Shown here: piece by piece, positions 1-64,000 of the stretch | How positions within the stretch are numbered: the stretch's first letter is position 1 | How the letters are laid out: every line of letters begins with the position of its first letter | Sequence record: NC_041878.1 | Length of the DNA stretch: 64,000 bases | Strand: one strand, 5' to 3' | Notes under the pieces: generated by a model | What the model saw: only the letters and a program-made list of their open reading frames with translations | What the model was told of the DNA's origin: nothing | Databases searched by the model: none | Translations under genes and position numbers: made by a program

Positions 1-2
1 AA

Positions 3-1064
3 ACTGGTTGGTGTTTTGCTGATGGTGCATATTGGACATGGAATGGTGAAGGTGGAACTGTAACTAAGGTTGTTCCTAATTTAAACCAAAATGCATACTT
101 AAAAGGTATCACCACAAGTGGTGTAACAAAAACTGATGCAGTAATTGCTGATTCTGGTACAATAAGTAGCACATCAATAACTATACCAGATCACTATCAT
201 GGTGTTGGTAGCATGTTGGGGTTAAGTGGATCACAAGGTGATGATGTTGCATTAATTATTGGTAAAACTTTTAACGATGGTCGAGTATATAGTGGTGCAA
301 TTGTAACTGGTGATAAACAAAAATATTGGACAACATCAGTTAACGGTTCAGACACACGTACTGCTATTAGTACTACATATGCAATTTACCCAAATGGAAA
401 TACAAGTTCACACACCCATAACCTAACAGGTATTGATGTTGGACACTTTAACGTTGCAATTTTATATAATATTGCAGAACCAAGTTTAGCTTTGAACCAA
501 ACAGCGGGTGATGCTCGTTATGTTCTTAAATCTGGTGATGTAATGACTGGCTCATTAACTATTGCTAACAGTGCTGCGATTCAAGCTAATGATACAAACT
601 TAGTATTATGGTTCCGTAACACTTCAGGTGGTGAACGTGGTGCAATTTATCATAGCAATACTACAAACACATTACGCTTCCGTTCTGCTGGCGGTACTGA
701 AATGATACTTTCAAATACTGCTGGATTAACTATTAATAGTTTAGTAGTATCTTCACAAAGTGCAACTGTTGCTGGTCGTAATGTTGTTCGTGCAATTAAC
801 GGAACAACAGCAGATGCTAATGGTAACGTTACATTAAGCATTACTGGTGGTGTAGTAACAAACGTTCGTCGTGGTGCTGAAATAGCTGTGAACCGTTATA
901 CATTGGGTGGTGAATCATTTGTGTACCGTTGTGGTGAAGGTCAATATGTTACTGGTTTTAACATATGGTCAAAAAGTGGTAATAACGATGAATTCCGTGA
1001 TATGTATTCACGTCCTGTTCAAATTTTAATTGATGGTGCATGGAGAACAATTTCTGATGTTTAA
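3..1064 (+). CDS. Tail fibre protein, C-terminal part (5'-truncated by window edge)
   Basis: Frame of ORF 213..1064 is open back to base 3 (TGWCFADG...VPNL...YLKG, tail-collar-like). HxH motifs DHYH and SHTH. C-terminus GQYVTGF...YSRPVQILIDGAWRTI is typical of fibre tips and is followed by a chaperone-like gene. Confidence 0.8.
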   Translation, partial: TGWCFADGAYWTWNGEGGTVTKVVPNLNQNAYLKGITTSGVTKTDAVIADSGTISSTSITIPDHYHGVGSMLGLSGSQGDDVALIIGKTFNDGRVYSGAIVTGDKQKYWTTSVNGSDTRTAISTTYAIYPNGNTSSHTHNLTGIDVGHFNVAILYNIAEPSLALNQTAGDARYVLKSGDVMTGSLTIANSAAIQANDTNLVLWFRNTSGGERGAIYHSNTTNTLRFRSAGGTEMILSNTAGLTINSLVVSSQSATVAGRNVVRAINGTTADANGNVTLSITGGVVTNVRRGAEIAVNRYTLGGESFVYRCGEGQYVTGFNIWSKSGNNDEFRDMYSRPVQILIDGAWRTISDV

Positions 1065-1470
1065 AAGATATGAAAAACCTGGCGGTTATACAAACGTTCA
1101 GTACTGGATCGATGAAAACGGTACTGATTGGTATGATTATGCAGATAATGCTACTTTAGATAACTTGAAAGTATTAGTAGATGTAAACAATATTGTTGTG
1201 GGTTTCCATATGGATGCTACAACTCTTACACCAACTGATGCAACACTTTATGAAGTAACTCTTGACAAGGTTCCAGAAGACTTACAATTGGTTAAGTATT
1301 CATATGATGGAGACAAATTCTACTTAACTGAGTTTCCTGACAGTGGTCAGTCCATTGATGATATTAAGAATGAATTGTTTATGTTAATGCTTAAAACCAA
1401 AATGACTACTGAAGAAAAGAAATACTTTGAAGAACTCAAAGAATTGCTTCTACAAAAACTTTCGAAATAA
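1057..1470 (+). CDS. Tail fibre assembly chaperone (Tfa-like)
   Basis: ATG 1057 with GGAG at 1042-1045 overlaps the fibre stop. YWIDENGTDWYD...LKVLVD..IVVGFHMDATTL pattern resembles Tfa/Caudo_TAP chaperones. Confidence 0.65.
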   Translation: MFKRYEKPGGYTNVQYWIDENGTDWYDYADNATLDNLKVLVDVNNIVVGFHMDATTLTPTDATLYEVTLDKVPEDLQLVKYSYDGDKFYLTEFPDSGQSIDDIKNELFMLMLKTKMTTEEKKYFEELKELLLQKLSK

Positions 1471-1471
1471 A

Positions 1472-1500
1472 TGAAACGAAAATAAAACGTATGATATAAT
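1472..1500 (+). promoter_or_regulatory. Putative middle-class promoter TGAAAC-N14-TGATATAAT
   Basis: TGAAAC 1472-1477, 17 bp spacer, extended -10 ending at 1500; upstream of the DsbA-like gene and polB. Confidence 0.75.
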
Positions 1501-1504
1501 GTAG

Positions 1505-1536
1505 GCATCCTAGCGGAGAGTTAGGATGCTTTTTTT
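1505..1536 (+). terminator. Intrinsic terminator-like hairpin
   Basis: GCATCCTA...TAGGATGC followed by T7. Confidence 0.7.
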
Positions 1537-1553
1537 ATACATGGAGAAATGAA

Positions 1554-1856
1554 ATGGCTAAGAAGACTGAATCTAAAATTGAAGCACATGAGCTAAACGA
1601 CGCACAGCGTAAAAAACTTAAAGACGGCCTCAATTCCGCAGTAGTACAGCTAACCCACCTTGATACACTAAAAGAATCTTATGCAGATTTCATGGATACT
1701 CTAGCAGATGAACTAGGTCTTGACAAGGCTAAGTTGAAATCAGCAGCAATGCGTATCTATAAGCAAGACTTCTTTGATAAAGTTCGTGCACAAGACGAAG
1801 TAGAAACTATTCTAACAGTTTCCGGTAATCTTGCACAAATGGAAGATGATGAATAA
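1554..1856 (+). CDS. dsDNA-binding protein, T4 DsbA-like
   Basis: 100 aa; ELGLDKAKLKSAAMRIYKQD resembles T4 DsbA ELGVDGKMFNRLLALYHKD as recalled; GGAG RBS. Confidence 0.5.
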   Translation: MAKKTESKIEAHELNDAQRKKLKDGLNSAVVQLTHLDTLKESYADFMDTLADELGLDKAKLKSAAMRIYKQDFFDKVRAQDEVETILTVSGNLAQMEDDE

Positions 1857-1863
1857 TAAAAAT

Positions 1864-1889
1864 GCCCCAGGATTGGGGCGTTTTGTTTT
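1864..1889 (+). terminator. Terminator-like hairpin
   Basis: GCCCCA-ggat-TGGGGC then GTTTTGTTTT. Confidence 0.55.
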
Positions 1890-1915
1890 AAGTGCGTGTA
1901 ACATAAGGAGATAAG

Positions 1916-4900
1916 ATGTACGTAGATGGATATATGGATAGGAAAAAGACTGGTGAAGTTCTTCACGTAGCTGAACGTGTTAATGGTCAGCGTATACTGC
2001 GTGAAATTGAACCAGTATATGAGTACTATGTTGAATCTCCACGTGGTGAATACAAAACAATCAATGGAACATTAGCTGAGAAGTTTGAATTTACCCGTTT
2101 TTCAGAAATGAAAAAACAAATGGATGCATTGCCAAGTACTGCCAAGATCTATGAAGCAGATTGTAATGTAACCTTTAAAACATTAGCAAAACACTATATG
2201 GGGAAGCCATCTCCTGACCTCAATATTGTATTTTTCGATATTGAAACAGACTTTCACCCAAAATTTGGATATGCTCAACCAAGTGACCCTTTCAACCGTG
2301 TAACTGCAATTTCATTGTATCAAAGCTGGACAGGTAAAGACTATGTTCTTACTATGGCTCCTTCTGATATGGAAATTCATGAAGCACAAGACATTATTAA
2401 TCGTCTTAATGCTGAAACCAATGATCCAAACAGCGTAGTTATTCTATATACTGAAGAAACTGAAATGTTTCAGATGTTCTTTGAGCTAATTGAAGACGGT
2501 GATGTACTATCTGGATGGAACAGTGAATTCTTTGATATTCCATACATGGTTAATAGAACCAGAAAAATCTTTAACGAAGCAACGTTAGCTCGTTGGTGTC
2601 TATGGAATAAGAAACCAAATGCTCGTGAAGCAGATATGTTTGGTAAAACCATCGTAACCTATGATTTGGTCGGTCGTGTTCACTTAGACTATCTAGCATT
2701 GTACAAAAAACATGCTGGACAAGTTGAACAATCATATAAACTAGATTATATTGCTGAAAAAGTAACTGGTGAAAACAAAGTATCCTATGATGGTTCATTG
2801 GATAAATTGTATCGTGAAGATTATGAAACATTTCTACGATATTCTAAGCAGGATAGCATCCTACTAAAGAAAATCGATGAAAAAATGGACTTCATTAATC
2901 TACACAACCGACTAGCACATAAAGAATGTGTACTAATCAGTACTACTATGGGTTCTGTAGCACTAATCGACACTGCAATCATCAATCTTGCTCACCAGCG
3001 TGGGGAAGTCGTGTTCAATAAGCGTAAACTTGAAGAAGATGAAGTTGATTTCGAATATCAAGATTACGAAAGTGAATTTGATGATGAAGATGACGAAGAA
3101 ATGCAAGCTGGATCTAAAGCTGCTGGTGCATGGGTACAAGATCCAGTACTAGGATTGATTGATTTCTTAGGATGTGTTGACTTTAACTCACTATATCCTA
3201 CAGTTCTTCGTACATTAGGCATGAGTACTGAATGTATTCTAGGTCAATTACGTCAAACATATACTGATAAGTATTTGGCTGATAAAATTGAAGAACAACG
3301 TGTCAAATGGGCGAGAAATGGTGGTCGTGGTAAATTTGAACCTAAATGGACTGAAGCATGGCATGGTTTGTTCGCTAGTGTTGAATTCACGATGGTTCGT
3401 GAGAAATCACGAGATGTAATTACCGTTGATCTAGAAGATGGTACTACATTTGAGGCAACAGGTGCTGAATTATATGATATTATCTTCGGTGAAGATAGTA
3501 CTATTGTTCTAAGTGCGAACGGAACACTATTTGATAAGACTAAGTACGGTGTTATTCCAGAAATTCTTACAATGTGGTATTCTGAACGTAAAGCACAACA
3601 AAAAATGGTCATCGACTACAAACACTTGGCTACTGATGGTTGGGAAATTCCAGAAGAAGCAGTACAAGCAATCGAAAAAGAGTTACAATCTCTATCTTTC
3701 GGTACTGGAATTTATAAAACCAACTTACATGAAGATGATCCTATCTATCTAATGCGTTTAGCACTAGGTAAAAACGATTATACTGAAATGGCTAAGATTA
3801 TTGCATCTAATGGTATGCGTGTAGAAGATAATCACATCTTCGTTGCAGAAGCAGATAAGAAGTACTGTAAAACTCAATCTGCATTCTGGAAACAGAACCA
3901 ACAGATCCGTAAGATTCTTCTAAACTCACTATATGGTGCGTTGTTGAACAAAGGTTCACGTTTCTTTGATAAACGTCTAGGTCAATCAGTTACATTAACT
4001 GGCCGTAGTATGACTAAACACCTAGCAAGTAAGATTAATGAAGTTTGTACTGAAACTTACGATCATAGTGGTGGCGTAGTAGTATATGGTGATACTGACT
4101 CCGTATATTTCAGTGTTGCACACTACTATAAAGAGAATGACATTCCGTTTGAAATGTCAAAAGATGAAGTTGTTGAACTTTATCAAATGATTGGTGATAC
4201 TGTAGGTGCATCATTCCCTGAATTTATGGATACAACCTTTAACACTGGTATTGAAAAGGGTAAAATCGTTGGTGCGGATCTGGAAATGGTCGGTTCTCGT
4301 GGTCTATTCTTGAAGAAAAAGCGTTACGCTATTCTAAAATATTGGGAAGATGGGTTCCGTTTAGATGTGGATGGTAAACCCGGTAAGATCAAAGCTATGG
4401 GTCTTGAAATTAAACGCTCAGATACTCCAAAATACATCCAAAACTTCCTAGAAGAAACGTTGGTTGCATTACTAATTGGTGAAACTGAAGAAGAATTACG
4501 TGCTCGTGTACGTGCATTCAAGAAAGAGTTTAAAGATAAACCAAGTATTGAGAAAGGTTCACCAAAAACAGTTAAAAACTATACCAATAAGGAAAAAGAA
4601 TACCAAGATACAGGTAAATGTAGTGTAGGTCATGTACTTGCAGCTATACAATGGAACAAACTTCGTGATTTGAATGATGATAAATCAGTTCCAGAAGCTA
4701 CTGACGGTACTAAAGTGATTGTTTGTGACCTAAAACCTAATCCACTAGGTATTAAGAAAATTGGTTATCCAATTGACTGTGCTGATTATCTTCCAGAATG
4801 GTATCTAGAGCTTCCGTTCGATGATGATACAATGGAAAAAGCTGTACTAACCAAGAAATTAGGTAACATTTTCGGTATTCTAGATATGGATATTGGTATC

Positions 4901-4948
4901 GATGAGAAAAGTACCATTGAATTGAACACTGGTTTCTTCGAATGGTAA
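1916..4948 (+). CDS. gp43: DNA polymerase, family B (T4 gp43-like) with 3'-5' exonuclease domain
   Basis: Exo motifs FFDIETD, GWNSEFFD, YKLDYIA; polymerase motifs VDFNSLYP, KILLNSLYG, YGDTDS, KKRY. Confidence 0.97.
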   Translation: MYVDGYMDRKKTGEVLHVAERVNGQRILREIEPVYEYYVESPRGEYKTINGTLAEKFEFTRFSEMKKQMDALPSTAKIYEADCNVTFKTLAKHYMGKPSPDLNIVFFDIETDFHPKFGYAQPSDPFNRVTAISLYQSWTGKDYVLTMAPSDMEIHEAQDIINRLNAETNDPNSVVILYTEETEMFQMFFELIEDGDVLSGWNSEFFDIPYMVNRTRKIFNEATLARWCLWNKKPNAREADMFGKTIVTYDLVGRVHLDYLALYKKHAGQVEQSYKLDYIAEKVTGENKVSYDGSLDKLYREDYETFLRYSKQDSILLKKIDEKMDFINLHNRLAHKECVLISTTMGSVALIDTAIINLAHQRGEVVFNKRKLEEDEVDFEYQDYESEFDDEDDEEMQAGSKAAGAWVQDPVLGLIDFLGCVDFNSLYPTVLRTLGMSTECILGQLRQTYTDKYLADKIEEQRVKWARNGGRGKFEPKWTEAWHGLFASVEFTMVREKSRDVITVDLEDGTTFEATGAELYDIIFGEDSTIVLSANGTLFDKTKYGVIPEILTMWYSERKAQQKMVIDYKHLATDGWEIPEEAVQAIEKELQSLSFGTGIYKTNLHEDDPIYLMRLALGKNDYTEMAKIIASNGMRVEDNHIFVAEADKKYCKTQSAFWKQNQQIRKILLNSLYGALLNKGSRFFDKRLGQSVTLTGRSMTKHLASKINEVCTETYDHSGGVVVYGDTDSVYFSVAHYYKENDIPFEMSKDEVVELYQMIGDTVGASFPEFMDTTFNTGIEKGKIVGADLEMVGSRGLFLKKKRYAILKYWEDGFRLDVDGKPGKIKAMGLEIKRSDTPKYIQNFLEETLVALLIGETEEELRARVRAFKKEFKDKPSIEKGSPKTVKNYTNKEKEYQDTGKCSVGHVLAAIQWNKLRDLNDDKSVPEATDGTKVIVCDLKPNPLGIKKIGYPIDCADYLPEWYLELPFDDDTMEKAVLTKKLGNIFGILDMDIGIDEKSTIELNTGFFEW

Positions 4949-4963
4949 TAACAAGGACAAAAT

Positions 4964-5476
4964 ATGACTGACAATACAAATATTCACCAACGTATAGGTG
5001 AAGCAATTACTTCTGGTGGTGAATTCAACATCATCCGTGCAAATGATGCACACGAAGAACAAATTCTAACGGATGCTGGGTTTGTAAAAGTCGGTTCAAT
5101 GAAAGAAGGAGACAATATTGTCTCCTTATTCAAAGTTGAACTGAAAGAAAAGGAAGTAGTAAAAATTGTTGAAGTTCCGAATAAAAATAATTCGTGGCCT
5201 TTCAATGAACAATCACATCCATTCCGTAAACCTGATCCTGGTATTTGGTATCATAACAACCATTGGTTATATAACGATCCAAATAAACCAATGTACACAT
5301 ACTTAGGCACTAATACTGGTGATGCAGATTGGGTACAAAAAGATTTGAACAAAACTATATCTACCAGTACTGGAACCTTCAATGGAACTCTAAGTACACG
5401 GTTAGATGCTGCGTATGATCCTCTAAGTATTTTACAGGATTATACATTCAATACAGTACTAGATAAAAAGCAGTAA
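4964..5476 (+). CDS. Hypothetical protein
   Basis: 170 aa ORF, AGGA RBS, same strand and codon style as neighbours. Confidence 0.7.
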   Translation: MTDNTNIHQRIGEAITSGGEFNIIRANDAHEEQILTDAGFVKVGSMKEGDNIVSLFKVELKEKEVVKIVEVPNKNNSWPFNEQSHPFRKPDPGIWYHNNHWLYNDPNKPMYTYLGTNTGDADWVQKDLNKTISTSTGTFNGTLSTRLDAAYDPLSILQDYTFNTVLDKKQ

Positions 5477-5482
5477 AAATTA

Positions 5483-5511
5483 TGAAACGGGTACATTTTT
5501 TATGATATAAT
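5483..5511 (+). promoter_or_regulatory. Putative middle-class promoter inside an 11-bp inverted repeat
   Basis: TGAAAC 5483-5488, 17 bp spacer, TGATATAAT; arms ACGGGTACATT 5487-5497 and AATGTACCCGT 5509-5519. Confidence 0.75.
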
Positions 5512-5540
5512 GTACCCGTAAACAAATGGAGAAAGAACAA

Positions 5541-6272
5541 ATGGAATTACGTGACGTACTACGCGACCTAGTAACAACTACTGCTGGCATTGATTTTGAT
5601 TGTATCGCTATTTCTAGTGAAGATCGTGGTCAAGGTCAACGTGTTTATATGGAAGCCTATACATCTGACAAAAACTTAGTTATGCGAGCATATACTAAAG
5701 AAGACGTACCTGAAGTTGTTGGTCGTTTTGGTATCGGTAATCTTGGAATGCTTCAAGGTCTACTAAACCTAAACGTTTACAAAACTGACAGTACTAAAAT
5801 TAGTGTGAATGCGAAAGACGGTGTTGTTAAAAGCCTAACTTTCAATTCAGACGAAGCAAATACCAACTATCTAGTAGTTGCGGAAAAATATATTCCTAAC
5901 CAACCACGATTCACTGACCAACCATATGACGTACAGGTTACACCTAGTGCCGCAAAGGTCAATGAACTAAAAAGCTTCTCAGGCGTGTTTAAATCATTCT
6001 CTGCTTTAGTCACTCCCTTCACTGAGGACAACAGCTTATATTTCTACGTTGGTGAAAAGAATAAAAACAACCACACAGGTACTTTACTATTCGGTAAAAC
6101 TGAAGGTGAACTATCTAAAGGTTATGGTTATCCAATTGACCGTGTACTTCAAGCATTAAACCGCGTATCTAATGCTGAAACTAAGTCACTAGGGTTTACC
6201 AAAACTGGTATGTTAAACGTAACCGTAGATACTGGTGTTGCAGTTTATAGCATCTACGTAAGTGGTAGCTAA
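5541..6272 (+). CDS. Probable sliding clamp (gp45-like)
   Basis: About 243 aa, alternating alpha/beta pattern, FGIGNLGML like T4 gp45 fgIYDL motif; sits after polB with its own promoter; start moved to ATG 5541 (GGAG 5528-5531). Confidence 0.55.
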   Translation: MELRDVLRDLVTTTAGIDFDCIAISSEDRGQGQRVYMEAYTSDKNLVMRAYTKEDVPEVVGRFGIGNLGMLQGLLNLNVYKTDSTKISVNAKDGVVKSLTFNSDEANTNYLVVAEKYIPNQPRFTDQPYDVQVTPSAAKVNELKSFSGVFKSFSALVTPFTEDNSLYFYVGEKNKNNHTGTLLFGKTEGELSKGYGYPIDRVLQALNRVSNAETKSLGFTKTGMLNVTVDTGVAVYSIYVSGS

Positions 6273-6280
6273 TTTTTTAC

Positions 6281-6305
6281 AGGGAGCGTAATGCTCCCTC
6301 TTTTT
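6281..6305 (+). terminator. Intrinsic terminator
   Basis: AGGGAGC-gtaat-GCTCCCT then CTTTTT. Confidence 0.7.
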
Positions 6306-6318
6306 ATTTGGATTTAAA

Positions 6319-6933
6319 ATGAGTACACCTAGATTTATTGCTGATCTACATATGGGTCATAAAAATATCTGGAAATATCGTCCTGTGTTCGAAAGTACTT
6401 TACACAATGATCTATATTTTCAGTACATTCTGCAAGAAACTTGCAAAAAACGAGATACGATGTTCTTTCTAGGTGATGTTATTTTTGATGAAATCTATTT
6501 AGAATTCATTAAGAACTTACCTGGTACTAAAATTCTAATTCTCGGAAACCACTGTACAGAATATATCAGTACTTCAAAACTATGCGAAGTCTTTGATGAA
6601 GTTCATGGTCTTTTGAAGTATAAAGAATTCTGGCTTTCACACGCACCACTGCACCCTGATGAACTACGTGGCAAAAAGAATGTCCACGGACACGTTCACA
6701 GGGAATCAGTGAATGATTTAAACTACCTTAATGTTTCTGTAGACAGTTCTTTCATGAACTTTTTCCCTAGAACCTTACATGAAATTCGTCAAGGTTTTGA
6801 GACAGTAAATAACGAACAAAAGATTTTTGCTGGTGTACCAAACGAAGATGCGTTAAGTGTCATCGAAAGTAATCCAATTGCAAAAGAAGCTTATTACAAA
6901 GCACTAGAAGAATCAAGAAAATTTACTGTTTAA
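6319..6933 (+). CDS. Calcineurin-like metallophosphoesterase
   Basis: Motifs ADLHMGH, FLGD, LGNH, SHAP, HGHVH. Confidence 0.85.
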   Translation: MSTPRFIADLHMGHKNIWKYRPVFESTLHNDLYFQYILQETCKKRDTMFFLGDVIFDEIYLEFIKNLPGTKILILGNHCTEYISTSKLCEVFDEVHGLLKYKEFWLSHAPLHPDELRGKKNVHGHVHRESVNDLNYLNVSVDSSFMNFFPRTLHEIRQGFETVNNEQKIFAGVPNEDALSVIESNPIAKEAYYKALEESRKFTV

Positions 6934-6944
6934 AAGGATTTAAA

Positions 6945-7154
6945 ATGCCACTATATACATATCGTTGTACTAAAGAAGAATGCAATCATAGCATGGACAA
7001 AATCGTAAAATACGATGATAGAGAAACAATCAAGTACGATTGTACAGAATGTGGTACTGAACAGAGTATGCAATTTGAAGCCTTTACTCCTGGTGATAAA
7101 GGCTTTAATGTAAAATACAAAGGAAATTGGTTTAATACCACTGGCAGATACTAA
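6945..7154 (+). CDS. FmdB-like zinc-ribbon protein
   Basis: MPLYTYRC..C...CTECG pattern, 69 aa, AGGA RBS. Confidence 0.75.
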   Translation: MPLYTYRCTKEECNHSMDKIVKYDDRETIKYDCTECGTEQSMQFEAFTPGDKGFNVKYKGNWFNTTGRY

Positions 7155-7171
7155 TTTGAATGGAGTCAAAT

Positions 7172-7459
7172 ATGAGTTTACAAGCTATTAATGATTATGT
7201 TATTGTTGAACTAATCGACAATACAAAACAAAGTTCAGCAGGTCTTATTTTGACTAGCGTTGAACCACCTTGTACTGGTACTGTAATTACAGTTGGACCA
7301 GGACGAGTTCTAAATGATGGTTCTCGTGAAGAACATAACATTCAAGTAGGGGATGTGATCGTTTTTGGTAAATCTTCACTAAATATGCCACTAGAAGATG
7401 ATGATAAAACCTTCTATGTTATGAAAACTAGTGATATATTTGGAAAGAAAAATGGCTAA
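7172..7459 (+). CDS. groES: GroES-like co-chaperonin (bacterial type)
   Basis: LQAINDYVIVE...AGLIL...GTVITVGPGRVLNDG...QVGDVIVFGK matches the GroES fold; start at ATG 7172 (GGAG 7162). Confidence 0.9.
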   Translation: MSLQAINDYVIVELIDNTKQSSAGLILTSVEPPCTGTVITVGPGRVLNDGSREEHNIQVGDVIVFGKSSLNMPLEDDDKTFYVMKTSDIFGKKNG

Positions 7460-8171
7460 GAAAATTTTACCATTCTGGTTGTACCCTTCACATTGGGGTT
7501 TAAAAGGGCAAGCTAAAGAACTTGCAGAAATCGATTTTTATTATGATGGTTTAGAAGCTGCACTGAAACGTGCAGATATTGTTTGTCTAACAAAGATTGA
7601 CAAAGAGAAAACCAAAAATGAATTACGCTATACTCATGGAGAAATCAATGAATTTGAGTTCGAAATGGCTAAAGTACAAATCGATTTCGATAATGCGGTT
7701 ATTTCAAAAGTAACATATGAACTTAATCGCTTAGATGTGCAATTCAAATTTGGTCAAATTGATGAGCGTGAATATGATTCTGCTAAAGTTGAAATGATTA
7801 AAGATGAAGATAAAAAATACATTGCGGCATTGGAATTCGCACTGAAGTACAATGAAATTACGCAAAATGAATATGATAAGGAACTGGCTACATTTAACCG
7901 TGAGCCGTGGTTCTTATTTGACGTGGATTTCGATGAAGAAAATAATGACTTAATTATGTCTTTTGACTATAACGAGTACTTCTGGAAGAAATTACGTGAA
8001 GAAGGTCATCCTGGTAACGATGAGCATGAAATTATCGACAACTTTATTAAAGATTGGGGTCGGAAGTTAGCTACCGAAGACTACAGCGGTGACTATGACA
8101 CAAAGTTAACAAGCATAAACGACGAAAGGAATCAACAGACTGGTTCTGGTGATTTTAAGATTTATGAGTAA
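7452..8171 (+). CDS. Hypothetical protein with SHOCT-like 19-aa repeats
   Basis: Repeats HGEINEFEF, NAVISKVTY, FGQIDEREY, YNEITQNEY. Confidence 0.65.
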   Translation: MAKKILPFWLYPSHWGLKGQAKELAEIDFYYDGLEAALKRADIVCLTKIDKEKTKNELRYTHGEINEFEFEMAKVQIDFDNAVISKVTYELNRLDVQFKFGQIDEREYDSAKVEMIKDEDKKYIAALEFALKYNEITQNEYDKELATFNREPWFLFDVDFDEENNDLIMSFDYNEYFWKKLREEGHPGNDEHEIIDNFIKDWGRKLATEDYSGDYDTKLTSINDERNQQTGSGDFKIYE

Positions 8172-8172
8172 T

Positions 8173-8208
8173 AAAAAAAGGAGAACATATGTTCTCCTTT
8201 TTCTTTTT
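8173..8208. terminator. Bidirectional terminator between convergent genes
   Basis: A7-GGAGAAC-atat-GTTCTCC-T-rich. Confidence 0.8.
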
Positions 8209-8218
8209 TAATTTATAA

Positions 8219-8875
8219 TTAAATTGACAATGCTGGGATAGCTTTGTACACTTTAATTGCAAAGTTTCCAGCAGCCGCAGCAGTAGCAGAAGAAGTTAGA
8301 ATAACTTCAGTGCCAGTACTGGTTAGCATTGGAACACCAGTTAGATCATCAATTAGTAGACGACCTTCATCGATTGAACCAGCAGGAACACCCTGGAAAG
8401 TTGTAAGATCTTTATCAAACACATTTGCACGTTCTACTAGGAAAGTAATAACGTTTGCAGAAGCTACAGAAGCAGCAGCAGAAACACCAGCAGGGGCATT
8501 TTTGAAGCCAGCAACCGCAACACCTTGTGCAGTTAGAGAAGTACTTAGAACAACCGCACGTTGTTGAACAATGTCAATCACACGTTTAACGTTTGTTTGT
8601 GCAGCATATGCAGCAGTGTAATCAGCTTCTAGGGAAGCAACTACGAATGCAGTACCATCAACACGAACAACACCTTTGTCATTCAAAAACTCTACAATTG
8701 CATCTGCATCTTCAGTGTTTAGAAAACGTTGTAGTTCAGCGAAAGATGCTACCGCACCAGTTACTTTAACAACTACGTTTGAAGCACCGCCAATAGCGAT
8801 AGAAACAAGTGCGTTCTTACCATAGAAATAACCAAGAACACCACTTTCAGAGAAACCATTAATACGTTCTAACAT
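8219..8875 (-). CDS. Probable virion structural protein (paralogue of the next gene)
   Basis: 218 aa, Ala/Val-rich, GGAG RBS; shares QRAV(V/L)..T(S)..L, ITFLVER/ITYIVER and IKV(Y/F)KA(I/L)P with 8891..9451. Confidence 0.6.
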   Translation of the reverse strand: MLERINGFSESGVLGYFYGKNALVSIAIGGASNVVVKVTGAVASFAELQRFLNTEDADAIVEFLNDKGVVRVDGTAFVVASLEADYTAAYAAQTNVKRVIDIVQQRAVVLSTSLTAQGVAVAGFKNAPAGVSAAASVASANVITFLVERANVFDKDLTTFQGVPAGSIDEGRLLIDDLTGVPMLTSTGTEVILTSSATAAAAGNFAIKVYKAIPALSI

Positions 8876-8890
8876 ATTTTAATCTCCCTA

Positions 8891-9451
8891 TTATAGTAGT
8901 ACTGGTAGTGCTTTAAACACTTTGATTGCAACAGCAGCAGCGGCAGCAGGAGTACCGTCTTTCTTCTGGAATACACCAGCTTGAGCTAGGTTAGCAGAAA
9001 TTTCAGCAGTTGGATCTACAGTTAGTGCATAAGTAGAACCTGGTTTGTTTTCTTGTTTGGTAAACACATCTTGACGTTCAACGATATAAGTAATACCGAA
9101 AGAATTATCAGCTAGAGTACCAGCTTTACCGAAAGCGATAACATTACCACCAACAGTTTCAAAGCCAGAAGCAGTAGGATCAACATCGTTAGAGAGAGCG
9201 GAAGTAGTTACTAGAACCGCACGTTGTGCAAGAGCTTGAGCAATGATAAATTGGTTTTTCTCAGCAGCAGATTTTGCGGTTTGAGCAGCATTATCGCCAG
9301 CTTCAGTACCATCAAATGCAACTGCGGATACGCCGATTTCTACATCAGCAGGTAGAGTAACAACAACAGTCACGAAACCGTTATCGCCACCCCAAAATTC
9401 GCGACTGTTAGCAGACATGCCATAGTTACGATCAAAAGAATTAAGACTCAT
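8891..9451 (-). CDS. Probable virion structural protein
   Basis: Start moved to ATG at 9451 (AGGAG upstream); late-type CATAAATA upstream on the minus strand; paralogous to 8219..8875. Confidence 0.6.
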   Translation of the reverse strand: MSLNSFDRNYGMSANSREFWGGDNGFVTVVVTLPADVEIGVSAVAFDGTEAGDNAAQTAKSAAEKNQFIIAQALAQRAVLVTTSALSNDVDPTASGFETVGGNVIAFGKAGTLADNSFGITYIVERQDVFTKQENKPGSTYALTVDPTAEISANLAQAGVFQKKDGTPAAAAAVAIKVFKALPVLL

Positions 9452-9571
9452 AAAAAATCTCCTATGTCTAATTTGGTGCAGGTACTTATTGACCTGCTTA
9501 ATGTTATTTATCAAATCCTTTTCGTTAGTATTAATAACGTAAAAAATTTAAGTAAAAAGTTAATGTGCAAT

Positions 9572-9579
9572 TATTTATG
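9572..9579 (-). promoter_or_regulatory. Putative T4-like late promoter CATAAATA
   Basis: Reverse complement of TATTTATG, upstream of the structural paralogue pair. Confidence 0.5.
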
Positions 9580-9586
9580 TCTTAAA

Positions 9587-9615
9587 TGAAACTGCACATA
9601 AAAATGTGGTATAAT
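9587..9615 (+). promoter_or_regulatory. Putative middle-class promoter
   Basis: TGAAAC-17bp-TATAAT with TGG extension, upstream of the RNase H gene. Confidence 0.75.
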
Positions 9616-9645
9616 CAAGGAAATTATGGAAAATGGAGTTCCTAA

Positions 9646-10631
<986 letters not shown>

Positions 10632-10632
<1 letters not shown>

Positions 10633-11132
10633 TGGCTATTTTAAAAATTCTTACAGAGTATTCATTCATTGTAGAAACCGGAACTGGTGAAAAGATGGGA
10701 ATACTTGTGAATTATGATGAAGGAACAACAGAACGTACAGGTATCGAATTCTTTAACTCTGATGGTGCACTAAAGTTCAATAATATGAAAGAACTTGAAG
10801 AACTCTTAGGTGAAGAATTCGTATATGAAGAAATTGAAATAACTGACAGTACTAATGCATCTAAAGCGTTAGGTGATTATCCAATCAACGACACTGATAC
10901 AATTATTGATATTTTATACGATGATCCTCTAGGAATCGGTACTTTCAGGAAAAGTGCTCGGTCTAAAAAGCGTTTTTATCCTGGCTGGTGGTTAGTACGA
11001 AGTGAAAATGGATCTTATCTTCCTCGACTAACACTAAGTGTTGACATTTATAACGAAAGAAACAATACAGAAGCACTATATGGGCCGTTTAAAACCTATA
11101 TGGATGTAACTTATACGTTAAAACAGCTATAA
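10632..11132 (+). CDS. Hypothetical protein
   Basis: 166 aa, TAATG coupling to rnh, C-terminal YGPFKT. Confidence 0.7.
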
Positions 11133-11139
11133 ATGATGT

Positions 11140-11165
11140 AGTACTGCCTTAGTGCAGTACTTTTT
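11140..11165 (+). terminator. Terminator-like hairpin built from two AGTACT sites
   Basis: AGTACTGC-cttagt-GCAGTACT followed by TTTT. Confidence 0.55.
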
Positions 11166-11175
11166 AAGGAAGAAT

Positions 11176-13517
<2,342 letters not shown>

Positions 13518-13519
<2 letters not shown>

Positions 13520-13525
13520 TAAATA
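13518..13525 (+). promoter_or_regulatory. Putative late promoter AATAAATA
   Basis: TAAATA core about 30 nt upstream of 13556. Confidence 0.4.
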
Positions 13526-13543
13526 TATCTATACAAGATTTGA

Positions 13544-14845
<1,302 letters not shown>

Positions 14846-14871
14846 GCCCCCAACCCAAATTACTAAATAAA

Positions 14872-14900
14872 TGAAACGTTGTACTATTTTGTGGTATAAT
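14872..14900 (+). promoter_or_regulatory. Putative middle-class promoter (distal ssb promoter)
   Basis: TGAAAC-17bp-TATAAT with TGG extension. Confidence 0.75.
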
Positions 14901-14958
14901 GTAGAAGAATTTGAGGCAACTCGAATAAGTCAGTCAAGACTATAAAATGACAAAAATG

Positions 14959-14987
14959 TGAAACGCTACAAGAAATTGTGGTATAAT
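14959..14987 (+). promoter_or_regulatory. Putative middle-class promoter (proximal ssb promoter)
   Basis: TGAAAC-17bp-TATAAT with TGG extension. Confidence 0.75.
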
Positions 14988-15072
14988 ATGAATGTCTGAA
15001 GCAGGAAGCGGAAGACAAAAGAAGCAAAATTAAACTAAGTAACAAAGAAGCAAATTGATAAGGAAATCAAAA

Positions 15073-16116
15073 ATGGCAACATTAGCAGAAATTCGTGCAC
15101 TACTAGCAGCAGAAGCGGCAAAAGCAGAAGCAGCAAAAAATGGTACATTCGTTGGTAACGGACAACCTGATGCGTTTCTAGCATTCTGGAACATTCCAGA
15201 GAATCAAGATCTAAATCTACGTTTTCTACCAGATGCAGATCCAAACAACACATATTTCTGGCGTGAACGTGAGATGATTAATCTTGAGTTCAACGGAATT
15301 AAAGGTGTACACACTGATAAAGTGCGTCTACAAGTTCCATGCAACGAAATGTGGGTTCCAAATTCTTGCCCTGTACTAACTGAAATTCGTCAGTGGTACA
15401 AAGTTGCGAAAGAAACTGGTAACGAAGATCTTTCTAAGCAAGCATCTAAGTACTGGAAAAAGAAATCATATCTATTCCAATGCTTAATTGCACCAAACTC
15501 TGTAGAAGTCAAAGATGACAACGCTCCAGAGAATCCAATTCGTCGTGTTCTAGTGAACAAAGATTTGTTTGAGAAAATCAAATCAATTCTTATGAACCCT
15601 GATGTAGAAGAACTACCAACTGATTTTGAACATGGTCGTGATTTCCGTGTGATTAAATCTAAAAACGCTGGTGGATTCAACAACTATGATGCATCACAGT
15701 TCAAATTCTCCGAACGTCCACTAAACGATGAAGAACGTGCTGCGATTGAACAGTATGGCCTATTCACTCTAAATGAGTTTATGCCAAAACAACCAACTCC
15801 AGAAGAACTAAATGCAATCCGTGAAATGTTCGAAGCATCTTGCAACGGTGAAGCATATGATCCTGCACGTTGGGCTGCATTCTATCGTCCAGCAGGTGTT
15901 CAACGTCCAGCAACTGGATCGACCACAGACACTCCAACTATTCCAGCAGCGACTACAACTGCTCCAGTGCAAACTGCACCAGTAGTAGAAAGCAAGCCAG
16001 TAGTTACTGAATCTGCACCAGCAGCAGAAGCAACTCCAACTGCTTCAGCAGCACCTAAAGAGAAACTTTCTCCAGCAGACCTAGTAGCTAAACTAAAAGC
16101 TAAAAGCGGTCAGTAA
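15073..16116 (+). CDS. gp32: Single-stranded DNA-binding protein (gp32-like)
   Basis: LRFLPD, Zn-site-like CNEM..NSCPVL, YWKKKSYLFQ, GRDFRVIK, NNYDASQF; lies directly upstream of uvsX/uvsY; Pro/Ala/Thr-rich linker. Confidence 0.8.
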   Translation: MATLAEIRALLAAEAAKAEAAKNGTFVGNGQPDAFLAFWNIPENQDLNLRFLPDADPNNTYFWREREMINLEFNGIKGVHTDKVRLQVPCNEMWVPNSCPVLTEIRQWYKVAKETGNEDLSKQASKYWKKKSYLFQCLIAPNSVEVKDDNAPENPIRRVLVNKDLFEKIKSILMNPDVEELPTDFEHGRDFRVIKSKNAGGFNNYDASQFKFSERPLNDEERAAIEQYGLFTLNEFMPKQPTPEELNAIREMFEASCNGEAYDPARWAAFYRPAGVQRPATGSTTDTPTIPAATTTAPVQTAPVVESKPVVTESAPAAEATPTASAAPKEKLSPADLVAKLKAKSGQ

Positions 16117-16174
16117 TAGTTAAAAACAATTGGGGCAACGGATTTGCCCCGATTTCATTTCATGGAGAGAAAAT

Positions 16175-17305
16175 ATGAAAAATACGTCTAGTGGTTTAGC
16201 AAGTATCATTAAAAACAGTTCAAATAGTATCAAGAAAATGACTGGTGTAAGTATCGGATTCCACGATCCTGATACCTGGATTAGTACTGGTAACTATGCA
16301 CTGAACTATCTCATCAGTGGTGATTTTGACGGTGGTATTCCACTTGGCAAAGTAACCGTATTCGCTGGTGAATCTGGTGCTGGCAAATCTTATATTGTTT
16401 CCGGTAACGTTATCCGTGAAGCACAAAAACAAGGCATTTACCCATACGTAATCGACTCTGAAAACGCCCTTGATGATAAGTGGTTAACAGATCTTGGTGT
16501 AGATACCGATGAATCAATGATGTTCAAAGCGAACGCAGCTATGATTGATGACGTTGCAAAACTAATTGCAGATGTTGTTAAAGATTATCGTGACCAGTTT
16601 GGTGATCTTCCACGTGAAGAACGTCCAAAACTACTATTCGTAATCGATTCATTGGGTATGTTAATGACACCAACTGAAACTGCACAGTTTGAAAGTGGTG
16701 ATATGAAAGGCGACATGGGTCGTAAAGCTAAACAGCTTAAAGCGTTAGTTACTAACTGTGTAAACATGTTCGGTGATCTAAACATTGGCCTAATTGCAAC
16801 AAACCATACTTATGCATCTCAAGATATGTTCGATCCAGACCCTAAAGTTTCTGGTGGTGCTGGTTTCGTTTATGCTTCTTCTATTATGGTTGCAATGCGT
16901 AAACTAAAACTAAAAGAAGATGAAGATGGTAACAAAACTTCTCAGGTAAATGGTATTCGTGCATCATGTAAAATCATGAAAACACGTTATAACAAACCAT
17001 TCGAAGATGTTGAAATCAAAATCCCTTACAATACTGGTATGAACCCATACAGTGGTTTGTTAGATATGTTTGAAAAACGTGGTCTAGTAACCAAATCTGG
17101 CAACAGCTTAGTGTATGTTGATATTGATACTGGTGAAGAAATCAAGAAATTCCGCAAAGCTTGGGAAAAGAATGATAACTCCTGCTTAGATTTAATTATG
17201 GGTCAGTTCAAACGTCACCCACTAATTGCAGTAGTAACAGAAGCAGAAAAAGGTGATGAAGATTTTGGTGTAGACCTTGATCTTGAGGAAGTGAGCGAGG
17301 AATAA
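16175..17305 (+). CDS. uvsX: RecA-like recombinase UvsX
   Basis: ISTGNYALN, Walker A GESGAGKS, IDSENALD, VIDSLG, TNHTY, SGG; start moved to ATG 16175. Confidence 0.93.
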   Translation: MKNTSSGLASIIKNSSNSIKKMTGVSIGFHDPDTWISTGNYALNYLISGDFDGGIPLGKVTVFAGESGAGKSYIVSGNVIREAQKQGIYPYVIDSENALDDKWLTDLGVDTDESMMFKANAAMIDDVAKLIADVVKDYRDQFGDLPREERPKLLFVIDSLGMLMTPTETAQFESGDMKGDMGRKAKQLKALVTNCVNMFGDLNIGLIATNHTYASQDMFDPDPKVSGGAGFVYASSIMVAMRKLKLKEDEDGNKTSQVNGIRASCKIMKTRYNKPFEDVEIKIPYNTGMNPYSGLLDMFEKRGLVTKSGNSLVYVDIDTGEEIKKFRKAWEKNDNSCLDLIMGQFKRHPLIAVVTEAEKGDEDFGVDLDLEEVSEE

Positions 17306-17306
17306 T

Positions 17307-17771
17307 ATGGCTAAGGCATGGCATTGGATCATTAAAGATGATAAATCAAAGATACTTGATATGGTTGAGTTCTTTGAAAATGAGTTAGAAGACGCAAGAC
17401 GTGAAGTAAAACAATCTGGTGTGATTGAAAAACTATCTCAGCAATTGCCAGCTTATCATGAACTTCGTTTTAGTCAACTACAACAGGTAGAAACAGTACT
17501 TGAAATCTTGGAAATTGAGTTAAAACAACTTGAATCTGAGAAATTTAAGAAATTTCTTGAGCATTACAACCGTGCATTGTCCTCTGCTGACTGTAAAAAG
17601 TACGTAGAAGGTGATCCAGATGTTGTAGCAGTCAATGAAATGATTGCTGACGTTGCGTATATTCGCAATCAACTACTTGGTGTAGTTAAATCGTTAGAGA
17701 TGAAAGCATTCCAGTTGAACAATATCGTTCGATTGAGAACGGCAGGTATCGAAGACGCTAGATTAGATTAA
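17307..17771 (+). CDS. uvsY: Recombination mediator UvsY-like protein
   Basis: Helical 154 aa directly after uvsX; KYVEGDPDV and KAFQLNNIVRLRTAG match UvsY as recalled. Confidence 0.7.
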   Translation: MAKAWHWIIKDDKSKILDMVEFFENELEDARREVKQSGVIEKLSQQLPAYHELRFSQLQQVETVLEILEIELKQLESEKFKKFLEHYNRALSSADCKKYVEGDPDVVAVNEMIADVAYIRNQLLGVVKSLEMKAFQLNNIVRLRTAGIEDARLD

Positions 17772-17775
17772 ATTT

Positions 17776-17806
17776 AAGGACGCTTATTGCGTCCTTTTTG
17801 TTTTTT
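17776..17806 (+). terminator. Intrinsic terminator
   Basis: AAGGACGC-ttatt-GCGTCCTT then T-rich. Confidence 0.75.
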
Positions 17807-17816
17807 AGAGAAAATT

Positions 17817-18662
17817 ATGACTGAGCTTGACAAATTTTTTAATAATGTTATGATATTGGACACTGAAACGACTGGCGTTGATGACGATTCAGACATTATT
17901 GAGTTTAGTGCTTCATTTCCATTAAGTGCAAATGATTCATTTGAAGATGTATACAATTATACCTCCAGATTTAAACCAACACATGATGTTCCCGCAGACG
18001 CATCAGCAATTCACTTCATTACAACCGATGATTTGGTAAACGAAGGTTCATATACTGATAAAGCTGAAGAATTCTATCCATTGTTTGGTGTTAAACAGTA
18101 CTATGTAGGACACAATGTGCAGTTTGACCGAAGAATGCTAAGAAAGAATAACGAACGTTTCTTTGGTAATGAAGTTCCTGAGTTTGAAAACGATGAAAGT
18201 TGGATTTGTACATTAAAACTAGCTAAAAAATTATTTGCAGAAGATCCAGAGTTCCAAAACTTAACTTTGAGCTATTTGTGGTTCAAATTTGAGTTGAATA
18301 AGACATGTACTCATAAAATTGTGCCTCATAGTGCAGAAGATGATGTGTATATGACTTATAAGGTACTTTCACATCTAGTAAATATTGCAATCGAACGAGG
18401 CTTGATTGACACCAATAAGGAAATTGGTTCACAAGTTGTGACATTAGCAAACACACCAATACTTTATAGCGTTATGACAATTGGTAAACATAAAGGTTGG
18501 GTAATGGAAGATGTTCCTGAAAATTATTTGAAATGGATGATTTCAAATATGGACGTTATGAATCCAGATATGCCTAACTTTGATGCTGACCTTGCCTTTA
18601 CGGTAGAAACTGAAATAACTCGTAGATTGGAAAATGGACTAATGTCATTCGACGTTGAATAA
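17817..18662 (+). CDS. DEDDh 3'-5' exonuclease (DnaQ/ExoX-like)
   Basis: LDTETTG, GHNVQFD, HSAEDD motifs; C-terminal GKHKG..DVP..YLKW module as in ExoX-like proteins. Confidence 0.88.
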   Translation: MTELDKFFNNVMILDTETTGVDDDSDIIEFSASFPLSANDSFEDVYNYTSRFKPTHDVPADASAIHFITTDDLVNEGSYTDKAEEFYPLFGVKQYYVGHNVQFDRRMLRKNNERFFGNEVPEFENDESWICTLKLAKKLFAEDPEFQNLTLSYLWFKFELNKTCTHKIVPHSAEDDVYMTYKVLSHLVNIAIERGLIDTNKEIGSQVVTLANTPILYSVMTIGKHKGWVMEDVPENYLKWMISNMDVMNPDMPNFDADLAFTVETEITRRLENGLMSFDVE

Positions 18663-18684
18663 TACGAATTAAAAGGACTCAAGG

Positions 18685-20169
18685 ATGAGTGGAACTTGTA
18701 AGTTAATACTTCAGGACGAAGTAAACTGTAAATTTGAGGGGCTTGCCCCTAATATTCGTCAAGAAATGATTCGTAAGGTTTCATATACTTTACCATATGC
18801 ACGATATACACCAGCAGGTCGTATGGGTCGGTGGGATGGTAAAGTAAACTTTATGAACATCGGTGGTAGTACTTACTATCATATGTTAGATCAGTTGCTA
18901 CCGATTCTTGAAAAACATGATGTGATGATTGAAATTGAAGATCAACGCATTCAACACAATTTTGAATTCGAACCAATTGATGAGAACATTTTCGATTACG
19001 TTGAATTCCCACCTGGTCACCATATGGAAGGAAAGAAAATTGTCCTTCGTGAACACCAAGTGAATGCAGTAAACACTTGTCTACAGAATCCACATGGGTT
19101 ACTATTGGCAAGTACTTCATCAGGTAAAACACTAATTACTGCTGCAATGTCTAAATCCGTTGAGAAATACGGTCGAAGTATTGTTATTGTACCGAACAAA
19201 GACCTTGTTCAGCAAACGTACAACGATTATGCAATGGTTGGATTAGATGCAGGTGTGTTTTATGGTGAGAAGAAAGAATTAAATCACCAACATACAATTA
19301 CAACCTGGCAATCATTAAACTCTTTGTGGAAAAAGACAAAAAAAGGTGAACTAGAACTAACTGAACAAGATGTTCATGATTTCATTAATGGTGTTATTGC
19401 AGTTATTGTCGATGAAGCACATACAAGTGCAGCAGAAGCATTACATGCAGTACTAGGTCAAGTAATGAAAAACATTCCTTTGCGTTGGGGGCTAACTGGT
19501 ACAATTCCAAAAGATCCTGTACTTGCAGCAAAGATTAAATGTAATGTTGGTGAAGTAATCTATACTATTACAGCTAAAGAATTGCAGGATAAAAAGATTC
19601 TCAGTACTTGTAATGTGAACTGTATTAGATTAAAAAGTTCTCTAAAATTTGCAAACTATCAGGAAGAACTAAAGTATCTTGTAACTGATAGAGATAGAAT
19701 GAAGTACGTAGCAACATTAATTGCTGCTATAGCTGAAAGTGGAAACACGCTAGTACTAGTTGATAGATTAGAAGCTGGTGAACTACTTTGTGAATACTTA
19801 GGTATACCAAAGTCAGAATTCGTTCGTGGTGATACTAAGAAGAAAGACCGTGAAGCTTCATATGGAGAAATCCGATGGGCTGATAACAAAATCCTAATTG
19901 CTACCTATGGTGTTGCAAGTACTGGTATTAGTATTAGTCGTTTATATAACGTTGTACTAATTGAACCAGGCAAGAGTTTTGTACGTACTATTCAAAGTAT
20001 TGGTCGTGGTTTACGTCGAGCAGAAGATAAAGACCACGTAGAGATTTATGACATTTCAGGTTCCAACAAGTATAGTGCTAAGCATATGCGAGAACGTATT
20101 GCGTACTATAATGAGGTACAATATCCATACGTCGAGATGATTGTGGATGATTGGCAAAATATGGAATGA
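18685..20169 (+). CDS. uvsW: SF2 DNA helicase UvsW
   Basis: STSSGKT, DEAH, GLTGT, QSIGRGLR. Confidence 0.92.
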   Translation: MSGTCKLILQDEVNCKFEGLAPNIRQEMIRKVSYTLPYARYTPAGRMGRWDGKVNFMNIGGSTYYHMLDQLLPILEKHDVMIEIEDQRIQHNFEFEPIDENIFDYVEFPPGHHMEGKKIVLREHQVNAVNTCLQNPHGLLLASTSSGKTLITAAMSKSVEKYGRSIVIVPNKDLVQQTYNDYAMVGLDAGVFYGEKKELNHQHTITTWQSLNSLWKKTKKGELELTEQDVHDFINGVIAVIVDEAHTSAAEALHAVLGQVMKNIPLRWGLTGTIPKDPVLAAKIKCNVGEVIYTITAKELQDKKILSTCNVNCIRLKSSLKFANYQEELKYLVTDRDRMKYVATLIAAIAESGNTLVLVDRLEAGELLCEYLGIPKSEFVRGDTKKKDREASYGEIRWADNKILIATYGVASTGISISRLYNVVLIEPGKSFVRTIQSIGRGLRRAEDKDHVEIYDISGSNKYSAKHMRERIAYYNEVQYPYVEMIVDDWQNME

Positions 20170-20190
20170 GTTAAATTTTTGTGATATAAT
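20162..20190 (+). promoter_or_regulatory. Putative middle-class promoter, variant TGGAAT box
   Basis: TGGAAT-17bp-TATAAT with TGA extension. Confidence 0.6.
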
Positions 20191-20222
20191 ATAGACATAC
20201 AAAATAAAAAGGATATTTTGAA

Positions 20223-20660
20223 ATGGAACTTCGATCTAGCATCGCATTTATTGGCGATTCTGAAATTTTAGAGATTATTGACTCTTTCATTATGGAAGAA
20301 TCACTAATTGATGACATGGTTTTTTCGGTAGATTTTATTCCAGAACTGGAAACTAACGATACCTATGTCTACCGTTGTCAGACCGACGACGATTCGTGGG
20401 TTAATATCTACGATATTAAAACCCGTCTTGATGAAAAGTTTGAACACGAACGCAAATATGACATTATATATGCCAGTACTGATGCACAATCTTATATTGA
20501 TGTGATCAGCGTAACTGGTAATTTCGATGTTTATCTTGACACCGATACGGATAAAATTCAAGAACTGTGTGAAACTTATGGATTGGAGTTCTACGGAACT
20601 GAAGATGATGACGAAGATTATTATCTAGATTCCGACGAAGATGACGACAATTACTACTAA
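20223..20660 (+). CDS. Highly acidic hypothetical protein
   Basis: 43 Asp/Glu vs 8 Lys/Arg in 145 aa (hand count). Confidence 0.75.
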   Translation: MELRSSIAFIGDSEILEIIDSFIMEESLIDDMVFSVDFIPELETNDTYVYRCQTDDDSWVNIYDIKTRLDEKFEHERKYDIIYASTDAQSYIDVISVTGNFDVYLDTDTDKIQELCETYGLEFYGTEDDDEDYYLDSDEDDDNYY

Positions 20661-20669
20661 GGAATTCAC

Positions 20670-21173
20670 ATGAACGTATTAACACCTGAAAATTATGCAT
20701 TTGAAATGGATCTAGTTACTGATACTATTCCAGAAGAAATGTACTGCGTACTTGACCTAAGCACGGTCGAAGATGCTGATTATTACTTTAAACACATCCT
20801 AAACACCGTGTCGTTTAATAGTATTAGTGCTGATTTACAAATTGGTAATCATATTGTTCAAGTTCCTCTCGGCTGGCAGATATTGCTTGGTGATGAAGAC
20901 ACTGGAATGATGGAAATGTGCACAATTGAGAATATTTTGAATATGAAAGACCCTAGAGCATTCGTTTATAATCCGATTCGCTCTATGTACCCTCGATATG
21001 AGCCTGTTAAAGTACTTCGAGTATTCACTCTAACTACTAAATGGCAAATTCCAATGTTACCAAAGAAAAATCTACTCGCAGTACCTTTATGTAACGGTAC
21101 AAATCCACCATGTGTGTACTTTGCAGATGAAAATGAGAAAATTCAAGATCTATTTTTAGGAATTGGTGATTAA
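20670..21173 (+). CDS. Hypothetical beta-rich protein
   Basis: 167 aa, AGGA RBS, in operon with the clamp-loader small subunit. Confidence 0.7.
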   Translation: MNVLTPENYAFEMDLVTDTIPEEMYCVLDLSTVEDADYYFKHILNTVSFNSISADLQIGNHIVQVPLGWQILLGDEDTGMMEMCTIENILNMKDPRAFVYNPIRSMYPRYEPVKVLRVFTLTTKWQIPMLPKKNLLAVPLCNGTNPPCVYFADENEKIQDLFLGIGD

Positions 21174-22018
21174 TGTTTGATTTTAACGGTTTACCAACAG
21201 CTTCAGAGGATGAAGAAACTAGTACAAGTACAGCAACCAAGTTAGATATGAATCTATTACTTGAAAAAATTGATATGGCTGACTATGACTATTACGACAC
21301 TCTAAGTGATAAAGAAAAGAAACATTTCCAACCGTATATTGTATTACGTTGGATTAGTTCTCTTGACGATTCAGTACAAGTAACATATACTGCAAAGAAA
21401 GTTGAAAACATCTTTGGTAAATGGTCAAGCGGTGGTAAAGATGCTCTTAATGAACTCAAAGATGAGTTTAATAGTACTGGTGCAGGGGTCTGCATCAGTG
21501 CCGCGAAGTACGAACATGCAAAGTACGATTGGCGTATTAAGTTTGCCGTACAAGACAGAGCAAGTGCAGATGCACTAATTGAAACCATGAAAGAATTTGG
21601 TATAACTGGACATGAAATCATTTCTCTCATTGATAGTACTACAATTAAGTACCATCTGATTATGCTAAATGATATGGTTAACCAGAACTTTTGGGAAATG
21701 AAAAACCATCCAGAGCTTGTGTATGAACTTATGTGTTCAGTATCAGAAATGATTGGACCACAGAAACGTGCACACAACTGGTTACCACATTGCAAAGGTT
21801 TGAAAAACGTCGATAAGAATATTTTCGACATTATAAAACGCACTCAATCTGAATATACTGCTGCTAATATGAATGAAGCAGAGTATAAGATTTTACTATC
21901 TGGTTATACGAAAGAAACCTTTGAAGATCTTCTTAAAGACTTAGGTTCATCTGAAACAGAAATTAAAACTCTTTTGAAACAATTCAAAGCAGAAAGTGAA
22001 AAGTATGGCAAAAACTAA
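21173..22018 (+). CDS. Probable clamp-loader small subunit (gp62-like) with insertion
   Basis: N-terminal ..YDTLSDKEKKHFQPYIVLRWISS and C-terminal LNDMVNQNFW..HPELVYELMC..KRAHNW resemble gp62-family proteins as recalled. Confidence 0.45.
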   Translation: MFDFNGLPTASEDEETSTSTATKLDMNLLLEKIDMADYDYYDTLSDKEKKHFQPYIVLRWISSLDDSVQVTYTAKKVENIFGKWSSGGKDALNELKDEFNSTGAGVCISAAKYEHAKYDWRIKFAVQDRASADALIETMKEFGITGHEIISLIDSTTIKYHLIMLNDMVNQNFWEMKNHPELVYELMCSVSEMIGPQKRAHNWLPHCKGLKNVDKNIFDIIKRTQSEYTAANMNEAEYKILLSGYTKETFEDLLKDLGSSETEIKTLLKQFKAESEKYGKN

Positions 22019-22724
22019 TAAAGGGGCTGCAAAAGCCCCTACTTATAAATGCAGATTTTGTGATAAAGAATATAAACGAGAAGATACAGTACTTACTCAT
22101 GCTTGTGTGAAACGTGATCGTTACAATGATCGTGAATCCCGACAAATGCGTGAGGCTTTTCGATTGTACATGCATTTCATGGAAGTTCACAAATTTCAAA
22201 TGAAAAAGAATGAAGAACCATTGATGCAGTTTATCAAGTCTAGATATTTTAATGACTTCTATGATTTTGCACAGTACATTTTATCACATGATATTCTAAA
22301 TAAAGAACAATTCATCACGTATGTTTTAACGAGTGGAAAGACTGTTTATGAATGGAAATCTCAAAAAACGTATGAGGAATGGGTAATTAAGTGCATTCGT
22401 AATGAACACCCTAGACGTGGTATTGAACGCTCAATTAATGCATTAGTTGAGTGGAGCGTAGCCACAGATAATGAATGGACAAGTTTCTTTGAAAATGTAA
22501 GTACTGAACGTGCTATTATGTGGTTCGAGACAGGTAAGATTTCTCCCTGGCTGATCTATGCGGCATCACCAGAAAGTGGAAACAAACTACTGAACCGTTT
22601 TTCTGACTCAGAGTTAGAATATCTGGTTCGTTTTATCGATCCAACATATTTCAAAATTCTCCAGATTCGTTATAATGATGAAGTGTTAGATATACGAAAT
22701 TTATTAACGGAGGCTGGTCTATGA
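22005..22724 (+). CDS. C2HC zinc-finger hypothetical protein
   Basis: YKCRFCDKEYKREDTVLTHAC; start moved to ATG 22005. Confidence 0.65.
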   Translation: MAKTNKGAAKAPTYKCRFCDKEYKREDTVLTHACVKRDRYNDRESRQMREAFRLYMHFMEVHKFQMKKNEEPLMQFIKSRYFNDFYDFAQYILSHDILNKEQFITYVLTSGKTVYEWKSQKTYEEWVIKCIRNEHPRRGIERSINALVEWSVATDNEWTSFFENVSTERAIMWFETGKISPWLIYAASPESGNKLLNRFSDSELEYLVRFIDPTYFKILQIRYNDEVLDIRNLLTEAGL

Positions 22725-23068
22725 TACATGGAATGTATTCAAACAATAATGATGACCAATTTGAACAAAAATCTGATGTACTGAAGAATGCAGCAGAATC
22801 AAAACTATCAATGATTCAACGTGGTTCAGTTACAGAGATTACGATGGGTGACAGAACTTTTCAAGTCACAGATCCTAAGCGTATGGAACAAACTATCTCA
22901 GTACTGAAGCATCAAGAAGAAGCTATTCAGAACTTGAGAGCAAGAATGAAAGAACATCATAATGCAATTAGTGTTTTGGTTCAAGAAATACAGACTTTAA
23001 AGAATGAAGTTCAAAGATTGAAGGAAATAACTAATGGATATGGATCACAAGAATTCTCAAACTATTAA
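22721..23068 (+). CDS. Coiled-coil hypothetical protein
   Basis: Heptad-like LKHQEEAIQNLRARMKEHHNAISVLVQEIQTLKNEVQRL; ATGA overlap. Confidence 0.65.
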   Translation: MIHGMYSNNNDDQFEQKSDVLKNAAESKLSMIQRGSVTEITMGDRTFQVTDPKRMEQTISVLKHQEEAIQNLRARMKEHHNAISVLVQEIQTLKNEVQRLKEITNGYGSQEFSNY

Positions 23069-23684
23069 TTATAGAAAAGCCAGAACTGATATTGATATTG
23101 ACTTTAAAGATGGAAAGTCAGTTATTGAGCAACTACCTTGTACCAGAAGTGTAGAAAGGATTACAGAGGATGGTTTGGTTCCTCATAATAGTGGTGTTCA
23201 TTTTGATAACATACCCGTAGACCCTATTAGCGGTTTAGCGAGCATTCAATACAAAGAAGCCGAAAGATTAGGATATCAAAAAGTTGATATTCTGTCTCAA
23301 TCGGCTTACGAACATGTGCGTGATAGGGATCACTTAAAAGAATTAATGAACAAAGAGCCTGATTGGGATCTATTATTAGTGCCTGAGTTCGTGGAAGAAT
23401 TATCACAAATTAAAAAGCATATAACCTTACTTAATGTGTGGCGTCCTCGTAGTATAGATGAACTGGCAATGTTTATTGCTATGATCCGTCCTGGGAAGCG
23501 TCAATGTCAGAGTATGAATAGTTGGGATGAGGTGAGGGCTGTTATTTGGGATTATGATAGTATTGGGCTAGACGCAGAGGGAAGAAAGTTAAGATACTTT
23601 AAAAAACCCCATGCTTATGCATATAGTTTAATGATTGTTGTTCAGTTGAACGCATTGGTAGAATATATTATTTCCTCTTCTTGA
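23034..23684 (+). CDS. DnaE (Pol III alpha)-like catalytic fragment, C-terminal half of a split minimal polymerase
   Basis: TDIDIDF (DnaE PDxDxDF), PHNSGVHF (HxxGVVI), LGYQKVDILS (GLxKxDxLG), AMIRPG (ALYRPG), FKKPHAYAYS (FNKSHAAAY). Confidence 0.8.
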   Translation: MDMDHKNSQTINYRKARTDIDIDFKDGKSVIEQLPCTRSVERITEDGLVPHNSGVHFDNIPVDPISGLASIQYKEAERLGYQKVDILSQSAYEHVRDRDHLKELMNKEPDWDLLLVPEFVEELSQIKKHITLLNVWRPRSIDELAMFIAMIRPGKRQCQSMNSWDEVRAVIWDYDSIGLDAEGRKLRYFKKPHAYAYSLMIVVQLNALVEYIISSS

Positions 23685-24021
23685 GAGCAACATTCCTGCG
23701 TTTAATACGTTTGGTCGGTAGATCACTTAACGAAATTACTGGCCCAGAGTGAACTTTCACTTGGTCAGTATTGAAGCGTTTTGTAAAAGGTTCAAATTTT
23801 TCCATTTCTTCTTGCATGAATAAGCAAATAGGAATGGTACGATTACTTTGCCACCACCAGTTATTAGCTAGTAGCAACAGTTCTTCTTGTAGGGATTCAT
23901 CCATCTCATGAAAACAGTACAATGTCATGTATTGTTTACTTTTGATTTTGATAATCCCATAATAGATAATCTCGTCGTGTTCTATGACTGTCACGAAAGG
24001 ATAAGTTTTGTATTCATTCAT
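23668..24021 (-). CDS. Hypothetical protein
   Basis: 117 aa; AGGA-type RBS and TATAAATA upstream on the minus strand; converges on the DnaE fragment. Confidence 0.65.
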   Translation of the reverse strand: MNEYKTYPFVTVIEHDEIIYYGIIKIKSKQYMTLYCFHEMDESLQEELLLLANNWWWQSNRTIPICLFMQEEMEKFEPFTKRFNTDQVKVHSGPVISLSDLPTKRIKRRNVALKKRK

Positions 24022-24029
24022 AGGACTTC

Positions 24030-24037
24030 CATAAATA
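24030..24037 (+). promoter_or_regulatory. Putative late promoter CATAAATA
   Basis: About 40 nt upstream of 24079. Confidence 0.5.
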
Positions 24038-24060
24038 TTGTATAAAATGATTATATATAT

Positions 24061-24068
24061 TATTTATA
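24061..24068 (-). promoter_or_regulatory. Putative late promoter TATAAATA
   Basis: Exact T4 late consensus on the minus strand, upstream of 23668..24021. Confidence 0.55.
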
Positions 24069-24078
24069 GAGGTTAAAC

Positions 24079-25050
24079 ATGGCACATCACGGCGTATACA
24101 TGTATCCTTATAACAATGAAGTTTCTCTAGGCAATTTCAACATGCCATTTAACCAAGAGAAATTGACAATTTATAGAGGTGCAAACAATCCTATCAGCTT
24201 TACTATTCACAATGCTGATGGAAAATATACATTGATTAGCGATAATCAATATCTTGTGTTCAGTATCTTCGATGCACGAAACGACACAAGAATCTTTGAA
24301 ACCGTACTTGACAAGTTTCTACCATCTTGGGTATCGGAAGCTGGACAAGCACGACCAACAATTAGTAATAAACAGAAAGTCTACTACGGTTGTATTGTAC
24401 CTGCTGGTGTAATACAAGATTTAAGTGTAGGTTCTAAGTACCGTTGGAGTATTACTAAAGTCACATTAGACGGTGATTTAATTGAACCAACAGAGTACTT
24501 ATATACTGGTTTAAACTTTGAAGCAAGTGCTGAATTGATTATTAGTAACTTAGCTGCTCCTACATTTACCCCAAGTCAAGAAATTAGTGCGAATAAAAAT
24601 CCATCATGGCTACCAATTAAAGATAAGGAACAGAAACCTATCTCTAATGGATTCTTTGGTGATTATGATGTTATGCACAGTTCAGCAATACGTGCTGATG
24701 CACAATACGGCCTAGTTGATGGTTTAAGTACTATCGCATTTTACTTTAAGAATTTCATTGGACGTGTTCAATTACAAGGTTGCCTTGCAAATGAAACTCC
24801 AAAAGATGCAGAAGATTATAAGTGGTTCATTATTAAGTTAGACGGTAAAGACTACATTGAAAACAATTTCGATCCAAATGGAATTCCAATTCCAATAGAC
24901 GAAATTAGACCTTTCAATTTCCACGGTCAACTGATGTGGGTTAGGGTAGTATGTTGCATTCCACCAATTGTCACAACTTATCCACCAAATGTGATCAAGA
25001 AAGATTACAATCCGTTGAACACTATACCGAAGATTCTCATCCGTAGATAA
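24079..25050 (+). CDS. Probable virion structural protein
   Basis: 323 aa beta-rich; late motif upstream; GAGG RBS. Confidence 0.5.
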   Translation: MAHHGVYMYPYNNEVSLGNFNMPFNQEKLTIYRGANNPISFTIHNADGKYTLISDNQYLVFSIFDARNDTRIFETVLDKFLPSWVSEAGQARPTISNKQKVYYGCIVPAGVIQDLSVGSKYRWSITKVTLDGDLIEPTEYLYTGLNFEASAELIISNLAAPTFTPSQEISANKNPSWLPIKDKEQKPISNGFFGDYDVMHSSAIRADAQYGLVDGLSTIAFYFKNFIGRVQLQGCLANETPKDAEDYKWFIIKLDGKDYIENNFDPNGIPIPIDEIRPFNFHGQLMWVRVVCCIPPIVTTYPPNVIKKDYNPLNTIPKILIRR

Positions 25051-25051
25051 A

Positions 25052-25080
25052 TGGAATGCATTAAAAAAATGTGGTATAAT
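25052..25080 (+). promoter_or_regulatory. Putative middle-class promoter, variant TGGAAT box
   Basis: TGGAAT-17bp-TATAAT with TGG extension, upstream of primase. Confidence 0.65.
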
Positions 25081-25112
25081 ATTTGAAGTACTGACACAGA
25101 CAAAGGATTTGA

Positions 25113-26159
25113 ATGATGAATCAGATACAAAATATTATGGCAAATATTATGCATGACCCTGTTCCAATTATGGATCGCTGGAACCAACATAATTGCCCTG
25201 CTTGTATTACAAGAGGGCAGTCTAGACCTGATACAAAAGGTCGTGGAAACCATATGTTTAGAAACGATGGTTCAGTGGTTTATAATTGTTTCAACTGTCA
25301 TTTAAAAGCAGTTTGGTCACCAGGACGATATGTAAGCAGAGACATGGAATCTTTGCTACGTTCCTTTGGTGCATCTGATAAAGAAATGATCTCTATTAAA
25401 CTCATTGCTAAAGAAATGGCAGAGAGTGGTGATTATGAAGTAGAAGAAACTACCAATTCAAAACTGTATCAAAAAATTGTACGACGCGAGTTACCTAGCG
25501 ATGCTAAACCATTCTTGGAATGGGTGAACATGGATAACATACCACCAGATTTCATAAAGGTTATAAACGCAGTAAATGACCGTAATCCGTACTTGCTGGA
25601 CTTAGATTTATATTGGAGTCCATCAAAAGAATTTTATATGTACCAACGGTTCATCATTCCGTATTACATGAATGGACAAATCATAGGTTACACTGCTCGT
25701 CATATTGATCCTAAAAGCGAATATCGTTATAGGAATCAAGTTAGTACGAGCATTTTTTATAACTTTGATTTGCTAAATGATGATAGGATACAAACTATCC
25801 TTGTTGCAGAAGGTCCAATAGATGCAAGTCTAATGGGTGGTGTTTCTGCGAATAACTACTTTCTCAGCAATTCGCAATTAGATTTATTGCACAAAGCAGA
25901 AGAACGTGGTAAAAATATAGTTATTGTTCCAGATCGTGACAAAGACGGATTAGTTACGATAGAACAAGCTATTGAGCACGGTTTCAGTGTAGCATTACCT
26001 GATTACGGTGCAGTGCGTGATGAAAATGGAATTCGTCACATTAAGGATTTTGATGAAGCATGTGCCAAGTACGGAAGATTGTTTTGTTTACAACTTCTAC
26101 ATAAAAGCATATACACAGATAGATTCGATATTAGAGTACAAACTGAAAAATGGATTTGA
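25113..26159 (+). CDS. DNA primase (gp61/DnaG-like)
   Basis: Zn finger CPAC...CFNC; TOPRIM motifs AEGPIDA and PDRDKDG; adjacent to helicase. Confidence 0.88.
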   Translation: MMNQIQNIMANIMHDPVPIMDRWNQHNCPACITRGQSRPDTKGRGNHMFRNDGSVVYNCFNCHLKAVWSPGRYVSRDMESLLRSFGASDKEMISIKLIAKEMAESGDYEVEETTNSKLYQKIVRRELPSDAKPFLEWVNMDNIPPDFIKVINAVNDRNPYLLDLDLYWSPSKEFYMYQRFIIPYYMNGQIIGYTARHIDPKSEYRYRNQVSTSIFYNFDLLNDDRIQTILVAEGPIDASLMGGVSANNYFLSNSQLDLLHKAEERGKNIVIVPDRDKDGLVTIEQAIEHGFSVALPDYGAVRDENGIRHIKDFDEACAKYGRLFCLQLLHKSIYTDRFDIRVQTEKWI

Positions 26160-26166
26160 GGTTTAA

Positions 26167-27663
26167 ATGGCAAGCAACACGGACGTAAGAAAATATGACA
26201 TTAGTTATCAACTATATTTGCTATCGCAAATTTTTAGTACACCAGACCTATATGTACGGTGTAAGAACGTACTAAAGCCAGATTATTTCGATAAGGAATA
26301 TCACGCTAGTATCCAATATGTTCATGACTATTCAAGCAAGTACAACGTAACTCCAACGCTAAACGACATTAAACACAATGCAGATTTTCAGTACAGCGAA
26401 ACACCAGTACAAGAATTAAATCAGCAAGCAGTACTAGATAGTATTGGTGAGTTTTGTCGGCATAAAGCATTAGCACATGCAATTCAACAAGGCATGGAAC
26501 TAGTGAACCAAAAACGTTACGGTGGAATCGAAGAACTAATTCGCGAAGCAATGCTTGTAACTGTTCAGAACGATTTGGGTCTAGACATTTATGAAAATCC
26601 AGAAGAAGTTATTAGTTCACTAGCAGATATGCAAGGTACTTTTAAATCTGGATGGGAAACACTTGATTATAAACTATTCGGTGGTTTCGGTCGTCAAGAA
26701 CTCGAAATCTTTGCAGCAGCATCCGGTGGTGGTAAATCAGTAGTACTACAAAACTTAGCAGTAAACTTTAGTAAAGCAGGGCTAAACGGTGCATACATTA
26801 CACTAGAACTAGCATCTGAACTTGTTGCCGTTCGTATCTATGGTATGATGGTTAACACCGCTCAGAGCAAAGTTAAAGTTAATATTGATGAAACCGCAGC
26901 AAAAGTAAAAATCGAAGAACGTAGCAATGGTAAACTTCGTGTTCACCGTCTACCAGAATCCGTCAGTACTGTAAATGATATTGAAAGTTATATCCGTGAA
27001 CTACAAATCAAAACAGGAATTAAATTAGATTATGTTTGTGTTGACTACCTTGATCTGTTAACATCTGACCGTTGTGGTCCAAACGATAAATCAAATGCGT
27101 TCGTTAAAGATAAGTTTGTGTCTGAAGAATTACGTGCACTAGCAATGAAAATGGACTTGACTGTATTCACAGCATGTCAGTTCAACCGTAGTGGTGTTTC
27201 TGGTGAAGACGTTAAAAGTCAAGCACAAATTGCGGGTGGTATTTCTAAAATCTATACCGCAGATAACGTTATCTATATTGATGCACGTAAAGAACGAGGC
27301 GAAATGGTATTTGACTTCCAGAAAACTCGTAACAGTTCCGCAGTAGGTTCACGTCTAATTATGTCTTATGATATTGACTCTCTACGTGTTCTTGATCACC
27401 CACAAACGGTACAAGAAATGGAAATCAATACATCATTTAAACATAGTGGTAAAACTTTATTGGGTCGAGGAAATGTAATGGCAACACCTACATTACCTGG
27501 CAACACAGCAATGAGTTCTTTACAGAATAAACTTGCAAATGCAGTAAGACCTAGTACACAAATTACACAAAAAGATGACAGTACTGAAACGCCAGATATA
27601 AATACACCAAAGACTGAGGATAAAGTTTCTCATATGCGAAACTTTTTGAATGGTAGGATGTAA
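26167..27663 (+). CDS. Replicative DnaB-family helicase (gp41-like)
   Basis: Walker A AASGGGKS, ITLEL, VDYLDL, SEELRALA, TACQFNR, KTRN. Confidence 0.93.
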   Translation: MASNTDVRKYDISYQLYLLSQIFSTPDLYVRCKNVLKPDYFDKEYHASIQYVHDYSSKYNVTPTLNDIKHNADFQYSETPVQELNQQAVLDSIGEFCRHKALAHAIQQGMELVNQKRYGGIEELIREAMLVTVQNDLGLDIYENPEEVISSLADMQGTFKSGWETLDYKLFGGFGRQELEIFAAASGGGKSVVLQNLAVNFSKAGLNGAYITLELASELVAVRIYGMMVNTAQSKVKVNIDETAAKVKIEERSNGKLRVHRLPESVSTVNDIESYIRELQIKTGIKLDYVCVDYLDLLTSDRCGPNDKSNAFVKDKFVSEELRALAMKMDLTVFTACQFNRSGVSGEDVKSQAQIAGGISKIYTADNVIYIDARKERGEMVFDFQKTRNSSAVGSRLIMSYDIDSLRVLDHPQTVQEMEINTSFKHSGKTLLGRGNVMATPTLPGNTAMSSLQNKLANAVRPSTQITQKDDSTETPDINTPKTEDKVSHMRNFLNGRM

Positions 27664-27665
27664 TT

Positions 27666-27935
27666 ATGTCGAACAAAAAGCACAATCTTCTAGATAGTAT
27701 AGTCAACTATACTTCCGATAAAGAAAAACTTCAAAGTTTAGGAAATCGTGCGGATCATGCTATTAATTCGATTATCAATCTACTTGATAGCATCGATGAA
27801 GAATTTGAAGGTGAGGAAGCAGAGGATTTAAAACGCCGACTGTTTCTTAGTATCAAAAACCGTGACTATCGAAAATTCGAAAAGGGGCTAGAAAACCTAG
27901 CCCAAAATGAGAAACGAAAGAATAAGGGTTCATGA
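27666..27935 (+). CDS. Hypothetical protein
   Basis: 89 aa helical ORF coupled to the helicase. Confidence 0.65.
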   Translation: MSNKKHNLLDSIVNYTSDKEKLQSLGNRADHAINSIINLLDSIDEEFEGEEAEDLKRRLFLSIKNRDYRKFEKGLENLAQNEKRKNKGS

Positions 27936-27936
27936 T

Positions 27937-28095
27937 ATGAAAAAGAAAAAAGTAAATGAAAATGCTTCATCTGGTGCAACAAGTGCTGGAGGGATTGCCT
28001 CTGTAAGTGGTGGGTTGAACTATCCTTTAATTACAAGAATGCCAAAAACCAATTTCTTTGGTTATAAAGAATATAAAGGTAAGAAAAAGGATTAA
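27937..28095 (+). CDS. Small hypothetical protein (possible head-processed peptide)
   Basis: MKKKKVNENASSGATSAGGIASV; starts just after the upstream stop. Confidence 0.55.
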   Translation: MKKKKVNENASSGATSAGGIASVSGGLNYPLITRMPKTNFFGYKEYKGKKKD

Positions 28096-28096
28096 T

Positions 28097-28495
28097 ATGA
28101 TTTCTTATACATTTTATACAATCAATACTGTTATCGATATTGGTGATGGTAAAACTCCACCTATTGTGAATAATGAATTCACTGGTGCGATGAATTTGTC
28201 CAGATTGGTTGAATGTGTTATGGTCTTTGATCGTCCAATGATGGTGAGTGTTGTTAGTACTGAAGTTGACTTGAGTAAAAACAACAACTCAACATTTTAT
28301 AATCTTCCTAGTGTATGGGGTGAATGTGTAGTAAGCACATTTAAATTCGCATTACCAATGGATGTTGATATAAAAGTAAATGGAGTACCATTAGTACTTC
28401 CTACTGAAGTAAATGGAACGAGACTAACAAAATTCAACAGTGTTACTTCCGAACGGAACATTAGCATTACAAAGCAAACCTTTTCTCGTACATGA
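28097..28495 (+). CDS. Hypothetical protein
   Basis: ATG 28097 with AGGA RBS; 132 aa. Confidence 0.6.
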   Translation: MISYTFYTINTVIDIGDGKTPPIVNNEFTGAMNLSRLVECVMVFDRPMMVSVVSTEVDLSKNNNSTFYNLPSVWGECVVSTFKFALPMDVDIKVNGVPLVLPTEVNGTRLTKFNSVTSERNISITKQTFSRT

Positions 28496-28501
28496 TAAAT
28501 A
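28494..28501 (+). promoter_or_regulatory. Putative late promoter GATAAATA
   Basis: 40 nt upstream of 28541, at the head of a probable head-protein cluster. Confidence 0.45.
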
Positions 28502-28540
28502 TCTTCATGTACAGAAAAGGTTTTTCTTTTTGGAGATAAT

Positions 28541-29485
28541 ATGGATATACAACAAACTGCACAGGAATTGCAAAAATTTGCTGATGCTAATGGCTTGGAA
28601 ATGGATGTGAGTGCAGCCCTAAATTCTATGGATGCGGGTGATTTTATTGAAATCAATAATGCAATGGATAATTCCGACAATCGCACCATTATGCAAGTAC
28701 TACAAAAGTGCAAAGCACAAATGAGTGAGAACTACCATCTATTTTGTGGTAATAAAATAAATGAATCATATGGCGTTAACGTTATGAATTCATTAACACC
28801 AACACAACTTACTGAGTTTTATAAATTGCACTGTTCGTTTGCCTTAGCTGATAATAGTCACTTGACATTAGCAGAAATGAAAACATTGGCTTTTGATAGT
28901 GTAAATCAAAAAGCTGCACGTGGTGAACTTGCTGAAGATTTGGCAAATACTTTACGTGCTGGACAAATTAGCAAACAAAATACTGCAACACAACAAACTC
29001 AAATTAACCCACAAACTGCTGCTAAATTGAAACAAGCAGAACTACAAAAGAACGCTAATAATGCGAACTTTAAGGTAACAGTTCCAGGAAACACAACTGG
29101 TACTAGCGAAATTGAACCAGTTGTTGGTGTTGATGTTGGACCAACTACTGACCAAACATTGGTAGTTACTAAAGATACTCAAAAACCTAACCAACTAAGT
29201 GTATTTGGGTTAGGTGATGTTGAGCCAGTGAAAGAAGCCGAATTCGAAGAAAACGATTCTGAAGATACTATGGCTCCACCTGATGTTGTTCATCAAGAAC
29301 AAACGGGTTCTCCATTTACACATGAGAATCCAGGAATGGGTGAATTGTCTCATGCTATTAGTCAGATTGAAACTGAAGATAGTTTAGATGGTGAAGAAAG
29401 TCCAGAAGGTAATGAAGGAATGCATAATGCTGATGAAGTACTTGCACAAATCATTGACTTCTGTTCAAGAATGCGAGGAAAATAA
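28541..29485 (+). CDS. Hypothetical protein, possible head/core component
   Basis: 314 aa, GGAG RBS, Q/N-rich middle, acidic C-terminus, KINESY motif. Confidence 0.6.
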   Translation: MDIQQTAQELQKFADANGLEMDVSAALNSMDAGDFIEINNAMDNSDNRTIMQVLQKCKAQMSENYHLFCGNKINESYGVNVMNSLTPTQLTEFYKLHCSFALADNSHLTLAEMKTLAFDSVNQKAARGELAEDLANTLRAGQISKQNTATQQTQINPQTAAKLKQAELQKNANNANFKVTVPGNTTGTSEIEPVVGVDVGPTTDQTLVVTKDTQKPNQLSVFGLGDVEPVKEAEFEENDSEDTMAPPDVVHQEQTGSPFTHENPGMGELSHAISQIETEDSLDGEESPEGNEGMHNADEVLAQIIDFCSRMRGK

Positions 29486-29703
29486 TGAGATCGGTAGATA
29501 CTAAAAATGGTTATAGCGTTATAGTGTCTAATGAAGAATACCGTCTTATTAAAAAGGTTGACGCAAATATTCAGGTTCCTGTTGAATCCCTAAGTGAGTA
29601 CTATCAAGAATTAGGTGAAAAACTTTATTCTCGTGGAGTATTAAATAAGGTAGAAAATGACGGAACCGAATATTTTGTATCGATGAAAAGGAGTAAGCAA
29701 TGA
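29485..29703 (+). CDS. Hypothetical protein
   Basis: 72 aa, TAATG coupling. Confidence 0.6.
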   Translation: MRSVDTKNGYSVIVSNEEYRLIKKVDANIQVPVESLSEYYQELGEKLYSRGVLNKVENDGTEYFVSMKRSKQ

Positions 29704-30503
29704 GTGATGATTTCGGAGAATTTGAACAGCGTAAGCAGGGCATTGATTTAATGACTGATATTATGTCTGCATTTGATGACATTGAAGAAGGTCGTGCAGT
29801 AACTAAAAAACTTCCAGATGGAAGTGCCTTTGTAGATGATTTTGCACAAATCAACCTTGCTGAAACTAAAAACCTTTTACATGCTCTACAGGAAGTAACT
29901 GGAGAGTACGGCACACTTCTTCAAGAAGATACTGCATATTATGATCAAGGTGGTTTTATGGATGATAGTTCAGATTTGGACAGCATCTATGGGTATTATG
30001 AACCACAAGAAGGTGAAAACTTTATTCCTAACCCAACGGTTACGATGCGTAAAGTACAACAACCTCAACAAACACAACAGAGAGCATATGTTCAACCAGA
30101 CCGACCTTATGTTCCAGGAATGAACTGGAGTATTATTGAAGAATCGGTGCTAGGTATGAAAAATGCTATCATGTACAGCATTAAATGCAATGCTACTAAT
30201 CAAATCGTATTGAATAATATTATGATGTACGAATCTGCATTAGCTTTGCGTAACATTCTAAATTCTGGTAAGTCCTTAACTGATCCTAAAATTCTAGGAA
30301 TTATTAGTTCAGGTATTCAATACACGAATGTTGTTCAAGAAGCCATTAAAGCTGCGAGAGAACGTCAGCAAGTACTGAAAGAATCTCGTTACGATAAAGC
30401 TCAAGAACTTGACGGCGTAATTGCTGAACATAAAAATAAAGCAAAAGAACTAAAACAGCGTGTGCTAAACTTCTTGGAAGAAGAAGGATTCTTAGCTAAA
30501 TAA
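29700..30503 (+). CDS. Hypothetical protein
   Basis: 267 aa, ATGA overlap, GGAG RBS. Confidence 0.65.
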   Translation: MSDDFGEFEQRKQGIDLMTDIMSAFDDIEEGRAVTKKLPDGSAFVDDFAQINLAETKNLLHALQEVTGEYGTLLQEDTAYYDQGGFMDDSSDLDSIYGYYEPQEGENFIPNPTVTMRKVQQPQQTQQRAYVQPDRPYVPGMNWSIIEESVLGMKNAIMYSIKCNATNQIVLNNIMMYESALALRNILNSGKSLTDPKILGIISSGIQYTNVVQEAIKAARERQQVLKESRYDKAQELDGVIAEHKNKAKELKQRVLNFLEEEGFLAK

Positions 30504-30535
30504 GGATATAAATTTCATTTATAAGGAAATAAAAA

Positions 30536-31180
30536 ATGTCAAAACAATTTTCAAAAATGATGGAATCCGCAAGCCGTGTTGAAGCTTTAAATTTGATGCA
30601 ACTAAACGAATCAAATATTGAAAAAGCTGAAATCGTACTAGCAGTTAAGGGTGAAATCGTAGATAAACTTCAACGTCAAGCTGAAGTAATTAACAACATG
30701 GGTGTTGACGTACTAGGTCCACTACTAGACCGTATTAAAGCTGAACATGGTGTTGAAGCAGCAGAAAGCTTCCGTAATAACATTAGTGGTCTTCTTGATC
30801 ATGCTGTGAAAACCATTATGGATGTTAAAGACAAAATCAGTACTGAAACTCTAAAACTTACTGGTGATATTACTAGTTCCCCTGATGTTGCTGATCTAGG
30901 TTCAGATGCGGGAATGGATGATATTTCTATGGATGTTGACACTCCTGAAGGTGATTTTGATTTTGAAGATGATGCAGAACTAGGTGATGTAGCACTTCCA
31001 GAACCAACACCAATGGATCGTGAAATGAAAGAATCTGTACAGCCTAAACGTTTTGGTATTCAACTAGAAAGCGTTAAAGGAACTGTAGGTAATAAGTATT
31101 TCGATTCTAAAGCTGAAATGCAAACTTGGCTAAAAGAAAACGAAAACAAAATTGCAAAGGTTCTAAAGATCCTAAAATAA
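30536..31180 (+). CDS. Possible prohead core/scaffold protein
   Basis: Helical N-terminus, acidic linker, repeated xxES motifs (MMES, LNES, MKES, QLES). Confidence 0.45.
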   Translation: MSKQFSKMMESASRVEALNLMQLNESNIEKAEIVLAVKGEIVDKLQRQAEVINNMGVDVLGPLLDRIKAEHGVEAAESFRNNISGLLDHAVKTIMDVKDKISTETLKLTGDITSSPDVADLGSDAGMDDISMDVDTPEGDFDFEDDAELGDVALPEPTPMDREMKESVQPKRFGIQLESVKGTVGNKYFDSKAEMQTWLKENENKIAKVLKILK

Positions 31181-31192
31181 TCGGGGGGTGAT

Positions 31193-31528
31193 ATGAGGTT
31201 TAGTCAAATAACCGAAGATGCACCAGGTAAAGACATTCGGAACATGATTAGTACTATTGCACTATCTTTAATTGCTACTGGCAGGGAACAAGTTAGTGTT
31301 CAATCATTAATTAATGAAATTAAAAAACGTACTAATATCGATGTTCCGTATAATGTTATGATGGACATTTTAAACGAGTTACCATTTGTTCAGGATGCTA
31401 ATTCTGACATTGTAACGCTTCAAGGAAGTGACACTACTCCAAGTGGGGATAATGCTGAATCTTCTGAAGAACAAGTTACAGATATGGCAACTAAAGCAGC
31501 AGCAAATAATTTAAAACAAGATATTTGA
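31193..31528 (+). CDS. Hypothetical protein with capsid-targeting-like N-terminus
   Basis: Begins MRFSQITE; 111 aa. Confidence 0.55.
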   Translation: MRFSQITEDAPGKDIRNMISTIALSLIATGREQVSVQSLINEIKKRTNIDVPYNVMMDILNELPFVQDANSDIVTLQGSDTTPSGDNAESSEEQVTDMATKAAANNLKQDI

Positions 31529-31554
31529 AACAATAAAAAAACATGTGCTATAAT
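31526..31554 (+). promoter_or_regulatory. Putative middle-class promoter
   Basis: TGAAAC-17bp-TATAAT with TGC extension. Confidence 0.75.
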
Positions 31555-31567
31555 ATAGGAGTACAGG

Positions 31568-32269
31568 ATGTACATTCCACCTATCGTTAATAAGTACACG
31601 TATGCTGGTTATGAACGAATTGAAGGCGGCTCTGAGGGTCGCCTTTATTCTACCCCAAGTGGGAACCTACCATCCGTGACTACAATACTAAGTGCCACTT
31701 CTGATGATGAAGGATTGAGGAAATGGCGAGCAGCAGTTGGTGAAGAAAAAGCAAAAGAAATAACATTAGAAGCAACTACAGTCGGTACGTTCATGCATGA
31801 AAATTTAGAACGTAGACTAAATGGTGATCCAGACCATAAAGGTGGAATGCCAATTAGAGTACTAGCCAGAAACATGGCAGACTGTATTCAAGCTAATGCA
31901 TGGCCTCACATAAATGAAGTATGGGGTCAGGAAGTACCTTTATTTTATGAAGGACTTTGGGCTGGAACAACTGACTTAGTAGGTATGCATAATGGTATTC
32001 CTAGTATAATGGACTATAAAAACTCCCGTAAACCCAAAACTTGGGAATACATTGAAAATTATCGTCTTCAAATCGCAGCATACGCACTAGCACATAATCA
32101 AATGTACGGCACTGATATTAAACGTGGCGTTATTTTTATTTGCGTTCGTAAAGACCCTGAGAATCTTGAATATCAAGAATTCGTTATTGAAGGTCAAGAT
32201 TTTGATGACGCAATTGCAATGTGGATTGAAAGAGTAGAACAATATTATACTCAACGTGGAGATATGTAA
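31568..32269 (+). CDS. PD-(D/E)XK exonuclease
   Basis: LPSVTTIL, GTFMH, E..LFY..AGTTDL, IMDYKNS, YRLQIAAY. Confidence 0.85.
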   Translation: MYIPPIVNKYTYAGYERIEGGSEGRLYSTPSGNLPSVTTILSATSDDEGLRKWRAAVGEEKAKEITLEATTVGTFMHENLERRLNGDPDHKGGMPIRVLARNMADCIQANAWPHINEVWGQEVPLFYEGLWAGTTDLVGMHNGIPSIMDYKNSRKPKTWEYIENYRLQIAAYALAHNQMYGTDIKRGVIFICVRKDPENLEYQEFVIEGQDFDDAIAMWIERVEQYYTQRGDM

Positions 32270-32273
32270 AAAA

Positions 32274-32825
32274 ATGGGAACAAGAGCAATGAAACAAGAT
32301 TTATTCGCAATTAAGGCAGTAAAGGCAAAAGGATATGATATTCAAGAGTTGATTAAACTTGAAGATAAAGACCTAGACGCACTACCGTTGCCAGTAAAAC
32401 TAATTCAAGCGGTAAAAGAATATAAACTACGTGGTGGCAAGACTTCTGCACAAATCGCAGAAGAAATCGCACAAATCATGTTAGAGGAATCTCCAGTACT
32501 AGAAGATACTACTGTAGATCAAGCAGCTACGGAATATAAAACCAATACTGTAGAACAACAAGCAATCATTGAAGAAATTCAAAGTACTGTTGTTATTCCA
32601 GAAGATGAAGTTGAAATTATTCGTACTGAAAGTGCACAAGAAGATGTAGATATTATCGCTGCTGCACTAAAAGAAAAAGATTTTAAATCTTTTGCACCAT
32701 TCCTAAAACACCTAAAGAGTGCTGTTCCAGCACAAATTCTTTCAGCAGTTGATGGTACAAAAGTAAATGAGTTAATCGAACAGCGTATTGCTGAAGTTAA
32801 AGCTCAGAGCGAAAGTACTAAATAA
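32274..32825 (+). CDS. Hypothetical protein
   Basis: About 183 aa acidic helical ORF; start uncertain (32274 or 32289). Confidence 0.65.
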   Translation: MGTRAMKQDLFAIKAVKAKGYDIQELIKLEDKDLDALPLPVKLIQAVKEYKLRGGKTSAQIAEEIAQIMLEESPVLEDTTVDQAATEYKTNTVEQQAIIEEIQSTVVIPEDEVEIIRTESAQEDVDIIAAALKEKDFKSFAPFLKHLKSAVPAQILSAVDGTKVNELIEQRIAEVKAQSESTK

Positions 32826-32853
32826 TTCTATACTTTAATAGGAGATTTTAGTT

Positions 32854-33432
32854 ATGGCTCAAAAAGAAATTGCATTGATGCAAGTTCGCATGGGTAAACA
32901 ACGTGACTTACCATTAGCTCTTGAAAAAGGTCAAATCGGATTTAGTACGGATGTAGGTCGTGCATTTATCGGCCTACCGAGTACTTCTGACCCTGCTTCA
33001 ATTGTAGCTGGAAGAACATGGGAAAACGCCCCAAATTCTGGTAAAGAAAACGTAGAAATTATTACTGAGTTTACACCCTGGGAAATCATCAATAGCCTTG
33101 TTAACAAACCTTATAAAATCACTGTTCCGGCAAATGGTTCAACTACCATTAATATTCAAAGTACTTCACGTGCTTTCTTAGAATATATGGGTTATAGTAA
33201 TACTACTGGAAGTACATTACTAGAATCAGGTGCAGTTCAATTGGTCGTTAATAATGGAACAGTGTTAATTACACAGCAAAACAATACTAATAAATCAGAT
33301 GGTATAGCGGTTCTTGAATATCAAAACCCAGCATTTGATACAGGAACTAAGCGTATGGCAATTACTGTTAAGAACAGTTCTGCACAAGCTTGTACTGTTG
33401 AATTCATACTTCGCGGGTGGGATGCATTTTAA
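32854..33432 (+). CDS. Probable virion structural protein
   Basis: QVRMGKQRDLP.ALEKGQIGFSTDVGRAFIG resembles N-terminal motifs of phage fibre/baseplate proteins; AGGAG RBS; TAAATA upstream. Confidence 0.55.
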   Translation: MAQKEIALMQVRMGKQRDLPLALEKGQIGFSTDVGRAFIGLPSTSDPASIVAGRTWENAPNSGKENVEIITEFTPWEIINSLVNKPYKITVPANGSTTINIQSTSRAFLEYMGYSNTTGSTLLESGAVQLVVNNGTVLITQQNNTNKSDGIAVLEYQNPAFDTGTKRMAITVKNSSAQACTVEFILRGWDAF

Positions 33433-33449
33433 AGGCTCCCGCCTTTTTT
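33431..33449 (+). terminator. Intrinsic terminator
   Basis: AAAGGC-tccc-GCCTTT then TTT. Confidence 0.6.
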
Positions 33450-33507
33450 CGCCCCTTATAAATATAAAACTACGAATTTTAAGAAAAAACATTAACAAGG
33501 ATGTACG

Positions 33508-35838
33508 ATGATTAACGTTACTAAACGTAATGGTGCAAAGGAAGCACTTGACCTAGATAAAATCCATCAGATTTTATTTTTTGCATGTGAAGGTTTAACT
33601 GGCGTTTCAGTTTCCGAAATTGAAATGCGTTCACAACTTCAGTTCTTTGAAGGTATGAACACTCAGACTATTCATGACATTCTAATCAAAGCCGCTTCAG
33701 AACTAATTTCTGAAGAAACTCCTAATTACCAATATGTTGCTGGTAGATTGATTAACTATTCTCTACGTAAGCAAGTATATGGAAGTTATGAGCCAATAAA
33801 ATTTATTGACCATGTGAAGAAAGTAGTTCAATTAGGTAAGTACGATCCTGAAGTACTTGAGAAGTATACTACACATGAACTTGAAGAACTTGGTCGATAC
33901 ATCAAACATAAACGTGACGACAAATTCACTTTCGTTGCGATGAAACAATGGGAAGGTAAGTACTTAGTACAAAACCGTGCCAATGCTAAAAAAGGAATCG
34001 AAGGTAAAATCTTTGAAACTCCACAAATGGCATACATGATGATTGCAGCAATTGTATTCATCAATTATAAAGAAAACCGTATTCAATGGGTCAAGAAGTT
34101 CTATGATGCAATCAGTAACTTCGATATTAGTCTTCCAACTCCAATTATGGCTGGACTACGTACTAACACTCGCCAATTCAGTTCTTGCGTAGTTATGAAC
34201 GTTGGTGATAGTCTAGATAGCATCAGTGCTGGTAATACAGCAATTATGAAGTACATCTCTAAGAAAGCTGGTCTAGGTGTTAACTATGGTCGTGTTCGTG
34301 CAGTAGGTTCAGAAATCCGTGGTGGTGATGCAGTACATACTGGTTTGATTCCATTCCTACACGCAGTTGCTAAAACTGTTAAATCTTGTTCTCAAGGTGG
34401 TGTACGTGGTGGTGCAGCAACAGTTCACTTCCCATTGTGGCATTACGAGTTTGAAGATCTTGTGGTACTAAAGAATAACAAAGGTACAGAAGTATCTCGT
34501 GTTCGTCAGTTGGACTATTGTTTCCAAATTAATAAAACTTTCTATCAACGCTTGATTGAACGTAAAGATATTACTTTCTTCTCTCCAAGTGATGTTCCTG
34601 GTTTGTATGATGCATTCTGTGCTGACCAAGAAAAATTTGAAAAGCTGTACACTAAGTATGAAGCTGATCCAAATATTCGTAAGAAAACTATGCCAGCACT
34701 AGAAGTGTTCTCTCAGTTAATGAATGAACGTTCTGAAACTGGACGTATCTATATCCAGAATATTGATTTAGTTAATGAACACTCACCATTTGATCCTTCG
34801 GTTGCACCGATTGAACAAAGTAACCTATGTCAAGAAATCGCACTACCTTCTGTGCCATTCGAAGACGTAAAAGATGATGAAAATGGTTTAATCAGTCTCT
34901 GTACTTTAGCAGCAATCAATTGGGGTAATTTCGATTCTCCAGAAGAAATGCAAGAAGCTTGTGAATTGTCTGTACGTGCATTAGATGCCTTACTAGACTA
35001 TCAGGAGTACCCTGTAATCCACGCAGAACGAGCTACAAAGGCTTATCGCCCACTAGGTGTAGGTATCATCAACTTAGCTTACTTCCTAGCTAAACGTGGT
35101 CTACGCTACGATGATGGGGCATTGGCGACTATTAACGAGTGGTCTGAAGCATGGTCTTACTATTTGATTAAAGCATCAGTACAACTTGCTAAAGAGCAAG
35201 GTCGTTGTGAAAAATTTGAAAATCTACGCTATGCGAAAGGTATTCTACCAATCGATAACTACAAGAAAAGTATTGATTCACTTGTCGGTACTGAATTGAA
35301 GATGGATTGGGAAGGTCTACGTGCTGAAATTGCAGAACATGGTATCCGTAACGCTACAACAATGGCATTAATGCCAGCGGAAACATCTGCACAGATTAGT
35401 AACAGTACTAACGGTATTGAACCACCACGTAACCTAGTTTCTATCAAAGCATCGAAAGATGGTATTTTGAAACAAGTTGTACCTGAGATTGGTAAACTTA
35501 AAAACAAATACACACTACTTTGGGAACAAACTACAAATGATGGTTATATCAAAATTTGTGGTGTACTTCAAAAGTACATTGATCAAAGTATAAGTGCAAA
35601 CACTAGTTACAATCCTGAAAGATATCCTAATAAGAAGTTATCAATGGAAGTGTTACTAGGTGATATTCTTAAAGCTTACAAGTACGGCCTTAAAAACTTA
35701 TACTATATGAACACCAACGATGGTTCAGGTGAAGTAGATTTGGACAAACTTGAGGGTGAGAAAAAAGAAAAAGGAATCGTAGTACTACTTCCTCCTATGG
35801 AAGCTGATGATGACGATTGCGATAGTTGTAAGATTTAA
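33508..35838 (+). CDS. nrdA: Ribonucleotide reductase class Ia alpha subunit
   Basis: ATP cone INVTKRNG, PTPIMAG, QFSSC, SNLCQE, MPAETS, C-terminal CDSCKI. Confidence 0.97.
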   Translation: MINVTKRNGAKEALDLDKIHQILFFACEGLTGVSVSEIEMRSQLQFFEGMNTQTIHDILIKAASELISEETPNYQYVAGRLINYSLRKQVYGSYEPIKFIDHVKKVVQLGKYDPEVLEKYTTHELEELGRYIKHKRDDKFTFVAMKQWEGKYLVQNRANAKKGIEGKIFETPQMAYMMIAAIVFINYKENRIQWVKKFYDAISNFDISLPTPIMAGLRTNTRQFSSCVVMNVGDSLDSISAGNTAIMKYISKKAGLGVNYGRVRAVGSEIRGGDAVHTGLIPFLHAVAKTVKSCSQGGVRGGAATVHFPLWHYEFEDLVVLKNNKGTEVSRVRQLDYCFQINKTFYQRLIERKDITFFSPSDVPGLYDAFCADQEKFEKLYTKYEADPNIRKKTMPALEVFSQLMNERSETGRIYIQNIDLVNEHSPFDPSVAPIEQSNLCQEIALPSVPFEDVKDDENGLISLCTLAAINWGNFDSPEEMQEACELSVRALDALLDYQEYPVIHAERATKAYRPLGVGIINLAYFLAKRGLRYDDGALATINEWSEAWSYYLIKASVQLAKEQGRCEKFENLRYAKGILPIDNYKKSIDSLVGTELKMDWEGLRAEIAEHGIRNATTMALMPAETSAQISNSTNGIEPPRNLVSIKASKDGILKQVVPEIGKLKNKYTLLWEQTTNDGYIKICGVLQKYIDQSISANTSYNPERYPNKKLSMEVLLGDILKAYKYGLKNLYYMNTNDGSGEVDLDKLEGEKKEKGIVVLLPPMEADDDDCDSCKI

Positions 35839-35843
35839 TAATG

Positions 35844-35867
35844 ATCCCGTCTATGACGGGATTTTTT
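35844..35867 (+). terminator. Intrinsic terminator
   Basis: ATCCCGTC-tat-GACGGGAT then T-run. Confidence 0.75.
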
Positions 35868-35880
35868 ATCAGGATTGTAA

Positions 35881-36654
35881 ATGAAAGTAGATTATACAAA
35901 ACCAATGGATTTGGATTTTATCGAAGAATTTTGGGAAGATTTAGATATGAATCAAGTCATTCAATATCAAAAATTACCACAAGATTTTATCGAAAAACAT
36001 TTTGACAGACTTGAACCTAATGCATTAGTTCGTTATCAAAAAATGACAATGAATTTTATAAAAGAAAAATGGGAATGGTTTAACAAAAATGTAATCGCAC
36101 AATATGTAGTAATGCCTATAGAATGGATTAAAGAAAAGTGGACTGATTTTCAATCCACTGCCATTGAAACGATTACTAAGTATCAAACATTGACTCAAGA
36201 TTTTATCAGAGAAAAATGGGATCAAATGATTGCATTTTCTGATAAAGTGGCACAACAAATAAGTCGTTATCAAACAATGGCGGTTGACTTTATTAAAGAG
36301 AAGTGGGAATATCTGGACAAAAATTACATTTCAAAATACCAAAAACTTACAGTAGACTTTATTAAAGAAAAATGGTCAGAGTTAAGTATTGCCGCAATTG
36401 CTACTTATCAAATCATCGAAGATTCAGTGCGTGATTTACTAGGTCTTCAACCACCAGCAAAAACAATAACTGGTGCACAAATTCTGGCACTAGACCCATG
36501 TGAGGATGGTATGGTACGTTATCATGCACATACTCCAAATGATAGTACTGTTCTGACTTGGAACCAACTATTAGAACTACACAATACCTCCAAAGATGGT
36601 CAGCGTGATATTCACTGGTTATCATGGAAACTTGGAAAAAAGATTAACACATAA
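35881..36654 (+). CDS. Tandem-repeat (Trp-containing helical repeat) protein
   Basis: About 7 units of YQxL/MxxDFIxEKW at 23-29 aa period, plus a distinct C-terminal domain (LALDPCEDG). Confidence 0.75.
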   Translation: MKVDYTKPMDLDFIEEFWEDLDMNQVIQYQKLPQDFIEKHFDRLEPNALVRYQKMTMNFIKEKWEWFNKNVIAQYVVMPIEWIKEKWTDFQSTAIETITKYQTLTQDFIREKWDQMIAFSDKVAQQISRYQTMAVDFIKEKWEYLDKNYISKYQKLTVDFIKEKWSELSIAAIATYQIIEDSVRDLLGLQPPAKTITGAQILALDPCEDGMVRYHAHTPNDSTVLTWNQLLELHNTSKDGQRDIHWLSWKLGKKINT

Positions 36655-36663
36655 GGATATATA

Positions 36664-37785
36664 ATGTCAGTATTTAAAAAGAATGAAATCTCCCATCTAA
36701 TGAAAAACATGTTCTTAGATGAGTCGGTTGACATTCAACGTTATGACGCTGTAAAATACTCACCATTTGAAAAAATGACTGAGAACCACCAAAGTTTCTT
36801 TTGGCGTCCACAAGAAGTTGACCTTTCTAAAGACCGTATTGATTTTAAAGGTCTACAAGATCATGAACGTCACATTTTTACTTCTAACTTAAAACGCCAA
36901 ATTCTTCTTGATTCAGTACAGGGTCGTGGGCCAAACTTAGCACTACTACCAATTGCATCTCTACCAGAGATTGAATCATTCATTGAAACATGGGCTTTCT
37001 TCGAAAGTATTCACAGCCGTTCATATACGCACATTATTCGTAACGTGTACCCAAATCCATCAGAAGTATTTGACACAATGTTAGATATTCCTGAAATTAC
37101 ATCATGTGCAGAAGACATTGCGAAGTACTATGATGAACTAGATGATTATGTTCTAAAATATCGTCTACTTGGCGAAGGTACTCATGTAATTAATGGTGAA
37201 GAAATTGTTGTTGATATGTATGAGCTAAAGAAAAAACTATGGCTATGTATCAACAGTATTAATATTCTAGAAGGTATTCGCTTCTATGTTTCATTTGCTT
37301 GTTCTTGGAGTTTTGCAGAGAACGAAAAAATGGAAGGTAACGCAAAAATCATCCGTCTAATTTGTCGTGATGAAAACATTCACTTAGGTGCAACGCAAAT
37401 GATGCTACGCCTAATGAAAAAAGAAGATCCAGATTTTGCTAAAATTGCAGAAGAATGTCATGAAGAAGTGCAACAGATGTTCATGGATGCAATCAAGCAA
37501 GAAGAAGAATGGGCTGACTATCTATTCAAAGATGGTTCCATCATTGGTCTAAATGCTACCATTCTAAAACAATATGTTCGTTGGATTGGTTGCAAACGTA
37601 TGAGTGCAGTAGGTATTAAATGTCCTTACAGTATCAGCCAAAACAATCCTCTACCGTGGACTGTAAGTTGGATTGCAAGTGCAGACGTACAGGTTGCACC
37701 ACAAGAAACTGAAATTAGTTCTTACCTAATCGGTGGTGTAGAGAACGATATTTCCGAAGAATCATTCTTTGGATTCGAACTTTAA
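36664..37785 (+). CDS. nrdB: Ribonucleotide reductase class Ia beta subunit
   Basis: FWRPQEVD, ESIHSRSY, EGIRFY, RDENIH. Confidence 0.97.
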   Translation: MSVFKKNEISHLMKNMFLDESVDIQRYDAVKYSPFEKMTENHQSFFWRPQEVDLSKDRIDFKGLQDHERHIFTSNLKRQILLDSVQGRGPNLALLPIASLPEIESFIETWAFFESIHSRSYTHIIRNVYPNPSEVFDTMLDIPEITSCAEDIAKYYDELDDYVLKYRLLGEGTHVINGEEIVVDMYELKKKLWLCINSINILEGIRFYVSFACSWSFAENEKMEGNAKIIRLICRDENIHLGATQMMLRLMKKEDPDFAKIAEECHEEVQQMFMDAIKQEEEWADYLFKDGSIIGLNATILKQYVRWIGCKRMSAVGIKCPYSISQNNPLPWTVSWIASADVQVAPQETEISSYLIGGVENDISEESFFGFEL

Positions 37786-37788
37786 TAC

Positions 37789-37809
37789 AGGAGGCTTTGC
37801 CTCCTTTTT
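37789..37809 (+). terminator. Intrinsic terminator
   Basis: AGGAGGC-ttt-GCCTCCT then TTTT. Confidence 0.7.
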
Positions 37810-37823
37810 CATGGATGAAATAA

Positions 37824-38012
37824 ATGTACCCACAAATTACAGAAATTTTTACATTTGACGAATCATACATATATCAATTTATTCTACTTGGTGGAATTAC
37901 CCTTGAAGGTGCAGTGATTGATGCTCGTGATGATGGAATTGTACTAAATGGTCTTCAACATATTCCTACTGACAAAATATTATATTTTGTTCCATTAAAA
38001 AAGTTAGAATAA
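37824..38012 (+). CDS. Small hypothetical protein
   Basis: 62 aa, beta-barrel-like pattern, GGA RBS. Confidence 0.5.
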   Translation: MYPQITEIFTFDESYIYQFILLGGITLEGAVIDARDDGIVLNGLQHIPTDKILYFVPLKKLE

Positions 38013-38014
38013 TA

Positions 38015-38043
38015 TGAAACGCCAAAATAAAATATGGTATAAT
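38015..38043 (+). promoter_or_regulatory. Putative middle-class promoter
   Basis: TGAAAC-17bp-TATAAT with TGG extension. Confidence 0.75.
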
Positions 38044-38072
38044 GTACTCGTTAACAGAAAAAGGAAACCGAA

Positions 38073-38306
38073 ATGAATAACAATGAACTAAACGATATGG
38101 TAGAGAAAAACATTGAAGCAGCAGAAGACGTAACTGGTTACGAAATGACTGAACAAGACCTTGAATATACTCGTCAGATGATTGCTCGTCTATCCAACTT
38201 CTATATGAAGAAAGATGCTGATAAAGCTGAAAAACGTAAAATCAAAGCTAAGCGTCGTGCAGCTAATAAAGTAGCTCGTAAGGCACGTCGCACCAACCGT
38301 AAGTAA
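38073..38306 (+). CDS. Small protein with acidic N-terminus and very basic C-terminus
   Basis: KKDADKAEKRKIKAKRRAANKVARKARRTNRK tail; AGGA RBS; own promoter. Confidence 0.7.
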   Translation: MNNNELNDMVEKNIEAAEDVTGYEMTEQDLEYTRQMIARLSNFYMKKDADKAEKRKIKAKRRAANKVARKARRTNRK

Positions 38307-38317
38307 TAGGACACATT

Positions 38318-38698
38318 ATGCAGTACTCATTTGAAAAAGTCAAAGAAAACTATCCAAAGCGTACTTATCGCAGCAAACGCTCTTTAAAGAAAATGCATCT
38401 TAAAGAGTACGCTGAAACAATAGTAAGCATTAATTTGTTAGCTGATGTTTTCTTCTCAGCAAATGAAAACAAACTTCTTGATGCTATGTATGAATTTGAT
38501 AGTAATATGTTTGTATGTAGTTCAGTAAACGATGGTACTAACGTCATTTTCTATATGCCAACGGCTGATTTTTCTTTTGAATATGTCGAAAAGTACTGCA
38601 ATGATTTACTATTGGTTCTTTCAAATATTGAACCAACATTTGCAGAAATTGAAAGCATCGCTGTTCAATACGGTGATGCATATTATGGAGAATGGTAA
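38318..38698 (+). CDS. Hypothetical protein
   Basis: 126 aa, AGGA RBS. Confidence 0.65.
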   Translation: MQYSFEKVKENYPKRTYRSKRSLKKMHLKEYAETIVSINLLADVFFSANENKLLDAMYEFDSNMFVCSSVNDGTNVIFYMPTADFSFEYVEKYCNDLLLVLSNIEPTFAEIESIAVQYGDAYYGEW

Positions 38699-39414
38699 TG
38701 ACTACCGAAGCAGTAACTACGAAGGATCAATTTAACGCAGTTGTAGAATTTATGACTGTAGCTGGACAAGAAGTTAACAGTACTTTTACTGAACCAACAA
38801 CTAAAGTTGGTAATTTCCGCCTCGCTCTAATTAAAGAAGAAATGCAAGGTGCTAATGAACTTTTTGATTCAATTCAGAATGACAACATGGAAATGATTCT
38901 GGATGGTATTTGCGATGTACTATATGTTGCATATGGTGCATATGCTACTTTCGGTATTGAACCTGTTGAATACGTAATTAGTCCACAAGATGACAGTACT
39001 TCTAAATTAATGACTATGAGTTATGCATCTACTGCAATGAAACATGTTGTTGATGGTTATGAGCAAACCAACCGTGGGCTACTTTTTGGTGATGAAATTA
39101 CTATTCAGAAAGGTTTGAATAATATTGTTCTTAGTTGTTTGCAAATTGCATTGGCCCATAATATGGATGTTATTGGTGCTTTTAAAGAAGTCCATGAATC
39201 TAATATGAGTAAGTTCTGTTCTAGTGCTGAGGAATGTGAACAAAGTATTGCACAACGTCAAACTGAAGGTAAAGCTGATTATATTGGTGCTGCTGGATTT
39301 GAAGTTCGTGTTGGTGATACTTCCTATTTTGTAATTCGTCGTGCTAAAGATGGTAAAGTTCTAAAAGGTACTAACTTCTTTGAACCGGATTTGACCAAGT
39401 TTATTAATGCATAA
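38698..39414 (+). CDS. MazG-like NTP pyrophosphohydrolase (DR2231-like)
   Basis: LIKEE...ELFD...DGICDVLYVAYG, EVHESNMSK, RAKDGKVLKG..FFEPDL; start at 38698 (TAATG, GGAG 38687). Confidence 0.8.
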   Translation: MTTEAVTTKDQFNAVVEFMTVAGQEVNSTFTEPTTKVGNFRLALIKEEMQGANELFDSIQNDNMEMILDGICDVLYVAYGAYATFGIEPVEYVISPQDDSTSKLMTMSYASTAMKHVVDGYEQTNRGLLFGDEITIQKGLNNIVLSCLQIALAHNMDVIGAFKEVHESNMSKFCSSAEECEQSIAQRQTEGKADYIGAAGFEVRVGDTSYFVIRRAKDGKVLKGTNFFEPDLTKFINA

Positions 39415-39437
39415 AAAAGGGAGCGTAAGCTCCCTTT
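39413..39437. terminator. Bidirectional terminator
   Basis: A6-GGGAGC-gtaa-GCTCCC-TTT between convergent genes. Confidence 0.75.
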
Positions 39438-40089
39438 ATGCTTTTACAAGTGGTTGAATACTTGCAATGTATGGTCGTAATTTATTAACTAGATCTTGTA
39501 CTTGAAGGTTATCGTATTCCGAGCCTAAAGTAATCATTACATATCCTACAACACCAACATCGATGTTTTGTATGATAGGTATTGAGACTACGCTTTTATA
39601 CTTTGAACCAATTTTTTTGTATCTCTCACAAGAATAAAGTTGTGCGGTATCAAAACGGTTTTCACATAAAAGTTGAATAGTTGCAATGTTTTCGTAATGA
39701 ACATTATTCAAAAGAATTTCTTGAATGTTGTTAGTACCATCTACCATCGGAACGACTGTGCTATCATTAGGTAATTTAGTGCCATCACTGGTTTCAGAAG
39801 TTACATTTACTTGACCAGTATACAATGATGTTCCCTTATCCGGTACGAACTTATACAGGACTACAGAAGATATATCAGGAAAATGAACAATCATTTTTCT
39901 GAATTCCATATTAATACTTTCAACACTTTGAGTCTCAAGTGTCTGAGAAGATAATATGGGATGCCCTTCTACTTCTGCTTTAACTGTAATATTATTAGAG
40001 TTAATCAGAACGAACAATCCAAGTACGAAACACGCAACAATAGAAAGTAGTCTTTTTAAGATAGAAAGATTTCCTTTACGATTAAACAT
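39436..40089 (-). CDS. T4 T-like holin paralogue (single TMD plus periplasmic GAF-like domain)
   Basis: TM LLSIVACFVLGLFVLI; SVVLYKFVPDK, EILLNNVHY, SVVSIP...VGYVMI parallel T4 T motifs SAVYSFRPKN, HLNGRHY, YMYSCP...AGTITM (recalled). Confidence 0.5.
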   Translation of the reverse strand: MFNRKGNLSILKRLLSIVACFVLGLFVLINSNNITVKAEVEGHPILSSQTLETQSVESINMEFRKMIVHFPDISSVVLYKFVPDKGTSLYTGQVNVTSETSDGTKLPNDSTVVPMVDGTNNIQEILLNNVHYENIATIQLLCENRFDTAQLYSCERYKKIGSKYKSVVSIPIIQNIDVGVVGYVMITLGSEYDNLQVQDLVNKLRPYIASIQPLVKA

Positions 40090-40100
40090 GTTTACTCTCC

Positions 40101-40841
<741 letters not shown>

Positions 40842-40885
40842 TTATATACATATTTACCGCAAGACTATCAAAATCAGCAAAAAAC

Positions 40886-40914
40886 TGAAACAGCTTGGAA
40901 TATTATGATATAAT
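40886..40914 (+). promoter_or_regulatory. Putative middle-class promoter
   Basis: TGAAAC-17bp-TATAAT with TGA extension. Confidence 0.75.
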
Positions 40915-40943
40915 TACCAAAGATAACGAACAAAAGAGCGTTT

Positions 40944-41318
40944 ATGATTACCACTATTTATAATATACTAGCACTAATTATTTCTTTCATAATAATTACT
41001 GTTGGTGCACCAATTTACGTTTCGATATGGTACACAGTACTTTGTGTCGGAGCGTTAAGCATTACTATGCTAATACGTCGTGTAGTAAATGATTATCCAT
41101 TAGTTACCTCTAAACAAAAAGAAGGTATCGAGATTGTATTCGGAGAAGAATATAATGAGAGAATGTTAAATTACATTGGCTCTTATCTTGCACATACTAT
41201 CTTAATTTTGACATTAACCGGTAATTTTCCATTGGTTATTGCCATAACTGGAGTTTTAATTGTACGACTACTTATTGCAGTACCGACGCACAATAAAGTA
41301 AAGGAATACAGAAAATGA
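40944..41318 (+). CDS. Membrane protein (about 4 TM segments)
   Basis: Long hydrophobic stretches in a 124 aa ORF. Confidence 0.65.
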   Translation: MITTIYNILALIISFIIITVGAPIYVSIWYTVLCVGALSITMLIRRVVNDYPLVTSKQKEGIEIVFGEEYNERMLNYIGSYLAHTILILTLTGNFPLVIAITGVLIVRLLIAVPTHNKVKEYRK

Positions 41319-41833
41319 ATAAAATGATTTTATGTACTGATTCTAAACATGGAATCGGCAAAGACGGATCTATTCCGTGGCACAGTACTGAAGACTTCAA
41401 ACACTTCAAAGCAGAAACCGTTGGTCATAAAGTTCTCATGGGATATAAAACTTGGGAAAGCCTACCACGTAAACCGTTACCAGACCGTTTGAATATTGTA
41501 GTCACATCACGTACAGTATCTGATGATATTATCAATCAACACAGAGATGTTATCTTTATTCATAAGAATAGTCTAGTTGACTTTCTTCGTTATAATGATA
41601 ATATTATCGTTATTGGTGGAAGTACTATCTATGAAACAGCGTTGCCATATGTTGACCAAATCATTCTAAGTCAAATTGAAGGTGATTATGAATGTGATAC
41701 CTTCTTTGATATTAATTCATCTGGTGTGGTATTCGCTCCAGTTTCAATGAAAGAACTAGACGATGGTATTACTGTAACTTATCTGAATCGCGTTCCTCGT
41801 TTTGTCGATTCCCCTGAAATACGGTGGATCTAA
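41315..41833 (+). CDS. frd: Dihydrofolate reductase
   Basis: GIGKDGSIPW..EDFKHFK, MGYKTWES, PLPDRLNIV, IGGSTIY, ECDTFF. Confidence 0.96.
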   Translation: MNKMILCTDSKHGIGKDGSIPWHSTEDFKHFKAETVGHKVLMGYKTWESLPRKPLPDRLNIVVTSRTVSDDIINQHRDVIFIHKNSLVDFLRYNDNIIVIGGSTIYETALPYVDQIILSQIEGDYECDTFFDINSSGVVFAPVSMKELDDGITVTYLNRVPRFVDSPEIRWI

Positions 41834-42267
41834 TGCAAGTACATTGTGATGGATCATGTTTAGGAAATCCAGGGCCAGGAGGCGTTGGTATTGTAATTGT
41901 CAAAGACGATGTAGTACTTCACCAATTATCGTTCGGTGAGAAACACACCACAAACAATATCATGGAATTAACAGCAACGATTGCTGCTATTTCCTATATT
42001 CGTACTGAATTGAATTATGACGGTACTATAGAAATTTATACTGATTCCAATTATGTTGTTCAGGGTATGAACTCATGGCGACATAACTGGAAGAAGAAAA
42101 ACTGGAAAACTTCTAAAGGTAAACCAGTTGAGAATCTTGAATTCTGGCAACTGCTGGATGAGATTGGAAATGAATGCACATATACTCATGAGTATGGACA
42201 CTCAGGAAATGTGTATAATGAAATGGCAGATGTGTTAGCCAAAGCTGCCGCAAGGGAGATGAAATGA
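41833..42267 (+). CDS. rnhA: Ribonuclease HI
   Basis: CDGSCLGNPGPGG, TNNIMEL, YTDSNY, GHSGNVYNEMAD; ATG 41833 in TAATG overlap. Confidence 0.95.
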   Translation: MQVHCDGSCLGNPGPGGVGIVIVKDDVVLHQLSFGEKHTTNNIMELTATIAAISYIRTELNYDGTIEIYTDSNYVVQGMNSWRHNWKKKNWKTSKGKPVENLEFWQLLDEIGNECTYTHEYGHSGNVYNEMADVLAKAAAREMK

Positions 42268-43604
42268 GTATTACGCTTACGGACAAGCAACAATATATTT
42301 TTGACGATCTAATTGATAAAATTAACAACTTTCCTGGCAGAATTGAAGCAGTAATTGTTGGTAACGCTGGTACTGGTAAAAGTACCCTTGTTTCCAAAAT
42401 CATTGAAAGTATCTACCAGGGATATAACATTGCAGTAACTTCCCCAACTCATAAAGCAAACTCAGTACTGAGAAAAATGCTTTTGAATACCGGAGTAACC
42501 AAAGAAGATGCACTCATTAGTACTATTCACTCTTTTCTAGGATTAAAACTACAATATGAAAAGAACCGTCAAGTGCTAAAGCATGACCCACGTTCACCGA
42601 ATAGTACTGCTATGGTTGATGTACTATTTGTTGATGAGTGTAGTATGATTTCTGAAGAAATGTATACACACATTTTGAATCAGATTCACAGGGTTCGCCG
42701 TGCAGTAATCTTCATTGGTGATGATTGTCAGCTACCACCAGTTGAGGCTGAAGGTACAGCAGGTGAAACAAAACTAAGTCCTACATTCAACATTCGCTTG
42801 CAATACAAACTTGATGAAGTATTACGTCAAGCACTTGATAATCCAATTATCAATATTGCAACACAGATTCGTGAATGTATCGGTACTGGTCGTGATCCGA
42901 TGACTATTCTAAATGCGATTGATGGGTTTGAAACTATTACACCAATAGATGATGAAATGTTATTCTTGGATGTGTATAAAGAATACATCAACGAAAATCG
43001 CGGTTCAGCTAGAAAGATTTACGACTTCGTTCAGGAAAACAAAATCATTGCTTACACAAACTACCGTGTAAACTTTGCGAACATGTATATTCGTAATGAA
43101 GTATTCCATGAACATACTGAGGAAGAATTTATTCCAGGTGAACCAATCGTATTTGAAACTACCACTGAAAACTGTCCTTATACAGTACAGGAAATTATTC
43201 AATGTCCAGAAATACGTAAAGAATCATTCTTAGGAATAGATTGTTGGCAATTCAAACTACCGAACGGTAATTATCTATTAGGAGTTGGACCATATTCACG
43301 TATGAAGATGGATGAGTACTTGGAAGATCTAGTACTTAAAATTGAAAAGAAAGAAGAAAACCCTTTGACGAAAAAGCCTTATATGTGGCAAGATTATTAT
43401 GTAATCAAGAATAAGATTAACGTAATTAATTATCCATATGCTACAACGGCTCACAAATCACAGGGAAGTACTTTTAATAACATTTGGTTCGATACGGACT
43501 TCATTGAGCGTATTCCGAACAACGATACTAAGTGCAGGATTCTTTACACTGCGTTAACTCGTCCTCGTTATAATGTTATGTTGCGTAAAAATGGTAGGTA
43601 CTAA
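42264..43604 (+). CDS. dda: SF1B DNA helicase (Dda/RecD-like)
   Basis: GNAGTGKST, SPTHKA, STIHS, VDECSM, GDDCQLPPV, TAHKSQGST, YTALTR. Confidence 0.88.
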   Translation: MSITLTDKQQYIFDDLIDKINNFPGRIEAVIVGNAGTGKSTLVSKIIESIYQGYNIAVTSPTHKANSVLRKMLLNTGVTKEDALISTIHSFLGLKLQYEKNRQVLKHDPRSPNSTAMVDVLFVDECSMISEEMYTHILNQIHRVRRAVIFIGDDCQLPPVEAEGTAGETKLSPTFNIRLQYKLDEVLRQALDNPIINIATQIRECIGTGRDPMTILNAIDGFETITPIDDEMLFLDVYKEYINENRGSARKIYDFVQENKIIAYTNYRVNFANMYIRNEVFHEHTEEEFIPGEPIVFETTTENCPYTVQEIIQCPEIRKESFLGIDCWQFKLPNGNYLLGVGPYSRMKMDEYLEDLVLKIEKKEENPLTKKPYMWQDYYVIKNKINVINYPYATTAHKSQGSTFNNIWFDTDFIERIPNNDTKCRILYTALTRPRYNVMLRKNGRY

Positions 43605-43635
43605 GAGAGTCATCGACGCTCAAATAAATACGGAT

Positions 43636-43643
43636 TATAAATA
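43636..43643 (+). promoter_or_regulatory. Putative late promoter TATAAATA
   Basis: Exact T4 late consensus 28 nt upstream of 43672. Confidence 0.6.
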
Positions 43644-43671
43644 ATAGAAAGTTCTGTTTATGGAGAATATA

Positions 43672-44217
43672 ATGAACAATTTATTTAACGCATTTAGTAT
43701 TAAAGTTCCTGGTCAAGTTCTTGACAACAAGAAATTTTTCGAGTACTCTGACTACGACAACACAAGCATCACTACACCAACTGATGCACAGACCTTGACA
43801 AAAGCTAAGGCTTATGTTAGACTTAAACACATTGAACGTAAACTAAGTGAACTTTCTGTTCCAGTATACTTTACAATCAACTTCGCAACACCTGGTACTG
43901 CTTCTGCTGTTCCTACTGATGCTGAACTTGTTGTTGGTTACATTAGTGTTGAACCGTTCCTAAGTACTCTCACTGATGCTCCTGATGAAGCTGACCGTTT
44001 CACTGCTGCTGCTTCCGTTATTAAAGGAATTATTGACGAAGCTCTAGCTGCTGAAATTGAATCTGAATTCTTTGAAGTACAAAAAACTTACACCCGTTCA
44101 CAATTCCCAGGTTCTTCTGAAACTGATACATATCGTGAACTTGAAACCGTATATGTAACTGTACCTGCTGAATCAGCAACAAGTACTGTTGTTTATATTG
44201 AAATCAAAGCTGCTTAA
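43672..44217 (+). CDS. Probable late structural protein
   Basis: Late promoter, GGAG RBS, Ala/Thr/Glu-rich, highly biased codons. Confidence 0.55.
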   Translation: MNNLFNAFSIKVPGQVLDNKKFFEYSDYDNTSITTPTDAQTLTKAKAYVRLKHIERKLSELSVPVYFTINFATPGTASAVPTDAELVVGYISVEPFLSTLTDAPDEADRFTAAASVIKGIIDEALAAEIESEFFEVQKTYTRSQFPGSSETDTYRELETVYVTVPAESATSTVVYIEIKAA

Positions 44218-44235
44218 AATTAAAATGGAGTTTAA

Positions 44236-44430
44236 ATGGACAGCAAAACTTTTTATGATCGAATTCTAGAAGATGTTTCCACGTTTGATAGAATCATATT
44301 TGACTTAGAGAAAATGTCGCAAGAGGCTCCAAATGCCCGTATTCGCACGGTATCTGATACAGCTATTGCGAATCTAAAATTTGCACAAGAAATATGCAAA
44401 GCATTAAAAGACGCTGATTCAAGCAAGTAA
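44236..44430 (+). CDS. Small hypothetical protein
   Basis: 64 aa helical ORF, GGAG RBS. Confidence 0.6.
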   Translation: MDSKTFYDRILEDVSTFDRIIFDLEKMSQEAPNARIRTVSDTAIANLKFAQEICKALKDADSSK

Positions 44431-44433
44431 TGC

Positions 44434-44461
44434 TTGACAGCTATAAATTAAATGTTATAAT
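44434..44461 (+). promoter_or_regulatory. Consensus sigma70 (putative early) promoter
   Basis: TTGACA-16bp-TATAAT with TGT extension, upstream of the IF-3 gene. Confidence 0.8.
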
Positions 44462-44503
44462 CGTTTGAAAACTGAAAAACCCTTTTGGAGTTATAAAAAC
44501 TAT

Positions 44504-45010
44504 ATGAAATCTGTTATTGCCAATGAAAAAATTACTGCGAAGAACGTTCGTGTAGTTGAAGAAGGTTCTAGTCAAGTAATGGCAATTGCTGCCGCATTAA
44601 ATCTTGCGTACAGTAAAGAAATGGATCTTATTCAAGTATCGGATCAAGAAATCCCTGTTGTAAAAATCATGGATTTAAGTAAGTACTTGTATGAGCAAAA
44701 ACAAGCTGAAAAATCTAATAAGAAGAAACAGCGTGAAACTGCCGTTCAGTTAAAAGAAGTACAGATTGCTTATAATACACAAGAGAATGATCTTGGTACT
44801 AAAGCGAAGGCTGCACAGAAATTTATTACTGAAGGTAAACATGTACGCATTGTTATGAAAATGCAAGGTCGTGCACATTCAAATCCAACTGTTATCAAAA
44901 CCAATACTGAAAGTATGGTAGCATTCGTTGCTCGTTTAACGGATACGGATTTCGTACAGAACATTGCAGTACAGGGTAACAACATTACCTGCACAGTAAA
45001 GTCAAAGTAA
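44504..45010 (+). CDS. infC: Translation initiation factor IF-3 homologue
   Basis: IANEKITAKNVRVV, MDLIQVS..PVVKIMDLSKYLYEQK..KKKQ, LKEVQI, KFITEGKHVRI..QGR; start ATG 44504 preferred over TTG 44465. Confidence 0.9.
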   Translation: MKSVIANEKITAKNVRVVEEGSSQVMAIAAALNLAYSKEMDLIQVSDQEIPVVKIMDLSKYLYEQKQAEKSNKKKQRETAVQLKEVQIAYNTQENDLGTKAKAAQKFITEGKHVRIVMKMQGRAHSNPTVIKTNTESMVAFVARLTDTDFVQNIAVQGNNITCTVKSK

Positions 45011-45070
45011 GTATAAAAAGGGTGCTAAATACTTTTTTAGCATCCCGACAAAATAAACTGGAGTATTATT

Positions 45071-45604
45071 ATGAAGAATATTGTGCGTGAAGTATTTTCC
45101 CTACCTGCTATGGATGTGGTAAAGGCTTCTTACAAAGACTCAGTATATTACATTGCTGGTTCAAGTGATATTACTGAATACGTTTCAACTATCAAAAACT
45201 CTTTTGACATTAATGAACTCGAAGCAATCAAACATGGTTTGAATGCATTCTTGAAGGACAATCCAAAAAATAATACTTTGGCTGTTCCGATGTTCAATGT
45301 TGTAATTGTTGATAGTCCAAAAACTAATACTGACTATATCATCAATATTGTGAATGATATTTTCCGTAAGGATATTGACCAAGCACACGAAATTGTGGAT
45401 ACCATTCATTATAATGGTTCAGCAGTCGTCGGCACATATACTTACGAAATTGCTCATACCTTTGCGTGTATGGTAGAAACTGCTAACATGCAAATGGAAC
45501 AGGAACTTGAAACTGATATTATTCCTGTTTATACTTCTAACTCTATGGATAGTCTCGAAGTACTTGAGAAACTAATCCGTCGCGATTTCCCTGAAGACAT
45601 TTAA
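45071..45604 (+). CDS. clpS: ClpS-like adaptor with N-terminal extension
   Basis: MFNVVIVDSPKTNTDYIINIVNDIF..QAHEIVDTIHYNGSAVVGTYTYEIA parallels the ClpS core YKVILVNDDYTP...AVHYQGKAICGVFTAEVA. Confidence 0.72.
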   Translation: MKNIVREVFSLPAMDVVKASYKDSVYYIAGSSDITEYVSTIKNSFDINELEAIKHGLNAFLKDNPKNNTLAVPMFNVVIVDSPKTNTDYIINIVNDIFRKDIDQAHEIVDTIHYNGSAVVGTYTYEIAHTFACMVETANMQMEQELETDIIPVYTSNSMDSLEVLEKLIRRDFPEDI

Positions 45605-45628
45605 ATTTTTAAACTCCAAAGTTATAGA

Positions 45629-45636
45629 GATAAATA
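45629..45636 (+). promoter_or_regulatory. Putative late promoter GATAAATA in the loop of a 13-bp inverted repeat
   Basis: Arms AAACTCCAAAGTT 45611-45623 and AACTTTGGAGTTT 45646-45658; right arm contains the GGAG RBS of the next gene. Confidence 0.55.
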
Positions 45637-45647
45637 CTCAAAATTAA

Positions 45648-47798
<2,151 letters not shown>

Positions 47799-47799
<1 letters not shown>

Positions 47800-50342
47800 T
47801 GCCAAGTAAATCAAAGGCACAAGCACACTTAATGGCAGCGGCAGCACACAATCCAGAGATTGCAAAAGATGCAGGTGTTCCACAAGGTGTTGCACATGAT
47901 TTTAATCAAGCTGATAAAAAAGAAGGAACCTTGAAAAAAGGTTCCGATGTTCCAGAACATGTTAACGAGGAAGTACTTGATGAAGCTAGTGGTGTAGGTA
48001 TTTTAAAAGTACCACCAACATTACTAAAACAATTTCAGCGTATTGTTTGTTCCATACTTCTAACAATGGGAGTTATGCGTCAAAATGAATTATCTGAAAC
48101 TGGTTATGATGAACAGGCTAAGGCGTTAAACACGTTCCTAAAACGTTATCAAAACAAATATAATGCATCAGTACTATCACAACCTGCACTAAAGAAATAT
48201 ATTAATAGTATTAGTACTGTTAAAGTAGATACTGATACTGTCTTTAATGAACTACCGCAAAGTCTTCAGAAGCGGGAAGGGGTAAAAGATTCATTAGCAA
48301 ATTTAAAATTACGTATTTTATTAAGTAATCAGGTTTCTGGTATATATGGAAGCAGTCAAGACAATCACTCTGGTAGCTTGAACATTCAAACAATTGCAAT
48401 TCCATCATATTACCATGATTTCAAAAATAGAACCGTTGAAGAAATTGCAAATACAATGTCTCGTGTACCAGGAACGGTAGAACATGAATTACAACATGCA
48501 ATGCAAAATGCAGTACTTGGTCGTTTGAACAAACATGATAAGCAAGTTGAAATGAAACCTGGTTATACAGATCATGGCGATGCATATTATGCAAGTGGTG
48601 TTGAGTTTGGTACACAAGTAAACGATTTAGCAAACTATGCTAAAAATTGGCTTAACCAAAATCCTGATGAAATCACTGGTTCCAAAACAAAAGATATAAG
48701 CAATGCTATTAAGTATGCTTTATCTACATATAAAGGAACTATAATCCAAGCATTAAGAAAGTACAAACACGATGACCGAGCTAATAAAGCTATGAAGTTA
48801 ATTTATCGTGAAGTTAGTAATTTCTACGAGAATGAATTTGCTGATCAAAGTGACAGCGGTGAGTTGGATAGAACTGAGAAAGATGATTTCGAAGATACTG
48901 AAAACAACGCAAGAATGTTGGAATATCCTGAAGCTGGTGATTCACTATTAGGTGATTTGTGGCTATCTATAAACCGATACTACGGTGAGGAACCAAGAAT
49001 TATGGGATATTATGATGATATTAAAGAACTTATTTTCAAACGTGATTATGGTGAAATTATTTTCGAACCAGCTTCTAATGGTGGTGCTCATATGTATGTT
49101 CGAGTACCTGGAAATAAAGAGAAATCATTCCATATAGAATTAAGACCCGAAGATCTAAAGGGGATAATTCCAGATGTGGCATATTTTACTAACCTACAAA
49201 CAATACATAAACTTAAAGATAAAATTGAACAAAACCAAATCCCTAACGTAAATTTAGAAAGTGCATATTACGATCTTAATGATGTAATAGAAATGGAAGA
49301 AATGTTCAATTCTGATTCTAATAAAAAAGTTTCTACACAGTACGATGATGAAGATGGGAATGTATGGGTATCGTTTAATGGTGCTCGTGACCATATGTAT
49401 ATTCAGGAAGGTGGTAAAGATTATTTTGTTGGATACGGTGATGAAATGTCTCGCTGTAAACAAAAAGATTTCAAGAAGTGTTTTGAGAAGCTAATTAGTT
49501 TCTATTTCAGTGCCGATACGACAGCCAAAATGATAAACAAGATGTTGAAACACATCACACAAGATCAGTTTACAGTTGAATCTATCGAACAATATATTGA
49601 TTACTTACATGAATTATATTCTTCAAAAAATGAAGAACCCGTTGAGGAATCAAGTATGCGTAGTTTAGCCGATATTGTTCAGAATGCAGAACTTGAGCAT
49701 GATATTGATGATGCGAATGATCAAGAACTTATTAACAAAGGTGTACTTGACGAAGATACTGATGAACAAGAATATGTTCTTCAAGGTAAACCAGTTGAAC
49801 CAGGTCAAACTTCTGCTCCTGTAAATGCAGGAACAAGTACTGAGAGATTATCTGAAATGCCTCTAAAATATGATTCATTTATGGGTATGGACCCACAGAT
49901 ATATGTTGATAAGAGTGCACGTAAAAGTCCATATAAGAACATGAAACCAGTTAAAGATCATGGTGAATGGACAACTTATAGAGGACCAGATGGATATATG
50001 GCTTATGACAATGATACTGGTGAAGCAATTGCCGCTATCGAAGGTCATGAACATCACGGATGGTTTAACGTTGATGTAACTGCATCTAGTCGTAATGTCA
50101 AAGGTGTAGTATATCAAATGTTTATGGATATTGTAAAAATCGAAGGTACGCCAATCCTAAGCGGAAGGTTACAGTCGGATGACGCAATTAAATTCTGGAA
50201 ACGATTAATTCAATCACACAAAGTATTCGTTGTTGCTAATGATGAAGTACTACAACAGGCTACACCAGAAAAGTTCCACAAGTACTGGAGTGATGAAGAA
50301 GGTTCTCCACAATCGCAGTTCCAATTCTTACTAGTCAAATAA
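47799..50342 (+). CDS. Multidomain protein: short N-terminal module, HExxH domain, GNAT-like C-terminal domain
   Basis: MPSKSKAQAHLMAAAAHNP; GILKVPPTLL, EHELQHAMQ, YYASGVEF; C-terminal KGVVYQMF...ILSGRLQSDDAIKFWKRL. Confidence 0.6.
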
Positions 50343-50351
50343 GGCAAATTA

Positions 50352-50717
50352 ATGATAAGCACAATATTTTTTCTACTAATTTTATTTCAAATTAAACATT
50401 TCGTTTGTGATTACCCACTTCAAGGGCGTTACATGTTAGGCAAATTCAAAGAAGAAGGATGGGAACTTCCTTTAGCTGCACATGCTGGTGTTCACTTTAT
50501 TGGAACATTCTTGATTGCAGTATTCTTCGGATTCTGGCTTGCTATTGGTGTAGCACTACTTGACGCAGTTATTCACTTCGTTGTAGATAAAGTAAAAGTT
50601 GAAGCTTCTCGTTCTACTAATCATAGTGAAGCGAAATTCTGGTGGTACTTAGGTTTAGACCAAATGGCACACCACGTTACACATTACGCAATTATTGCAC
50701 TATTAGTTCTACTATAA
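50352..50717 (+). CDS. DUF3307-like membrane protein
   Basis: KHFVCDYPLQ, HAGVH, HFVVD, DQMAHH His-rich TM motifs. Confidence 0.75.
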   Translation: MISTIFFLLILFQIKHFVCDYPLQGRYMLGKFKEEGWELPLAAHAGVHFIGTFLIAVFFGFWLAIGVALLDAVIHFVVDKVKVEASRSTNHSEAKFWWYLGLDQMAHHVTHYAIIALLVLL

Positions 50718-50721
50718 ATAC

Positions 50722-50752
50722 TAACGACGCTCCAGAGCGTCGTTATTTTTTT
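50722..50752 (+). terminator. Intrinsic terminator
   Basis: TAACGACGCTC-ca-GAGCGTCGTTA then T7. Confidence 0.75.
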
Positions 50753-50780
50753 GAAACAAAGAAACAAATTATGCTATAAT
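50752..50780 (+). promoter_or_regulatory. Putative middle-class promoter
   Basis: TGAAAC-17bp-TATAAT with TGC extension, upstream of the topoisomerase genes. Confidence 0.75.
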
Positions 50781-50812
50781 GTATTGGCTAAGAAACAATA
50801 AAGGGAATTAAA

Positions 50813-52786
50813 ATGGCAAAGGAAAAGAAAAGTTCTGTTCTCGCTGAACATGGTGTTCAACAACTAACTGAATATCAACATGCTCGTATCCGTACTGAAA
50901 TGTATTTGGGTTCGAAATCAGAACATGAACAACCAGTTCTTCTATTTGGAGAAGATGGTTACAACGTGCAAAACTTAGGTTGGGTTCCTGCTCTATTAAC
51001 ATCTTTCCGCGAAATCGTGGATAACTCATTAGACGAATTCGTAAAAGCTGGCACTCGTGATCCAGTACTACGTGTTATGTACAATGAAGATGAACTTGAA
51101 TTCGAAATTAGCGACAACGGTCGTGGTATTCCAATTGACTACGTACCAGAAACACAGAAACATTTGTGTACTATGGTATTGACCGAAATGAAAACAGGTC
51201 GTAACTTTAATGACAGCGAACGTAATAACGTTGTTGGTATGAACGGTCTAGGCGGTTCAGTAGTTATGATCGTAAGCGAAAAAGCTGAATTAGAAATTCA
51301 CAGAACAGGTAAACCATACAAAACAGATAAAGCTAACGCTGAATATGATGGTATGTATAAATTCACTCAGAAGTTCACTGAAGGAACTACCATGTTCCCT
51401 GAACTCGGAATTGAAGAACCAAGTATTCGTAAAGTTAAATCTGATAAAACTGGTACAACTGTACGCTTCAAGATTAGTAAGTCTGTGTTCCATACACATA
51501 CTCTACCATTCGAACTAGTGTATAGCATCCTAAAAGAGATTGCCGCTGCTAACCCAACGTACAAAATCTTTTTGAATGACCAACGTATCACCGTGAATAA
51601 GAAAGGTTTATTCGCAACATCTAAAAACACAATGACTCTTAAAGTAGAAGATAGTGAGATCGGACTTGACAGTACTTTCTATATCGTACCTAATGTAGTC
51701 AGTGGGTTAAACAAAAACATTCACATGCAAGGTCTTGTGAATAACGCACCATCTCTTGAAGGTGGTACACACTTAGATACTTTCCAGCAAAAGTTTGCAC
51801 TTGGTGTTATCAGTGCATTGGAACGTATACCTAAGAACCGTAAACGCAATCTAAAACCTAACCGTTCTGATGTTGAAGAAGGTTTGTTGATTTATAACGT
51901 CACTAAGATGAATACACCAACATTCAACTCTCAAATCAAAACAAAGTTAACTAATGAGAATGTCATTAAACCAGTACAGAATGCACTAAGTGAAGAATTC
52001 TTTAACGACCTAGTTAAGAAAAATACTGAGTGGGTTGAAGAAATCTATGCTCGTTGTGCTGAACGTACTAACAAGAAAGATGCAGACGAAGATCGTAAAA
52101 TGGCAAAACGCCTCCTAAAAGGTAAAGTAGCTAAACTACGTGATGCAAACGGTTCAAACCGTATGGACTGTATTCTTCTAATTGCAGAAGGTGATTCTGC
52201 TGTAAGTTCAATGACTGCTGCTCGTAACTCTGCTATTCATGGTATTCTACCGCTTCGTGGTAAAATTATGAACGTGAATGGTAAGGAAAAAACTAAAGAT
52301 CTAATGGCATCTGATGCACTACACGATATTATGGCTTCGCTAAATATTGTTCCTGGTGAGAAAGCTATCCGTGAAAATATGAACTACGGTAAACTTTATA
52401 TCTGTGCTGACGAAGATGAGGATGGAAAAAACATCGGTGCTCTAGTTGTAAACTTCCTATACAAATTCTGGCCTGAGCTATTTGAAGACAAAGACAATCC
52501 GTTTGTTTATGTATTCAAAACTCCATTTATTATTTTGGAGAAAGGTAAAGAGTCTAAGTACTTCTATGGTCATAACGTCCATGAGTACAATCCAGAAGAA
52601 TGGAAAGGATGGAAAGCAACTCGTGCGAAAGGTCTTGGTACTCTAGAAGTTTCAAACTTCCGTGATGCACTATCCAATGGCGTTGCCGTTGCGATTGTTG
52701 ATGATGGGAATCTAAGGGAAACTTTAGACCTAATCTTTAACAAAGAACGTGCAGATGATCGTAAAGAGTGGACACGAGAAGACTAA
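50813..52786 (+). CDS. Type II topoisomerase ATPase/TOPRIM subunit (GyrB-like; gp39+gp60 equivalent)
   Basis: EIVDNSLDE, DNGRGIP, GMNGLGG, AEGDSA, PLRGK, DEDEDG, KGLG. Confidence 0.95.
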   Translation: MAKEKKSSVLAEHGVQQLTEYQHARIRTEMYLGSKSEHEQPVLLFGEDGYNVQNLGWVPALLTSFREIVDNSLDEFVKAGTRDPVLRVMYNEDELEFEISDNGRGIPIDYVPETQKHLCTMVLTEMKTGRNFNDSERNNVVGMNGLGGSVVMIVSEKAELEIHRTGKPYKTDKANAEYDGMYKFTQKFTEGTTMFPELGIEEPSIRKVKSDKTGTTVRFKISKSVFHTHTLPFELVYSILKEIAAANPTYKIFLNDQRITVNKKGLFATSKNTMTLKVEDSEIGLDSTFYIVPNVVSGLNKNIHMQGLVNNAPSLEGGTHLDTFQQKFALGVISALERIPKNRKRNLKPNRSDVEEGLLIYNVTKMNTPTFNSQIKTKLTNENVIKPVQNALSEEFFNDLVKKNTEWVEEIYARCAERTNKKDADEDRKMAKRLLKGKVAKLRDANGSNRMDCILLIAEGDSAVSSMTAARNSAIHGILPLRGKIMNVNGKEKTKDLMASDALHDIMASLNIVPGEKAIRENMNYGKLYICADEDEDGKNIGALVVNFLYKFWPELFEDKDNPFVYVFKTPFIILEKGKESKYFYGHNVHEYNPEEWKGWKATRAKGLGTLEVSNFRDALSNGVAVAIVDDGNLRETLDLIFNKERADDRKEWTRED

Positions 52787-52836
52787 TCATTAGTGGGGTA
52801 CAGGAAGTACCCCGAATTAACAAAGAGGCAAACGGA

Positions 52837-54243
52837 ATGCGTAAAACTAAACAAGCAAAAGAAATTGTTCCAAATGAACTAACACTACTGGACTATGAAA
52901 GTTCAGACTATATTAACCAATCATCTCTAGAGTACGCTTTAAGTACTTTTGACCGTTCTCTACCTGGGATAGATGGGTTTAAAAACTCTCAGCGTAAAGC
53001 TATCTTCACTCTAAGTAAAATTAGTGGAGAAATCAAAACTGTATCTTGTGCAGGTCGTATGATTAGCGATGGCATTTATCTTCATGGTGATGCATCAGCT
53101 AGTGGTACTCTACAAAACCTAGCAAGTCCAGTTGTGAATAACTACCCATTAATCGGTAAACGTGGTGGTTTTGGTACTCAAGTTAACCCAACACCAGCAA
53201 GTCCACGTTATACATATGTGAAGAAAACCAAAATCACTGAAGCATTAGTACTTCGTGATATTGATGTTGTTCCTATGCAAGAAAACTATGATGGTACTAC
53301 ATTAGAACCTAAGTTCTTCCTACCATTAATTCCTCTTGCTCTACTTGGTGTAGATGGTACAGCAACAGCGTATAAGAGCTTCATCTTCCCATATCGTATG
53401 AATGATATTATTGATAATACTATTCGTGCAATTGAAGGAAAGCCGCTTGAACCAATGATTCCGTACTATGCAAGTTATGGTGCGAATGATTACGTTGAAG
53501 ATCGTGGTGAAGGTAAGTACACATTTTTTGGTAAAGCTGAAGTTATTGATGCAAGTACTGTTCGAATTACTGGTCTAGCTCCACGTATGAAGTTAGAGAA
53601 GTTCGTAGAGGACTTGATTGAAATGGAAGATTCTGGTAAAATTCGTAGTTACGAAGATAATAGTTCTGGTAAAGTAGATATTACTATAAAACTACCACGT
53701 GGTCTTTCAGGTTCATGGTCAGAAATGGATGTACTTGAGTATTTTTCCATTTCAACAAAATTGGCACATACCCTTAATGTTTTAGGTGAAAACGGAAAAG
53801 TTAAAAGTTACAATGATGTTCTAGAGATTATCCAGGACTTCGTTCAGTTCCGATTCAAATACTACATCAAGCGTTATGAAAAACTTCTAGCAGATGCAGA
53901 CGCAGAAGTACGTTATAAGATTCTAGTCAAAGAATGCTTTGACAATGATATGATGGCTAAAATCAAATCATTCCAGAATCGTGCAGAAGTGGTTGATTTC
54001 GTCACAGCACTAAATGAAGAAATCGAAGCATCAGAAGATAATATTCAAAATATTGTGAATTTCCCAAGCTATCGTTGGACTCAAGAAAACTATGATAAAG
54101 TACTTCAAGATATTGAAGATGCTCTAGCTAAGATGGATGAGTATAATGATCTACTTGCAAATCACGACAAAATCTGGAATATCTATAAGCAAGAACTTAT
54201 AGAACTACGGGCAATGAATTTTGTTCCACCAGAAGATGACTAA
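52837..54243 (+). CDS. Type II topoisomerase breakage-reunion subunit (GyrA/gp52-like)
   Basis: DGFKNSQRK, YLHGDAS, ASPRYT with the active-site Tyr; start moved to ATG 52837 (GAGG 52825). Confidence 0.93.
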   Translation: MRKTKQAKEIVPNELTLLDYESSDYINQSSLEYALSTFDRSLPGIDGFKNSQRKAIFTLSKISGEIKTVSCAGRMISDGIYLHGDASASGTLQNLASPVVNNYPLIGKRGGFGTQVNPTPASPRYTYVKKTKITEALVLRDIDVVPMQENYDGTTLEPKFFLPLIPLALLGVDGTATAYKSFIFPYRMNDIIDNTIRAIEGKPLEPMIPYYASYGANDYVEDRGEGKYTFFGKAEVIDASTVRITGLAPRMKLEKFVEDLIEMEDSGKIRSYEDNSSGKVDITIKLPRGLSGSWSEMDVLEYFSISTKLAHTLNVLGENGKVKSYNDVLEIIQDFVQFRFKYYIKRYEKLLADADAEVRYKILVKECFDNDMMAKIKSFQNRAEVVDFVTALNEEIEASEDNIQNIVNFPSYRWTQENYDKVLQDIEDALAKMDEYNDLLANHDKIWNIYKQELIELRAMNFVPPEDD

Positions 54244-54248
54244 TTTAT

Positions 54249-54276
54249 AAGGACGCATAAAGCGTCCTTTATTTTT
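54249..54276 (+). terminator. Intrinsic terminator
   Basis: AAGGACGC-ataaa-GCGTCCTT then T-rich. Confidence 0.75.
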
Positions 54277-54290
54277 AATTAAGAACATAT

Positions 54291-54298
54291 CATAAATA
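54291..54298 (+). promoter_or_regulatory. Putative late promoter CATAAATA
   Basis: About 33 nt upstream of ATG 54331. Confidence 0.55.
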
Positions 54299-54330
54299 CG
54301 TCAAAGCTTTTTATGTTTTGGAGATTAGAT

Positions 54331-56700
54331 ATGGCAAACTTCGAACCCCAATGGGATTTGATCGCTGACACCAATACAATTCAAGAAGGACAAACCACGT
54401 ACTTTAGACTACGTTTGAAAAAAAGTCAATCCACTTCGCAAAATAATCAATATAATCTTGCAAGTACTGATCATTTAGAATTCAAATTCAATATTGTCAG
54501 TTCAGGGGAAACTTATGAAGAACGAGATTTTAATGTTTCGATTGGTGAAAGTACTTCTGCCTTAGTTCCTATTGGTAAAGCAGGAACTGGATCATCAACA
54601 ATTGCAGGTTCACATGTAGTTAAAATTAATAGAAAGGCATTCGACCTTTCAAGTGCTACATACATCGACGCATTTTTGTTTAAAATAGAATGTCCACAAG
54701 ATGGAATTTGGGATGGCCCAGAATCATTAACGTTCAATATCGATAGCATAAATGTTATTACGATTATTGATAATCAAGTTGCGAACACAGTTCCTAGTGG
54801 CGTTCTTGGTACAACTACACAGATTTTAAATTACAACACAACAAACGAAGTTTGGCTAACGCCTGGCTTAACTACACATGGCGATAACCTATATACAATA
54901 GGTGGAATTGGTTATGGTGCGGAAAGCCGTTTATTTGTTCAGGCATTCGGAAAAAGTCAAACTATTTCAGGCGTGACAAACGTATTCATGCCAGCGTATG
55001 AAATACTTACAATGAGTACTGGTGAAATGCCATCTAAGCACATCACTGGTTCTGGAACTATTATTGTACCAGATTTGACAAATGGATTACAAGAAGAAAT
55101 CCCTTTACTCATCCGTGATATTAATGGCAACATGGTTAATAGTGGTTTGAAATTTAATGGGAACAATGGTCAAATAGTACAAACTATGCTTTATGACTCT
55201 GACCCAATAGATGCATATATTAAAGTAAGAATTGTGTCTGTAAAAAGATACTACCTTTCACAAGAAGATGCATATTTTGTTGGTAAACGCTTCCGTGCGT
55301 ATCAGACATGGATTGCACCTGATAATGCTAGTACTATGCATGAAGCACCAACACCTAAACATTTATATCAATTAAAAGATACAACCGTCTATCCTTATGT
55401 GGTTGGGGAAACTGTATTCGAAGGTACTAATTACATTGAATACAATCCTGACAGATGGTATGATTTAGGTTTATACAACGAATCATTAGGCAATGGACTA
55501 ATTAATAATACACGCATTTTCCGTATTGTTGTTAATGATAATACTGGAAGTAATATTTCGTTCGAAACAGATTCAAATTTAGGTGAAATTCACGTTGGTG
55601 AATATTTTGGACATACAGTATATCCAAAGATTGTTGCAAATGGTTCAGACCTTATCACATACGAAATTAATCACAGTACTTCTCCAAATGACATTCGCAA
55701 GTACGGGTTAGATATGAGTGCAGATGGTACAATGATTGGCACAGCATATGCGAGAAGTGCAGATTTCACAGCGAATGATGATATACCCTTACAGTTCGAT
55801 GTAGTTGCTACTGGTAAAAATGGTAGAAGTTTAACTCAAAGATTCAAGATAAGAATCATTCGTGGTTTAGGTCAGAACTTCATATCTGCTGATATTCAAC
55901 CTTCATTGACATTGGAACGTTCATGGTTTAGTATGATTGCAACGAATGCTTTTAGTTCAGCTAGATATTATAGACCTACAGATCCTAAATATGGAGTTCG
56001 TAAAGTACCGAGATTGTTATTGAAAGAAAACTTTGTTGATCCTTCAATGAACTGGCCTGGTTTAAAACAGACTGTAACTAATCTTAGAAATGGTATTGTA
56101 GATACTGTTGGTGGTGCTCCTACTCCAGATGGTTCATTCCGTTTAGTACTAGGTAACTATAAAGTTCGTTCTGCTCTTGACAATTTAGGTAATGTACTGT
56201 ATGATGTACTTTATAGAGAAGTTCATCCAGAAGGAACGCAAGTAGATTTAAGTTTAAACCCTCTCGTTTATACTGATTACTCAAGTTCAATCATATCTGA
56301 AATCTATGGTTTACGTCAGAATATTTTCAATGTTGTGGGTGAAGATACTATTAACCTTCTTACAGACCCAACCGATTTAAACAATCGTGGTGTTGTTGTT
56401 GATGCAATCAATGGTCTTTCAGAAGAAATGATAGATACTGTTCCGCGTTTCATGAATCATCCATATATTGAAGATAATATCAAAGCTATGTATTTCCCAT
56501 GTATTGTTGTTGCATATTTACAACCAGGTCAAGGTGAAGCATTCTTTAATACACTAATTCAAAATAATGAACACGGTACATTATTGAACTATGAGTTTGA
56601 AGTTTCTGGAGTTGAATTTAGTTACTTTACTCAGGATACAACTCATTACGTAAAAGAAAATTTCACGGCATCACTTAAAGTGCCAAATCTATTTCAATAG
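54331..56700 (+). CDS. Large probable virion (baseplate/tail) protein
   Basis: About 789 aa beta-rich, Ig/cadherin-like segments, late promoter, GGAG RBS. Confidence 0.55.
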   Translation: MANFEPQWDLIADTNTIQEGQTTYFRLRLKKSQSTSQNNQYNLASTDHLEFKFNIVSSGETYEERDFNVSIGESTSALVPIGKAGTGSSTIAGSHVVKINRKAFDLSSATYIDAFLFKIECPQDGIWDGPESLTFNIDSINVITIIDNQVANTVPSGVLGTTTQILNYNTTNEVWLTPGLTTHGDNLYTIGGIGYGAESRLFVQAFGKSQTISGVTNVFMPAYEILTMSTGEMPSKHITGSGTIIVPDLTNGLQEEIPLLIRDINGNMVNSGLKFNGNNGQIVQTMLYDSDPIDAYIKVRIVSVKRYYLSQEDAYFVGKRFRAYQTWIAPDNASTMHEAPTPKHLYQLKDTTVYPYVVGETVFEGTNYIEYNPDRWYDLGLYNESLGNGLINNTRIFRIVVNDNTGSNISFETDSNLGEIHVGEYFGHTVYPKIVANGSDLITYEINHSTSPNDIRKYGLDMSADGTMIGTAYARSADFTANDDIPLQFDVVATGKNGRSLTQRFKIRIIRGLGQNFISADIQPSLTLERSWFSMIATNAFSSARYYRPTDPKYGVRKVPRLLLKENFVDPSMNWPGLKQTVTNLRNGIVDTVGGAPTPDGSFRLVLGNYKVRSALDNLGNVLYDVLYREVHPEGTQVDLSLNPLVYTDYSSSIISEIYGLRQNIFNVVGEDTINLLTDPTDLNNRGVVVDAINGLSEEMIDTVPRFMNHPYIEDNIKAMYFPCIVVAYLQPGQGEAFFNTLIQNNEHGTLLNYEFEVSGVEFSYFTQDTTHYVKENFTASLKVPNLFQ

Positions 56701-56708
56701 GAGGATTT

Positions 56709-57014
56709 ATGTTCCATCCGTTTTTTGATCCTTCATCTTTAAGTAATCAAGAACTTCATGACAAAATCAATGAAGTTTCTATGCGTATTGCTTCTGCTAG
56801 AGCAGCAGGAATCCAATATGAAGTTATACAATCTATGTTTACTGTAATTCAATCTTGTGAAGAAGAATTACGTACTCGCCAAGCTAAAGTAGATTTGGAT
56901 GAAGTACAGAAAGAAAACAATCATTGTGTATTTGATTCAGATAGTTATATTAACACTTCAGATGAAAAGAAAAATGAAAGTACAAGGAAACAGAACTATA
57001 AGCGAGCATGGTGA
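56709..57014 (+). CDS. Hypothetical coiled-coil protein
   Basis: 101 aa, GGAGGA RBS. Confidence 0.65.
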   Translation: MFHPFFDPSSLSNQELHDKINEVSMRIASARAAGIQYEVIQSMFTVIQSCEEELRTRQAKVDLDEVQKENNHCVFDSDSYINTSDEKKNESTRKQNYKRAW

Positions 57015-57492
57015 TGTTCGCTTAGATTTAAACGCCGTGGTTTACGCAATAAACTGCGGTGCAGACATAAGATACATACAACTTAATGAACAAGATGAAG
57101 CTGAACGACTAAAGTTCAACGACAATTGTAAGAAATTCGGATTAGAAGAACGTATGTTGGATTATACAATCAATCATGACCAGAATCATGAGTTATGGCG
57201 TTATGATCCAGCATATGATAAAATTAATCTCGAAGACTATTTTCTTAACTTATGCAGTACAGATGAGCAACGCGAACGTGTACTATATGAGCTAAGTCTA
57301 TATGAAAGCTACAACATGACTAAACTACTACGTTGTATGATCTGGCTAGTAGACTACCTCGAAGAACATAATATTTTTTGGGGCTTAGGTCGTGGAAGTT
57401 CAGTAAGCAGCTATTGTTTATATTTGATTGGATTACATCTAGTAGATTCCATAAAATATGAACTAGATGTGAACGAATTTTTGAAATGGTAA
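56974..57492 (+). CDS. DnaE (Pol III alpha)-like fragment, N-terminal half of a split minimal polymerase
   Basis: ERVLYEL...DYLEEHNIFWGLGRGSSVSSYCLYLIGLHLVDSIKYELDVNEFLK matches DnaE RL..EL...GxGRGSxxGSLVAY.LGIT.VDP..Y.L.FERFL; start moved to ATG 56974. Confidence 0.8.
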   Translation: MKVQGNRTISEHGDVRLDLNAVVYAINCGADIRYIQLNEQDEAERLKFNDNCKKFGLEERMLDYTINHDQNHELWRYDPAYDKINLEDYFLNLCSTDEQRERVLYELSLYESYNMTKLLRCMIWLVDYLEEHNIFWGLGRGSSVSSYCLYLIGLHLVDSIKYELDVNEFLKW

Positions 57493-57510
57493 AAAAAATT
57501 ATGGTATAAT
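57482..57510 (+). promoter_or_regulatory. Putative middle-class promoter, variant TGAAAT box
   Basis: TGAAAT-17bp-TATAAT with TGG extension. Confidence 0.65.
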
Positions 57511-57538
57511 GTACCTATTAGCGTGAAAAGGGATTTTT

Positions 57539-57913
57539 ATGAAGAAACACACTAGCTATCGCGGTCAGAAGATCGATATGGAGATGTTGAAGTTTCAGCA
57601 TCAACACAGCGTAGCAATTGGTAATGCCAATATGAATGCTCGCGGTGATATTATTGGTCGTGGCGGCACAGTTATCAAAAAGCGTGAAGACTTACTTGCT
57701 GAACGTGAACGTGAACTGCAAAAACCTGATATTAGTCCAGAACATCAGAGTCATTCTATGGCTCCACAGATGGGCGACCCAATGGATTTTGCGGATACTG
57801 GTTTTGATGATTCTCAGTTTGAAAGTACTCCAACCGGAGATACCATTGAGCCTGAGAAGAAAGCACCAGTTAAACGTGCTAAAGTAGCAAAAGACGACGC
57901 TGAACAAGAATAA
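57539..57913 (+). CDS. Hypothetical protein
   Basis: 124 aa; AIGNANMNARGDIIGRGG low-complexity core. Confidence 0.7.
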   Translation: MKKHTSYRGQKIDMEMLKFQHQHSVAIGNANMNARGDIIGRGGTVIKKREDLLAERERELQKPDISPEHQSHSMAPQMGDPMDFADTGFDDSQFESTPTGDTIEPEKKAPVKRAKVAKDDAEQE

Positions 57914-57923
57914 GGAAACAGAA

Positions 57924-58244
57924 ATGGAGTCAAAAGTACTTACAGCTTGTAAAGGTAAAGTTCTCGTATCTGATTTAGATATTGGTGAACAAAAATTAAA
58001 ATCAGGTATCGTTCTTCGCGATGATGACGGTACTGTGCGTGGTGTACATAGTCGTTGGGCTAAAGTATATTCCGTAGGTGAAGATATTACTGAACTCAAA
58101 GAAGGTGATTGGATTCTAATTGCTCATGGTAGATGGTCAAGAACAATTACTGTTGATGAAGTATCACTAAATTTAGTAGATTATCCTAAAGGCGTTCTTG
58201 CTTCAGCAGATGAACGACCAGACTTCTTAGGTCTAGGATATTAA
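57924..58244 (+). CDS. Divergent GroES-like co-chaperonin
   Basis: LTACKGKVLV...KSGIVL...AKVYSVG..ITELKEGDWILI fits the GroES beta-barrel. Confidence 0.72.
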   Translation: MESKVLTACKGKVLVSDLDIGEQKLKSGIVLRDDDGTVRGVHSRWAKVYSVGEDITELKEGDWILIAHGRWSRTITVDEVSLNLVDYPKGVLASADERPDFLGLGY

Positions 58245-58287
58245 AATACGCCCTGCATTGTCAGGGCTTTCTTTTTGTCGAGATTTT

Positions 58288-58578
58288 ATGAGTGTAACCG
58301 CCGATAACAAATTTAACTTTTATGATGTGCAATTAATTAGTACTAACAAAAGTGGTAAGTTTTACTTAGAAGTAGCTAAGAACAAATCTAAGGTGTACGA
58401 AGTAAACGAAGATCTTTTCAAAGCTATGCTGGTATCAGCAGCAACTGTGAAAAACATGGGTTTAGAAAATCCTAAAATGGCAAACACGTTTGATTACTTG
58501 TTTGACCAGATTGAAATGACAGAAGAAATCTTTACAGCTTTACTATATCCAGAATGGATTAATGAAAACAAGGAATGA
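58288..58578 (+). CDS. Hypothetical protein
   Basis: ATG 58288 with GAG RBS; overlaps the clamp-loader start. Confidence 0.6.
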   Translation: MSVTADNKFNFYDVQLISTNKSGKFYLEVAKNKSKVYEVNEDLFKAMLVSAATVKNMGLENPKMANTFDYLFDQIEMTEEIFTALLYPEWINENKE

Positions 58579-59534
58579 GCATGACCTCTCTATGGACTGA
58601 AAAATACCGCCCTGGTAATATCGAAGAATATGTGTTTAAAAACCCAGCTTTTAAACTAAAAATGGAAGAATGGATCAGAACTGGTCAGATTCCTCACATC
58701 GGTTTCTTCGGTCCAGCCGGAACAGGTAAAACTTCAGCGATTAAAGTCTTGATTAATGGCTTAGTCGAAAATGGATTTGTAGACCCATCTGATGTAACAA
58801 TTCTAAACATGTCCGATGAAGGTATGGATGCAGTACGTGAAAAGATCGATGCAGCAGCACGTCTTTCTGCATTCGGTGATTACCGTATCTTTGTACTGGA
58901 AGAAATGGAACAAATGGGGATCAAAGCACAGGGTTCTCTAAAACGTATTATGGAAGATTATCACGAGAATGCTCGTTTTATTCTAACGTCCAATGAACCA
59001 CACAAAATCCTAAAACCAATCATCTCTCGTGTTCAATCTATCATGATTGAAAAACACGATCAAGATGATTTCACCACCCGTATCATTGAAATCCTAATCA
59101 ATGAAGGTGTAGAACTAGATACTGAAGAAAGCTTAGATCTAGTTAACAAGTACATTAAATGTACTTTCCCTGATTTCCGCAAAACATTGAACACACTTCA
59201 GAGTTCAGTAGTTGATGGTAAACTAGTTAAACTAGAAGATTCGATTGATAGTACTGCAAGTTATCGTGCTGCAATTATCGATGCACTACAAGCAGGTAAT
59301 ATTCGTCAGATGCGTGAGCAAATTGTACAAAACATTCCAGAAGATGAAATCGATGGTTTCTTCTCATTCTTGTATCGTAATGTAGAAATGTTCACTACTG
59401 ATGAAATTAAAGAAATGAAGATCAAGGTTAAGATTCGTGATGCAGTTGTTAAACAAGCATCTGTTTCAGACCGTGAGATGAATCTATCCGCACTACTATG
59501 TGAAGTAGATTTGATCTGCAACGACCAAATGTAA
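58575..59534 (+). CDS. gp44: Clamp-loader AAA+ subunit (gp44/RFC-like)
   Basis: WTEKYRP, GPAGTGKT, LEEME, SRV, PDFRK..NTLQ. Confidence 0.93.
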   Translation: MSMTSLWTEKYRPGNIEEYVFKNPAFKLKMEEWIRTGQIPHIGFFGPAGTGKTSAIKVLINGLVENGFVDPSDVTILNMSDEGMDAVREKIDAAARLSAFGDYRIFVLEEMEQMGIKAQGSLKRIMEDYHENARFILTSNEPHKILKPIISRVQSIMIEKHDQDDFTTRIIEILINEGVELDTEESLDLVNKYIKCTFPDFRKTLNTLQSSVVDGKLVKLEDSIDSTASYRAAIIDALQAGNIRQMREQIVQNIPEDEIDGFFSFLYRNVEMFTTDEIKEMKIKVKIRDAVVKQASVSDREMNLSALLCEVDLICNDQM

Positions 59535-59542
59535 GGTAAACA

Positions 59543-60163
59543 ATGTCAAGTAAACAAAAAGCCGTAATCTTGGATTGCGATGAAATTCTATTAAACCACT
59601 TAGGTGGTTTTAAAAAATACGTACAGAAATACTACGATATTCAAACCGTTGGGGAACCACAGCAGTATAATTTACAAGATTGGCTATGCTGTGATGCTGA
59701 ACAAGTTATGGATTTGTTAAAGAATTTTAACTTCTATTCATATGAATTTGGTTTATTGGAACCAATGGATGAATTTGTAGTTGACCGTATGAAGCAACTA
59801 CGCTCTCGTTATCCTGATGTGGCCTTTATTGTGGTAACTAAAAGTGGTACATTCGGTCATGGTGAAGTACTTCGTAAGGTAAATCTAATTAATGTCTTTG
59901 GTGACATTTTTGATGATATTATCATTCTTGAGAACTATCAAACCAAACGTGGTACTTATCTTAAACTACAGAATCAGTACGATGTAGTTACTGTTGTTGA
60001 TGATCATCTTGTTAATATTGATGTTGCTAAACAAGTAGGTCTTGATACTGTAGTACTAGAATGTTCACACAACGTATCTGAAAAGAACAATCCTAACTAC
60101 AATTTTGTAGAAGATTGGCGTGATATGTTTACGTATATTGATGACAAAATCAAAGGGGAGTAA
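59543..60163 (+). CDS. HAD-superfamily phosphatase (5'-deoxyribonucleotidase-like)
   Basis: ILDCDEIL motif I, VVTKS motif II, VVDDHLVN motif IV. Confidence 0.75.
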   Translation: MSSKQKAVILDCDEILLNHLGGFKKYVQKYYDIQTVGEPQQYNLQDWLCCDAEQVMDLLKNFNFYSYEFGLLEPMDEFVVDRMKQLRSRYPDVAFIVVTKSGTFGHGEVLRKVNLINVFGDIFDDIIILENYQTKRGTYLKLQNQYDVVTVVDDHLVNIDVAKQVGLDTVVLECSHNVSEKNNPNYNFVEDWRDMFTYIDDKIKGE

Positions 60164-60172
60164 TCCCCTTTT
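60152..60172 (+). terminator. Intrinsic terminator
   Basis: AAAGGGGA-gtaa-TCCCCTTT-T. Confidence 0.6.
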
Positions 60173-60220
60173 CCGTTTAGTAAATAAGATTATATTATTA
60201 CTATTATAGGGAAGATATAC

Positions 60221-60790
60221 ATGGATAGTTCACAAGCAGTTCAGAATCTTTACGACCAGGATGGATTATTAGATATTCTTCTTGGTGTTGAAGAATATTT
60301 TGACAATATGGATTTGTATGCATACAAGAACTGGATCTATGGTGAAGTTGTTGAAGGACCAATCGTTTCTAAGTATTGGGTTGAACTAACATTAAAATTC
60401 GACCATGACACATTTCCAGATCCTGTAGCTACAAAGATTTTCGAAAAACAAGGTACTAAGATTTTTGTACGTCCAGATTGGGAAGTATACCCAATTGCAC
60501 ATCCACGTGGAAATGATGATATGCAAAGCGTTTTAGGAAATGCTGCAAGTATGCGTAAACCTAAAGATGAACGTAAAGCTATTTTACTTTATAAGTTTCA
60601 AATTCCTCGTCGTTTAGTTAACCCTGAAAGTTTCGATGAATATAAATTAATGTCCTCTGATTTCAATAGCAACTCTTTACAAGATGATATGGATAATCCA
60701 GGAGAGCAACCTGAACAACAAGATCCAAATCAAATGGATCAAGATTCAGATGATATTCAATTCGATGACGAACAAATGGGAGGTCTATAA
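60221..60790 (+). CDS. Hypothetical protein
   Basis: 189 aa, acidic tail, TAAATA upstream at 60181. Confidence 0.7.
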   Translation: MDSSQAVQNLYDQDGLLDILLGVEEYFDNMDLYAYKNWIYGEVVEGPIVSKYWVELTLKFDHDTFPDPVATKIFEKQGTKIFVRPDWEVYPIAHPRGNDDMQSVLGNAASMRKPKDERKAILLYKFQIPRRLVNPESFDEYKLMSSDFNSNSLQDDMDNPGEQPEQQDPNQMDQDSDDIQFDDEQMGGL

Positions 60791-61473
60791 TGACTAAACG
60801 AATTTACGAACGTGCATTAAGACCGTTAGTACTTAAAGATTTAATTCATCCTATCATTAGCGTAGATGAATATACACCAAAAATTGATGAATCAAATATT
60901 GTAGTACTTTTCCAAGTACTCGATAACTTTGATGCAGCATATGATTTAAGTTCATTTATTGAACGTTCACCAGTTGATGTAATTGATACTGAAGCTGCTG
61001 AAACTCCTAACGTAGACGGACGCTATCAAGTGTTTGTTGAATTTGAACGCAACGGTGAGTTTCCAGCTAAACTTATTGCATTGATGAAATCAATTGAAAA
61101 CATTTGTCCAGACCCAGGCTGGAAATTACAAATGTATGGCGTTAATGATCCAATCGATTTAGATATTGATGAAATCACTAATGACATGGAATTAGTTAAT
61201 GAAGAAGAACTTAAAGAATTCTTCGACTTTGCAGCAGTTAACGTGGAAATCGTTAATGAAAGCATTAAAATTAAAAGTGTGTACGGTACAGAATTGCATT
61301 ACAGCAAAGGCTCTGGTATCGTAAATGAATCATATGTTAAAGGTTTACTACATGATGATACTTCACTTGACAGTACTAGACTTAGTGCAGTTCTAGGTGA
61401 AAACTATGATGTATTAAAATCTGGTTCAGAATATATTGTTGGCATTAACGGGAAGTATATAGTACTACGATAA
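60790..61473 (+). CDS. Hypothetical protein
   Basis: 227 aa, TAATG coupling, repeated VNES/VNEE motifs. Confidence 0.7.
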   Translation: MTKRIYERALRPLVLKDLIHPIISVDEYTPKIDESNIVVLFQVLDNFDAAYDLSSFIERSPVDVIDTEAAETPNVDGRYQVFVEFERNGEFPAKLIALMKSIENICPDPGWKLQMYGVNDPIDLDIDEITNDMELVNEEELKEFFDFAAVNVEIVNESIKIKSVYGTELHYSKGSGIVNESYVKGLLHDDTSLDSTRLSAVLGENYDVLKSGSEYIVGINGKYIVLR

Positions 61474-62267
61474 TGAAAATTTACAATATGTTAATGGCAC
61501 TTCATGAAAGTACTAGGACAGAATTGCACCAAATAGGGAATGTTGGTTTAAGTAAGAGAATGTACGTAAGAACCTATGAAATAAATCGTATAGGTAAAAA
61601 TTACGATAACATTAATCGAAATGATGTAAGTACTGAGATGGTTTTGAAAGCATATCTTGCACGTAAAGTATTTGTTAATGAAAAATACCTAAGAGGTAGA
61701 TATTTGATTGACGAAGTTTATGATGCAGAGGTTGCTTTCACTAAGGGCTTATGGAAAATCTTTTGTATGGAAGTTTTCGGTACAACGATGCCTGAGCTAC
61801 CAGTACCCACAACATATAACGAACTACAAACTATATTCGACAACAAAGCTGCATTTATGGATTTTGAATTATACACTACAGTTAAAGAAGCTGTAATACA
61901 TAATCAAATAGTAGATTCAGTACAGTGTGTTAGTATTCGAGATTTTGATTTATTTTGTTCATTACCTGGGATTCCAGGATGGACTTCAGTACAACACGGT
62001 GCAAGTTTAGTTGATGGAAGGAATGAAGCTCCACAAAGACTAATACAAGCTAGTTTAGGTATGTACAAGTATGATTATTTGTCATGTCCTGAACCATATG
62101 TTAATTTCTGGAAAGAACGTGCAATGCAAGCTCTACAAAAAGCGGTTGCAATTCTCCAGAAAACATATATACTTAAATTCAGAAACGCGACAATGTATGA
62201 CTTATCTCCAGTGCCGGAGAGATTCACGCCAATAAACGCTTTTCATTGGAATATAAAAAGGACGTAA
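61473..62267 (+). CDS. Hypothetical protein
   Basis: 264 aa, TAATG coupling. Confidence 0.65.
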   Translation: MKIYNMLMALHESTRTELHQIGNVGLSKRMYVRTYEINRIGKNYDNINRNDVSTEMVLKAYLARKVFVNEKYLRGRYLIDEVYDAEVAFTKGLWKIFCMEVFGTTMPELPVPTTYNELQTIFDNKAAFMDFELYTTVKEAVIHNQIVDSVQCVSIRDFDLFCSLPGIPGWTSVQHGASLVDGRNEAPQRLIQASLGMYKYDYLSCPEPYVNFWKERAMQALQKAVAILQKTYILKFRNATMYDLSPVPERFTPINAFHWNIKRT

Positions 62268-62282
62268 TTTTCGTCCTTTTTT
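62255..62282 (+). terminator. Intrinsic terminator closing the core region
   Basis: AAAAAGGACG-taatttt-CGTCCTTTTT then T. Confidence 0.75.
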
Positions 62283-62293
62283 CATTTTAGCCC

Positions 62294-62325
62294 TTGACAG
62301 GGCATGAAAAATGCAGTACTATAAT
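62294..62325 (+). promoter_or_regulatory. Consensus sigma70 (putative early) promoter
   Basis: TTGACA-17bp-TACTAT(AAT). Confidence 0.75.
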
Positions 62326-62403
62326 CACATGAAAACAACGGCTCTAGCCGTGAACTTCTATGGGTTAAAAAATAAACTTTCTATATCTTAAAAAGGAACC
62401 AGA

Positions 62404-62943
62404 ATGAAAACTGTAACTTTCGTATACACCGACAACGTAACCTACAAAGCCGCCAACGTAATTTCTATTGACAATCACGGCGATACTATTGAGTACGTTC
62501 AGGACAGCACCAACACTGATGGCTCTATTGTCGGTCTGAACATGCGTTCTGTTGACACCTACGATCTTCTGTACGCAGTAGTTAAAGATGTTGACACCAA
62601 AGAAGTGACTATCATTCCTGGTCTGTTTGACAGCTTTGATGTTGTTCCTAAAGGTGTAGCAGTTCAACGTCAGGCAAACATCGATGCAGAAGCGGCTCGC
62701 GTAGCAGCAGATCGTGCAGCGAAAGCACCAGCACGTGAAGCAAAAGAAAAAGCAAAATACGAAGCTCGTCGTGCGGCTCGTAAAGCAGAATGGGTTGGCA
62801 ACGAAGGTGATGTTGCGGTGGCCGACACCACTGAAGCGGCTCCAGTAGCAGCAGAAACCGAAGATAACAGCGTGTTCGGTCAACTGGCAGCAGCAGGTAT
62901 CTCTGCTCGTGATCTGGCTGTTCTGCGTGAAGTTCTAAAGTAA
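62404..62943 (+). CDS. Putative early protein of unknown function
   Basis: AGGA RBS, strongly host-like codons, Ala/Lys/Arg/Glu-rich helix. Confidence 0.8.
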   Translation: MKTVTFVYTDNVTYKAANVISIDNHGDTIEYVQDSTNTDGSIVGLNMRSVDTYDLLYAVVKDVDTKEVTIIPGLFDSFDVVPKGVAVQRQANIDAEAARVAADRAAKAPAREAKEKAKYEARRAARKAEWVGNEGDVAVADTTEAAPVAAETEDNSVFGQLAAAGISARDLAVLREVLK

Positions 62944-62976
62944 TAAAATTTGACTTTCAAATAAGGAAAAGGTAAT

Positions 62977-63177
62977 ATGAAATCTGGTAATTACATTATT
63001 GCAGGTACTGATAAGGCAACTGGTCGTAGCTCAATTTCGGCAAAACCAAAAGAGCATGTAAGCGAAGCATCAGCGAAAGCTGAAGCAGCACGTCTTGCTC
63101 AGGACAACGACGAAAAAGATTTTACTGTACTACGTGTTGTCGCTACTGCTTCAGTAGCTAAAGTATCCTGGCGTTAA
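62977..63177 (+). CDS. Small putative early protein
   Basis: 66 aa, AGG RBS, followed by a terminator. Confidence 0.7.
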   Translation: MKSGNYIIAGTDKATGRSSISAKPKEHVSEASAKAEAARLAQDNDEKDFTVLRVVATASVAKVSWR

Positions 63178-63187
63178 GGTTTGTTTT

Positions 63188-63212
63188 GGGGAATGAAAGT
63201 TCCCCGCTTTTT
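63188..63212 (+). terminator. Intrinsic terminator
   Basis: GGGGAAT-gaaa-GTTCCCC-GC-T5. Confidence 0.7.
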
Positions 63213-63235
63213 AATTTAACTGCGAGAATTATAAG

Positions 63236-64000
63236 ATGAAAGGCAAATATTTTTTCAACGATGGTCGTCAGAACATTGAAATTCAAGAGTTCGATTACGA
63301 CTATGTTCGTAACTCATTGTTAAAAGTATTTGATAAGAACGTTGCTAAGAAATATATCTTCAACGTTATTGTCAGCCGTACCTATGATGGTAACGGTATG
63401 CCGATCTTTGATGTTCGTCCGTTGAATCTGAACGACATTTTCTATGATAGTACTCGGCTCCGTGTACTGGAAATGATGTTAGATGACATTTATTTCGGAC
63501 GGATCTCAATCAAAGAACTTCCGGTTCCTCGCTTACAGCAGGAATATCAGGAGTATCTTGAAGGTCGTGCAAAACCAGTAGTACAAAATACTACACCTGA
63601 CGTTCCTGCACCAATCGTGTTCGAACGTGTAGAACTGAACGAAAACGATTCACGTCTTCCTGCTATCATTGAAATGCAGAAAGATCAAGAAAACTTTCAT
63701 CCAATGAAAGTACTCGACTGGATTGAAAACTTCGAAGTGTGTAGCCAGGAAATCACGGTTAGCATTCAGAAGTCATCCGAAGAACAGATTCGTTTAGTAC
63801 AGGTCTTGAAAACTAACAGTGAATACATCCACGGTGTTTTCAACAATCTGACCTCTGTACTGGAAAGTTTGTTCCCACTGAAGCCAAGCTTTACACAACG
63901 TCTGTTCGGTTATAAGAAAGATGTTGAAGTGAAGCAGGAAGACTTAGGTACTATTCTAAGTACTCTGCGTAATGCGGTTGCTATTGACCCTAATCGCTTT
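63236..64000 (+). CDS. Hypothetical protein, 3'-truncated by window edge (absent from the supplied ORF track)
   Basis: ATG 63236 opens 255 uninterrupted codons (MKGKYFFNDGRQ...LRNAVAIDPNRF) to the window end. Confidence 0.8.
   Translation, partial: MKGKYFFNDGRQNIEIQEFDYDYVRNSLLKVFDKNVAKKYIFNVIVSRTYDGNGMPIFDVRPLNLNDIFYDSTRLRVLEMMLDDIYFGRISIKELPVPRLQQEYQEYLEGRAKPVVQNTTPDVPAPIVFERVELNENDSRLPAIIEMQKDQENFHPMKVLDWIENFEVCSQEITVSIQKSSEEQIRLVQVLKTNSEYIHGVFNNLTSVLESLFPLKPSFTQRLFGYKKDVEVKQEDLGTILSTLRNAVAIDPNRF

Follow-up and report, generated by a model that had tools for sequence, protein, structure and literature searches.

We found that AGTACT, a perfect 6-bp palindrome, is strongly over-represented in Pectobacterium phage vB_PcaM_CBB (hereafter CBB), a RaK2/GAP32-like jumbo myovirus, and in its enterobacterial relatives. 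The window analysed here is a 64,000-nt stretch corresponding to bases 186001-250000 of this phage. The excess is real, it is conserved in relatives and it is not driven by codon usage, so AGTACT most likely serves as an unmodified docking word for a protein. We tentatively propose that this protein is a dimer made by the phage and that its binding marks phage DNA. A literature search found no published link between AGTACT and these phages, and the excess appears to be unreported.

The window (positions 1-64000, sites counted without strand assignment) contained 137 copies of AGTACT, compared with 19.8 ± 4.4 in dinucleotide-preserving shuffles (largest shuffle, 30), and AGTACT ranked first among its hexamers. 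The ratio of observed to expected copies was 6.4 for the window and about 9.8 for the whole genome, within an overall range of six to twenty, and the GTAC core occurred 457 times in the window against 209 expected. Each 2-kb bin held 2-8 sites and no bin was empty; 133 sites lay inside coding sequences (CDS) and 4 were intergenic. Markov models of orders 0 to 4 predicted 21.3, 18.9, 32.6, 66.3 and 125.0 copies, respectively. The excess therefore held over orders 0-3. Order 4 alone absorbed it, since its fit already uses AGTAC and GTACT, the highest-ranking pentamers in their own right (z = 17.7 and 15.7). Apart from AGTACT, nearly all 6-bp palindromes with a G or C were under-represented in CBB. 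As the ScaI site, AGTACT belongs to the class of Type II palindromes on which restriction avoidance acts in phages, but the sign is reversed: the word is 6-20-fold more common than composition predicts, instead of depleted.

These counts agree closely with an earlier sequence-only reading of the same DNA, made by hand. All 14 AGTACT coordinates that it gave for bases 1-6600 were exact (2.19 expected), its "at least 18" copies in 8200-14800 became 19 on recount, and its estimate of about 49 GTAC against about 21 expected in bases 1-6600 became 50 against 21.6. Its examples of the three codon phases (369, 1100 and 3145) were also correct, with CDS sites falling 69/19/45 among the phases. The GC content, put at roughly one-third, was 36.2%. 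Sites had been placed both in intergenic DNA and in an early region; the four intergenic sites bear out the former, whereas the latter does not apply to this window, which carries replication and structural genes.

AGT, ACT, GTA and CTA are common codons in the window, and TAC was also listed as favoured, such that AGTACT might be a by-product of codon usage and dipeptide composition. The shuffles refute this explanation, to which we assign practically no probability. Shuffling synonymous codons within each gene left 35.6 ± 5.1 copies (largest, 53 in 500 shuffles) compared with the 133 observed in CDS, and AGTACT was the top hexamer after this correction (z = 18.8); permuting codons gave an expectation of 23.3 ± 4.8. 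The excess was 3.3-6.3-fold in each of the three codon phases, and 69 of 108 Ser-Thr pairs were encoded as AGT-ACT, where 16% was expected. The density of sites in non-coding DNA equalled or exceeded that in coding DNA. The synonymous shuffle was discriminating: CTGCAG in phage PA5oct, a candidate lineage-specific palindrome, was fully explained by codon usage in the same test (13 observed, 12.3 expected).

Neighbours of the word that kept the GTAC core were enriched 2-2.5-fold, whereas those with an altered core were mostly near baseline (0.4-1.3-fold), except for the pair AGAACT/AGTTCT (1.9-fold). AGTACT acts as the product of its two half-sites, which is the pattern expected of graded binding energy. 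We found no extended consensus flanking the word. G at -1 and C at +1 were disfavoured. Spacing between sites was more even than chance in four separate genome regions (CV 0.76-0.875), with no helical (10-11 bp) phasing among sites, and per-gene density showed no link to gene conservation or gene length. In six relatives, AGTACT was retained 1.5-2.1 times as often as phase-matched hexamers, and synonymous positions within it were more conserved, with an odds ratio above 1 in every comparison. The sequence-only reading had named two tests in advance, codon-preserving shuffles and synonymous-site conservation in relatives. Neither refuted the idea: the excess persisted in the first and the conservation was present in the second. 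These outcomes make AGTACT a signal at the level of DNA, maintained throughout the clade.

Comparable stretches of GAP32, XbC2, Kaldavass, Hallingskeid, BF, Munch, A4 and RaK2 showed a 5-10-fold excess of AGTACT, which is thus conserved in at least nine sampled phages from several genera. The excess was absent from Vibrio, Agrobacterium and Pseudomonas relatives, including some jumbo phages of similar size. It is a trait of the enterobacterial RaK2-like jumbo phage clade, and offers a simple diagnostic for spotting this clade in metagenomes. Unrelated phages of enterobacteria are purged of it, with 0 copies against 8-9 expected, and Escherichia coli K-12 MG1655, our host comparison genome, has one quarter of the expected number, about 0.06 per kb. 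Relative to E. coli DNA, the density of AGTACT was about 35-fold higher in the window and about 115-fold higher in the terminal repeats. GCGC, with a host density of about 7 per kb, is wholly erased from these phages.

Across the CBB genome, scanned as separate segments, we counted 1235 copies, with a density that varied three-fold and peaked in the 22.5-kb terminal repeats at both genome ends, where we counted 11.9 sites per kb in non-coding DNA compared with 4.1 in coding DNA. Within the terminal repeat we found 14 sigma70-type promoter cassettes with paired AGTACT sites at the -35 and -10 boxes (one per box), lying 20-22 bp apart and 25-34 nt upstream of start codons; all 14 fell inside the repeat. 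The first 50 kb contain 11 sigma70-like consensus sites, of which 9 have AGTACT at -35 and 8 have it at -10. As in operators, palindromes sit at fixed positions over promoter boxes and recur across promoters. The promoters listed in the CBB paper are another set, which lacks AGTACT. The cassette was also found in GAP32, BF, Yen9-04 and metagenomic relatives. The syntenic 50 kb of RaK2 had neither the cassette nor a density peak, although RaK2 has the AGTACT excess, so the use in promoters was added in one branch and does not lie at the root of the excess. Early promoters are controlled in the terminal repeats of other large virulent phages: T5 shuts off its pre-early genes, and the TF1 protein of SPO1 binds early promoters in the terminal redundancy, selecting phage DNA through a modified base. 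The CBB repeat resembles these systems in being crowded with small early genes that follow strong promoters of the sigma70 type, and in having candidate protein sites that overlap promoter boxes. It differs from SPO1 in that the discriminator would be a sequence word.

Several other explanations could produce such a word. HIP1 of cyanobacteria, Dam GATC and CcrM GANTC are likewise palindromes over-represented through genes, and these are methylated and/or kept by methyltransferase-linked repair. A phage methyltransferase might similarly act on AGTACT or GTAC, in which case the excess would reflect relaxed avoidance together with use of the methyl mark. CBB has three methyltransferases (Dam-family, N4/N6 (gp157) and C5), other enterobacterial phages avoid AGTACT, and protection would help a palindrome-purging phage with more than 1200 ScaI-type sites. 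However, a published Tombo analysis of nanopore data for native versus amplified DNA from Kaldavass and Hallingskeid, which carry a 7-10-fold excess, reported only GATC, CCWGG and TGCAT (PMC11780129); no modification of AGTACT was thus reported in these two clade members, in contrast to the HIP1, Dam and CcrM words, and its deamination neighbours are not depleted. The N4/N6 enzyme, with close homologues in only 18 records from two genera, was rejected as a clade-wide modifier: it is missing from the Asterius, Alcyoneus and Munch lineages, which also have the excess. The C5 enzyme has homologues at ≥60% identity in about 55 records, PBECO4 and K64-1 among them. Bisulfite data for RaK2 suggest 5mC of the CpG type, and there is no CpG in AGTACT. 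Protection would also explain tolerance of the word, but not a ten-fold excess. We consider a methyltransferase target improbable. The sequence-only reading had suggested a modifier or a binder, and these results speak against the modifier. Alternatively, a context-specific mutation or short-patch repair bias (HIP1/VSP-like) could drive DNA towards AGTACT without any reader. Excess and conservation are by themselves compatible with such a bias, which would account for the genome-wide excess in every phase, the higher density where DNA is weakly constrained, and the apparent conservation and clade specificity. It would be expected to drain the transition neighbours of AGTACT, but these are not drained (observed/expected 1.10 for AGTATT/AATACT and 1.25 for AGCACT/AGTGCT), and even spacing and fixed promoter positions are unexpected from mutation alone. 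No Vsr-like gene is annotated, and known VSP effects fall far below 6-20-fold. A mutational origin therefore seems unlikely to us, if somewhat less so than a methyltransferase target.

The word could also take part in DNA transactions, as a palindromic, orientation-free regulator of a helicase-nuclease or as a preferred priming site. Its density peaks at both genome ends and its even spacing would suit such a role, and there is precedent in E. coli Chi, 5'-GCTGGTGG-3' (sequence from PMC10025158). Genuine Chi is itself enriched about 13-25-fold in this phage, so end-entering nucleases are a real pressure. Like AGTACT, Chi is short, strongly over-represented genome-wide, in coding DNA and beyond codon expectation, and it tells a DNA-processing machine which DNA is 'self'. 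Chi, however, shows strand bias and has RecBCD as its reader. Known words of the Chi type lack symmetry and are recognized in single-stranded DNA, and three bases suffice for a primase, whereas AGTACT is fully palindromic and its half-sites are additive. We found no cognate enzyme, promoter placement would be left unexplained, and we doubt this role about as strongly as we doubt a methyltransferase target. A host protein, or another factor titrated by the phage, is less probable again. One candidate was SlmA, whose 12-bp site is a palindrome read by a dimer, has AGTACT as its central six bases, and requires GT at positions 1-2 and AC at positions 11-12 (PMC3020112). A host reader would fit the restriction of the trait to phages of Enterobacterales and the rarity of AGTACT in E. 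coli, but none of 1092 non-redundant CBB sites had both essential SlmA flanks (21 and 14 had one correct half). The GT and AC flank dinucleotides were at background frequency, and the disfavoured G at -1 and C at +1 also speak against a host reader; the flanks rule out SlmA sites. In addition, phages of the same hosts purge AGTACT rather than collect it. Less probable still is a mechanical role, in which evenly spaced, flexible GTAC steps would aid packing or ejection of the 350-kb genome: even spacing and the presence of sites in all regions agree with it, but similar-size jumbo relatives lack the excess, density varies three-fold along the genome, and the full hexamer is selected, not the central step only.

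Taken with the motif anatomy, the distribution of AGTACT points to a positively maintained, DNA-level recognition word of enterobacterial RaK2-like jumbo phages. A candidate reader would be a two-fold-symmetric, presumably dimeric, double-strand-DNA-binding protein that is made or carried by the phage. Given densities about 35-fold (window) and 115-fold (repeats) above that of E. coli, such a reader would therefore load almost only on phage DNA, and its loading could mark that DNA as self with no need for a chemical mark. Within the Mimasvirus/Eneladusvirus branch, AGTACT is in addition part of the promoter class restricted to the terminal repeats, where reader binding at the paired -35/-10 sites would switch very early promoters. 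A broader version is possible but doubtful: self and host DNA might be told apart by sequence alone, with GCGC erased, AGTACT amplified, and the unmodified self word protecting or licensing the phage genome while that of the host is shut down or degraded. The binder and host-DNA discrimination proposed in the sequence-only reading fit the anatomy of the sites, but no reader was found among the candidates tried. Neither the HTH protein gp468 nor the PrlF-like gp503 is present clade-wide. Nucleases, regulators and ten small virion proteins, when scanned against Pfam and PHROG, yielded no GTAC-type enzyme and no DNA-binding domain; this includes the small virion proteins encoded in the window. 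An ordinary repressor would, moreover, be titrated by more than a thousand intragenic sites, which counts against a binder of that kind.

AGTACT provides a sequence handle on how large virulent phages with unmodified DNA distinguish their own genome from that of the host, and on how such phages time the silencing of their earliest genes. It is one 6-bp word, present more than 1200 times per genome, selected in the face of protein-coding constraints and placed in one promoter class of the repeat, which makes the search for a reader protein straightforward. It also indicates that palindrome statistics in phages can hold positive signals besides avoidance.

The three hairpins with GTAC-containing arms described in the sequence-only reading (5487-5519, 11140-11161 and 52795-52813) were all present. 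In an intrinsic-terminator-like hairpin downstream of gp273 (11140-11166, plus strand), read directly from the sequence, AGTACT copies at 11140 and 11156 make up the 8-bp stem, with a run of T after it. The inverted repeat at 5487-5519 (plus strand) extends across the spacer and the -10 box of a middle promoter of the TGAAACG type, and the short G+C-rich hairpin at 52795-52813 (plus strand), with GTAC in both arms, lies in the gap between two topoisomerase II genes. A candidate sigma70-like promoter upstream of gp337 (62294-62325, plus strand), with a TTGACA box, has an AGTACT (62315-62320) overlapping its -10 region. One intergenic AGTACT (25087-25092, unstranded) falls just downstream of the -10 box of a middle-type promoter before the primase gene, and two intragenic copies lie 16 bp apart at 43315-43336 (unstranded).

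The window is 100% identical to bases 186001-250000 of Pectobacterium phage vB_PcaM_CBB (CBB), a jumbo myovirus of the RaK2/GAP32-like type (genus Mimasvirus; 378 kb). Encoded in it are DNA polymerase, terminase, proteins of recombination and replication, ribonucleotide reductase, topoisomerase II and a large number of virion proteins, with 75 of its 80 CDS on the + strand; it is not the early region in which the sequence-only reading had placed some sites. At 36.0% GC it contains 137 copies of AGTACT and 457 of the core GTAC. Dinucleotide-preserving shuffles gave 19.8 ± 4.4 AGTACT (maximum 30), which upheld the window-wide excess that had been proposed, and AGTACT was the first-ranked hexamer. 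The coordinates assigned to individual copies were all exact, with 14 in the first 6.6 kb (2.2 expected); positions 8200-14800 held 19, where at least 18 had been claimed, and the enrichment of GTAC suggested for the first 6.6 kb was also found (50 there versus 21.6 expected). In the proposed Markov comparison, the excess stood over orders 0 to 3 (21.3, 18.9, 32.6 and 66.3 expected) and was absorbed by the order-4 model only (125.0), because its fit includes AGTAC and GTACT, themselves the strongest pentamers. AGTACT therefore acts as two half-sites, centred on GTAC, whose contributions multiply.

Within-gene synonymous-codon shuffles ruled out codon usage as the source of the excess. Inside CDS there are 133 of the 137 sites (69, 19 and 45 in the three codon phases), whereas 500 shuffles gave 35.6 ± 5.1 (maximum 53); the enrichment, which according to the sequence-only reading might vanish in such shuffles, persisted in every phase (3.6-fold, 6.3-fold and 3.3-fold). 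AGTACT was the top hexamer (z 18.8), with ranks 2-6 occupied by its overlapping extensions, and GTAC was the top 4-mer (z 11.6) and the sole clearly enriched 4-bp palindrome; TGCA was only marginal in the window (z 2.4). The same test detected known signals, namely the avoidance of late-promoter-like words, Shine-Dalgarno-like words and restriction sites, and correctly dismissed CTGCAG in phage PA5oct as codon-driven (13 versus 12.3). We found that the protein sequences of the window are themselves bent towards the word: there are 108 Ser-Thr pairs versus 75.8 expected and 143 Val-Leu pairs versus 109.5, and Thr-Ser matches expectation and Leu-Val is not raised. AGT-ACT spells 69 of the 108 Ser-Thr pairs (16% expected). 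Window CDS were also strongly depleted of A/T runs relative to synonymous shuffles (AAAAAA, 54 versus 155; also TTTT, AATT and AATTTT), as well as of the late-promoter-like TAAATA/TATTTA and of GGAG. The tRNA region of CBB (genome pieces L013 and L018) includes genes for Ser-GCT, Thr-TGT, Leu-TAG and Tyr-GTA. The codons AGT, ACT, CTA and TAC spell AGTACT across its three frames; Ser-GCT, Leu-TAG and Tyr-GTA can decode AGT, CTA and TAC directly, and Thr-TGT possibly ACT by wobble.

Among hexamers, AGTACT ranked first in the syntenic DNA of eight relatives, with observed/expected ratios of 6.8 in both GAP32 and XbC2, 7.3 in Kaldavass, 6.5 in Serratia phage BF, 5.0 in Munch, 6.2 in E. coli phage A4, 6.6 in RaK2 and 10 in Hallingskeid. 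The excess marks the clade and stops abruptly at its border, the next relatives out being at or below expectation: Vibrio phage 2.275.O (51% DNA polymerase identity; ratio 0.53), Atu_ph07 (42%; 0.13) and PA5oct (40%; 0.41). Unrelated phages with hosts of that order have purged AGTACT, with 0 sites in each of RB43, muut and Dickeya phage JA33 (8.4-9.1 expected in each) and 6 versus 9.3 expected in SGF2. E. coli K-12 had 3 versus 11.6 expected in each of two 50-kb samples. Comparison with relatives shows that the sites are maintained. CBB sites were kept 1.5-2.1 times as often as phase-matched hexamers (71 versus 48.4 expected in GAP32, 56 versus 32.0 in XbC2, 47 versus 23.3 in Kaldavass, 53 versus 27.1 in BF, 24 versus 11.5 in Munch and 21 versus 10.6 in A4); because the relatives are not independent samples, the individual p-values are not to be multiplied. 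The synonymous-position conservation envisaged in related phages was present, as third positions at conserved amino acids were better kept within AGTACT than outside it in every hexamer-context comparison.

Across the CBB genome, scanned as eight separate pieces that were never joined, we counted 1235 AGTACT in 378,379 bp, approximately 9.8 times expectation. Density is U-shaped, with 24-38 copies per 5 kb in the terminal repeats (22.5 kb each), approximately 10 at 100-250 kb and 10-23 at 250-355 kb; the window is therefore the genome's poorest part. Within the terminal repeat, non-coding DNA has 11.9 copies per kb versus 4.1 in coding DNA. Four separate regions each showed more regular spacing than chance would give (CV 0.76-0.875), and no helical phasing of the sites was found. 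Flanking bases contribute little, although G is disfavoured at -1 and C at +1, and there is no longer consensus.

The terminal repeat also contains 14 sigma70-type promoters, near-identical cassettes of identical layout (positions 4961-17870 of L009, which covers CBB 1-50000). In each, an A/T-rich upstream element is followed by an AGTACT over the first -35 base and by a second, 20-22 bp away, abutting the TATAAT box. All lie on the + strand, 25-34 nt upstream of small ORFs. None was found in the 333-kb unique part of CBB (14 of 14 are within the repeat), and the promoters tabulated in the CBB paper form a different set, which lacks AGTACT and does not include these 14. The cassette also occurs in GAP32, BF and Yen9-04, as well as in six metagenomic contigs (355-371 kb). 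The syntenic 50 kb of RaK2 has a 7.8-fold excess of AGTACT with neither cassette nor density peak; the use in promoters was therefore added in one branch, over a general excess that is older. In the window, one of the hairpins described as having GTAC arms, at 11140-11161, is terminator-like, with a stem built from AGTACT, and one promoter candidate has AGTACT (at 62315) overlapping its -10 region. Middle-type promoters (TGAAACG box plus extended -10) often have GTAC or GTAG directly after the TATAAT box (1471-1553, 5477-5540, 14846-15072, 38013-38072 and 57493-57538). An unrelated phage family (IMG/VR contigs L022, L023 and L025-L028; GC approximately 42%) has one promoter that shares the cassette layout, with AGTACT at -35 and at -10; in L022 the DNA around it is non-coding and contains several more (A)GTAC(T) copies, together with two TTATCCACA words.

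The sequence-only reading had suggested a phage-encoded modifier or binder. CBB encodes Dam-family, N4/N6 and C5 methyltransferases. In a published nanopore study that compared native with amplified DNA of Kaldavass and Hallingskeid, modification was found at GATC, CCWGG and TGCAT only (PMC11780129). The N4/N6 enzyme is confined to two genera, and bisulfite data for RaK2 point to CpG-type methylation. AGTACT is thus probably not a methyltransferase target. It is probably not a repair-driven palindrome either, its transition neighbours not being depleted. The sites are also probably not SlmA sites, as the essential flanks (PMC3020112) occur in 0 of 1092 non-redundant CBB sites. The named DNA-binding proteins that were tried are not clade-wide and so are probably not the readers, and neither the nucleases nor the small virion proteins scanned yielded anything relevant. 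The main rivals of the reading favoured below are a mutation or repair bias, which is unlikely, and, with slightly less weight and on a par with each other, a missed modification and a part in priming or in the control of nucleases. TGCA is depleted, to a ratio of 0.33, only in XbC2 (L004) and Kaldavass (L005), in the latter of which TGCAT modification has been reported; the ratio is approximately 1.8 in the window, the GAP32 stretch (L003), L006, L007 and L008.

The binder half of the suggestion is retained tentatively: a symmetric protein may recognise AGTACT in double-stranded DNA, and the word may serve as a sequence-only self mark. We favour such reading because the word is a palindrome with two additive half-sites, is retained despite coding constraints, is evenly spaced, is densest in the least constrained, earliest-acting DNA, occupies fixed places within a single class of promoters and has no reported modification in the two assayed relatives, Kaldavass and Hallingskeid. 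Coverage per unit length would then matter, and it is the phage-to-host density ratio of approximately 35-115 that would make the word a self mark. Our literature search found no earlier report of the AGTACT excess in these phages. Chi and HIP1 are likewise over-represented; unlike them, AGTACT is a restriction-type palindrome, is apparently unmodified and sits in a phage that otherwise purges palindromes.

GCGC is absent throughout CBB, with 0 in all genome pieces (window, 0 versus 54 ± 7 in dinucleotide shuffles and 46 in synonymous shuffles). None of the stretches sampled from the RaK2-like clade contains it either, yet its frequency is normal in RB43, muut and the Vibrio, Agrobacterium and Pseudomonas relatives, and E. 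coli shows a 1.6-1.7-fold enrichment. In CBB, almost every 6-bp palindrome with at least four G/C is likewise at zero. CBB is strongly enriched for the E. coli Chi octamer, at 12 versus 0.47 expected in the first 50 kb (L009) and 23 (+) and 15 (-) genome-wide, including 7 on the + strand of each terminal repeat, which suggests RecBCD pressure on the genome ends. Between the ribonucleotide reductase subunit genes, CBB has an ORF similar to one of Bacillus phage G (window 35881-36654), GAP32 has a different gene, annotated as an endonuclease (L003 36823-37560), and BF has none; this gap is probably a mobile insertion slot.

Follow-up and report, generated by a model that had tools for sequence, protein, structure and literature searches.

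A TGAAAC-type middle promoter class in jumbo phage CBB and a phage-encoded sigma factor as its candidate reader

Introduction

The DNA analysed here (the window, 64,000 nucleotides) corresponds to bases 186001-250000 of the Pectobacterium phage vB_PcaM_CBB (CBB), a giant (jumbo) phage, and contains twelve copies of a bipartite element that raises the question of which protein reads it. The promoter class is already known for CBB. Indeed, Buttimer et al. 2017 (PMC5259590) listed 18 promoters that they called “divergent RpoD-like”, the -35 word being TGAAACG, remarked that they precede DNA-synthesis genes and a gp55-like gene, and pointed out that the motif also occurs in GAP32 (citing Abbasifar et al. 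2014). Ten of the twelve window sites are included in their Table S6, with the same coordinates and identical 29-nt sites. However, that work reported 18 sites and named no reader, whereas we found 37 strict sites and a lineage comparison pointing to the phage sigma factor CBB_513. In the literature on the Rak2-like enterobacterial phages, we found no transcriptome and no in vitro work on promoters; concerning their sigmas, we found only general statements that these “likely” direct the host polymerase to phage promoters, and in the RaK2 genome paper the words promoter and sigma are both absent.

Results

The Twelve Sites of the Window

The pattern TGRAAY-N14-TGNTATAAT has exactly 12 matches in the window, all on the + strand, against a mean of 0.01 expected by chance (shuffles). 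These are the sites of a preliminary description, which had reported an extended -10 (TGnTATAAT) in 12/12, a hexamer reading TGAAAC (n=9), TGGAAT (n=2) or TGAAAT (n=1), and GTA directly after the site in 6/12; all of this was recovered at the reported positions, as were the two TTGACA sites (44434 and 62294) and the ATAAATA sequences before virion genes. The features are the following (Porf names are those of Table S6 of PMC5259590):

1472..1500, + strand: middle-class promoter with TGAAACG box, TGATATAAT, before gp262 (100 aa) and the DNA polymerase gp263; predicted transcription start about 1507, start codon 54 nt away; Porf_262
5483..5511, + strand: middle-class promoter before gp265 (hypothetical) and a phosphoesterase; Porf_265
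9587..9615, + strand: middle-class promoter before the RNase H-type 5'-3' exonuclease gp272; Porf_272
14872..14900, + strand: distal member of the tandem pair of the ssb gene gp277; missing from Table S6
14959..14987, + strand: proximal member of the same pair (ssb, gp277); missing from Table S6
20162..20190, + strand: middle-class promoter, TGGAATG variant, before gp282 and the following genes; Porf_282
25052..25080, + strand: middle-class promoter, TGGAATG variant, before the primase gp290 and primase-helicase gp291; Porf_290
31526..31554, + strand: middle-class promoter before the exonuclease gp300; Porf_300
38015..38043, + strand: middle-class promoter before gp307-gp309, a nucleotide pyrophosphohydrolase among them; Porf_307
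40886..40914, + strand: middle-class promoter before the gp312/DHFR/RNase H/Dda helicase operon; Porf_312
50752..50780, + strand: middle-class promoter before the topoisomerase II subunits gp324 and gp325; Porf_324
57482..57510, + strand: middle-class promoter, TGAAATG variant, before gp329 to the clamp loader gp332; Porf_329
44434..44461, + strand: outside the class, for contrast; host-type TTGACA-N16-TATAAT before the IF-3-like gene gp318
62294..62325, + strand: outside the class, for contrast; host-type TTGACA promoter-like site, TTGACA-N17-TACTAT

The window sites lie 14-86 nt upstream of the annotated start, with the exception of the distal ssb promoter (173 nt). Twelve of the 13 occurrences of TGNTATAAT in the window have the box, and the thirteenth (44453) is part of the TTGACA promoter at 44434. 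The tandem ssb pair is kept in GAP32, BF, PBECO4, Munch, and RaK2. The gene assignments of the preliminary description hold for the polB operon, rnh, ssb (twice), primase, exonuclease, the DHFR/RNase H/Dda operon, topoisomerase II, and the clamp-loader operon; for its label “clamp” for gp265 (window 5541-6272) no support was found, this protein being annotated as hypothetical and having no match among Pfam and PDB families. As for gp262, a weak PHROG match (4.5e-7) labels it a transcriptional regulator, and no support for this label was found in the PDB. In the promoter at 57482..57510, the box and the stop codon of the preceding ORF overlap, and a terminator-like hairpin lies directly 5' of the one at 50752..50780.

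Genome-Wide Properties of the Class

In the whole CBB genome, 37 strict copies were found, all on the coding strand; they include the tandem ssb pair as well as sites before tRNA genes and before ORF-free regions. TGnTATAAT is present in 37/37, and a purine occupies position +7 after the -10 in 36/37. The distance between box and TATAAT is 17 bp in 38 cases across the genome, each of the other spacings tested (from 10 to 24) occurring 0-2 times. When sites were picked without requiring the TG, 38 of 39 nevertheless had it at -15/-14, within the context T-R-T-G-n-TATAAT, compared with about 6 of the 25 TTGAC[AT] sites used as the CBB contrast set, where spacers are 16-18 bp. In information content the -35 word, C6 and G7 included, is about equal to the -10; the base preceding the word is T in only 9/37 sites. 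An upstream hairpin followed by a T-run was found at only 6/37 sites, and terminator-promoter pairing was therefore rejected as a feature of the class.

Taken together, these sequence data support the view that the twelve sites are genuine promoters and belong to a distinct phage-specific class, unlike the T4 MotA box. They also support assigning the class, by circuit logic, to the “middle” stage, because the genes behind it serve replication and recombination or encode a gp55-like late sigma.

The Phage Sigma Factor CBB_513

CBB_513 (genome 331103-332095, outside the window) is the sole protein with a sigma-70 region 2 in the genome. It matches the Sigma70_r2 (28.3 bits), Sigma70_r3 (27.6 bits), and RpoD_Cterm (5e-29) profiles, aligns to Thermus SigA residues 179-412, through region 4.2, and, region 3 being present, fits the RpoD/RpoS models with much better scores than the ECF superfamily model. 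Its region 4 is divergent (under the Pfam threshold, with an 8-residue insertion), and the helix in region 4.2 reads SKATLSR, the sigma-70 counterpart being TRERIRQ. Region 2.4 of the phage sigmas is also divergent, with TT for the WW pair and, in the PBECO4 lineage, M for Q437; TATAAT is unchanged. A single-sequence AlphaFold model of CBB_513 had a mean pLDDT of 35 and was left out of the evidence.

A TTGACA-N17-TATAAT promoter at genome position 330479 heads the operon containing CBB_513. TTGACA-type sites lie upstream of the sigma gene in CBB, BF, PBECO4, Munch, and RaK2, and in the same five phages no middle-class site was found within 3 kb upstream of it. The sigma gene thus has the sequence context predicted for early expression from a host-type promoter, not from its own class. 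The gp55-like late-sigma gene, in turn, is preceded by a middle-class promoter in CBB, BF, PBECO4, Munch, and GAP32.

The preliminary description had read the sites as a promoter class distinct from the MotA box, before replication and recombination genes, and had proposed a different activator or a sigma-appropriation system. The former part stands; the latter is not borne out, in that no six-frame match to MotA_activ (PF09114) or MotCF (PF09158) was found at E <= 10 in the complete CBB genome, nor any match to AsiA (PF09010) at E <= 10, and a phage sigma-70-family protein is present. The HTH_37 protein CBB_511, which adjoins the sigma gene, was also considered as a reader of the box and rejected, because it has no homologue in BF, whose box is the same, nor in the other relatives.

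Comparison across Phage Lineages

In the sister phages, the orthologous replication genes and the gp55-like late-sigma gene keep the promoter, at an unchanged distance from their start codons; sites lie at orthologous positions in all relatives, with conservation limited to the two hexamer regions. What changes is the -35 word, which is TGRAAC in CBB and BF (35/0 and 36/0 sites on the coding/other strand), TGRGAC in PBECO4, Munch (18/0 and 30/0), EJP2, and A4, and YTGAAC in RaK2 (21/1), these word classes being almost mutually exclusive between lineages. By contrast, TTGACA (26-39 sites) and GTACTTGC (6-22 sites) are common to all five enterobacterial phages and do not change between lineages. 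At -13, CBB and BF have G, the phages Munch, PBECO4, and RaK2 have A, and the Vibrio phage has T; the box spacing in Munch is 18 bp instead of 17 bp.

The recognition helix of the phage sigma follows a similar distribution: SKATLSRRY is identical in CBB, GAP32, and BF, the TGRGAC lineages have SR[ST]S[LI]HR, and RaK2 has VRGTLHY. From the helices of EJP2 (NRCTIHR) and A4 (SRSSVHR) we predicted a G at box position 4, and the prediction held, EJP2 using TGAGAY and A4 using TGGGAC/TGAGAC. RaK2, on the other hand, has H at the 588 position like the TGRGAC group, yet its word is YTGAAC. Outside this group, the Sphingomonas phage PAU has TGAAAC-N17-TATAAT in at least 20 places, always on the same strand, and a sigma with the helix SKPTISR, near-identical to SKATLSR of CBB, even though the PAU sigma and CBB_513 share only weak local similarity (E = 5e-5 over region 2). 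These comparisons suggest that the recognition helix of the phage sigma changes in step with the -35 word, the -13 base, and the spacing, in a co-variation that is correlative, since helix and box alike follow the phage phylogeny, and that covers only about five lineages plus PAU.

Discussion

Which Protein Reads the Middle Promoters?

The TTGACA-type early promoters have no other plausible reader than the host RNA polymerase carrying host sigma-70. For the middle class, the best reading of the sequence comparisons is, in our opinion, that a phage sigma probably acts on the host core polymerase; it is the simpler reader because the box lies at the canonical -35, at a rigid 17 bp, and because its changes between lineages track the sigma recognition helix. 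According to this scheme, the host sigma-70 holoenzyme would transcribe early the TTGACA-type promoters, including the one before the CBB_513 operon, and CBB_513 would then replace the host sigma on the host core enzyme. Its region 4.2 helix SKATLSR would read TGAAAC(G) at -35, and regions 2 and 3 the obligatory T-R-T-G-n-TATAAT across the fixed 17-bp spacer, with transcription beginning at the purine 7 nt after the -10. The class would turn on the replication, recombination, and nucleotide genes, the tRNAs, and the gp55-like late-sigma gene, whose product might next read the ATAAATA late promoters, thus completing a three-step sigma cascade.

Some observations speak against the phage-sigma reading. 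Region 4 of CBB_513 is divergent, region 2.4 of the phage sigmas has changed while TATAAT has not, and RaK2 combines the H at the 588 position with the word YTGAAC. The -10, moreover, is a perfect host sigma-70 extended -10, and promoters of this kind can be used by host sigma-70 even where a -35 element is lacking; the sites may therefore be partly or wholly host-read. If host sigma-70 acted alone, they would be strong extended -10 promoters, TGAAAC would be a tolerated or auxiliary -35 or an UP-like variant with no dedicated reader, and the class would not be temporally distinct. The combination of TGnTATAAT and a purine start 7 nt further on suits host sigma-70 optimally, the -35 is dispensable at extended -10 promoters, and the RaK2 word, (T/C)TGAACAA, is close to TTGACA; however, at 17 bp TGAAAC matches TTGACA at only 2/6 positions, and the 18-bp reading TTGAAA is usually unavailable, given the rarity of a preceding T. 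Moreover, the word is as informative as the -10, down to C6 and G7, two bases that sigma-70 ignores, and its distance from the -10 is fixed, whereas that of the TTGACA class varies over 16-18 bp. Host sigma-70 is presumably the same across the enterobacterial hosts, and the word is swapped regulon-wide between enterobacterial phages, whereas the TTGACA and GTACTTGC classes stay constant. Of the two marks of a host-read extended -10 class, the TG is thus found and the freedom from a -35 requirement is not, and we give this explanation a slender chance. That the sites are not promoters at all, but a dispersed repeat serving as replication, packaging, or recombination signals, would account for their being repeated and strictly oriented; it is hardly credible in view of the bipartite -35/-10 geometry, the purine at +7, the position 14-86 nt before start codons or tRNA genes, orthologous in all relatives, and the restriction of conservation to the hexamer regions.

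It might also be imagined that host sigma-70 reads the extended -10 while an unrecognised phage DNA-binding factor, MotA-like and with or without an AsiA-like remodeller, reads TGAAAC at -35. Such appropriation, or class II-type activation, agrees with a -10 that suits sigma-70 perfectly and has a precedent in the T4 middle promoters, where a sigma-70 -10 is likewise paired with a replaced -35; most CBB early genes are of unknown function and could include an unseen activator, and a lineage-specific box would suit any phage-encoded reader, sigma or other. We nevertheless consider it unlikely. No MotA_activ, MotCF, or AsiA match appears even at E <= 10, and CBB_511, the only DNA-binding candidate beside the sigma gene, is missing from BF. 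The box, differently from that of MotA, occupies the canonical -35 at one rigid spacing, and the -13 base, which this model leaves to host sigma-70, also shifts with the phage lineage. Lastly, a conserved early phage sigma would be left without a promoter class. The broader form of the idea, namely a MotA/AsiA-independent appropriation, conserved and fast-evolving in the Rak2-like jumbo phages, in which host sigma-70 would be captured or remodelled at the -35 by a phage factor not yet recognised, leaving the phage sigma to some other purpose, appears to us quite improbable.

Significance

The motif having already been published, little is added here as discovery, and a phage sigma timing gene classes is a familiar phage strategy; what is added is a testable assignment of a reader, CBB_513, to the TGAAAC class. 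The lineages also form a natural series: in phages that are sisters and infect closely related hosts, the -35 word of a whole regulon appears to have been rewritten along with a few residues of the sigma recognition helix. From this series might come a small specificity code for region 4 of sigma factors, as well as orthogonal sigma/promoter pairs for enterobacteria. A further use might be a better annotation of transcription units in Rak2-like therapeutic and biocontrol phages.

Comparison with Known Systems

The T4 middle promoters resemble those of CBB in combining a sigma-70-like -10 (often TGn-extended) with an upstream word foreign to sigma-70, before replication genes and between early and late stages. 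The T4 MotA box, (a/t)(a/t)(a/t)TGCTTtA, lies 11-13 bp upstream of the -10, with its centre near -30, whereas the CBB word is TGAAAC(G), located at -35 with a fixed 17-bp spacer. Moreover, CBB has a phage sigma-70 homologue, which T4 does not, and lacks a MotA or AsiA homologue; of the T4-type features, it has the sigma-70-type -10, and neither the MotA box nor the MotA and AsiA genes were found.

The same -35 word with rigid spacing is known from the Bacillus subtilis ECF factor sigma-W, whose promoter is TGAAAC-N16-CGTA. This is a resemblance only, since in CBB the -10 is a TG-extended TATAAT, and since CBB_513 possesses region 3 and is best described as RpoD/RpoS-like; ECF (group 4) systems combine a GAAC-type -35 and a CGT-type -10 with a two-domain sigma without region 3, a combination not found in CBB. 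The ECF reading of the box is thus ruled out by the -10 and by the sigma, and the RpoH reading (CTTGAAA) by the -10 and the sigma family.

PAU is similar to CBB in having TGAAAC 17 bp from TATAAT and nearly the same sigma helix, and differs in having TAG, not TG, before the -10, in a sigma otherwise barely alignable, and in the annotation of this sigma (gene 1) as a capsid-internal protein, CBB_513 not being flagged as a virion protein.

Finally, SPO1 gp28 and phiEco32 gp36 offer a parallel, since in these systems, and presumably in CBB, an early phage sigma-70-family protein redirects the host core to a private bipartite class driving middle genes and the next regulator. SPO1 gp28 is the middle sigma of a Bacillus phage, and gp28 and gp36 promoters differ from those of the host in both elements. 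CBB_513, instead, is RpoD/RpoS-like with region 3, and its putative promoters keep a host-like extended -10, only the -35 word being private. The SPO1 switch to phage sigmas is restated in a passage of PMC13401047. What CBB shares with phage-sigma cascades is a sigma-70-family protein, a host-type early promoter for its gene, and a specificity that appears, correlatively and over few lineages, to track the DNA-reading residues.

Middle promoters in the window and in the CBB genome

The window is 100% identical to bases 186001-250000 of Pectobacterium phage vB_PcaM_CBB (CBB; KU574722 / NC_041878), a Rak2-like jumbo myovirus with a 378-kb genome that belongs to the genus Mimasvirus. The pattern TGRAAY-N14-TGNTATAAT has 12 matches in it, all on the + strand, with 0.01 expected from shuffles; these are exactly the 12 positions listed in the preliminary description, with none besides, and the TGAAAC-type -35 word (the box) is present at 12 of the 13 window occurrences of TGNTATAAT. 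The sites lie 14-86 nt upstream of an annotated start, apart from the more distant of the two ssb promoters, for which the figure is 173 nt. The promoter-class observation is confirmed, and the TTGACA sites (44434 and 62294) and the ATAAATA sequences ahead of virion genes are present as that description had reported. Its gene assignments hold as well, with the exception of the "clamp" label for gp265, which is unannotated and matched nothing in searches.

The motif is already known for CBB itself. Buttimer et al. 2017 (PMC5259590) described the "CBB divergent RpoD-like promoters" (classic -10, TGAAACG -35 word), published 18 sites, 11 of them ahead of ORFs 258-329, remarked that genes for DNA synthesis and the gp55-like gene follow such sites, and noted that GAP32, a sister jumbo phage, carries the same motif. 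Ten of the 12 window sites stand at identical coordinates in their Table S6, where the ssb pair alone is missing. That paper names no reader of the motif; the genes of the sigma CBB_513 and of the regulator CBB_511 appear in it only as probable agents of host takeover, and its table gives CBB_513 no virion-protein flag. Reviews up to 2026 go no further than calling it "likely" that such sigmas bring the host polymerase to promoters of the phage. The present analysis contributes a more complete list of sites, the tandem pair at ssb and a comparative argument for the reader.

All 37 strict sites of the whole CBB genome are on the coding strand, and the spacing from box to TATAAT is rigid, with 38 cases at 17 bp and 0-2 at each other spacing from 10 to 24. 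In a 39-site set chosen on box and spacing alone, TG occupies -15/-14 in 38 sites and T occupies -17 in 36; TG is found in about 6 of 25 TTGAC[AT]-type sites, whose spacers are 16-18 bp. A purine stands at the seventh base past the -10 in 36/37 sites.

Some sites elsewhere in the genome stand ahead of tRNA genes (six promoters: Ser, Leu, Arg, Asn, Pro, Met) or of ORF-free stretches. The seven without a downstream ORF, which therefore point to candidate non-coding RNA genes, lie at genome positions:
32288, 94230, 174388, 258095, 301521, 301710, 336280

Two further arrangements were observed in the window. Between the first promoter and polB, gp262 (1554-1856, a 100-aa ORF) gives a hit to PHROG 639 "transcriptional regulator" (4.5e-7) and only faint ones to winged-helix proteins of the SarX type; a middle promoter may here drive production of a small transcription factor. 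Ahead of the topoisomerase genes, at 50713-50752, no more than 70 bp accommodate a late-type TATAAATA, a strong hairpin that resembles a terminator and has a T-run, and the middle promoter.

Comparison of promoter words among lineages

The complete records of the sister phages PBECO4, RaK2, BF and Munch and of Vibrio phage 2.275.O were compared with CBB.

Sites per -35 word (coding/other strand)
TGRAAC at 17 bp: CBB 35/0, BF 36/0, PBECO4 6/1, Munch 2/0, RaK2 1/0
TGRGAC: CBB 0/0, BF 0/0, PBECO4 18/0, Munch 30/0, RaK2 1/0
YTGAAC: CBB 3/5, BF 1/2, PBECO4 1/1, Munch 1/0, RaK2 21/1

The Vibrio phage has TGWTAC as its word (9/3). At orthologous genes (gp55-like, the ORF before polB, gp265, rnh, ssb, gp282, primase, exonuclease, topoisomerase II and the clamp-loader operon) the promoter is kept in every lineage at a nearly constant distance from the start codon, with another word in its place. 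The -13 base differs too, being G in CBB (26/39) and BF (30/41), A in Munch (26/30), PBECO4 (18/24) and RaK2 (17/21) and T in the Vibrio phage (8/10); in Munch the spacer is 18 bp, not 17 bp, and TGTGATATAAT is almost invariant. Across all five enterobacterial phages, the words of the TTGACA-type sites (26-39 per phage) and of the GTACTTGC-type class (6-22 per phage) are unchanged.

The ssb promoter is a tandem pair in every lineage compared; the pair (14872-14987 in the window, about 87 bp apart) is kept in CBB, GAP32, BF, PBECO4, Ecwhy_1, Munch and RaK2. The promoter at 57482-57510 retains TGAAATGG also in PBECO4, EJP2 and A4, despite their class word TGRGAC. Its box overlaps the stop codon of the upstream ORF (56899-57492), and this coding constraint may have frozen it.

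A fourth, highly stereotyped promoter-like class, AGTACTTGCAA + (GAGTACT)WTATAAT, lies outside the window and is dense in the terminal repeat. Its word is identical in the CBB and PBECO4 lineages, and it resembles an immediate-early class read by the host:
CBB genome 4964-16186 and terminal-repeat copy 360887-372109: 18 sites
PBECO4 record, cluster across about 20 kb: 22 sites

Candidate readers

In six-frame searches of the complete CBB genome, MotA_activ, MotCF and AsiA gave no match at E <= 10, and sigma-70 region 2 matched exactly one protein, CBB_513. This 330-aa protein matches Sigma70_r2, Sigma70_r3 and the RpoD C-terminal model (5e-29), and its alignment to Thermus SigA spans region 2 through region 4.2; region 4 is divergent, with an 8-residue insertion (IDGKGKFV) preceding the recognition helix, which reads SKATLSRRY as against TRERIRQIE in SigA. 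Orthologues were found in all Rak2-like phages and evolve fast, identity falling to 33-45% where DNA polymerase holds 73-75%. A TTGACA-N17-TATAAT lies upstream of the CBB_513 gene (genome 330479), and TTGACA-type sites precede the sigma gene also in BF, PBECO4, Munch and RaK2; no middle-class site occurs within 3 kb upstream of it in any of these five phages. Vibrio phage 2.275.O, a distant relative, encodes two sigma-70-family proteins (record 214748-215512 and 73726-74520), and its promoters are TGWTAC + TGTTATAAT.

CBB_511, the HTH_37 protein encoded beside CBB_513, was rejected as common reader, because BF and the other relatives have no homologue.

Recognition helices of the phage sigmas
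CBB, GAP32, BF: SKATLSRRY
Munch: SRTSLHRCY
Ecwhy_1: ARSSLHRKY
PBECO4: SRSSIHRKY
RaK2: VRGTLHYKF
Vibrio phage: TKTTIQRFE

Box and helix co-vary by lineage, with few independent lineages behind the co-variation, and RaK2 breaks a simple one-residue rule. In a forward test, the helices of EJP2 (NRCTIHR) and A4 (SRSSVHR) were read first and G was predicted at box position 4; the prediction held (EJP2 TGAGAY, A4 TGGGAC/TGAGAC, before TGTGATATAAT-type -10s). The sigma of PAU, a distant Sphingomonas phage, resembles CBB_513 only weakly and locally (E = 5e-5 over region 2) and has the helix SKPTISR; at least 20 TGAAAC-N17-TATAAT sites occur on one strand of PAU and none in the control.

Discussion

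Which factor might read the middle class? The -10 fits the extended -10 of the host perfectly, and promoters of this kind can function without a -35, so that host sigma-70 might fire these sites alone; we regard this as improbable. The same -10 would also suit host sigma-70 helped by an unseen phage activator, which appears unlikely too, if slightly less so. Sigma-70 is taken to be essentially identical among the enterobacterial hosts, and on that footing a reader that differs between these phages would have to be phage-encoded; it probably contacts both promoter elements, in the manner of a sigma, since the -13 base and the spacing also differ by lineage.

We therefore consider it rather likely, on the basis of sequence comparison, that CBB_513 binds the host core polymerase and reads the TGAAAC class, giving a three-step cascade in which host sigma-70 would be followed by the phage sigma and then by the gp55-like late factor. 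This reading is based on a rigid bipartite class ahead of middle-type genes and of the late-sigma gene, on a phage sigma gene behind a host-type promoter, on the absence of T4-type appropriation genes and on the co-variation of box and sigma helix by lineage. The interpretation first put forward is supported in part: a middle-promoter class unlike the MotA box stands, but a new activator or sigma-appropriation system, which it took the class to imply, found no support.

The CBB class falls outside the T4 MotA/AsiA system: of the four features that define that system, three were looked for and not found. The -35 word of Bacillus sigma-W is identical to the CBB box, a resemblance only. As far as can be inferred from sequence, the class would work like other phage sigma cascades, the textbook case being SPO1 gp28.

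Follow-up and report, generated by a model that had tools for sequence, protein, structure and literature searches.

A split, minimal form of the alpha subunit of DNA polymerase III (Pol III alpha) has been described in group 2.2 jumbo phages on the basis of sequence (Iyer, Anantharaman, Krishnan, Burroughs and Aravind, 2021, Viruses 13:63; PMC7824862). Iyer et al. proposed that this enzyme and a B-family polymerase cooperate in strand synthesis or repair, and that such minimal forms resemble the ancestral enzyme. Pectobacterium phage vB_PcaM_CBB (CBB), a RaK2-like member of group 2.2, is cited in that work. In the paper reporting the CBB genome, CBB_328 is called a truncated Pol III alpha (172 amino acids compared to 1120) and gp287 is not recognized (PMC5259590).

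The DNA analyzed here, referred to as the window, is a stretch of 64,000 nucleotides from CBB, a RaK2-like jumbo phage, to which it is 100% identical. The hosts of CBB are plant-rot bacteria. We found that two genes in the window, gp328 and gp287, encode a split minimal Pol III alpha, and our analyses confirmed that this is a real, conserved feature that was already known. The pair is the same entity as the split enzyme of Iyer et al., who reached the same conclusion independently. A first-pass annotation of the window had treated the enzyme as essentially undescribed, which was mistaken, as exactly such a split minimal Pol III alpha is described in PMC7824862. Its statement that no functional characterization was known agrees with our literature search, which found no functional study of the split enzyme and no activity, interaction or expression data for any member of the family. 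In its main text, the PA5oct omics paper reports no timing of individual genes for homologues of either half.

Relatives of the two proteins are labelled inconsistently in database records, as 'DNA polymerase', 'Pol III alpha' (as the first-pass annotation had expected), 'membrane protein' or 'hypothetical'. Many records call proteins of the gp287 type 'putative membrane protein' or 'hypothetical'; those of the gp328 type are called 'truncated Pol III alpha'. We reject the GenBank label 'membrane protein' for gp287: its hydrophobic helix at the C terminus (residues 191-215) belongs to the fingers, where it follows the steric-gate histidine. The two types should be labelled together as two subunits of one enzyme. 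To the description by Iyer et al. we add residue-level conservation counts, the retention of the steric-gate histidine, natural fused and permuted forms, neighbourhood statistics, the presence of the enzyme in a non-jumbo phage of 141.6 kb and its absence from isolate bacterial genomes.

Two halves of a Pol III alpha catalytic core

gp328 (positions 56974 to 57492 of the window, + strand; 172 amino acids) is the N-terminal half and contains the first part of the palm and the nucleotide-binding loop. It was assigned by Pfam family PF07733, phrog_11127, alignment to Taq Pol III alpha and predicted fold. The match to PF07733 scored 34.1 bits (cut-off 23.9) and covered positions 20-95 of the 260 in the profile. 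Residues 101-170 aligned to residues 385-454 of Taq Pol III alpha, and residues 97-170 aligned to residues 333-406 of Mycobacterium tuberculosis DnaE1. The loop GLGRGSSVSS (57382 to 57411, + strand), which is the GS-type motif that binds triphosphate in the Pol-beta-like palm, aligned with GRGS in the alpha subunits of Taq, E. coli and M. tuberculosis. An AF2 model of gp328 folded singly had a pLDDT of 87, and its six best Foldseek matches were C-family polymerases.

gp287 (23034 to 23684, + strand; 216 amino acids; YP_009594827.1) is the C-terminal half and contains the palm strands that bind metal, with reduced fingers. It was assigned by its open reading frame, phrog_11778 (E 2e-108), a family profile and predicted fold. 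Translation confirmed the motifs that had been listed for this ORF, namely those of the three catalytic aspartates, HxxGV (HNSGV, residues 51-55), RPG and FxKxHAxAY. In the strand TDIDIDF (23085 to 23105, + strand), D19 and D21 correspond to E. coli D401 and D403, as judged from the translation, from alignment of a natural fusion to the E. coli structure 2hnh and from alignment of the profile to the M. tuberculosis structure 5lew; D23 is the next aspartate. The strand GYQKVDIL (23271 to 23294, + strand) contains K83 and the third catalytic carboxylate, D85, and profile positions 60-144 aligned to residues 568-665 of M. tuberculosis DnaE1. D85 takes the position of E. coli D555 by collinearity, the tool alignment being to M. 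tuberculosis DnaE1 and not residue-level to E. coli. The finger motif RPGK (R152, P153, G154, K155; 23487 to 23498, + strand) aligned with RPG at 661-665 in M. tuberculosis and at 638-641 in E. coli. In the finger helix FKKPHAYAY (23598 to 23624, + strand), H193 corresponds to the E. coli steric gate H760, with profile positions 163-180 aligned to residues 750-767 of the E. coli chain (2hnh). The catalytic role of E. coli D401, D403 and D555 and the steric-gate role of H760 have been described (PMC8485763).

These residues were conserved in the relatives of both halves (229 for the C-terminal half and 112 for the N-terminal half), many of which are only 30-45% identical. G137, G139, R140, G141, S142 and S143 of gp328 were invariant (112/112). 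Conservation of the three catalytic aspartates had been proposed as a check on the enzyme, and they were conserved: D19 was present in 225, D21 in 224 and D85 in 228 of the 229 relatives of gp287. D23 was present in 220/229, with glutamate in 4 more, and K83 in 229/229. The finger motifs were also kept (R152 in 224/229, P153 in 226/229, K155 in 213/229 and H193 in 223/229). One relative of the C-terminal half (P0084) has valine at position 21; loss of one aspartate is rare in the family.

A search of the PDB with the single gp287 sequence (phmmer) gave only chance matches, and we therefore used the family profile. The profile aligned to M. tuberculosis DnaE1 in collinear pieces at residues 413-424, 568-665 and 765-787. 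Against solved Pol III alpha structures, the E-value of the profile was weak (0.016) and the single pieces were individually non-significant. gp287 alone fell below every Pfam cut-off (PF17657, 11.3 bits compared to 22). The AF2 model of gp287 folded singly had a pLDDT of 92.5. Its best nine Foldseek matches in the PDB were all Pol III alpha (E 3e-3 to 0.4; probability ~1.0 for the first six), with moderate TM-scores (TMq) of 0.36-0.47. In BFVD the top matches were phage DnaE-type (C-family) polymerases, with E-values from 1.7e-4.

Together the two proteins have 388 amino acids, and the PHP, thumb, clamp-binding, HhH and OB regions are absent, as had been observed earlier. None of these five regions had a Pfam match in gp287 or gp328, and the alignment to M. 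tuberculosis DnaE1 skips residues 425-567, 666-764, all before ~330 and all after ~790. The absence of the thumb and of most finger, HhH and OB elements by which Pol III alpha contacts DNA counts against the explanation that we consider best. Because the accessory domains are missing, we regard the pair as a member of the catalytic-core superfamily and not as a canonical alpha subunit. The C-family core is present: PF07733 (in gp328), the GRGS loop, the three carboxylates, the steric-gate histidine with RPG, and the predicted fold. Other Pol-beta-like nucleotidyltransferases (CD-NTase/cGAS-like, MNT, CCA-adding and poly(A) polymerases) gave no Pfam match at E-values up to 1, and none of them was among the Foldseek matches in the PDB or BFVD ranked above noise for the models of gp287 and gp328. 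Pfam, PHROG, PDB sequence and Foldseek comparisons point only to Pol III alpha for both halves, in line with the first-pass reading of a two-gene, minimal C-family polymerase core of ~390 amino acids alongside a complete B-family polymerase.

Relationship between the two halves

We found that the halves are collinear on Pol III alpha. gp328 aligned up to residue 406 of DnaE1 and the gp287 profile aligned from residue 413; gp287 therefore starts within ~5 residues of the point at which gp328 stops, as had been noted from the ORFs. In the window the two genes are 33,289 bp apart. A natural N-then-C fusion (P0328; 375 amino acids) matched gp328 over residues 10-180 (E 1e-26) and gp287 over residues 190-372. 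[quoted passage not shown] There is a second natural fusion (P0330), and also a circularly permuted, C-then-N fusion (P0389; hhalign probability 95%).

The halves also occur together, as a check suggested by the first-pass annotation would have it. Homologues were found in RaK2, 121Q, GAP32, PA5oct and Atu_ph07, and the numbers of C-terminal and N-terminal halves were near-identical by phage genus (Escherichia, 34/34; Pseudomonas, 11/11; Erwinia, 8/8; Salmonella, 8/8). The genes are practically never adjacent: the N-terminal half was within 10 kb of the C-terminal half at 0/80 loci, and the reverse was true at 1/80. The two ORFs are intact, and their size is constant, with medians of 172 and 193 amino acids. 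When 185,579 species genomes were scanned, only 9 loci were found, all on MAG contigs with the same phage module, and we reject a cellular origin. Our view is that gp328 and gp287 are probably the two chains that make up a single minimal DNA polymerase of the C family (Pol III alpha type).

Gene neighbourhood, proposed role and alternatives

Each half has its own near-universal neighbour. A gene like gp285 (22005 to 22724, + strand) was just upstream of the C-terminal half at 77/78 eligible viral loci. gp285 is a C2H2-like zinc-finger protein (weak C2H2 Pfam matches only), is 28% identical to the PAC2 neighbour (E 2e-38), and is a tightly linked neighbour and candidate partner of gp287. Also linked to gp287 is gp288 (23668 to 24021, - strand), a small convergent ORF that shares 17 nt with the 3' end of gp287 and has 36% identity to the PAC2 neighbour (E 1e-26); an ORF like it was just downstream of the C-terminal half, on the opposite strand, at 72/73 eligible loci. 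Downstream of gp328 is gp329 (57539 to 57913, + strand), a small protein with an acidic tail that is similar to the PAC2 neighbour (E 3e-12) and is a tightly linked neighbour and candidate partner of the N-terminal half; a gene like it adjoins that half at 79/80 viral loci.

Both halves are in conserved replication modules, and the 'non-replicase role' suggested by the first-pass annotation was not borne out. The C-terminal half is between a UvsW-like helicase and the genes annotated as primase (gp290) and DnaB-like helicase (gp291) (25113 to 27663, + strand); primase and DnaB were each downstream of it at 41/43 eligible loci. A clamp-loader AAA+ subunit (gp332; 58581 to 59534, + strand; phrog_168, E 3e-75) is in the neighbourhood of gp328, and a clamp loader was downstream of the N-terminal half at 58/65 eligible loci. 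The same arrangement was found in PA5oct-like phages and Atu_ph07. The conserved neighbourhood may reflect only the general synteny of one monophyletic phage group. The presumed main replicase is gp263 (1916 to 4948, + strand; Pfam DNA_pol_B and DNA_pol_B_exo1, phrog_262), a B-family DNA polymerase that has an exonuclease domain of its own, and a B-family polymerase accompanies the split Pol III alpha in both genomes inspected, CBB and the 141.6-kb, non-jumbo Slickus01. The phage had been credited with a complete B-family replicase with clamp and loader; the polymerase and the loader are there, and no sliding clamp was identified within the 64,000-nt window.

Scans for sigma-70 promoters and terminators around both genes did no better than shuffled sequences. 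The T4-late-like motif reported for CBB (TATAAATA) was not enriched, and was not upstream of either half on the + strand. We also considered the DnaQ/ExoX-like exonuclease gp280 as a partner of the split polymerase in a Pol III 'core', and this was unsupported as a rule. RaK2-like and PA5oct-like phages have full-length homologues of gp280. No homologue was listed for Atu_ph07, XacN1, or Ralstonia or Stenotrophomonas phages, and relatives are also found in P2-like phages without the mini-Pol III.

The alignments place the chain break inside the Pol-beta-like palm, in a linker of ~8-11 residues between the GRGS helix-loop of gp328 and the aspartate beta-strand of gp287. Neither protein alone would then form an active site, and non-covalent assembly of both would be needed. 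gp328 would clamp the triphosphate of the incoming nucleotide, and gp287 would supply the three metal-binding carboxylates (D19, D21 and D85). Because H193 corresponds to the E. coli steric gate, the substrates should be dNTPs rather than NTPs. Since it lacks the PHP, thumb, clamp-binding, HhH and OB regions, we expect the enzyme to be distributive, without a proofreading domain of its own and dependent on partners.

Gene context suggests that the pair acts as an accessory polymerase of the phage replisome, alongside gp263. The most plausible jobs would be short-patch synthesis, e.g., extending the primers that the adjacent primase-helicase makes, or the filling of gaps in recombination-dependent replication and repair. 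The most likely reading is that gp328 and gp287 are the two subunits of a DNA polymerase that uses dNTPs and helps the B-family replicase in replication or repair. From sequence, an active heterodimeric dNTP polymerase is a better than even prospect. A role specifically in primer extension or on the lagging strand is less likely than not, and so, to the same degree, is a role specifically in repair or gap filling. It is doubtful that the pair is a true second replisomal polymerase that extends primers of the neighbouring primase-helicase and then hands off to the B-family replicase.

Our results might also indicate that the two proteins form an active nucleotidyltransferase that is not a templated polymerase, and that functions in template-independent tailing, priming, DNA modification, or synthesis of signalling or counter-defence nucleotides. 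The Pol-beta-like class of palm includes many non-polymerase transferases (PMC7824862), the thumb, HhH, OB and most of the finger, which hold primer-template DNA, are absent, and the B-family polymerase that the phage already has is complete, with an exonuclease domain. However, the C-family-specific finger motifs (the steric-gate histidine, RPG and FxKxHAxAY) are kept in 94-99% of relatives, no Pfam or Foldseek match is to another nucleotidyltransferase family, and both genes are in replication modules and not in defence or anti-defence islands. We consider this alternative unlikely. The first-pass annotation had suggested several of these functions. The retention of the steric-gate histidine (223/229) and of the finger motifs, and fold matches exclusively to Pol III alpha, speak against template-independent tailing, DNA modification and the synthesis of counter-defence nucleotides. 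A non-catalytic role, in which the fold is kept as a frame for a structural or regulatory part of the replisome (e.g., a scaffold between primase-helicase and clamp loader), would accommodate the missing DNA-binding modules, the tight linkage of each half to a different replisome module and the absence of direct evidence of activity from the literature found. In a pure scaffold, residues that serve only chemistry would be expected to drift. Instead, the three aspartates, K83, the GRGS loop and the steric-gate histidine are the most conserved positions of both families, and a scaffold is quite improbable.

The separation of the genes, 33 kb in CBB, and the constant neighbour of each would also fit a model in which the halves act independently with other partners, gp285 or gp288 for the C-terminal half and gp329 for the N-terminal half. 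This model is very unlikely given that the split point is inside the catalytic palm, that the halves co-occur in the same genomes, and that natural fusions exist in both orders. The description of CBB_328 as truncated, with gp287 unrecognized (PMC5259590), might suggest that the ORFs are decaying fragments of a host-captured dnaE. We find decay scarcely credible for intact ORFs of constant size that have hundreds of divergent relatives, invariant active-site residues and fixed syntenic positions, in a family found only on phage contigs.

If the pair is an active polymerase, as we favour, it would be the smallest C-family DNA polymerase known, with ~390 residues in two chains and without any accessory domain of bacterial Pol III alpha. 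It could then be used to define the minimal catalytic unit of the bacterial replicase family, to test the proposal of Iyer et al. that minimal forms resemble the ancestral enzyme, and to ask why a large clade of big phages retains a second polymerase beside a complete B-family replisome. If it is indeed a second replisomal polymerase, it would provide a natural and very small model of a two-polymerase replisome, and would be the smallest known templated C-family polymerase, with an active site across two polypeptides.

Comparison with known polymerases

The best fold matches of the CBB proteins are to bacterial Pol III alpha (E. coli, 2hnh; Taq, 2hpi; M. tuberculosis DnaE1, 5lew). The pair shares with these enzymes and with PolC the palm, the GRGS loop, the three aspartates, RPG and the helix with the steric-gate histidine. 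In contrast to the bacterial proteins (~1160 amino acids), it has ~390 amino acids in two polypeptides, is without the PHP domain, thumb, clamp-binding motif, HhH, OB and tau-binding region, and is not the main replicase of its own genome.

In the two-polymerase replisome of the Bacillus subtilis type, DnaE extends RNA primers and then hands off to PolC. Like that system, CBB combines a C-family enzyme with a main replicase of another kind, and the gene for the C-terminal half adjoins primase and helicase, which would suit a role in primer extension. Unlike the B. subtilis type, the main replicase of CBB is B-family, the small enzyme lacks all known clamp and tau contacts, and hand-off is only postulated.

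The halves of the split DnaE of cyanobacteria are joined by a split intein. There, as in CBB, a C-family polymerase comes from two distant genes. In contrast, the CBB proteins have no intein halves, the split site is different, and the product stays as two chains. gp328 ends at FLKW, two residues after the last residue aligned to DnaE, and gp287 has 17 residues before the aspartate strand (1-5 in homologues). We rejected a split intein at this break because the residues at both ends leave no room for intein segments.

Full-length DnaE- or PolC-type polymerases of phages (group 3.2 jumbo phages such as Bacillus phage G, and many siphoviruses) have the same fold and gave the best BFVD matches. 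Those enzymes are single chains of 540-1470 amino acids, unlike the CBB pair, and some are of intermediate size (540-830 amino acids); they have a PHP domain, are host-derived, and serve as the phage's replicase (PMC7824862).

In the system of Iyer et al. (2021), which belongs to RaK2-like or Atu_ph07-like myoviruses, two genes far from each other encode an N-terminal protein that binds NTP and a C-terminal protein that binds Mg2+ and the template; a family B polymerase and an RFC-like loader accompany them. In CBB we found two standalone proteins of these kinds (gp328, predicted to bind NTP, and gp287, predicted to bind metal and template), distant genes, a B-family polymerase and an RFC-type loader. 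The CBB pair differs from that system in nothing essential.

Two halves of a predicted C-family polymerase

Judged by their sequences, two separate genes of Pectobacterium phage vB_PcaM_CBB encode halves of one enzyme, a minimal C-family polymerase that we call mini-Pol III. The C-half, gp287 (window positions 23034-23684, + strand, 216 aa), is annotated 'DNA polymerase' in RefSeq and 'putative membrane protein' in GenBank. The N-half, gp328 (56974-57492, + strand), is annotated 'DNA polymerase III alpha'. Translation confirmed that the gp287 ORF is real and has, in place, every motif from which a first-pass annotation had read it as the catalytic half of a split DnaE-like polymerase. gp328 matched the Pol III alpha palm (Pfam PF07733) at 34.1 bits (cut-off 23.9 bits); the only Pfam match of gp287, to a finger domain, was sub-threshold. 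In PHROGs the two fall in separate families, both called 'DNA polymerase' (gp328, phrog_11127, E 3e-87; gp287, phrog_11778, E 2e-108).

gp328 aligns over residues 101-170 with Taq Pol III alpha 385-454 and, from residue 97 to 170, with M. tuberculosis DnaE1 333-406. We ran a C-half family profile (30 sequences) against PDB sequences. Three collinear pieces aligned to the best of these, M. tuberculosis DnaE1 and E. coli alpha (E 0.016-0.3): on DnaE1, residues 413-424 match the Asp strand, 568-665 the stretch from the third-Asp strand to RPG, and 765-787 (750-767 in E. coli) the FxKxHAxAY helix. On DnaE, gp287 therefore starts within a few residues of the end of gp328, much as the first-pass annotation had claimed. 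Against solved structures the E-values of the C-half are weak; its proposed homology rests on the collinear motifs plus a fold search. Using Foldseek against the PDB, the best nine matches of the gp287 AlphaFold model (pLDDT 92.5) and the best six of the gp328 model (pLDDT 87.0) were Pol III alpha or C-family polymerases, and no other fold rose above noise for either. Among predicted viral structures, phage DnaE-type polymerases were the best matches; rank 2 was a close relative (69 residues, 75% identity).

We found that the putative active site is conserved among 229 C-half and 112 N-half relatives. [quoted passage not shown] The three catalytic Asp residues whose conservation had been proposed as a check are retained in gp287 relatives (D19, 225/229; D21, 224/229; D85, 228/229), as are D23 (220/229, plus 4 Glu), K83 (229/229), R152 (224/229), P153 (226/229), K190 (215/229), H193 (223/229) and Y197 (210/229). 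In the N-half, G137, G139, R140, G141, S142 and S143 are present in all 112 relatives. In the C-half profile, H193 falls at the position of E. coli H760, which is described as invariant in Pol III alpha and is presumed to be the steric gate that keeps out ribonucleotides (PMC8485763). This pattern indicates a probable working, dNTP-selective active site, not a relic or scaffold.

Natural fusions and the position of the break

We searched 1.84 billion representatives exhaustively with phmmer and obtained 267 gp287 relatives. Among the matches listed (150 of 267), 107 are 170-235 aa and 40 are shorter, mostly fragments; three exceed 300 aa (P0328, P0330 and P0389) and hold both halves in one chain. 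P0328 (375 aa; a called gene on a metagenomic contig, locus L007 1066-2193) has the N-half first: residues 10-180 match gp328 (35% identity, E 1e-26), and the gp287 match spans residues 190-372. The other fusion with this order is P0330 (336 aa). P0389 (398 aa; also a called gene on a metagenomic contig, locus L008 871-2067) is circularly permuted, with the C-half at residues 6-194 and the N-half core at 236-317 (hhalign probability 95%, E 2.6e-8). Downstream of the permuted gene is a DnaB/RecA-like AAA_25 gene.

Residues 106-205 of P0328 align with E. coli Pol III alpha 319-417 in a single stretch (E 3.5e-6) that takes in both the GRGS loop and the Asp strand and so crosses the CBB split point. 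This places the break within the catalytic palm; by alignment, it falls in the linker that joins the nucleotide-binding loop to the first metal-binding strand. Co-occurrence had also been suggested as a check, and in tblastn searches the two halves turned up in the same phage genera, with nearly equal counts.

Genomic context and distribution

The window is positions 186001-250000 of the CBB record (KU574722.1 / NC_041878.1; a 378-kb RaK2-like jumbo myovirus), with 22000-25000 matching 208000-211000 at 100% identity. Much of the CBB replication apparatus is encoded in these 64 kb: a B-family polymerase with an exonuclease domain (gp263, 1916-4948), a clamp loader (gp332, 58581-59534), primase (gp290), DnaB-like helicase (gp291), SSB, RecA, a UvsW-like helicase and topoisomerase II. 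The first-pass annotation had described a B-family polymerase with clamp and loader; polymerase and loader were found, and no sliding clamp was recognised within the window. gp333 (59543-60163, +, 206 aa; phrog_420, no Pfam match) directly follows the clamp loader and, by position, could be its small subunit. A standalone DnaQ/RNase T-type exonuclease, gp280 (17817-18662, +; PF00929, E 7e-22), has a C-terminal extension of ~100 aa. Its homologues occur in RaK2-like, PA5oct-like and also P2-like phages, so it has no strict link to mini-Pol III. Two overlapping ORFs, gp274 (11176-11883, +) and gp275 (11870-13519, +), are both labelled terminase large subunit; Terminase_6N was found in gp275 (E 7e-16), and gp274 had no Pfam match.

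In CBB, 33.3 kb separates the two genes. No N-half was found near the C-half in 80 diverse IMG/VR C-half loci (973 kb of flank searched). A C-half was near the N-half in one of 80 N-half loci (1.32 Mb of flank), 3.2 kb away. This contig (L124, 516,805 bp; 9998-14326), the sole locus of 160 with the halves close together, has both on one strand, N-half first, with a C2H2-like gene between. The neighbourhood of each half is fixed. Beside the C-half are a gp285-type C2H2-like protein directly upstream (77/78 eligible loci), a gp288-type small convergent ORF (72/73), primase and DnaB (41/43 each) and, upstream in 57 loci, a UvsW-like helicase. Beside the N-half are a gp329-type small acidic-tailed protein (79/80), a GroES-like protein (74/80) and the clamp loader (58/65 eligible). 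Shared ancestry rather than function may be the cause.

gp285 (22005-22724, +, 239 aa) carries a C2H2-like zinc finger at its N-terminus and shares 28% identity with the PA5oct-type neighbour of the C-half; perhaps it binds DNA as an aid to either the mini-polymerase or the primase-helicase. gp288 (23668-24021, - strand, 117 aa) shares 17 nt with the 3' end of the C-half gene and has a basic C-terminal tail and no match to known families. gp329 (57539-57913, +, 124 aa), whose N-terminal segment is conserved and whose tail is acidic, lies just after the N-half gene and precedes the GroES-like gene and clamp loader. gp287 starts inside gp286 (35-nt overlap, 23034-23068) and gp328 inside gp327 (41-nt overlap, 56974-57014), which suggests translational coupling of both halves to upstream genes. 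Scans around both genes gave no assignable promoter or expression class.

The PA5oct-like PAC2 and Atu_ph07 share the CBB gene order, with homologous neighbours; the split is therefore older than the divergence of these lineages. Alishewanella phage Slickus01 encodes a B-family polymerase as well as both halves, whose genes are 11 kb apart. At 141.6 kb, it shows that the family is not limited to genomes >200 kb. Since its B-family gene (L179 2558-5196) is annotated as two adjacent CDSs (2558-4261 and 4261-5196), Slickus01 may have a second split polymerase. A scan of 185,579 bacterial and archaeal species (one genome each) found nine loci (L169-L177), all on GTDB MAG contigs with a phage module; labels include Pacearchaeota, Cloacimonadota, Natrialbaceae and Rickettsiales. 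The module comprises the C2H2-like gene, C-half and convergent ORF, in most with primase and in five with DnaB. The contigs, of which one measures 335 kb, appear to come from large phages and to have entered MAGs through binning; the family is phage-restricted.

Proposed activity and earlier descriptions

We suggest that a non-covalent complex of gp328 and gp287 forms a single palm, which would use dNTPs. Because thumb, clamp-binding, HhH, OB and exonuclease modules are missing, the enzyme would probably be distributive and partner-dependent. It may carry out short DNA synthesis beside the B-family replicase, perhaps to extend primers next to the primase-helicase or to fill gaps as part of recombination-dependent replication and repair.

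Mini-Pol III might instead be a non-templated transferase, or the proteins a non-catalytic scaffold, two halves that act independently of each other, or products of gene decay. Each is less likely, as the conservation and context data argue against all four. Alignments and models support homology to Pol III alpha, with a polymerase fold predicted, active-site and steric-gate residues kept and a split within the palm. The halves co-occur, are fused in nature and lie in a replication-module context. The first-pass observation was confirmed, and its interpretation is supported in part only.

In the CBB genome paper, CBB_328 is described as a 'truncated' Pol III alpha and gp287 goes unrecognised (PMC5259590). 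Iyer et al. (2021, Viruses 13:63; PMC7824862) then described the split minimal Pol III alpha of group 2.2 jumbo phages, with its two proteins encoded by distant genes; they suggested that it aids the family B enzyme in one-strand synthesis or repair, and that it may model an ancestral enzyme. Later genome papers merely list a 'DNA polymerase III' gene. Full-text literature searches found no later functional work on the split enzyme, in agreement with the first-pass annotation, which knew of no functional characterisation. Mini-Pol III was already known as a computational description, with DNA-polymerase function predicted from sequence, and the CBB finding is therefore a correct rediscovery.

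Follow-up and report, generated by a model that had tools for sequence, protein, structure and literature searches.

Does Pectobacterium phage vB_PcaM_CBB (NC_041878.1) build a single polymerase from two separate genes, and, if so, what would such an enzyme do in a phage that already encodes a complete replicase? The window, the whole stretch of 64,000 nucleotides that was analysed (CBB record position = window position + 186000), carries two ORFs on the same strand that each resemble a different part of the bacterial Pol III alpha subunit (DnaE). The gene for the C-terminal half lies 33.9 kb upstream of that for the N-terminal half; coordinates are collected in Table 1. The initial annotation had read the pair as a split minimal DnaE-like polymerase, and sequence profiles, AlphaFold models compared by VIA-align and Foldseek, and PHROGs agree on that reading. 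We consider it probable that gp328 and gp287 together form a single minimal nucleotidyltransferase of the C family (Pol III alpha-like), of which each is one subunit, and that it acts as an auxiliary polymerase.

Table 1. Features of the CBB window discussed in the text (window positions).
Feature	Coordinates	Strand	Product, remarks
T4 gp43-like family B DNA polymerase with exonuclease domain	1916..4948	+	DNA_pol_B E 5.8e-22, DNA_pol_B_exo1 E 2.3e-20
DnaQ-like 3'-5' exonuclease	17787..18662	+	CBB_280; Pfam RNase_T E 7.6e-22
Candidate gp62-like clamp-loader small subunit	21173..22018	+	gp284, 281 aa; 'block A' with the C-half
C2H2-zinc-finger-like ORF	21996..22724	+	gp285; annotated start 22005; weak C2H2 Pfam matches
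Small coiled-coil ORF	22721..23068	+	gp286; annotated virion structural
C-half of split minimal Pol III alpha	23034..23684	+	gp287, 216 aa
Convergent conserved ORF at C-half 3' end	23668..24021	-	gp288; phmmer
N-half of split minimal Pol III alpha	56974..57492	+	gp328, 172 aa
Conserved 'block B' ORF directly after N-half	57539..57913	+	synteny
GroES/gp31-like co-chaperonin, block B	57924..58244	+	synteny; RefSeq 'head morphogenesis'
gp44/RFC-like AAA+ clamp-loader large subunit	58575..59534	+	gp332; annotated start 58581

The N-half ORF coincides exactly with the RefSeq CDS FDG95_gp328. Its residues 1-66 are an N-terminal extension that is specific to the family and has no DnaE counterpart, and residues 67-172 form the first palm segment of the Pol III alpha type. 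The suggestion that the C-terminal ~75 residues correspond to a DnaE segment was borne out: residues 96-171 match positions 20-95 of the 260 in the Pfam profile PF07733 (DNA_pol3_alpha) with E 2.9e-8 and 34.1 bits, above the gathering cut-off of 23.9 bits. PHROG 11127 is matched over the full length (1-171/171, E 1.7e-87). When a 40-sequence profile was aligned to full-length bacterial DnaE by hhalign, residues 74-172 fell on DnaE 283-406 (probability 96.6%, E 6.5e-10), and PDB searches with phmmer and hmmsearch returned Pol III alpha chains only (E. coli 321-392, Taq 385-454). The nucleotide-binding (GS) motif, GxGRGSSVS, is invariant; R140-G141-S142 correspond to E. coli R362-G363-S364, and GRGSS is unchanged across 40 homologues. 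The C-terminus (...NEFLKW*) occupies the position of DnaE ...FERFL, directly ahead of [14 protein letters not shown], and the protein thus terminates two residues past the FLK leading into the catalytic DxD strand. The AF2 model (pLDDT 86.9) superimposes over residues 67-172 on E. coli alpha 273-394, Taq 292-456 and Mtb DnaE1 303-414 (VIA-align; Z 9.1-10.8 for the E. coli and Mtb proteins).

The C-half required profiles and structure, since searches with the single sequence were close to chance: against PDB and Pfam, gp287 gave chance matches or a weak match to the Pfam fingers family PF17657 at E 0.22. With a profile, each of the best seven PDB matches is a Pol III alpha chain aligned in collinear fragments (E 0.03-0.09), and hhalign aligns the protein to DnaE 547-645 (E 2.7e-4); gp287 matches PHROG 11778 at E 2.2e-108. 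The AF2 model (pLDDT 90.3) retrieves nine Pol III alpha structures as its top nine Foldseek hits, and residues 16-215 superimpose on E. coli 399-784 (Z 8.4), Taq 456-841 and Mtb 414-811, with Z 8.4-8.9 for the E. coli and Taq chains. The assignment of the C-half as Pol III alpha draws on structure prediction and on motif collinearity, the sequence evidence by itself being marginal. The motifs comprise a catalytic strand, D19-x-D21-x-D23, followed by HNSGV, a third aspartate, D85 (KxD), and trimmed fingers with IRPGK and FKKxHAxAY; the thumb is almost absent. D19, D21 and D85 correspond to the three catalytic aspartates of the C-family (E. coli D401, D403 and D555). The triad aligns with DIDIDF / KxDFLG of Mtb DnaE1 and a bacterial DnaE, and IRPGK / FKKxHAxAY align with DnaE ALYRPG / FNKSHSAAY. 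D19, D23, D85, R152, K155, K190, H193 and Y197 are invariant among the homologues; D21 shows at least 90% conservation, with V in its place in one homologue, P0084. A PDxDxD motif had been placed at the very start of this ORF. It is indeed the first conserved element, but it does not literally open the frame: TDIDIDF occupies residues 18-24, behind a leader of 17 residues, which is modelled poorly and ranges from 0 to 18 residues among homologues. An AAGGA Shine-Dalgarno sequence lies 5' of the gp287 ATG.

Taken together, the two models cover abutting, non-overlapping stretches of Pol III alpha (E. coli 273-394 and 399-784; Z 8.4-10.8), and the Foldseek lists for both halves are topped only by C-family polymerases. 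Because the structural coverage abuts in this way and hundreds of homologues retain an identical break point, chance resemblance can be excluded. The original CBB paper described gp328 as a 'truncated' Pol III alpha (PMC5259590), a word that would suit an annotation or assembly artefact, or a single gene that has become a pseudogene. We regard this as scarcely credible: about 95 phage records and hundreds of metagenomic clusters contain these two ORFs, broken at an identical point, and strong purifying selection acts on both halves (dN/dS 0.014-0.043; N-half 0.024-0.043, C-half 0.014-0.042), with values as low as those of the clamp loader and primase. The split enzyme lacks the PHP, thumb, clamp-binding, OB and tau-binding parts. 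In the C-half the thumb is replaced by ~25 residues, the models stop at E. coli ~784, and a tblastn search of the 64-kb window with full DnaE found only the N-half and no further piece. Consisting of two ORFs and devoid of PHP, thumb, clamp motif and OB-tau end, the CBB enzyme is a relative of the C-family core and not a canonical DnaE or PolC.

How the two products might combine depends first on the junctions. DnaE of cyanobacteria offers the textbook case of a natural split intein, and its products are spliced into one chain. This precedent would favour covalent joining in the phage too, by protein trans-splicing or at the RNA level. Such joining is nevertheless very improbable. The N-half ends two residues after FLK and the C-half begins with a variable leader of 0-18 residues, which leaves no room for intein halves of ~100 and ~35 residues; neither half has a Hint or intein Pfam match, both junctions are free of additional sequence, and cyanobacterial DnaE is broken at a different site. 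The original view that intein halves are missing is therefore upheld. We favour instead separate translation of gp328 and gp287 followed by non-covalent association, a prediction to which co-occurrence, complementary folds and natural fusions lend indirect support. The N-half would contribute the first palm segment, its GRGS loop holding the triphosphate of the incoming dNTP, and the C-half the beta-strands with the metal-binding aspartates D19, D21 and D85, while the trimmed fingers of the C-half would hold template and nucleotide. The break falls inside the Pol-beta-like catalytic fold and separates its two hallmark motifs, so neither gp328 nor gp287 is expected to be active alone. Our literature searches found no biochemical or interaction data on the split polymerase, and the main text of the PA5oct omics paper contains no gene-specific statement on transcript timing of the halves.

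The distribution of the genes bears on whether the halves act together at all. Both were present in every complete phage record checked individually. The set consists of the Rak2-like phages, the PA5oct group, Atu_ph07, Phosso, XacN1, Xoo-sp13, CM1/RAS14, RsoM2USA, Vibrio 2.275.O and a 141-kb Alishewanella phage. In Salicola phage SCTP-2, a search of 25 kb on either side of the N-half did not reveal the C-half; we infer from organism tallies only that this genome carries it. The distance between the genes, 34 kb in CBB and up to 224 kb in Phosso, and the fact that each half has its own start, stop and neighbours would suit halves that work separately, for instance by decoying or modulating host Pol III or the phage replisome, or a pair in which one is a decaying remnant. 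Strict co-occurrence across the lineages checked speaks against this, as do two independent natural fusions, the invariant catalytic residues in both halves, dN/dS values of 0.01-0.04 and the fact that each half is an incomplete fold; we judge separate action quite improbable and retain the two-subunit enzyme.

Relatives were surveyed for fused versions and for gene order, as had been proposed, and both were found. In Ralstonia phage RsoM2USA the N-half, GroES, gp44-like, gp62-like candidate, C2H2 and C-half genes follow one another, all within 5.3 kb. CBB-like phages have this cluster severed, with the gp44-like gene on one side and the gp62-like candidate on the other. In the broken-cluster genomes whose flanks were examined, 30 to 182 kb separate the halves; the gp44-like gene is found with the N-half, and the gp62-like and C2H2 genes with the C-half. 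This synteny supports the earlier idea that an ancestral replication cluster was broken in two. On the N-half side, homologues of the ORF at 57539 come after the N-half in PA5oct, SCTP-2, Vibrio 2.275.O and Atu_ph07, and the RsoM2USA homologue of the GroES-like protein matches Pfam Cpn10 (E 1.4e-4). A gp44-like clamp loader had been noted near the N-half, and Pfam (DNA_pol3_delta2 E 3.7e-11, AAA E 6.4e-11, Gp44_lid E 7e-5) and PHROG 168 (E 1.4e-75) identify gp332 as such. On the C-half side, every lineage examined has a gp285 homologue flanked by the gp62-like gene and the C-half (L003, L004, L009, L011, L012, L017). The 3' end of gp286 overlaps the C-half start by 35 nt; with dN/dS 0.20-0.30, this gene is under weaker constraint than its neighbours. 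By phmmer, gp288 has homologues in L004, L009, L011, L012, L013, L006 and L017, and also beside natural fused genes.

The designation of gp284 as gp62-like held by position, while sequence gave it weak support. Neither gp284 nor three homologues have a Pfam match, there is no PDB match to T4 gp62, and PHROGs likewise did not identify it as gp62; the hhalign comparison with T4 gp62 is weak (probability 10%, E 0.0031, 54 columns). ESM-Atlas feature matches include PF16790 Phage_clamp_A (score 0.81-0.84), which we take as a lead only. Homologues sit beside the C-half in PA5oct, Vibrio 2.275.O and Atu_ph07. The gp62-like reading is supported by position because in three other lineages, RsoM2USA, RAS14 and Slickus01, the homologue lies directly downstream of the gp44-like gene; in CBB, gp284 is 36 kb from that gene and not immediately downstream. 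gp284 carries an insert of ~90 residues relative to its homologues. Its best PDB match, triose-phosphate isomerase (E 0.009), falls within this CBB-specific insert and was judged to be chance.

Since the halves bracket the clamp-loader genes and each keeps one when the cluster breaks, delivery by the clamp loader could be meant: each half would be brought by one clamp-loader subunit, and the active site would form only at a loaded primer end. We put forward a polymerase built around the clamp loader in this manner as a speculative and rather doubtful prediction; if true, family-B phages would possess a clamp-loader-gated second polymerase for primer extension or hand-off. On this view the split might be something other than a neutral gene fission, and could originally have come about when a clamp-loader cassette inserted into a single gene.

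The fused homologues come from metagenomes. Three sequences of 375-376 residues from three samples (P0313, P0391, P0392) join the halves in N-to-C order at the break point, and P0372 is a fused version of 336 residues; in all four the PF07733 match spans the junction. In the C-half tree the fused forms sit in two different supported clades of stand-alone C-halves. There are thus two independent natural fused lineages, and the fused forms look derived. The tree is unrooted, DnaE being too divergent to serve as its root, and implies at least two changes between the split and fused states, a count that is independent of the root. It leaves both origins of the two-gene state standing, fission of one gene or an ancestrally split gene. 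IMG/VR scans for longer contigs with fused genes found none; a single metagenome scan gave a split locus of the ordinary kind (L018) and two further loci with a match across the junction. Of these two, the one inspected (L019) encodes a bacterial full-length DnaE.

What the assembled enzyme would do is suggested by its company. CBB encodes a T4 gp43-like family B polymerase, listed in Table 3 of PMC5259590. As this is the presumed main replicase, the split enzyme would be a second polymerase; given the missing domains and the coexisting T4-type polymerase, it is most likely an auxiliary one in the replisome, perhaps for primer extension, one-strand synthesis or repair. Processive templated synthesis is not assured, because the thumb and most of the DNA- and clamp-binding parts are absent. 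The replication genes of the window include gp32-like, UvsX, UvsW, primase, DnaB-like and gp44-like genes. The DnaQ-like exonuclease CBB_280, noted in PMC5259590, is in the same replication module as the C-half and is a possible proofreading partner; the clamp loader, whose genes flank the halves in the ancestral order, may be another partner. The severe reduction of the enzyme, which has shortened fingers and lacks a thumb and any clamp-binding or proofreading domain, and the presence of a complete family B replicase would also fit a Pol-beta-fold nucleotidyltransferase that is reconstituted from the halves for something other than templated replication, such as template-independent tailing, priming, translesion-type fill-in or synthesis of a nucleotide signal. 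We think this unlikely: the finger motifs that are kept, IRPGK and FKKxHAxAY, are those conserved with replicative DnaE, the genes lie amid SSB, UvsX, DnaQ-like, UvsW, primase, helicase and clamp-loader genes, and the neighbour of one fused relative is a PF03090 replicase/primase-type protein. The element with this neighbour (L007) may rely on the fused enzyme as its sole polymerase. An auxiliary replisome polymerase remains our preferred reading.

The split polymerase is already known. Iyer, Anantharaman, Krishnan, Burroughs and Aravind (2021; Viruses 13:63; PMC7824862) describe for the 'group 2.2' jumbo phages a phage-specific, split minimal Pol III alpha, in which the N-terminal protein binds NTP and the C-terminal protein binds Mg2+ and template; the genes are 'distantly located' and accompany a family B polymerase, and the form is treated as ancestral-like. 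Set against that account, which reached the conclusion independently, the CBB pair is the same thing, with no difference in kind. PHROG 11127, PHROG 11778 and RefSeq name both halves 'DNA polymerase'. With the core discovery published in 2021 and present in public annotation, our analysis is a rediscovery of known biology. To the 2021 description it adds the abutting structural alignments, the dN/dS values, two natural fused lineages, the compact RsoM2USA-type cluster (N-half, GroES, gp44-like, gp62-like, C2H2, C-half) and the occurrence in a 141-kb non-jumbo phage. It is unusual for a DNA polymerase to have its active site shared by two polypeptides, with the break inside the catalytic fold. 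The pair is predicted to be a natural minimal model of the C-family core, with 388 residues in two chains and 336-376 in the fused forms, and it bears on the evolution of the bacterial replicase and on why family-B phages retain a second polymerase. The fused homologues and the compact, clamp-loader-flanked cluster are simple experimental handles.

With DnaE and PolC (PDB 2HNH, 2HPI, 3E0D, 5LEW, 3F2B) the phage enzyme shares a Pol-beta-like palm, the GS motif, DxD with a third Asp and the fingers motifs RPG and KSHAxAY, all collinear. It differs in comprising two polypeptides of 388 residues in total, compared with ~1160 in bacteria, in lacking PHP, ~100 residues of fingers, nearly all of the thumb, the beta-clamp motif, the OB fold and the tau-binding tail, and in having its own 66-residue N-terminal extension. 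As in the cyanobacterial split DnaE, a C-family catalytic subunit derives from two distant genes; there, however, intein halves flank the break, whereas in the phage they are absent and the break lies within the catalytic palm. The phiKZ-like jumbo phages have split beta/beta' subunits of multisubunit RNA polymerases (PMC7824862, PMC7598289). A jumbo-phage core polymerase made of several polypeptides, assembled non-covalently (predicted for CBB), is common to both, but the families are unrelated, and the RNA polymerases have been purified and solved while the CBB enzyme is known from sequence and models alone. Finally, RsoM2USA, RAS14 and Slickus01 share with the T4 gene 44 - gene 62 operon a small helical-protein gene directly after the gp44-like AAA+ gene; in CBB the small protein is a gp62-like candidate only, and the two genes lie ~34-36 kb apart, each accompanied by one half of the polymerase.

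The reading frame at 56974..57492 coincides exactly with RefSeq CDS gp328 ('DNA polymerase', note PF07733) of CBB, a Rak2-like jumbo myovirus of 378 kb (CBB record position = window position + 186000). By megablast the window is 100% identical to this phage, Pectobacterium phage vB_PcaM_CBB (KU574722.1 / NC_041878.1). At its longest this frame begins at 56899; homologues and annotation begin at 56974 (MKVQGNR...), the start adopted here. Residues 96-171 match positions 20-95 of 260 of Pfam DNA_pol3_alpha (E 2.9e-8), PDB sequence searches returned Pol III alpha only (Taq 385-454 and E. coli 321-392), and hhalign of a 40-member family profile against a bacterial full-length DnaE placed this N-half on DnaE 283-406 (probability 96.6%, E 6.5e-10). 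The protein terminates with GLGRGSSVSSYCLYLIGLHLVDSIKYELDVNEFLKW, and DnaE runs on past the same point. These data confirm the initial annotation, which had read the C-terminal 75 aa of gp328 as a DnaE segment ending just before the DxDxD strand. Residues G137, G139, R140, G141, S142, S143, V144 and S146 are invariant across the family, and R140-G141-S142 correspond to E. coli R362-G363-S364 in the PDB alignment.

The partner, gp287 (the C-half), is labelled 'DNA polymerase' in RefSeq, where the original GenBank entry had 'putative membrane protein', and was unrecognisable by single-sequence searches of Pfam and PDB. A 40-sequence profile gave Pol III alpha as all of its best seven PDB matches, at marginal E-values (0.03-0.09), with fragments collinear on Mtb DnaE1 (DIDIDF 413-424, KxDFLG...ALYRPG 568-667 and FxKSHAxxY 765-787); hhalign against DnaE gave E 2.7e-4 over 86 columns. 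The N-terminus reads MDMDHKNSQTINYRKARTDIDIDF. The DxDxD strand that was said to open this half is indeed its first conserved element, following a variable leader of 0 to 18 residues with low pLDDT. D19, D23, H51, K83, D85, R152, P153, K155, K190, H193 and Y197 are invariant in the family, and D21 is conserved at 90% or more. The 183-aa homologue P0084 has PDIVIDF for xDIDIDF, with Val at the second catalytic Asp position (D21), which reflects either an error in sequencing or a natural loss of activity. In the metagenomic P0382 (233 aa), C-half residues 1-111 are followed by an unrelated C-terminal part with the motif GRRHQLRKHL, which resembles pseudouridine synthases; the gene call is probably chimeric or frameshifted, and the architecture not real.

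AlphaFold2 models of the C-half and N-half had pLDDT values of 90.3 and 86.9, and the tops of the Foldseek lists against PDB held C-family polymerases only (9 and 15 respectively, the latter including PolC). VIA-align, the decisive comparison, placed N-half residues 67-172 on E. coli alpha 273-394, Taq 292-456 and Mtb DnaE1 303-414 (Z 9.1-10.8), and C-half residues 11/16-215 on 399-784, 456-841 and 414-811 of the same proteins (Z 8.4-8.9). In these alignments the two halves cover palm and fingers end to end, neither overlapping nor leaving a gap. The suggested absence of intein halves was borne out at both junctions by Pfam and by junction alignments of homologues. A tblastn search of the whole window with full DnaE matched the N-half only, which rules out a hidden PHP, clamp-binding or OB piece nearby. 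Both halves are under strong constraint: among CBB, GAP32 and Serratia phage BF, dN/dS was 0.014-0.042 for the C-half and 0.024-0.043 for the N-half, compared with 0.027-0.051 for the clamp loader, 0.03-0.09 for primase and 0.20-0.30 for the small overlapping ORF 22721. CBB-GAP32 is the most reliable pair because dS nears saturation in the BF comparisons.

Searching 50,697 phage records by tblastn found the N-half in 106 and the C-half in 96; the surplus N-half records are accounted for by Clostridium phages and faecal contigs with ordinary DnaE/PolC genes. Using divergent queries taken from Stenotrophomonas phage RAS14, and searching the fetched loci locally with HMMs, we verified both halves in the same genome for the Rak2-like group (31-34 kb apart), the PA5oct group (43.6 kb), Vibrio phage 2.275.O (30 kb), Atu_ph07 (182 kb), Phosso (224 kb), XacN1, Xoo-sp13 and CM1/RAS14 (14-15 kb), RsoM2USA (4.2 kb) and Alishewanella phage Slickus01 (10.8 kb), whose 141 kb genome is not jumbo. 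One half alone was seen in just two cases, a partial record and SCTP-2; in the latter no C-half lies within 25 kb of the N-half, and organism tallies are the sole ground for placing it in that genome. No phage established as carrying one half without the other emerged among the groups checked. In Escherichia phage CMSTMSU (MH494197.1, 229451-229962 and 260196-260819) both halves match in two to three pieces, and in all relatives as single pieces; the breaks probably reflect frameshifts introduced in sequencing, and not genuinely interrupted genes.

Fused relatives were sought with a profile among 1.84 billion representative proteins, which gave 601 matches. Among the best 150 all but two were stand-alone proteins of ~180-230 aa or fragments, and the survey yielded two fused groups. 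P0313 (375 aa) consists of a full N-half (HMM 3-170, E 2e-51), a 9-residue linker and a full C-half (E 2.8e-55), and is not a chimeric assembly, since other samples supplied two further versions (78-81% identity). The second fusion, P0372 (336 aa), differs greatly from the first and has a short N part. The PF07733 match crosses the junction in both, reaching profile positions 121 and 112, compared with 95 in the split N-half. These 'Rosetta stone' fusions, which follow DnaE order and junction, give the strongest indirect support for the two halves working as one enzyme. In the C-half tree the two groups fall in different supported clades of stand-alone C-halves (SH-aLRT 95-97), and the fused/split state has changed at least twice, whatever the root. 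The split relatives nearest to P0313 show the usual C2H2/C-half arrangement and the fused genes retain the convergent gp288-like neighbour; in the unrooted C-half tree the fusions appear to be secondary re-fusions, not ancestors. The P0372 gene lies on a GC-rich 8 kb contig (JGI 3300080032 Ga0669126_0033275, GC 59%), directly downstream of and overlapping the gene for a 552-aa PF03090 Replicase (replicase/primase-type) and HTH protein. This contig may represent a small plasmid or phage with the minimal enzyme as its only polymerase. Residues ~1-66 of the CBB N-half are predicted to form three short strands and two helices (pLDDT 78-91). Every structural alignment to solved Pol III alpha begins at residue 66-73, and no counterpart of this extension was found there; it is kept in the family and in the P0313 group, is absent from P0372, and could be a partner-binding module.

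The two genes lie in recurring blocks, one with the gp44-like clamp-loader gene and the other with the gp62-like candidate. In RsoM2USA the blocks are contiguous (N-half, GroES-like, one 400-aa ORF, gp44-like, gp62-like candidate, C2H2, C-half; 5.3 kb, one strand), and RAS14 and Slickus01 are similarly arranged. They are 30-182 kb apart in CBB, GAP32, BF, Vibrio 2.275.O, PA5oct and Atu_ph07, with the cut always between the gp44-like and gp62-like genes. Since T4 has gene 62 immediately after gene 44, the contiguous arrangement is the likelier ancestral state, polarised by this analogy and not by a rooted tree. The proposal that an ancestral cluster was broken is supported to that extent. ORF 21173 was given no function by Pfam, PDB or PHROG; hhalign to T4 gp62 was weak (probability 10%) and an ESM-Atlas feature gave PF16790 as a lead. 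We consider it reasonably probable, mostly from position, that this ORF is gp62. Its residues ~63-160 include a ~90-residue insert absent from the 142-157 aa homologues of RAS14, RsoM2USA and Slickus01; a weak triose-phosphate-isomerase PDB match (E 0.009) lies inside the insert and is probably chance. A GroES/gp31-like co-chaperonin gene, 'head morphogenesis' in RefSeq, lies between the N-half and gp44-like genes in every lineage examined.

Coordinates of the split polymerase genes, their neighbours and related features (window positions unless a fetched locus, L, is named)
Feature	Position	Remark
T4-type family B polymerase	1916..4948	with exonuclease domain
DnaQ-like 3'-5' exonuclease, stand-alone	17787..18662	Pfam RNase_T E 7.6e-22
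gp283-like		block A
gp62-like candidate	21173..22018	block A
C2H2 ORF	21996..22724	block A
ORF preceding C-half	22721..23068	35 nt overlap
C-half, gp287	23034..23684 (+)	block A, 216 aa
gp288		block A, convergent
ORF preceding N-half	56709..57014	41 nt overlap
N-half, gp328	56974..57492 (+)	block B, 172 aa
N-half extension	56974..57171	
Promoter-like site	57481..57510	
ORF 57539		block B
GroES-like	57924..58244	block B
Candidate terminator	58250..58267	
gp44/RFC-like	58575..59534	block B
HAD phosphatase		block B
Other GroES/gp31-like genes	L004:9562-9876; L009:47882-48208; L010:25596-25910; L011:42309-42650; L016:6085-6420	L009 is PA5oct
P0372 gene	L007:1516-4181 (with the overlapping PF03090 gene)	
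PA5oct 'DNA polymerase III'	L009:38586-39359	257 aa

The start of each half lies inside the ORF that precedes it, at that ORF's 3' end. For the C-half an AAGGA Shine-Dalgarno sequence is clear; for the N-half there is no more than a purine-rich GAAAAGAAAA stretch, and another ATG occurs in frame at 56962. Right at the N-half stop codon is a strong match to a sigma-70-like promoter (TTGAAA-18-TATAAT with TG, 11/12), and a candidate bidirectional GC-rich hairpin terminator lies between the GroES-like gene and ORF 58258. Terminator-like sites are enriched in this stretch (6 seen, 1.7 expected).

The split enzyme is a second polymerase within a T4-like replisome gene set, since the window also encodes the family B polymerase and genes for gp32-like SSB, UvsX, UvsW helicase, primase and DnaB-like helicase. 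The DnaQ-like exonuclease gene lies between those of UvsX and UvsW, ~4.4 kb upstream of the C-half, and its product could proofread for the exonuclease-less split polymerase. A gene annotated 'DNA polymerase III' is also present in PA5oct. We infer a job in primer extension, one-strand synthesis or repair, a range of roles also proposed by Iyer et al. 2021 (PMC7824862), whose section 3.4.1 already treats the split polymerase, as an N-terminal NTP-binding and a C-terminal Mg2+/template-binding protein with genes far apart.

The split polymerase is thus already known: gp328 was noted as a 'truncated' Pol III alpha in the CBB genome paper (PMC5259590), and PHROGs v4 places both halves in 'DNA polymerase' families, as RefSeq names them; no experimental study was found in the literature. 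The observation is confirmed and its interpretation is supported, with the gp62 label tentative and with gene fission and non-covalent assembly of the halves as proposals. What we add is the structural tiling, selection measures, natural fusions, the occurrence in a 141-kb phage and the likely ancestral cluster with its clamp-loader genes. Compared with solved Pol III alpha, the phage halves dispense with the thumb and ~100 fingers residues and end at E. coli ~784.
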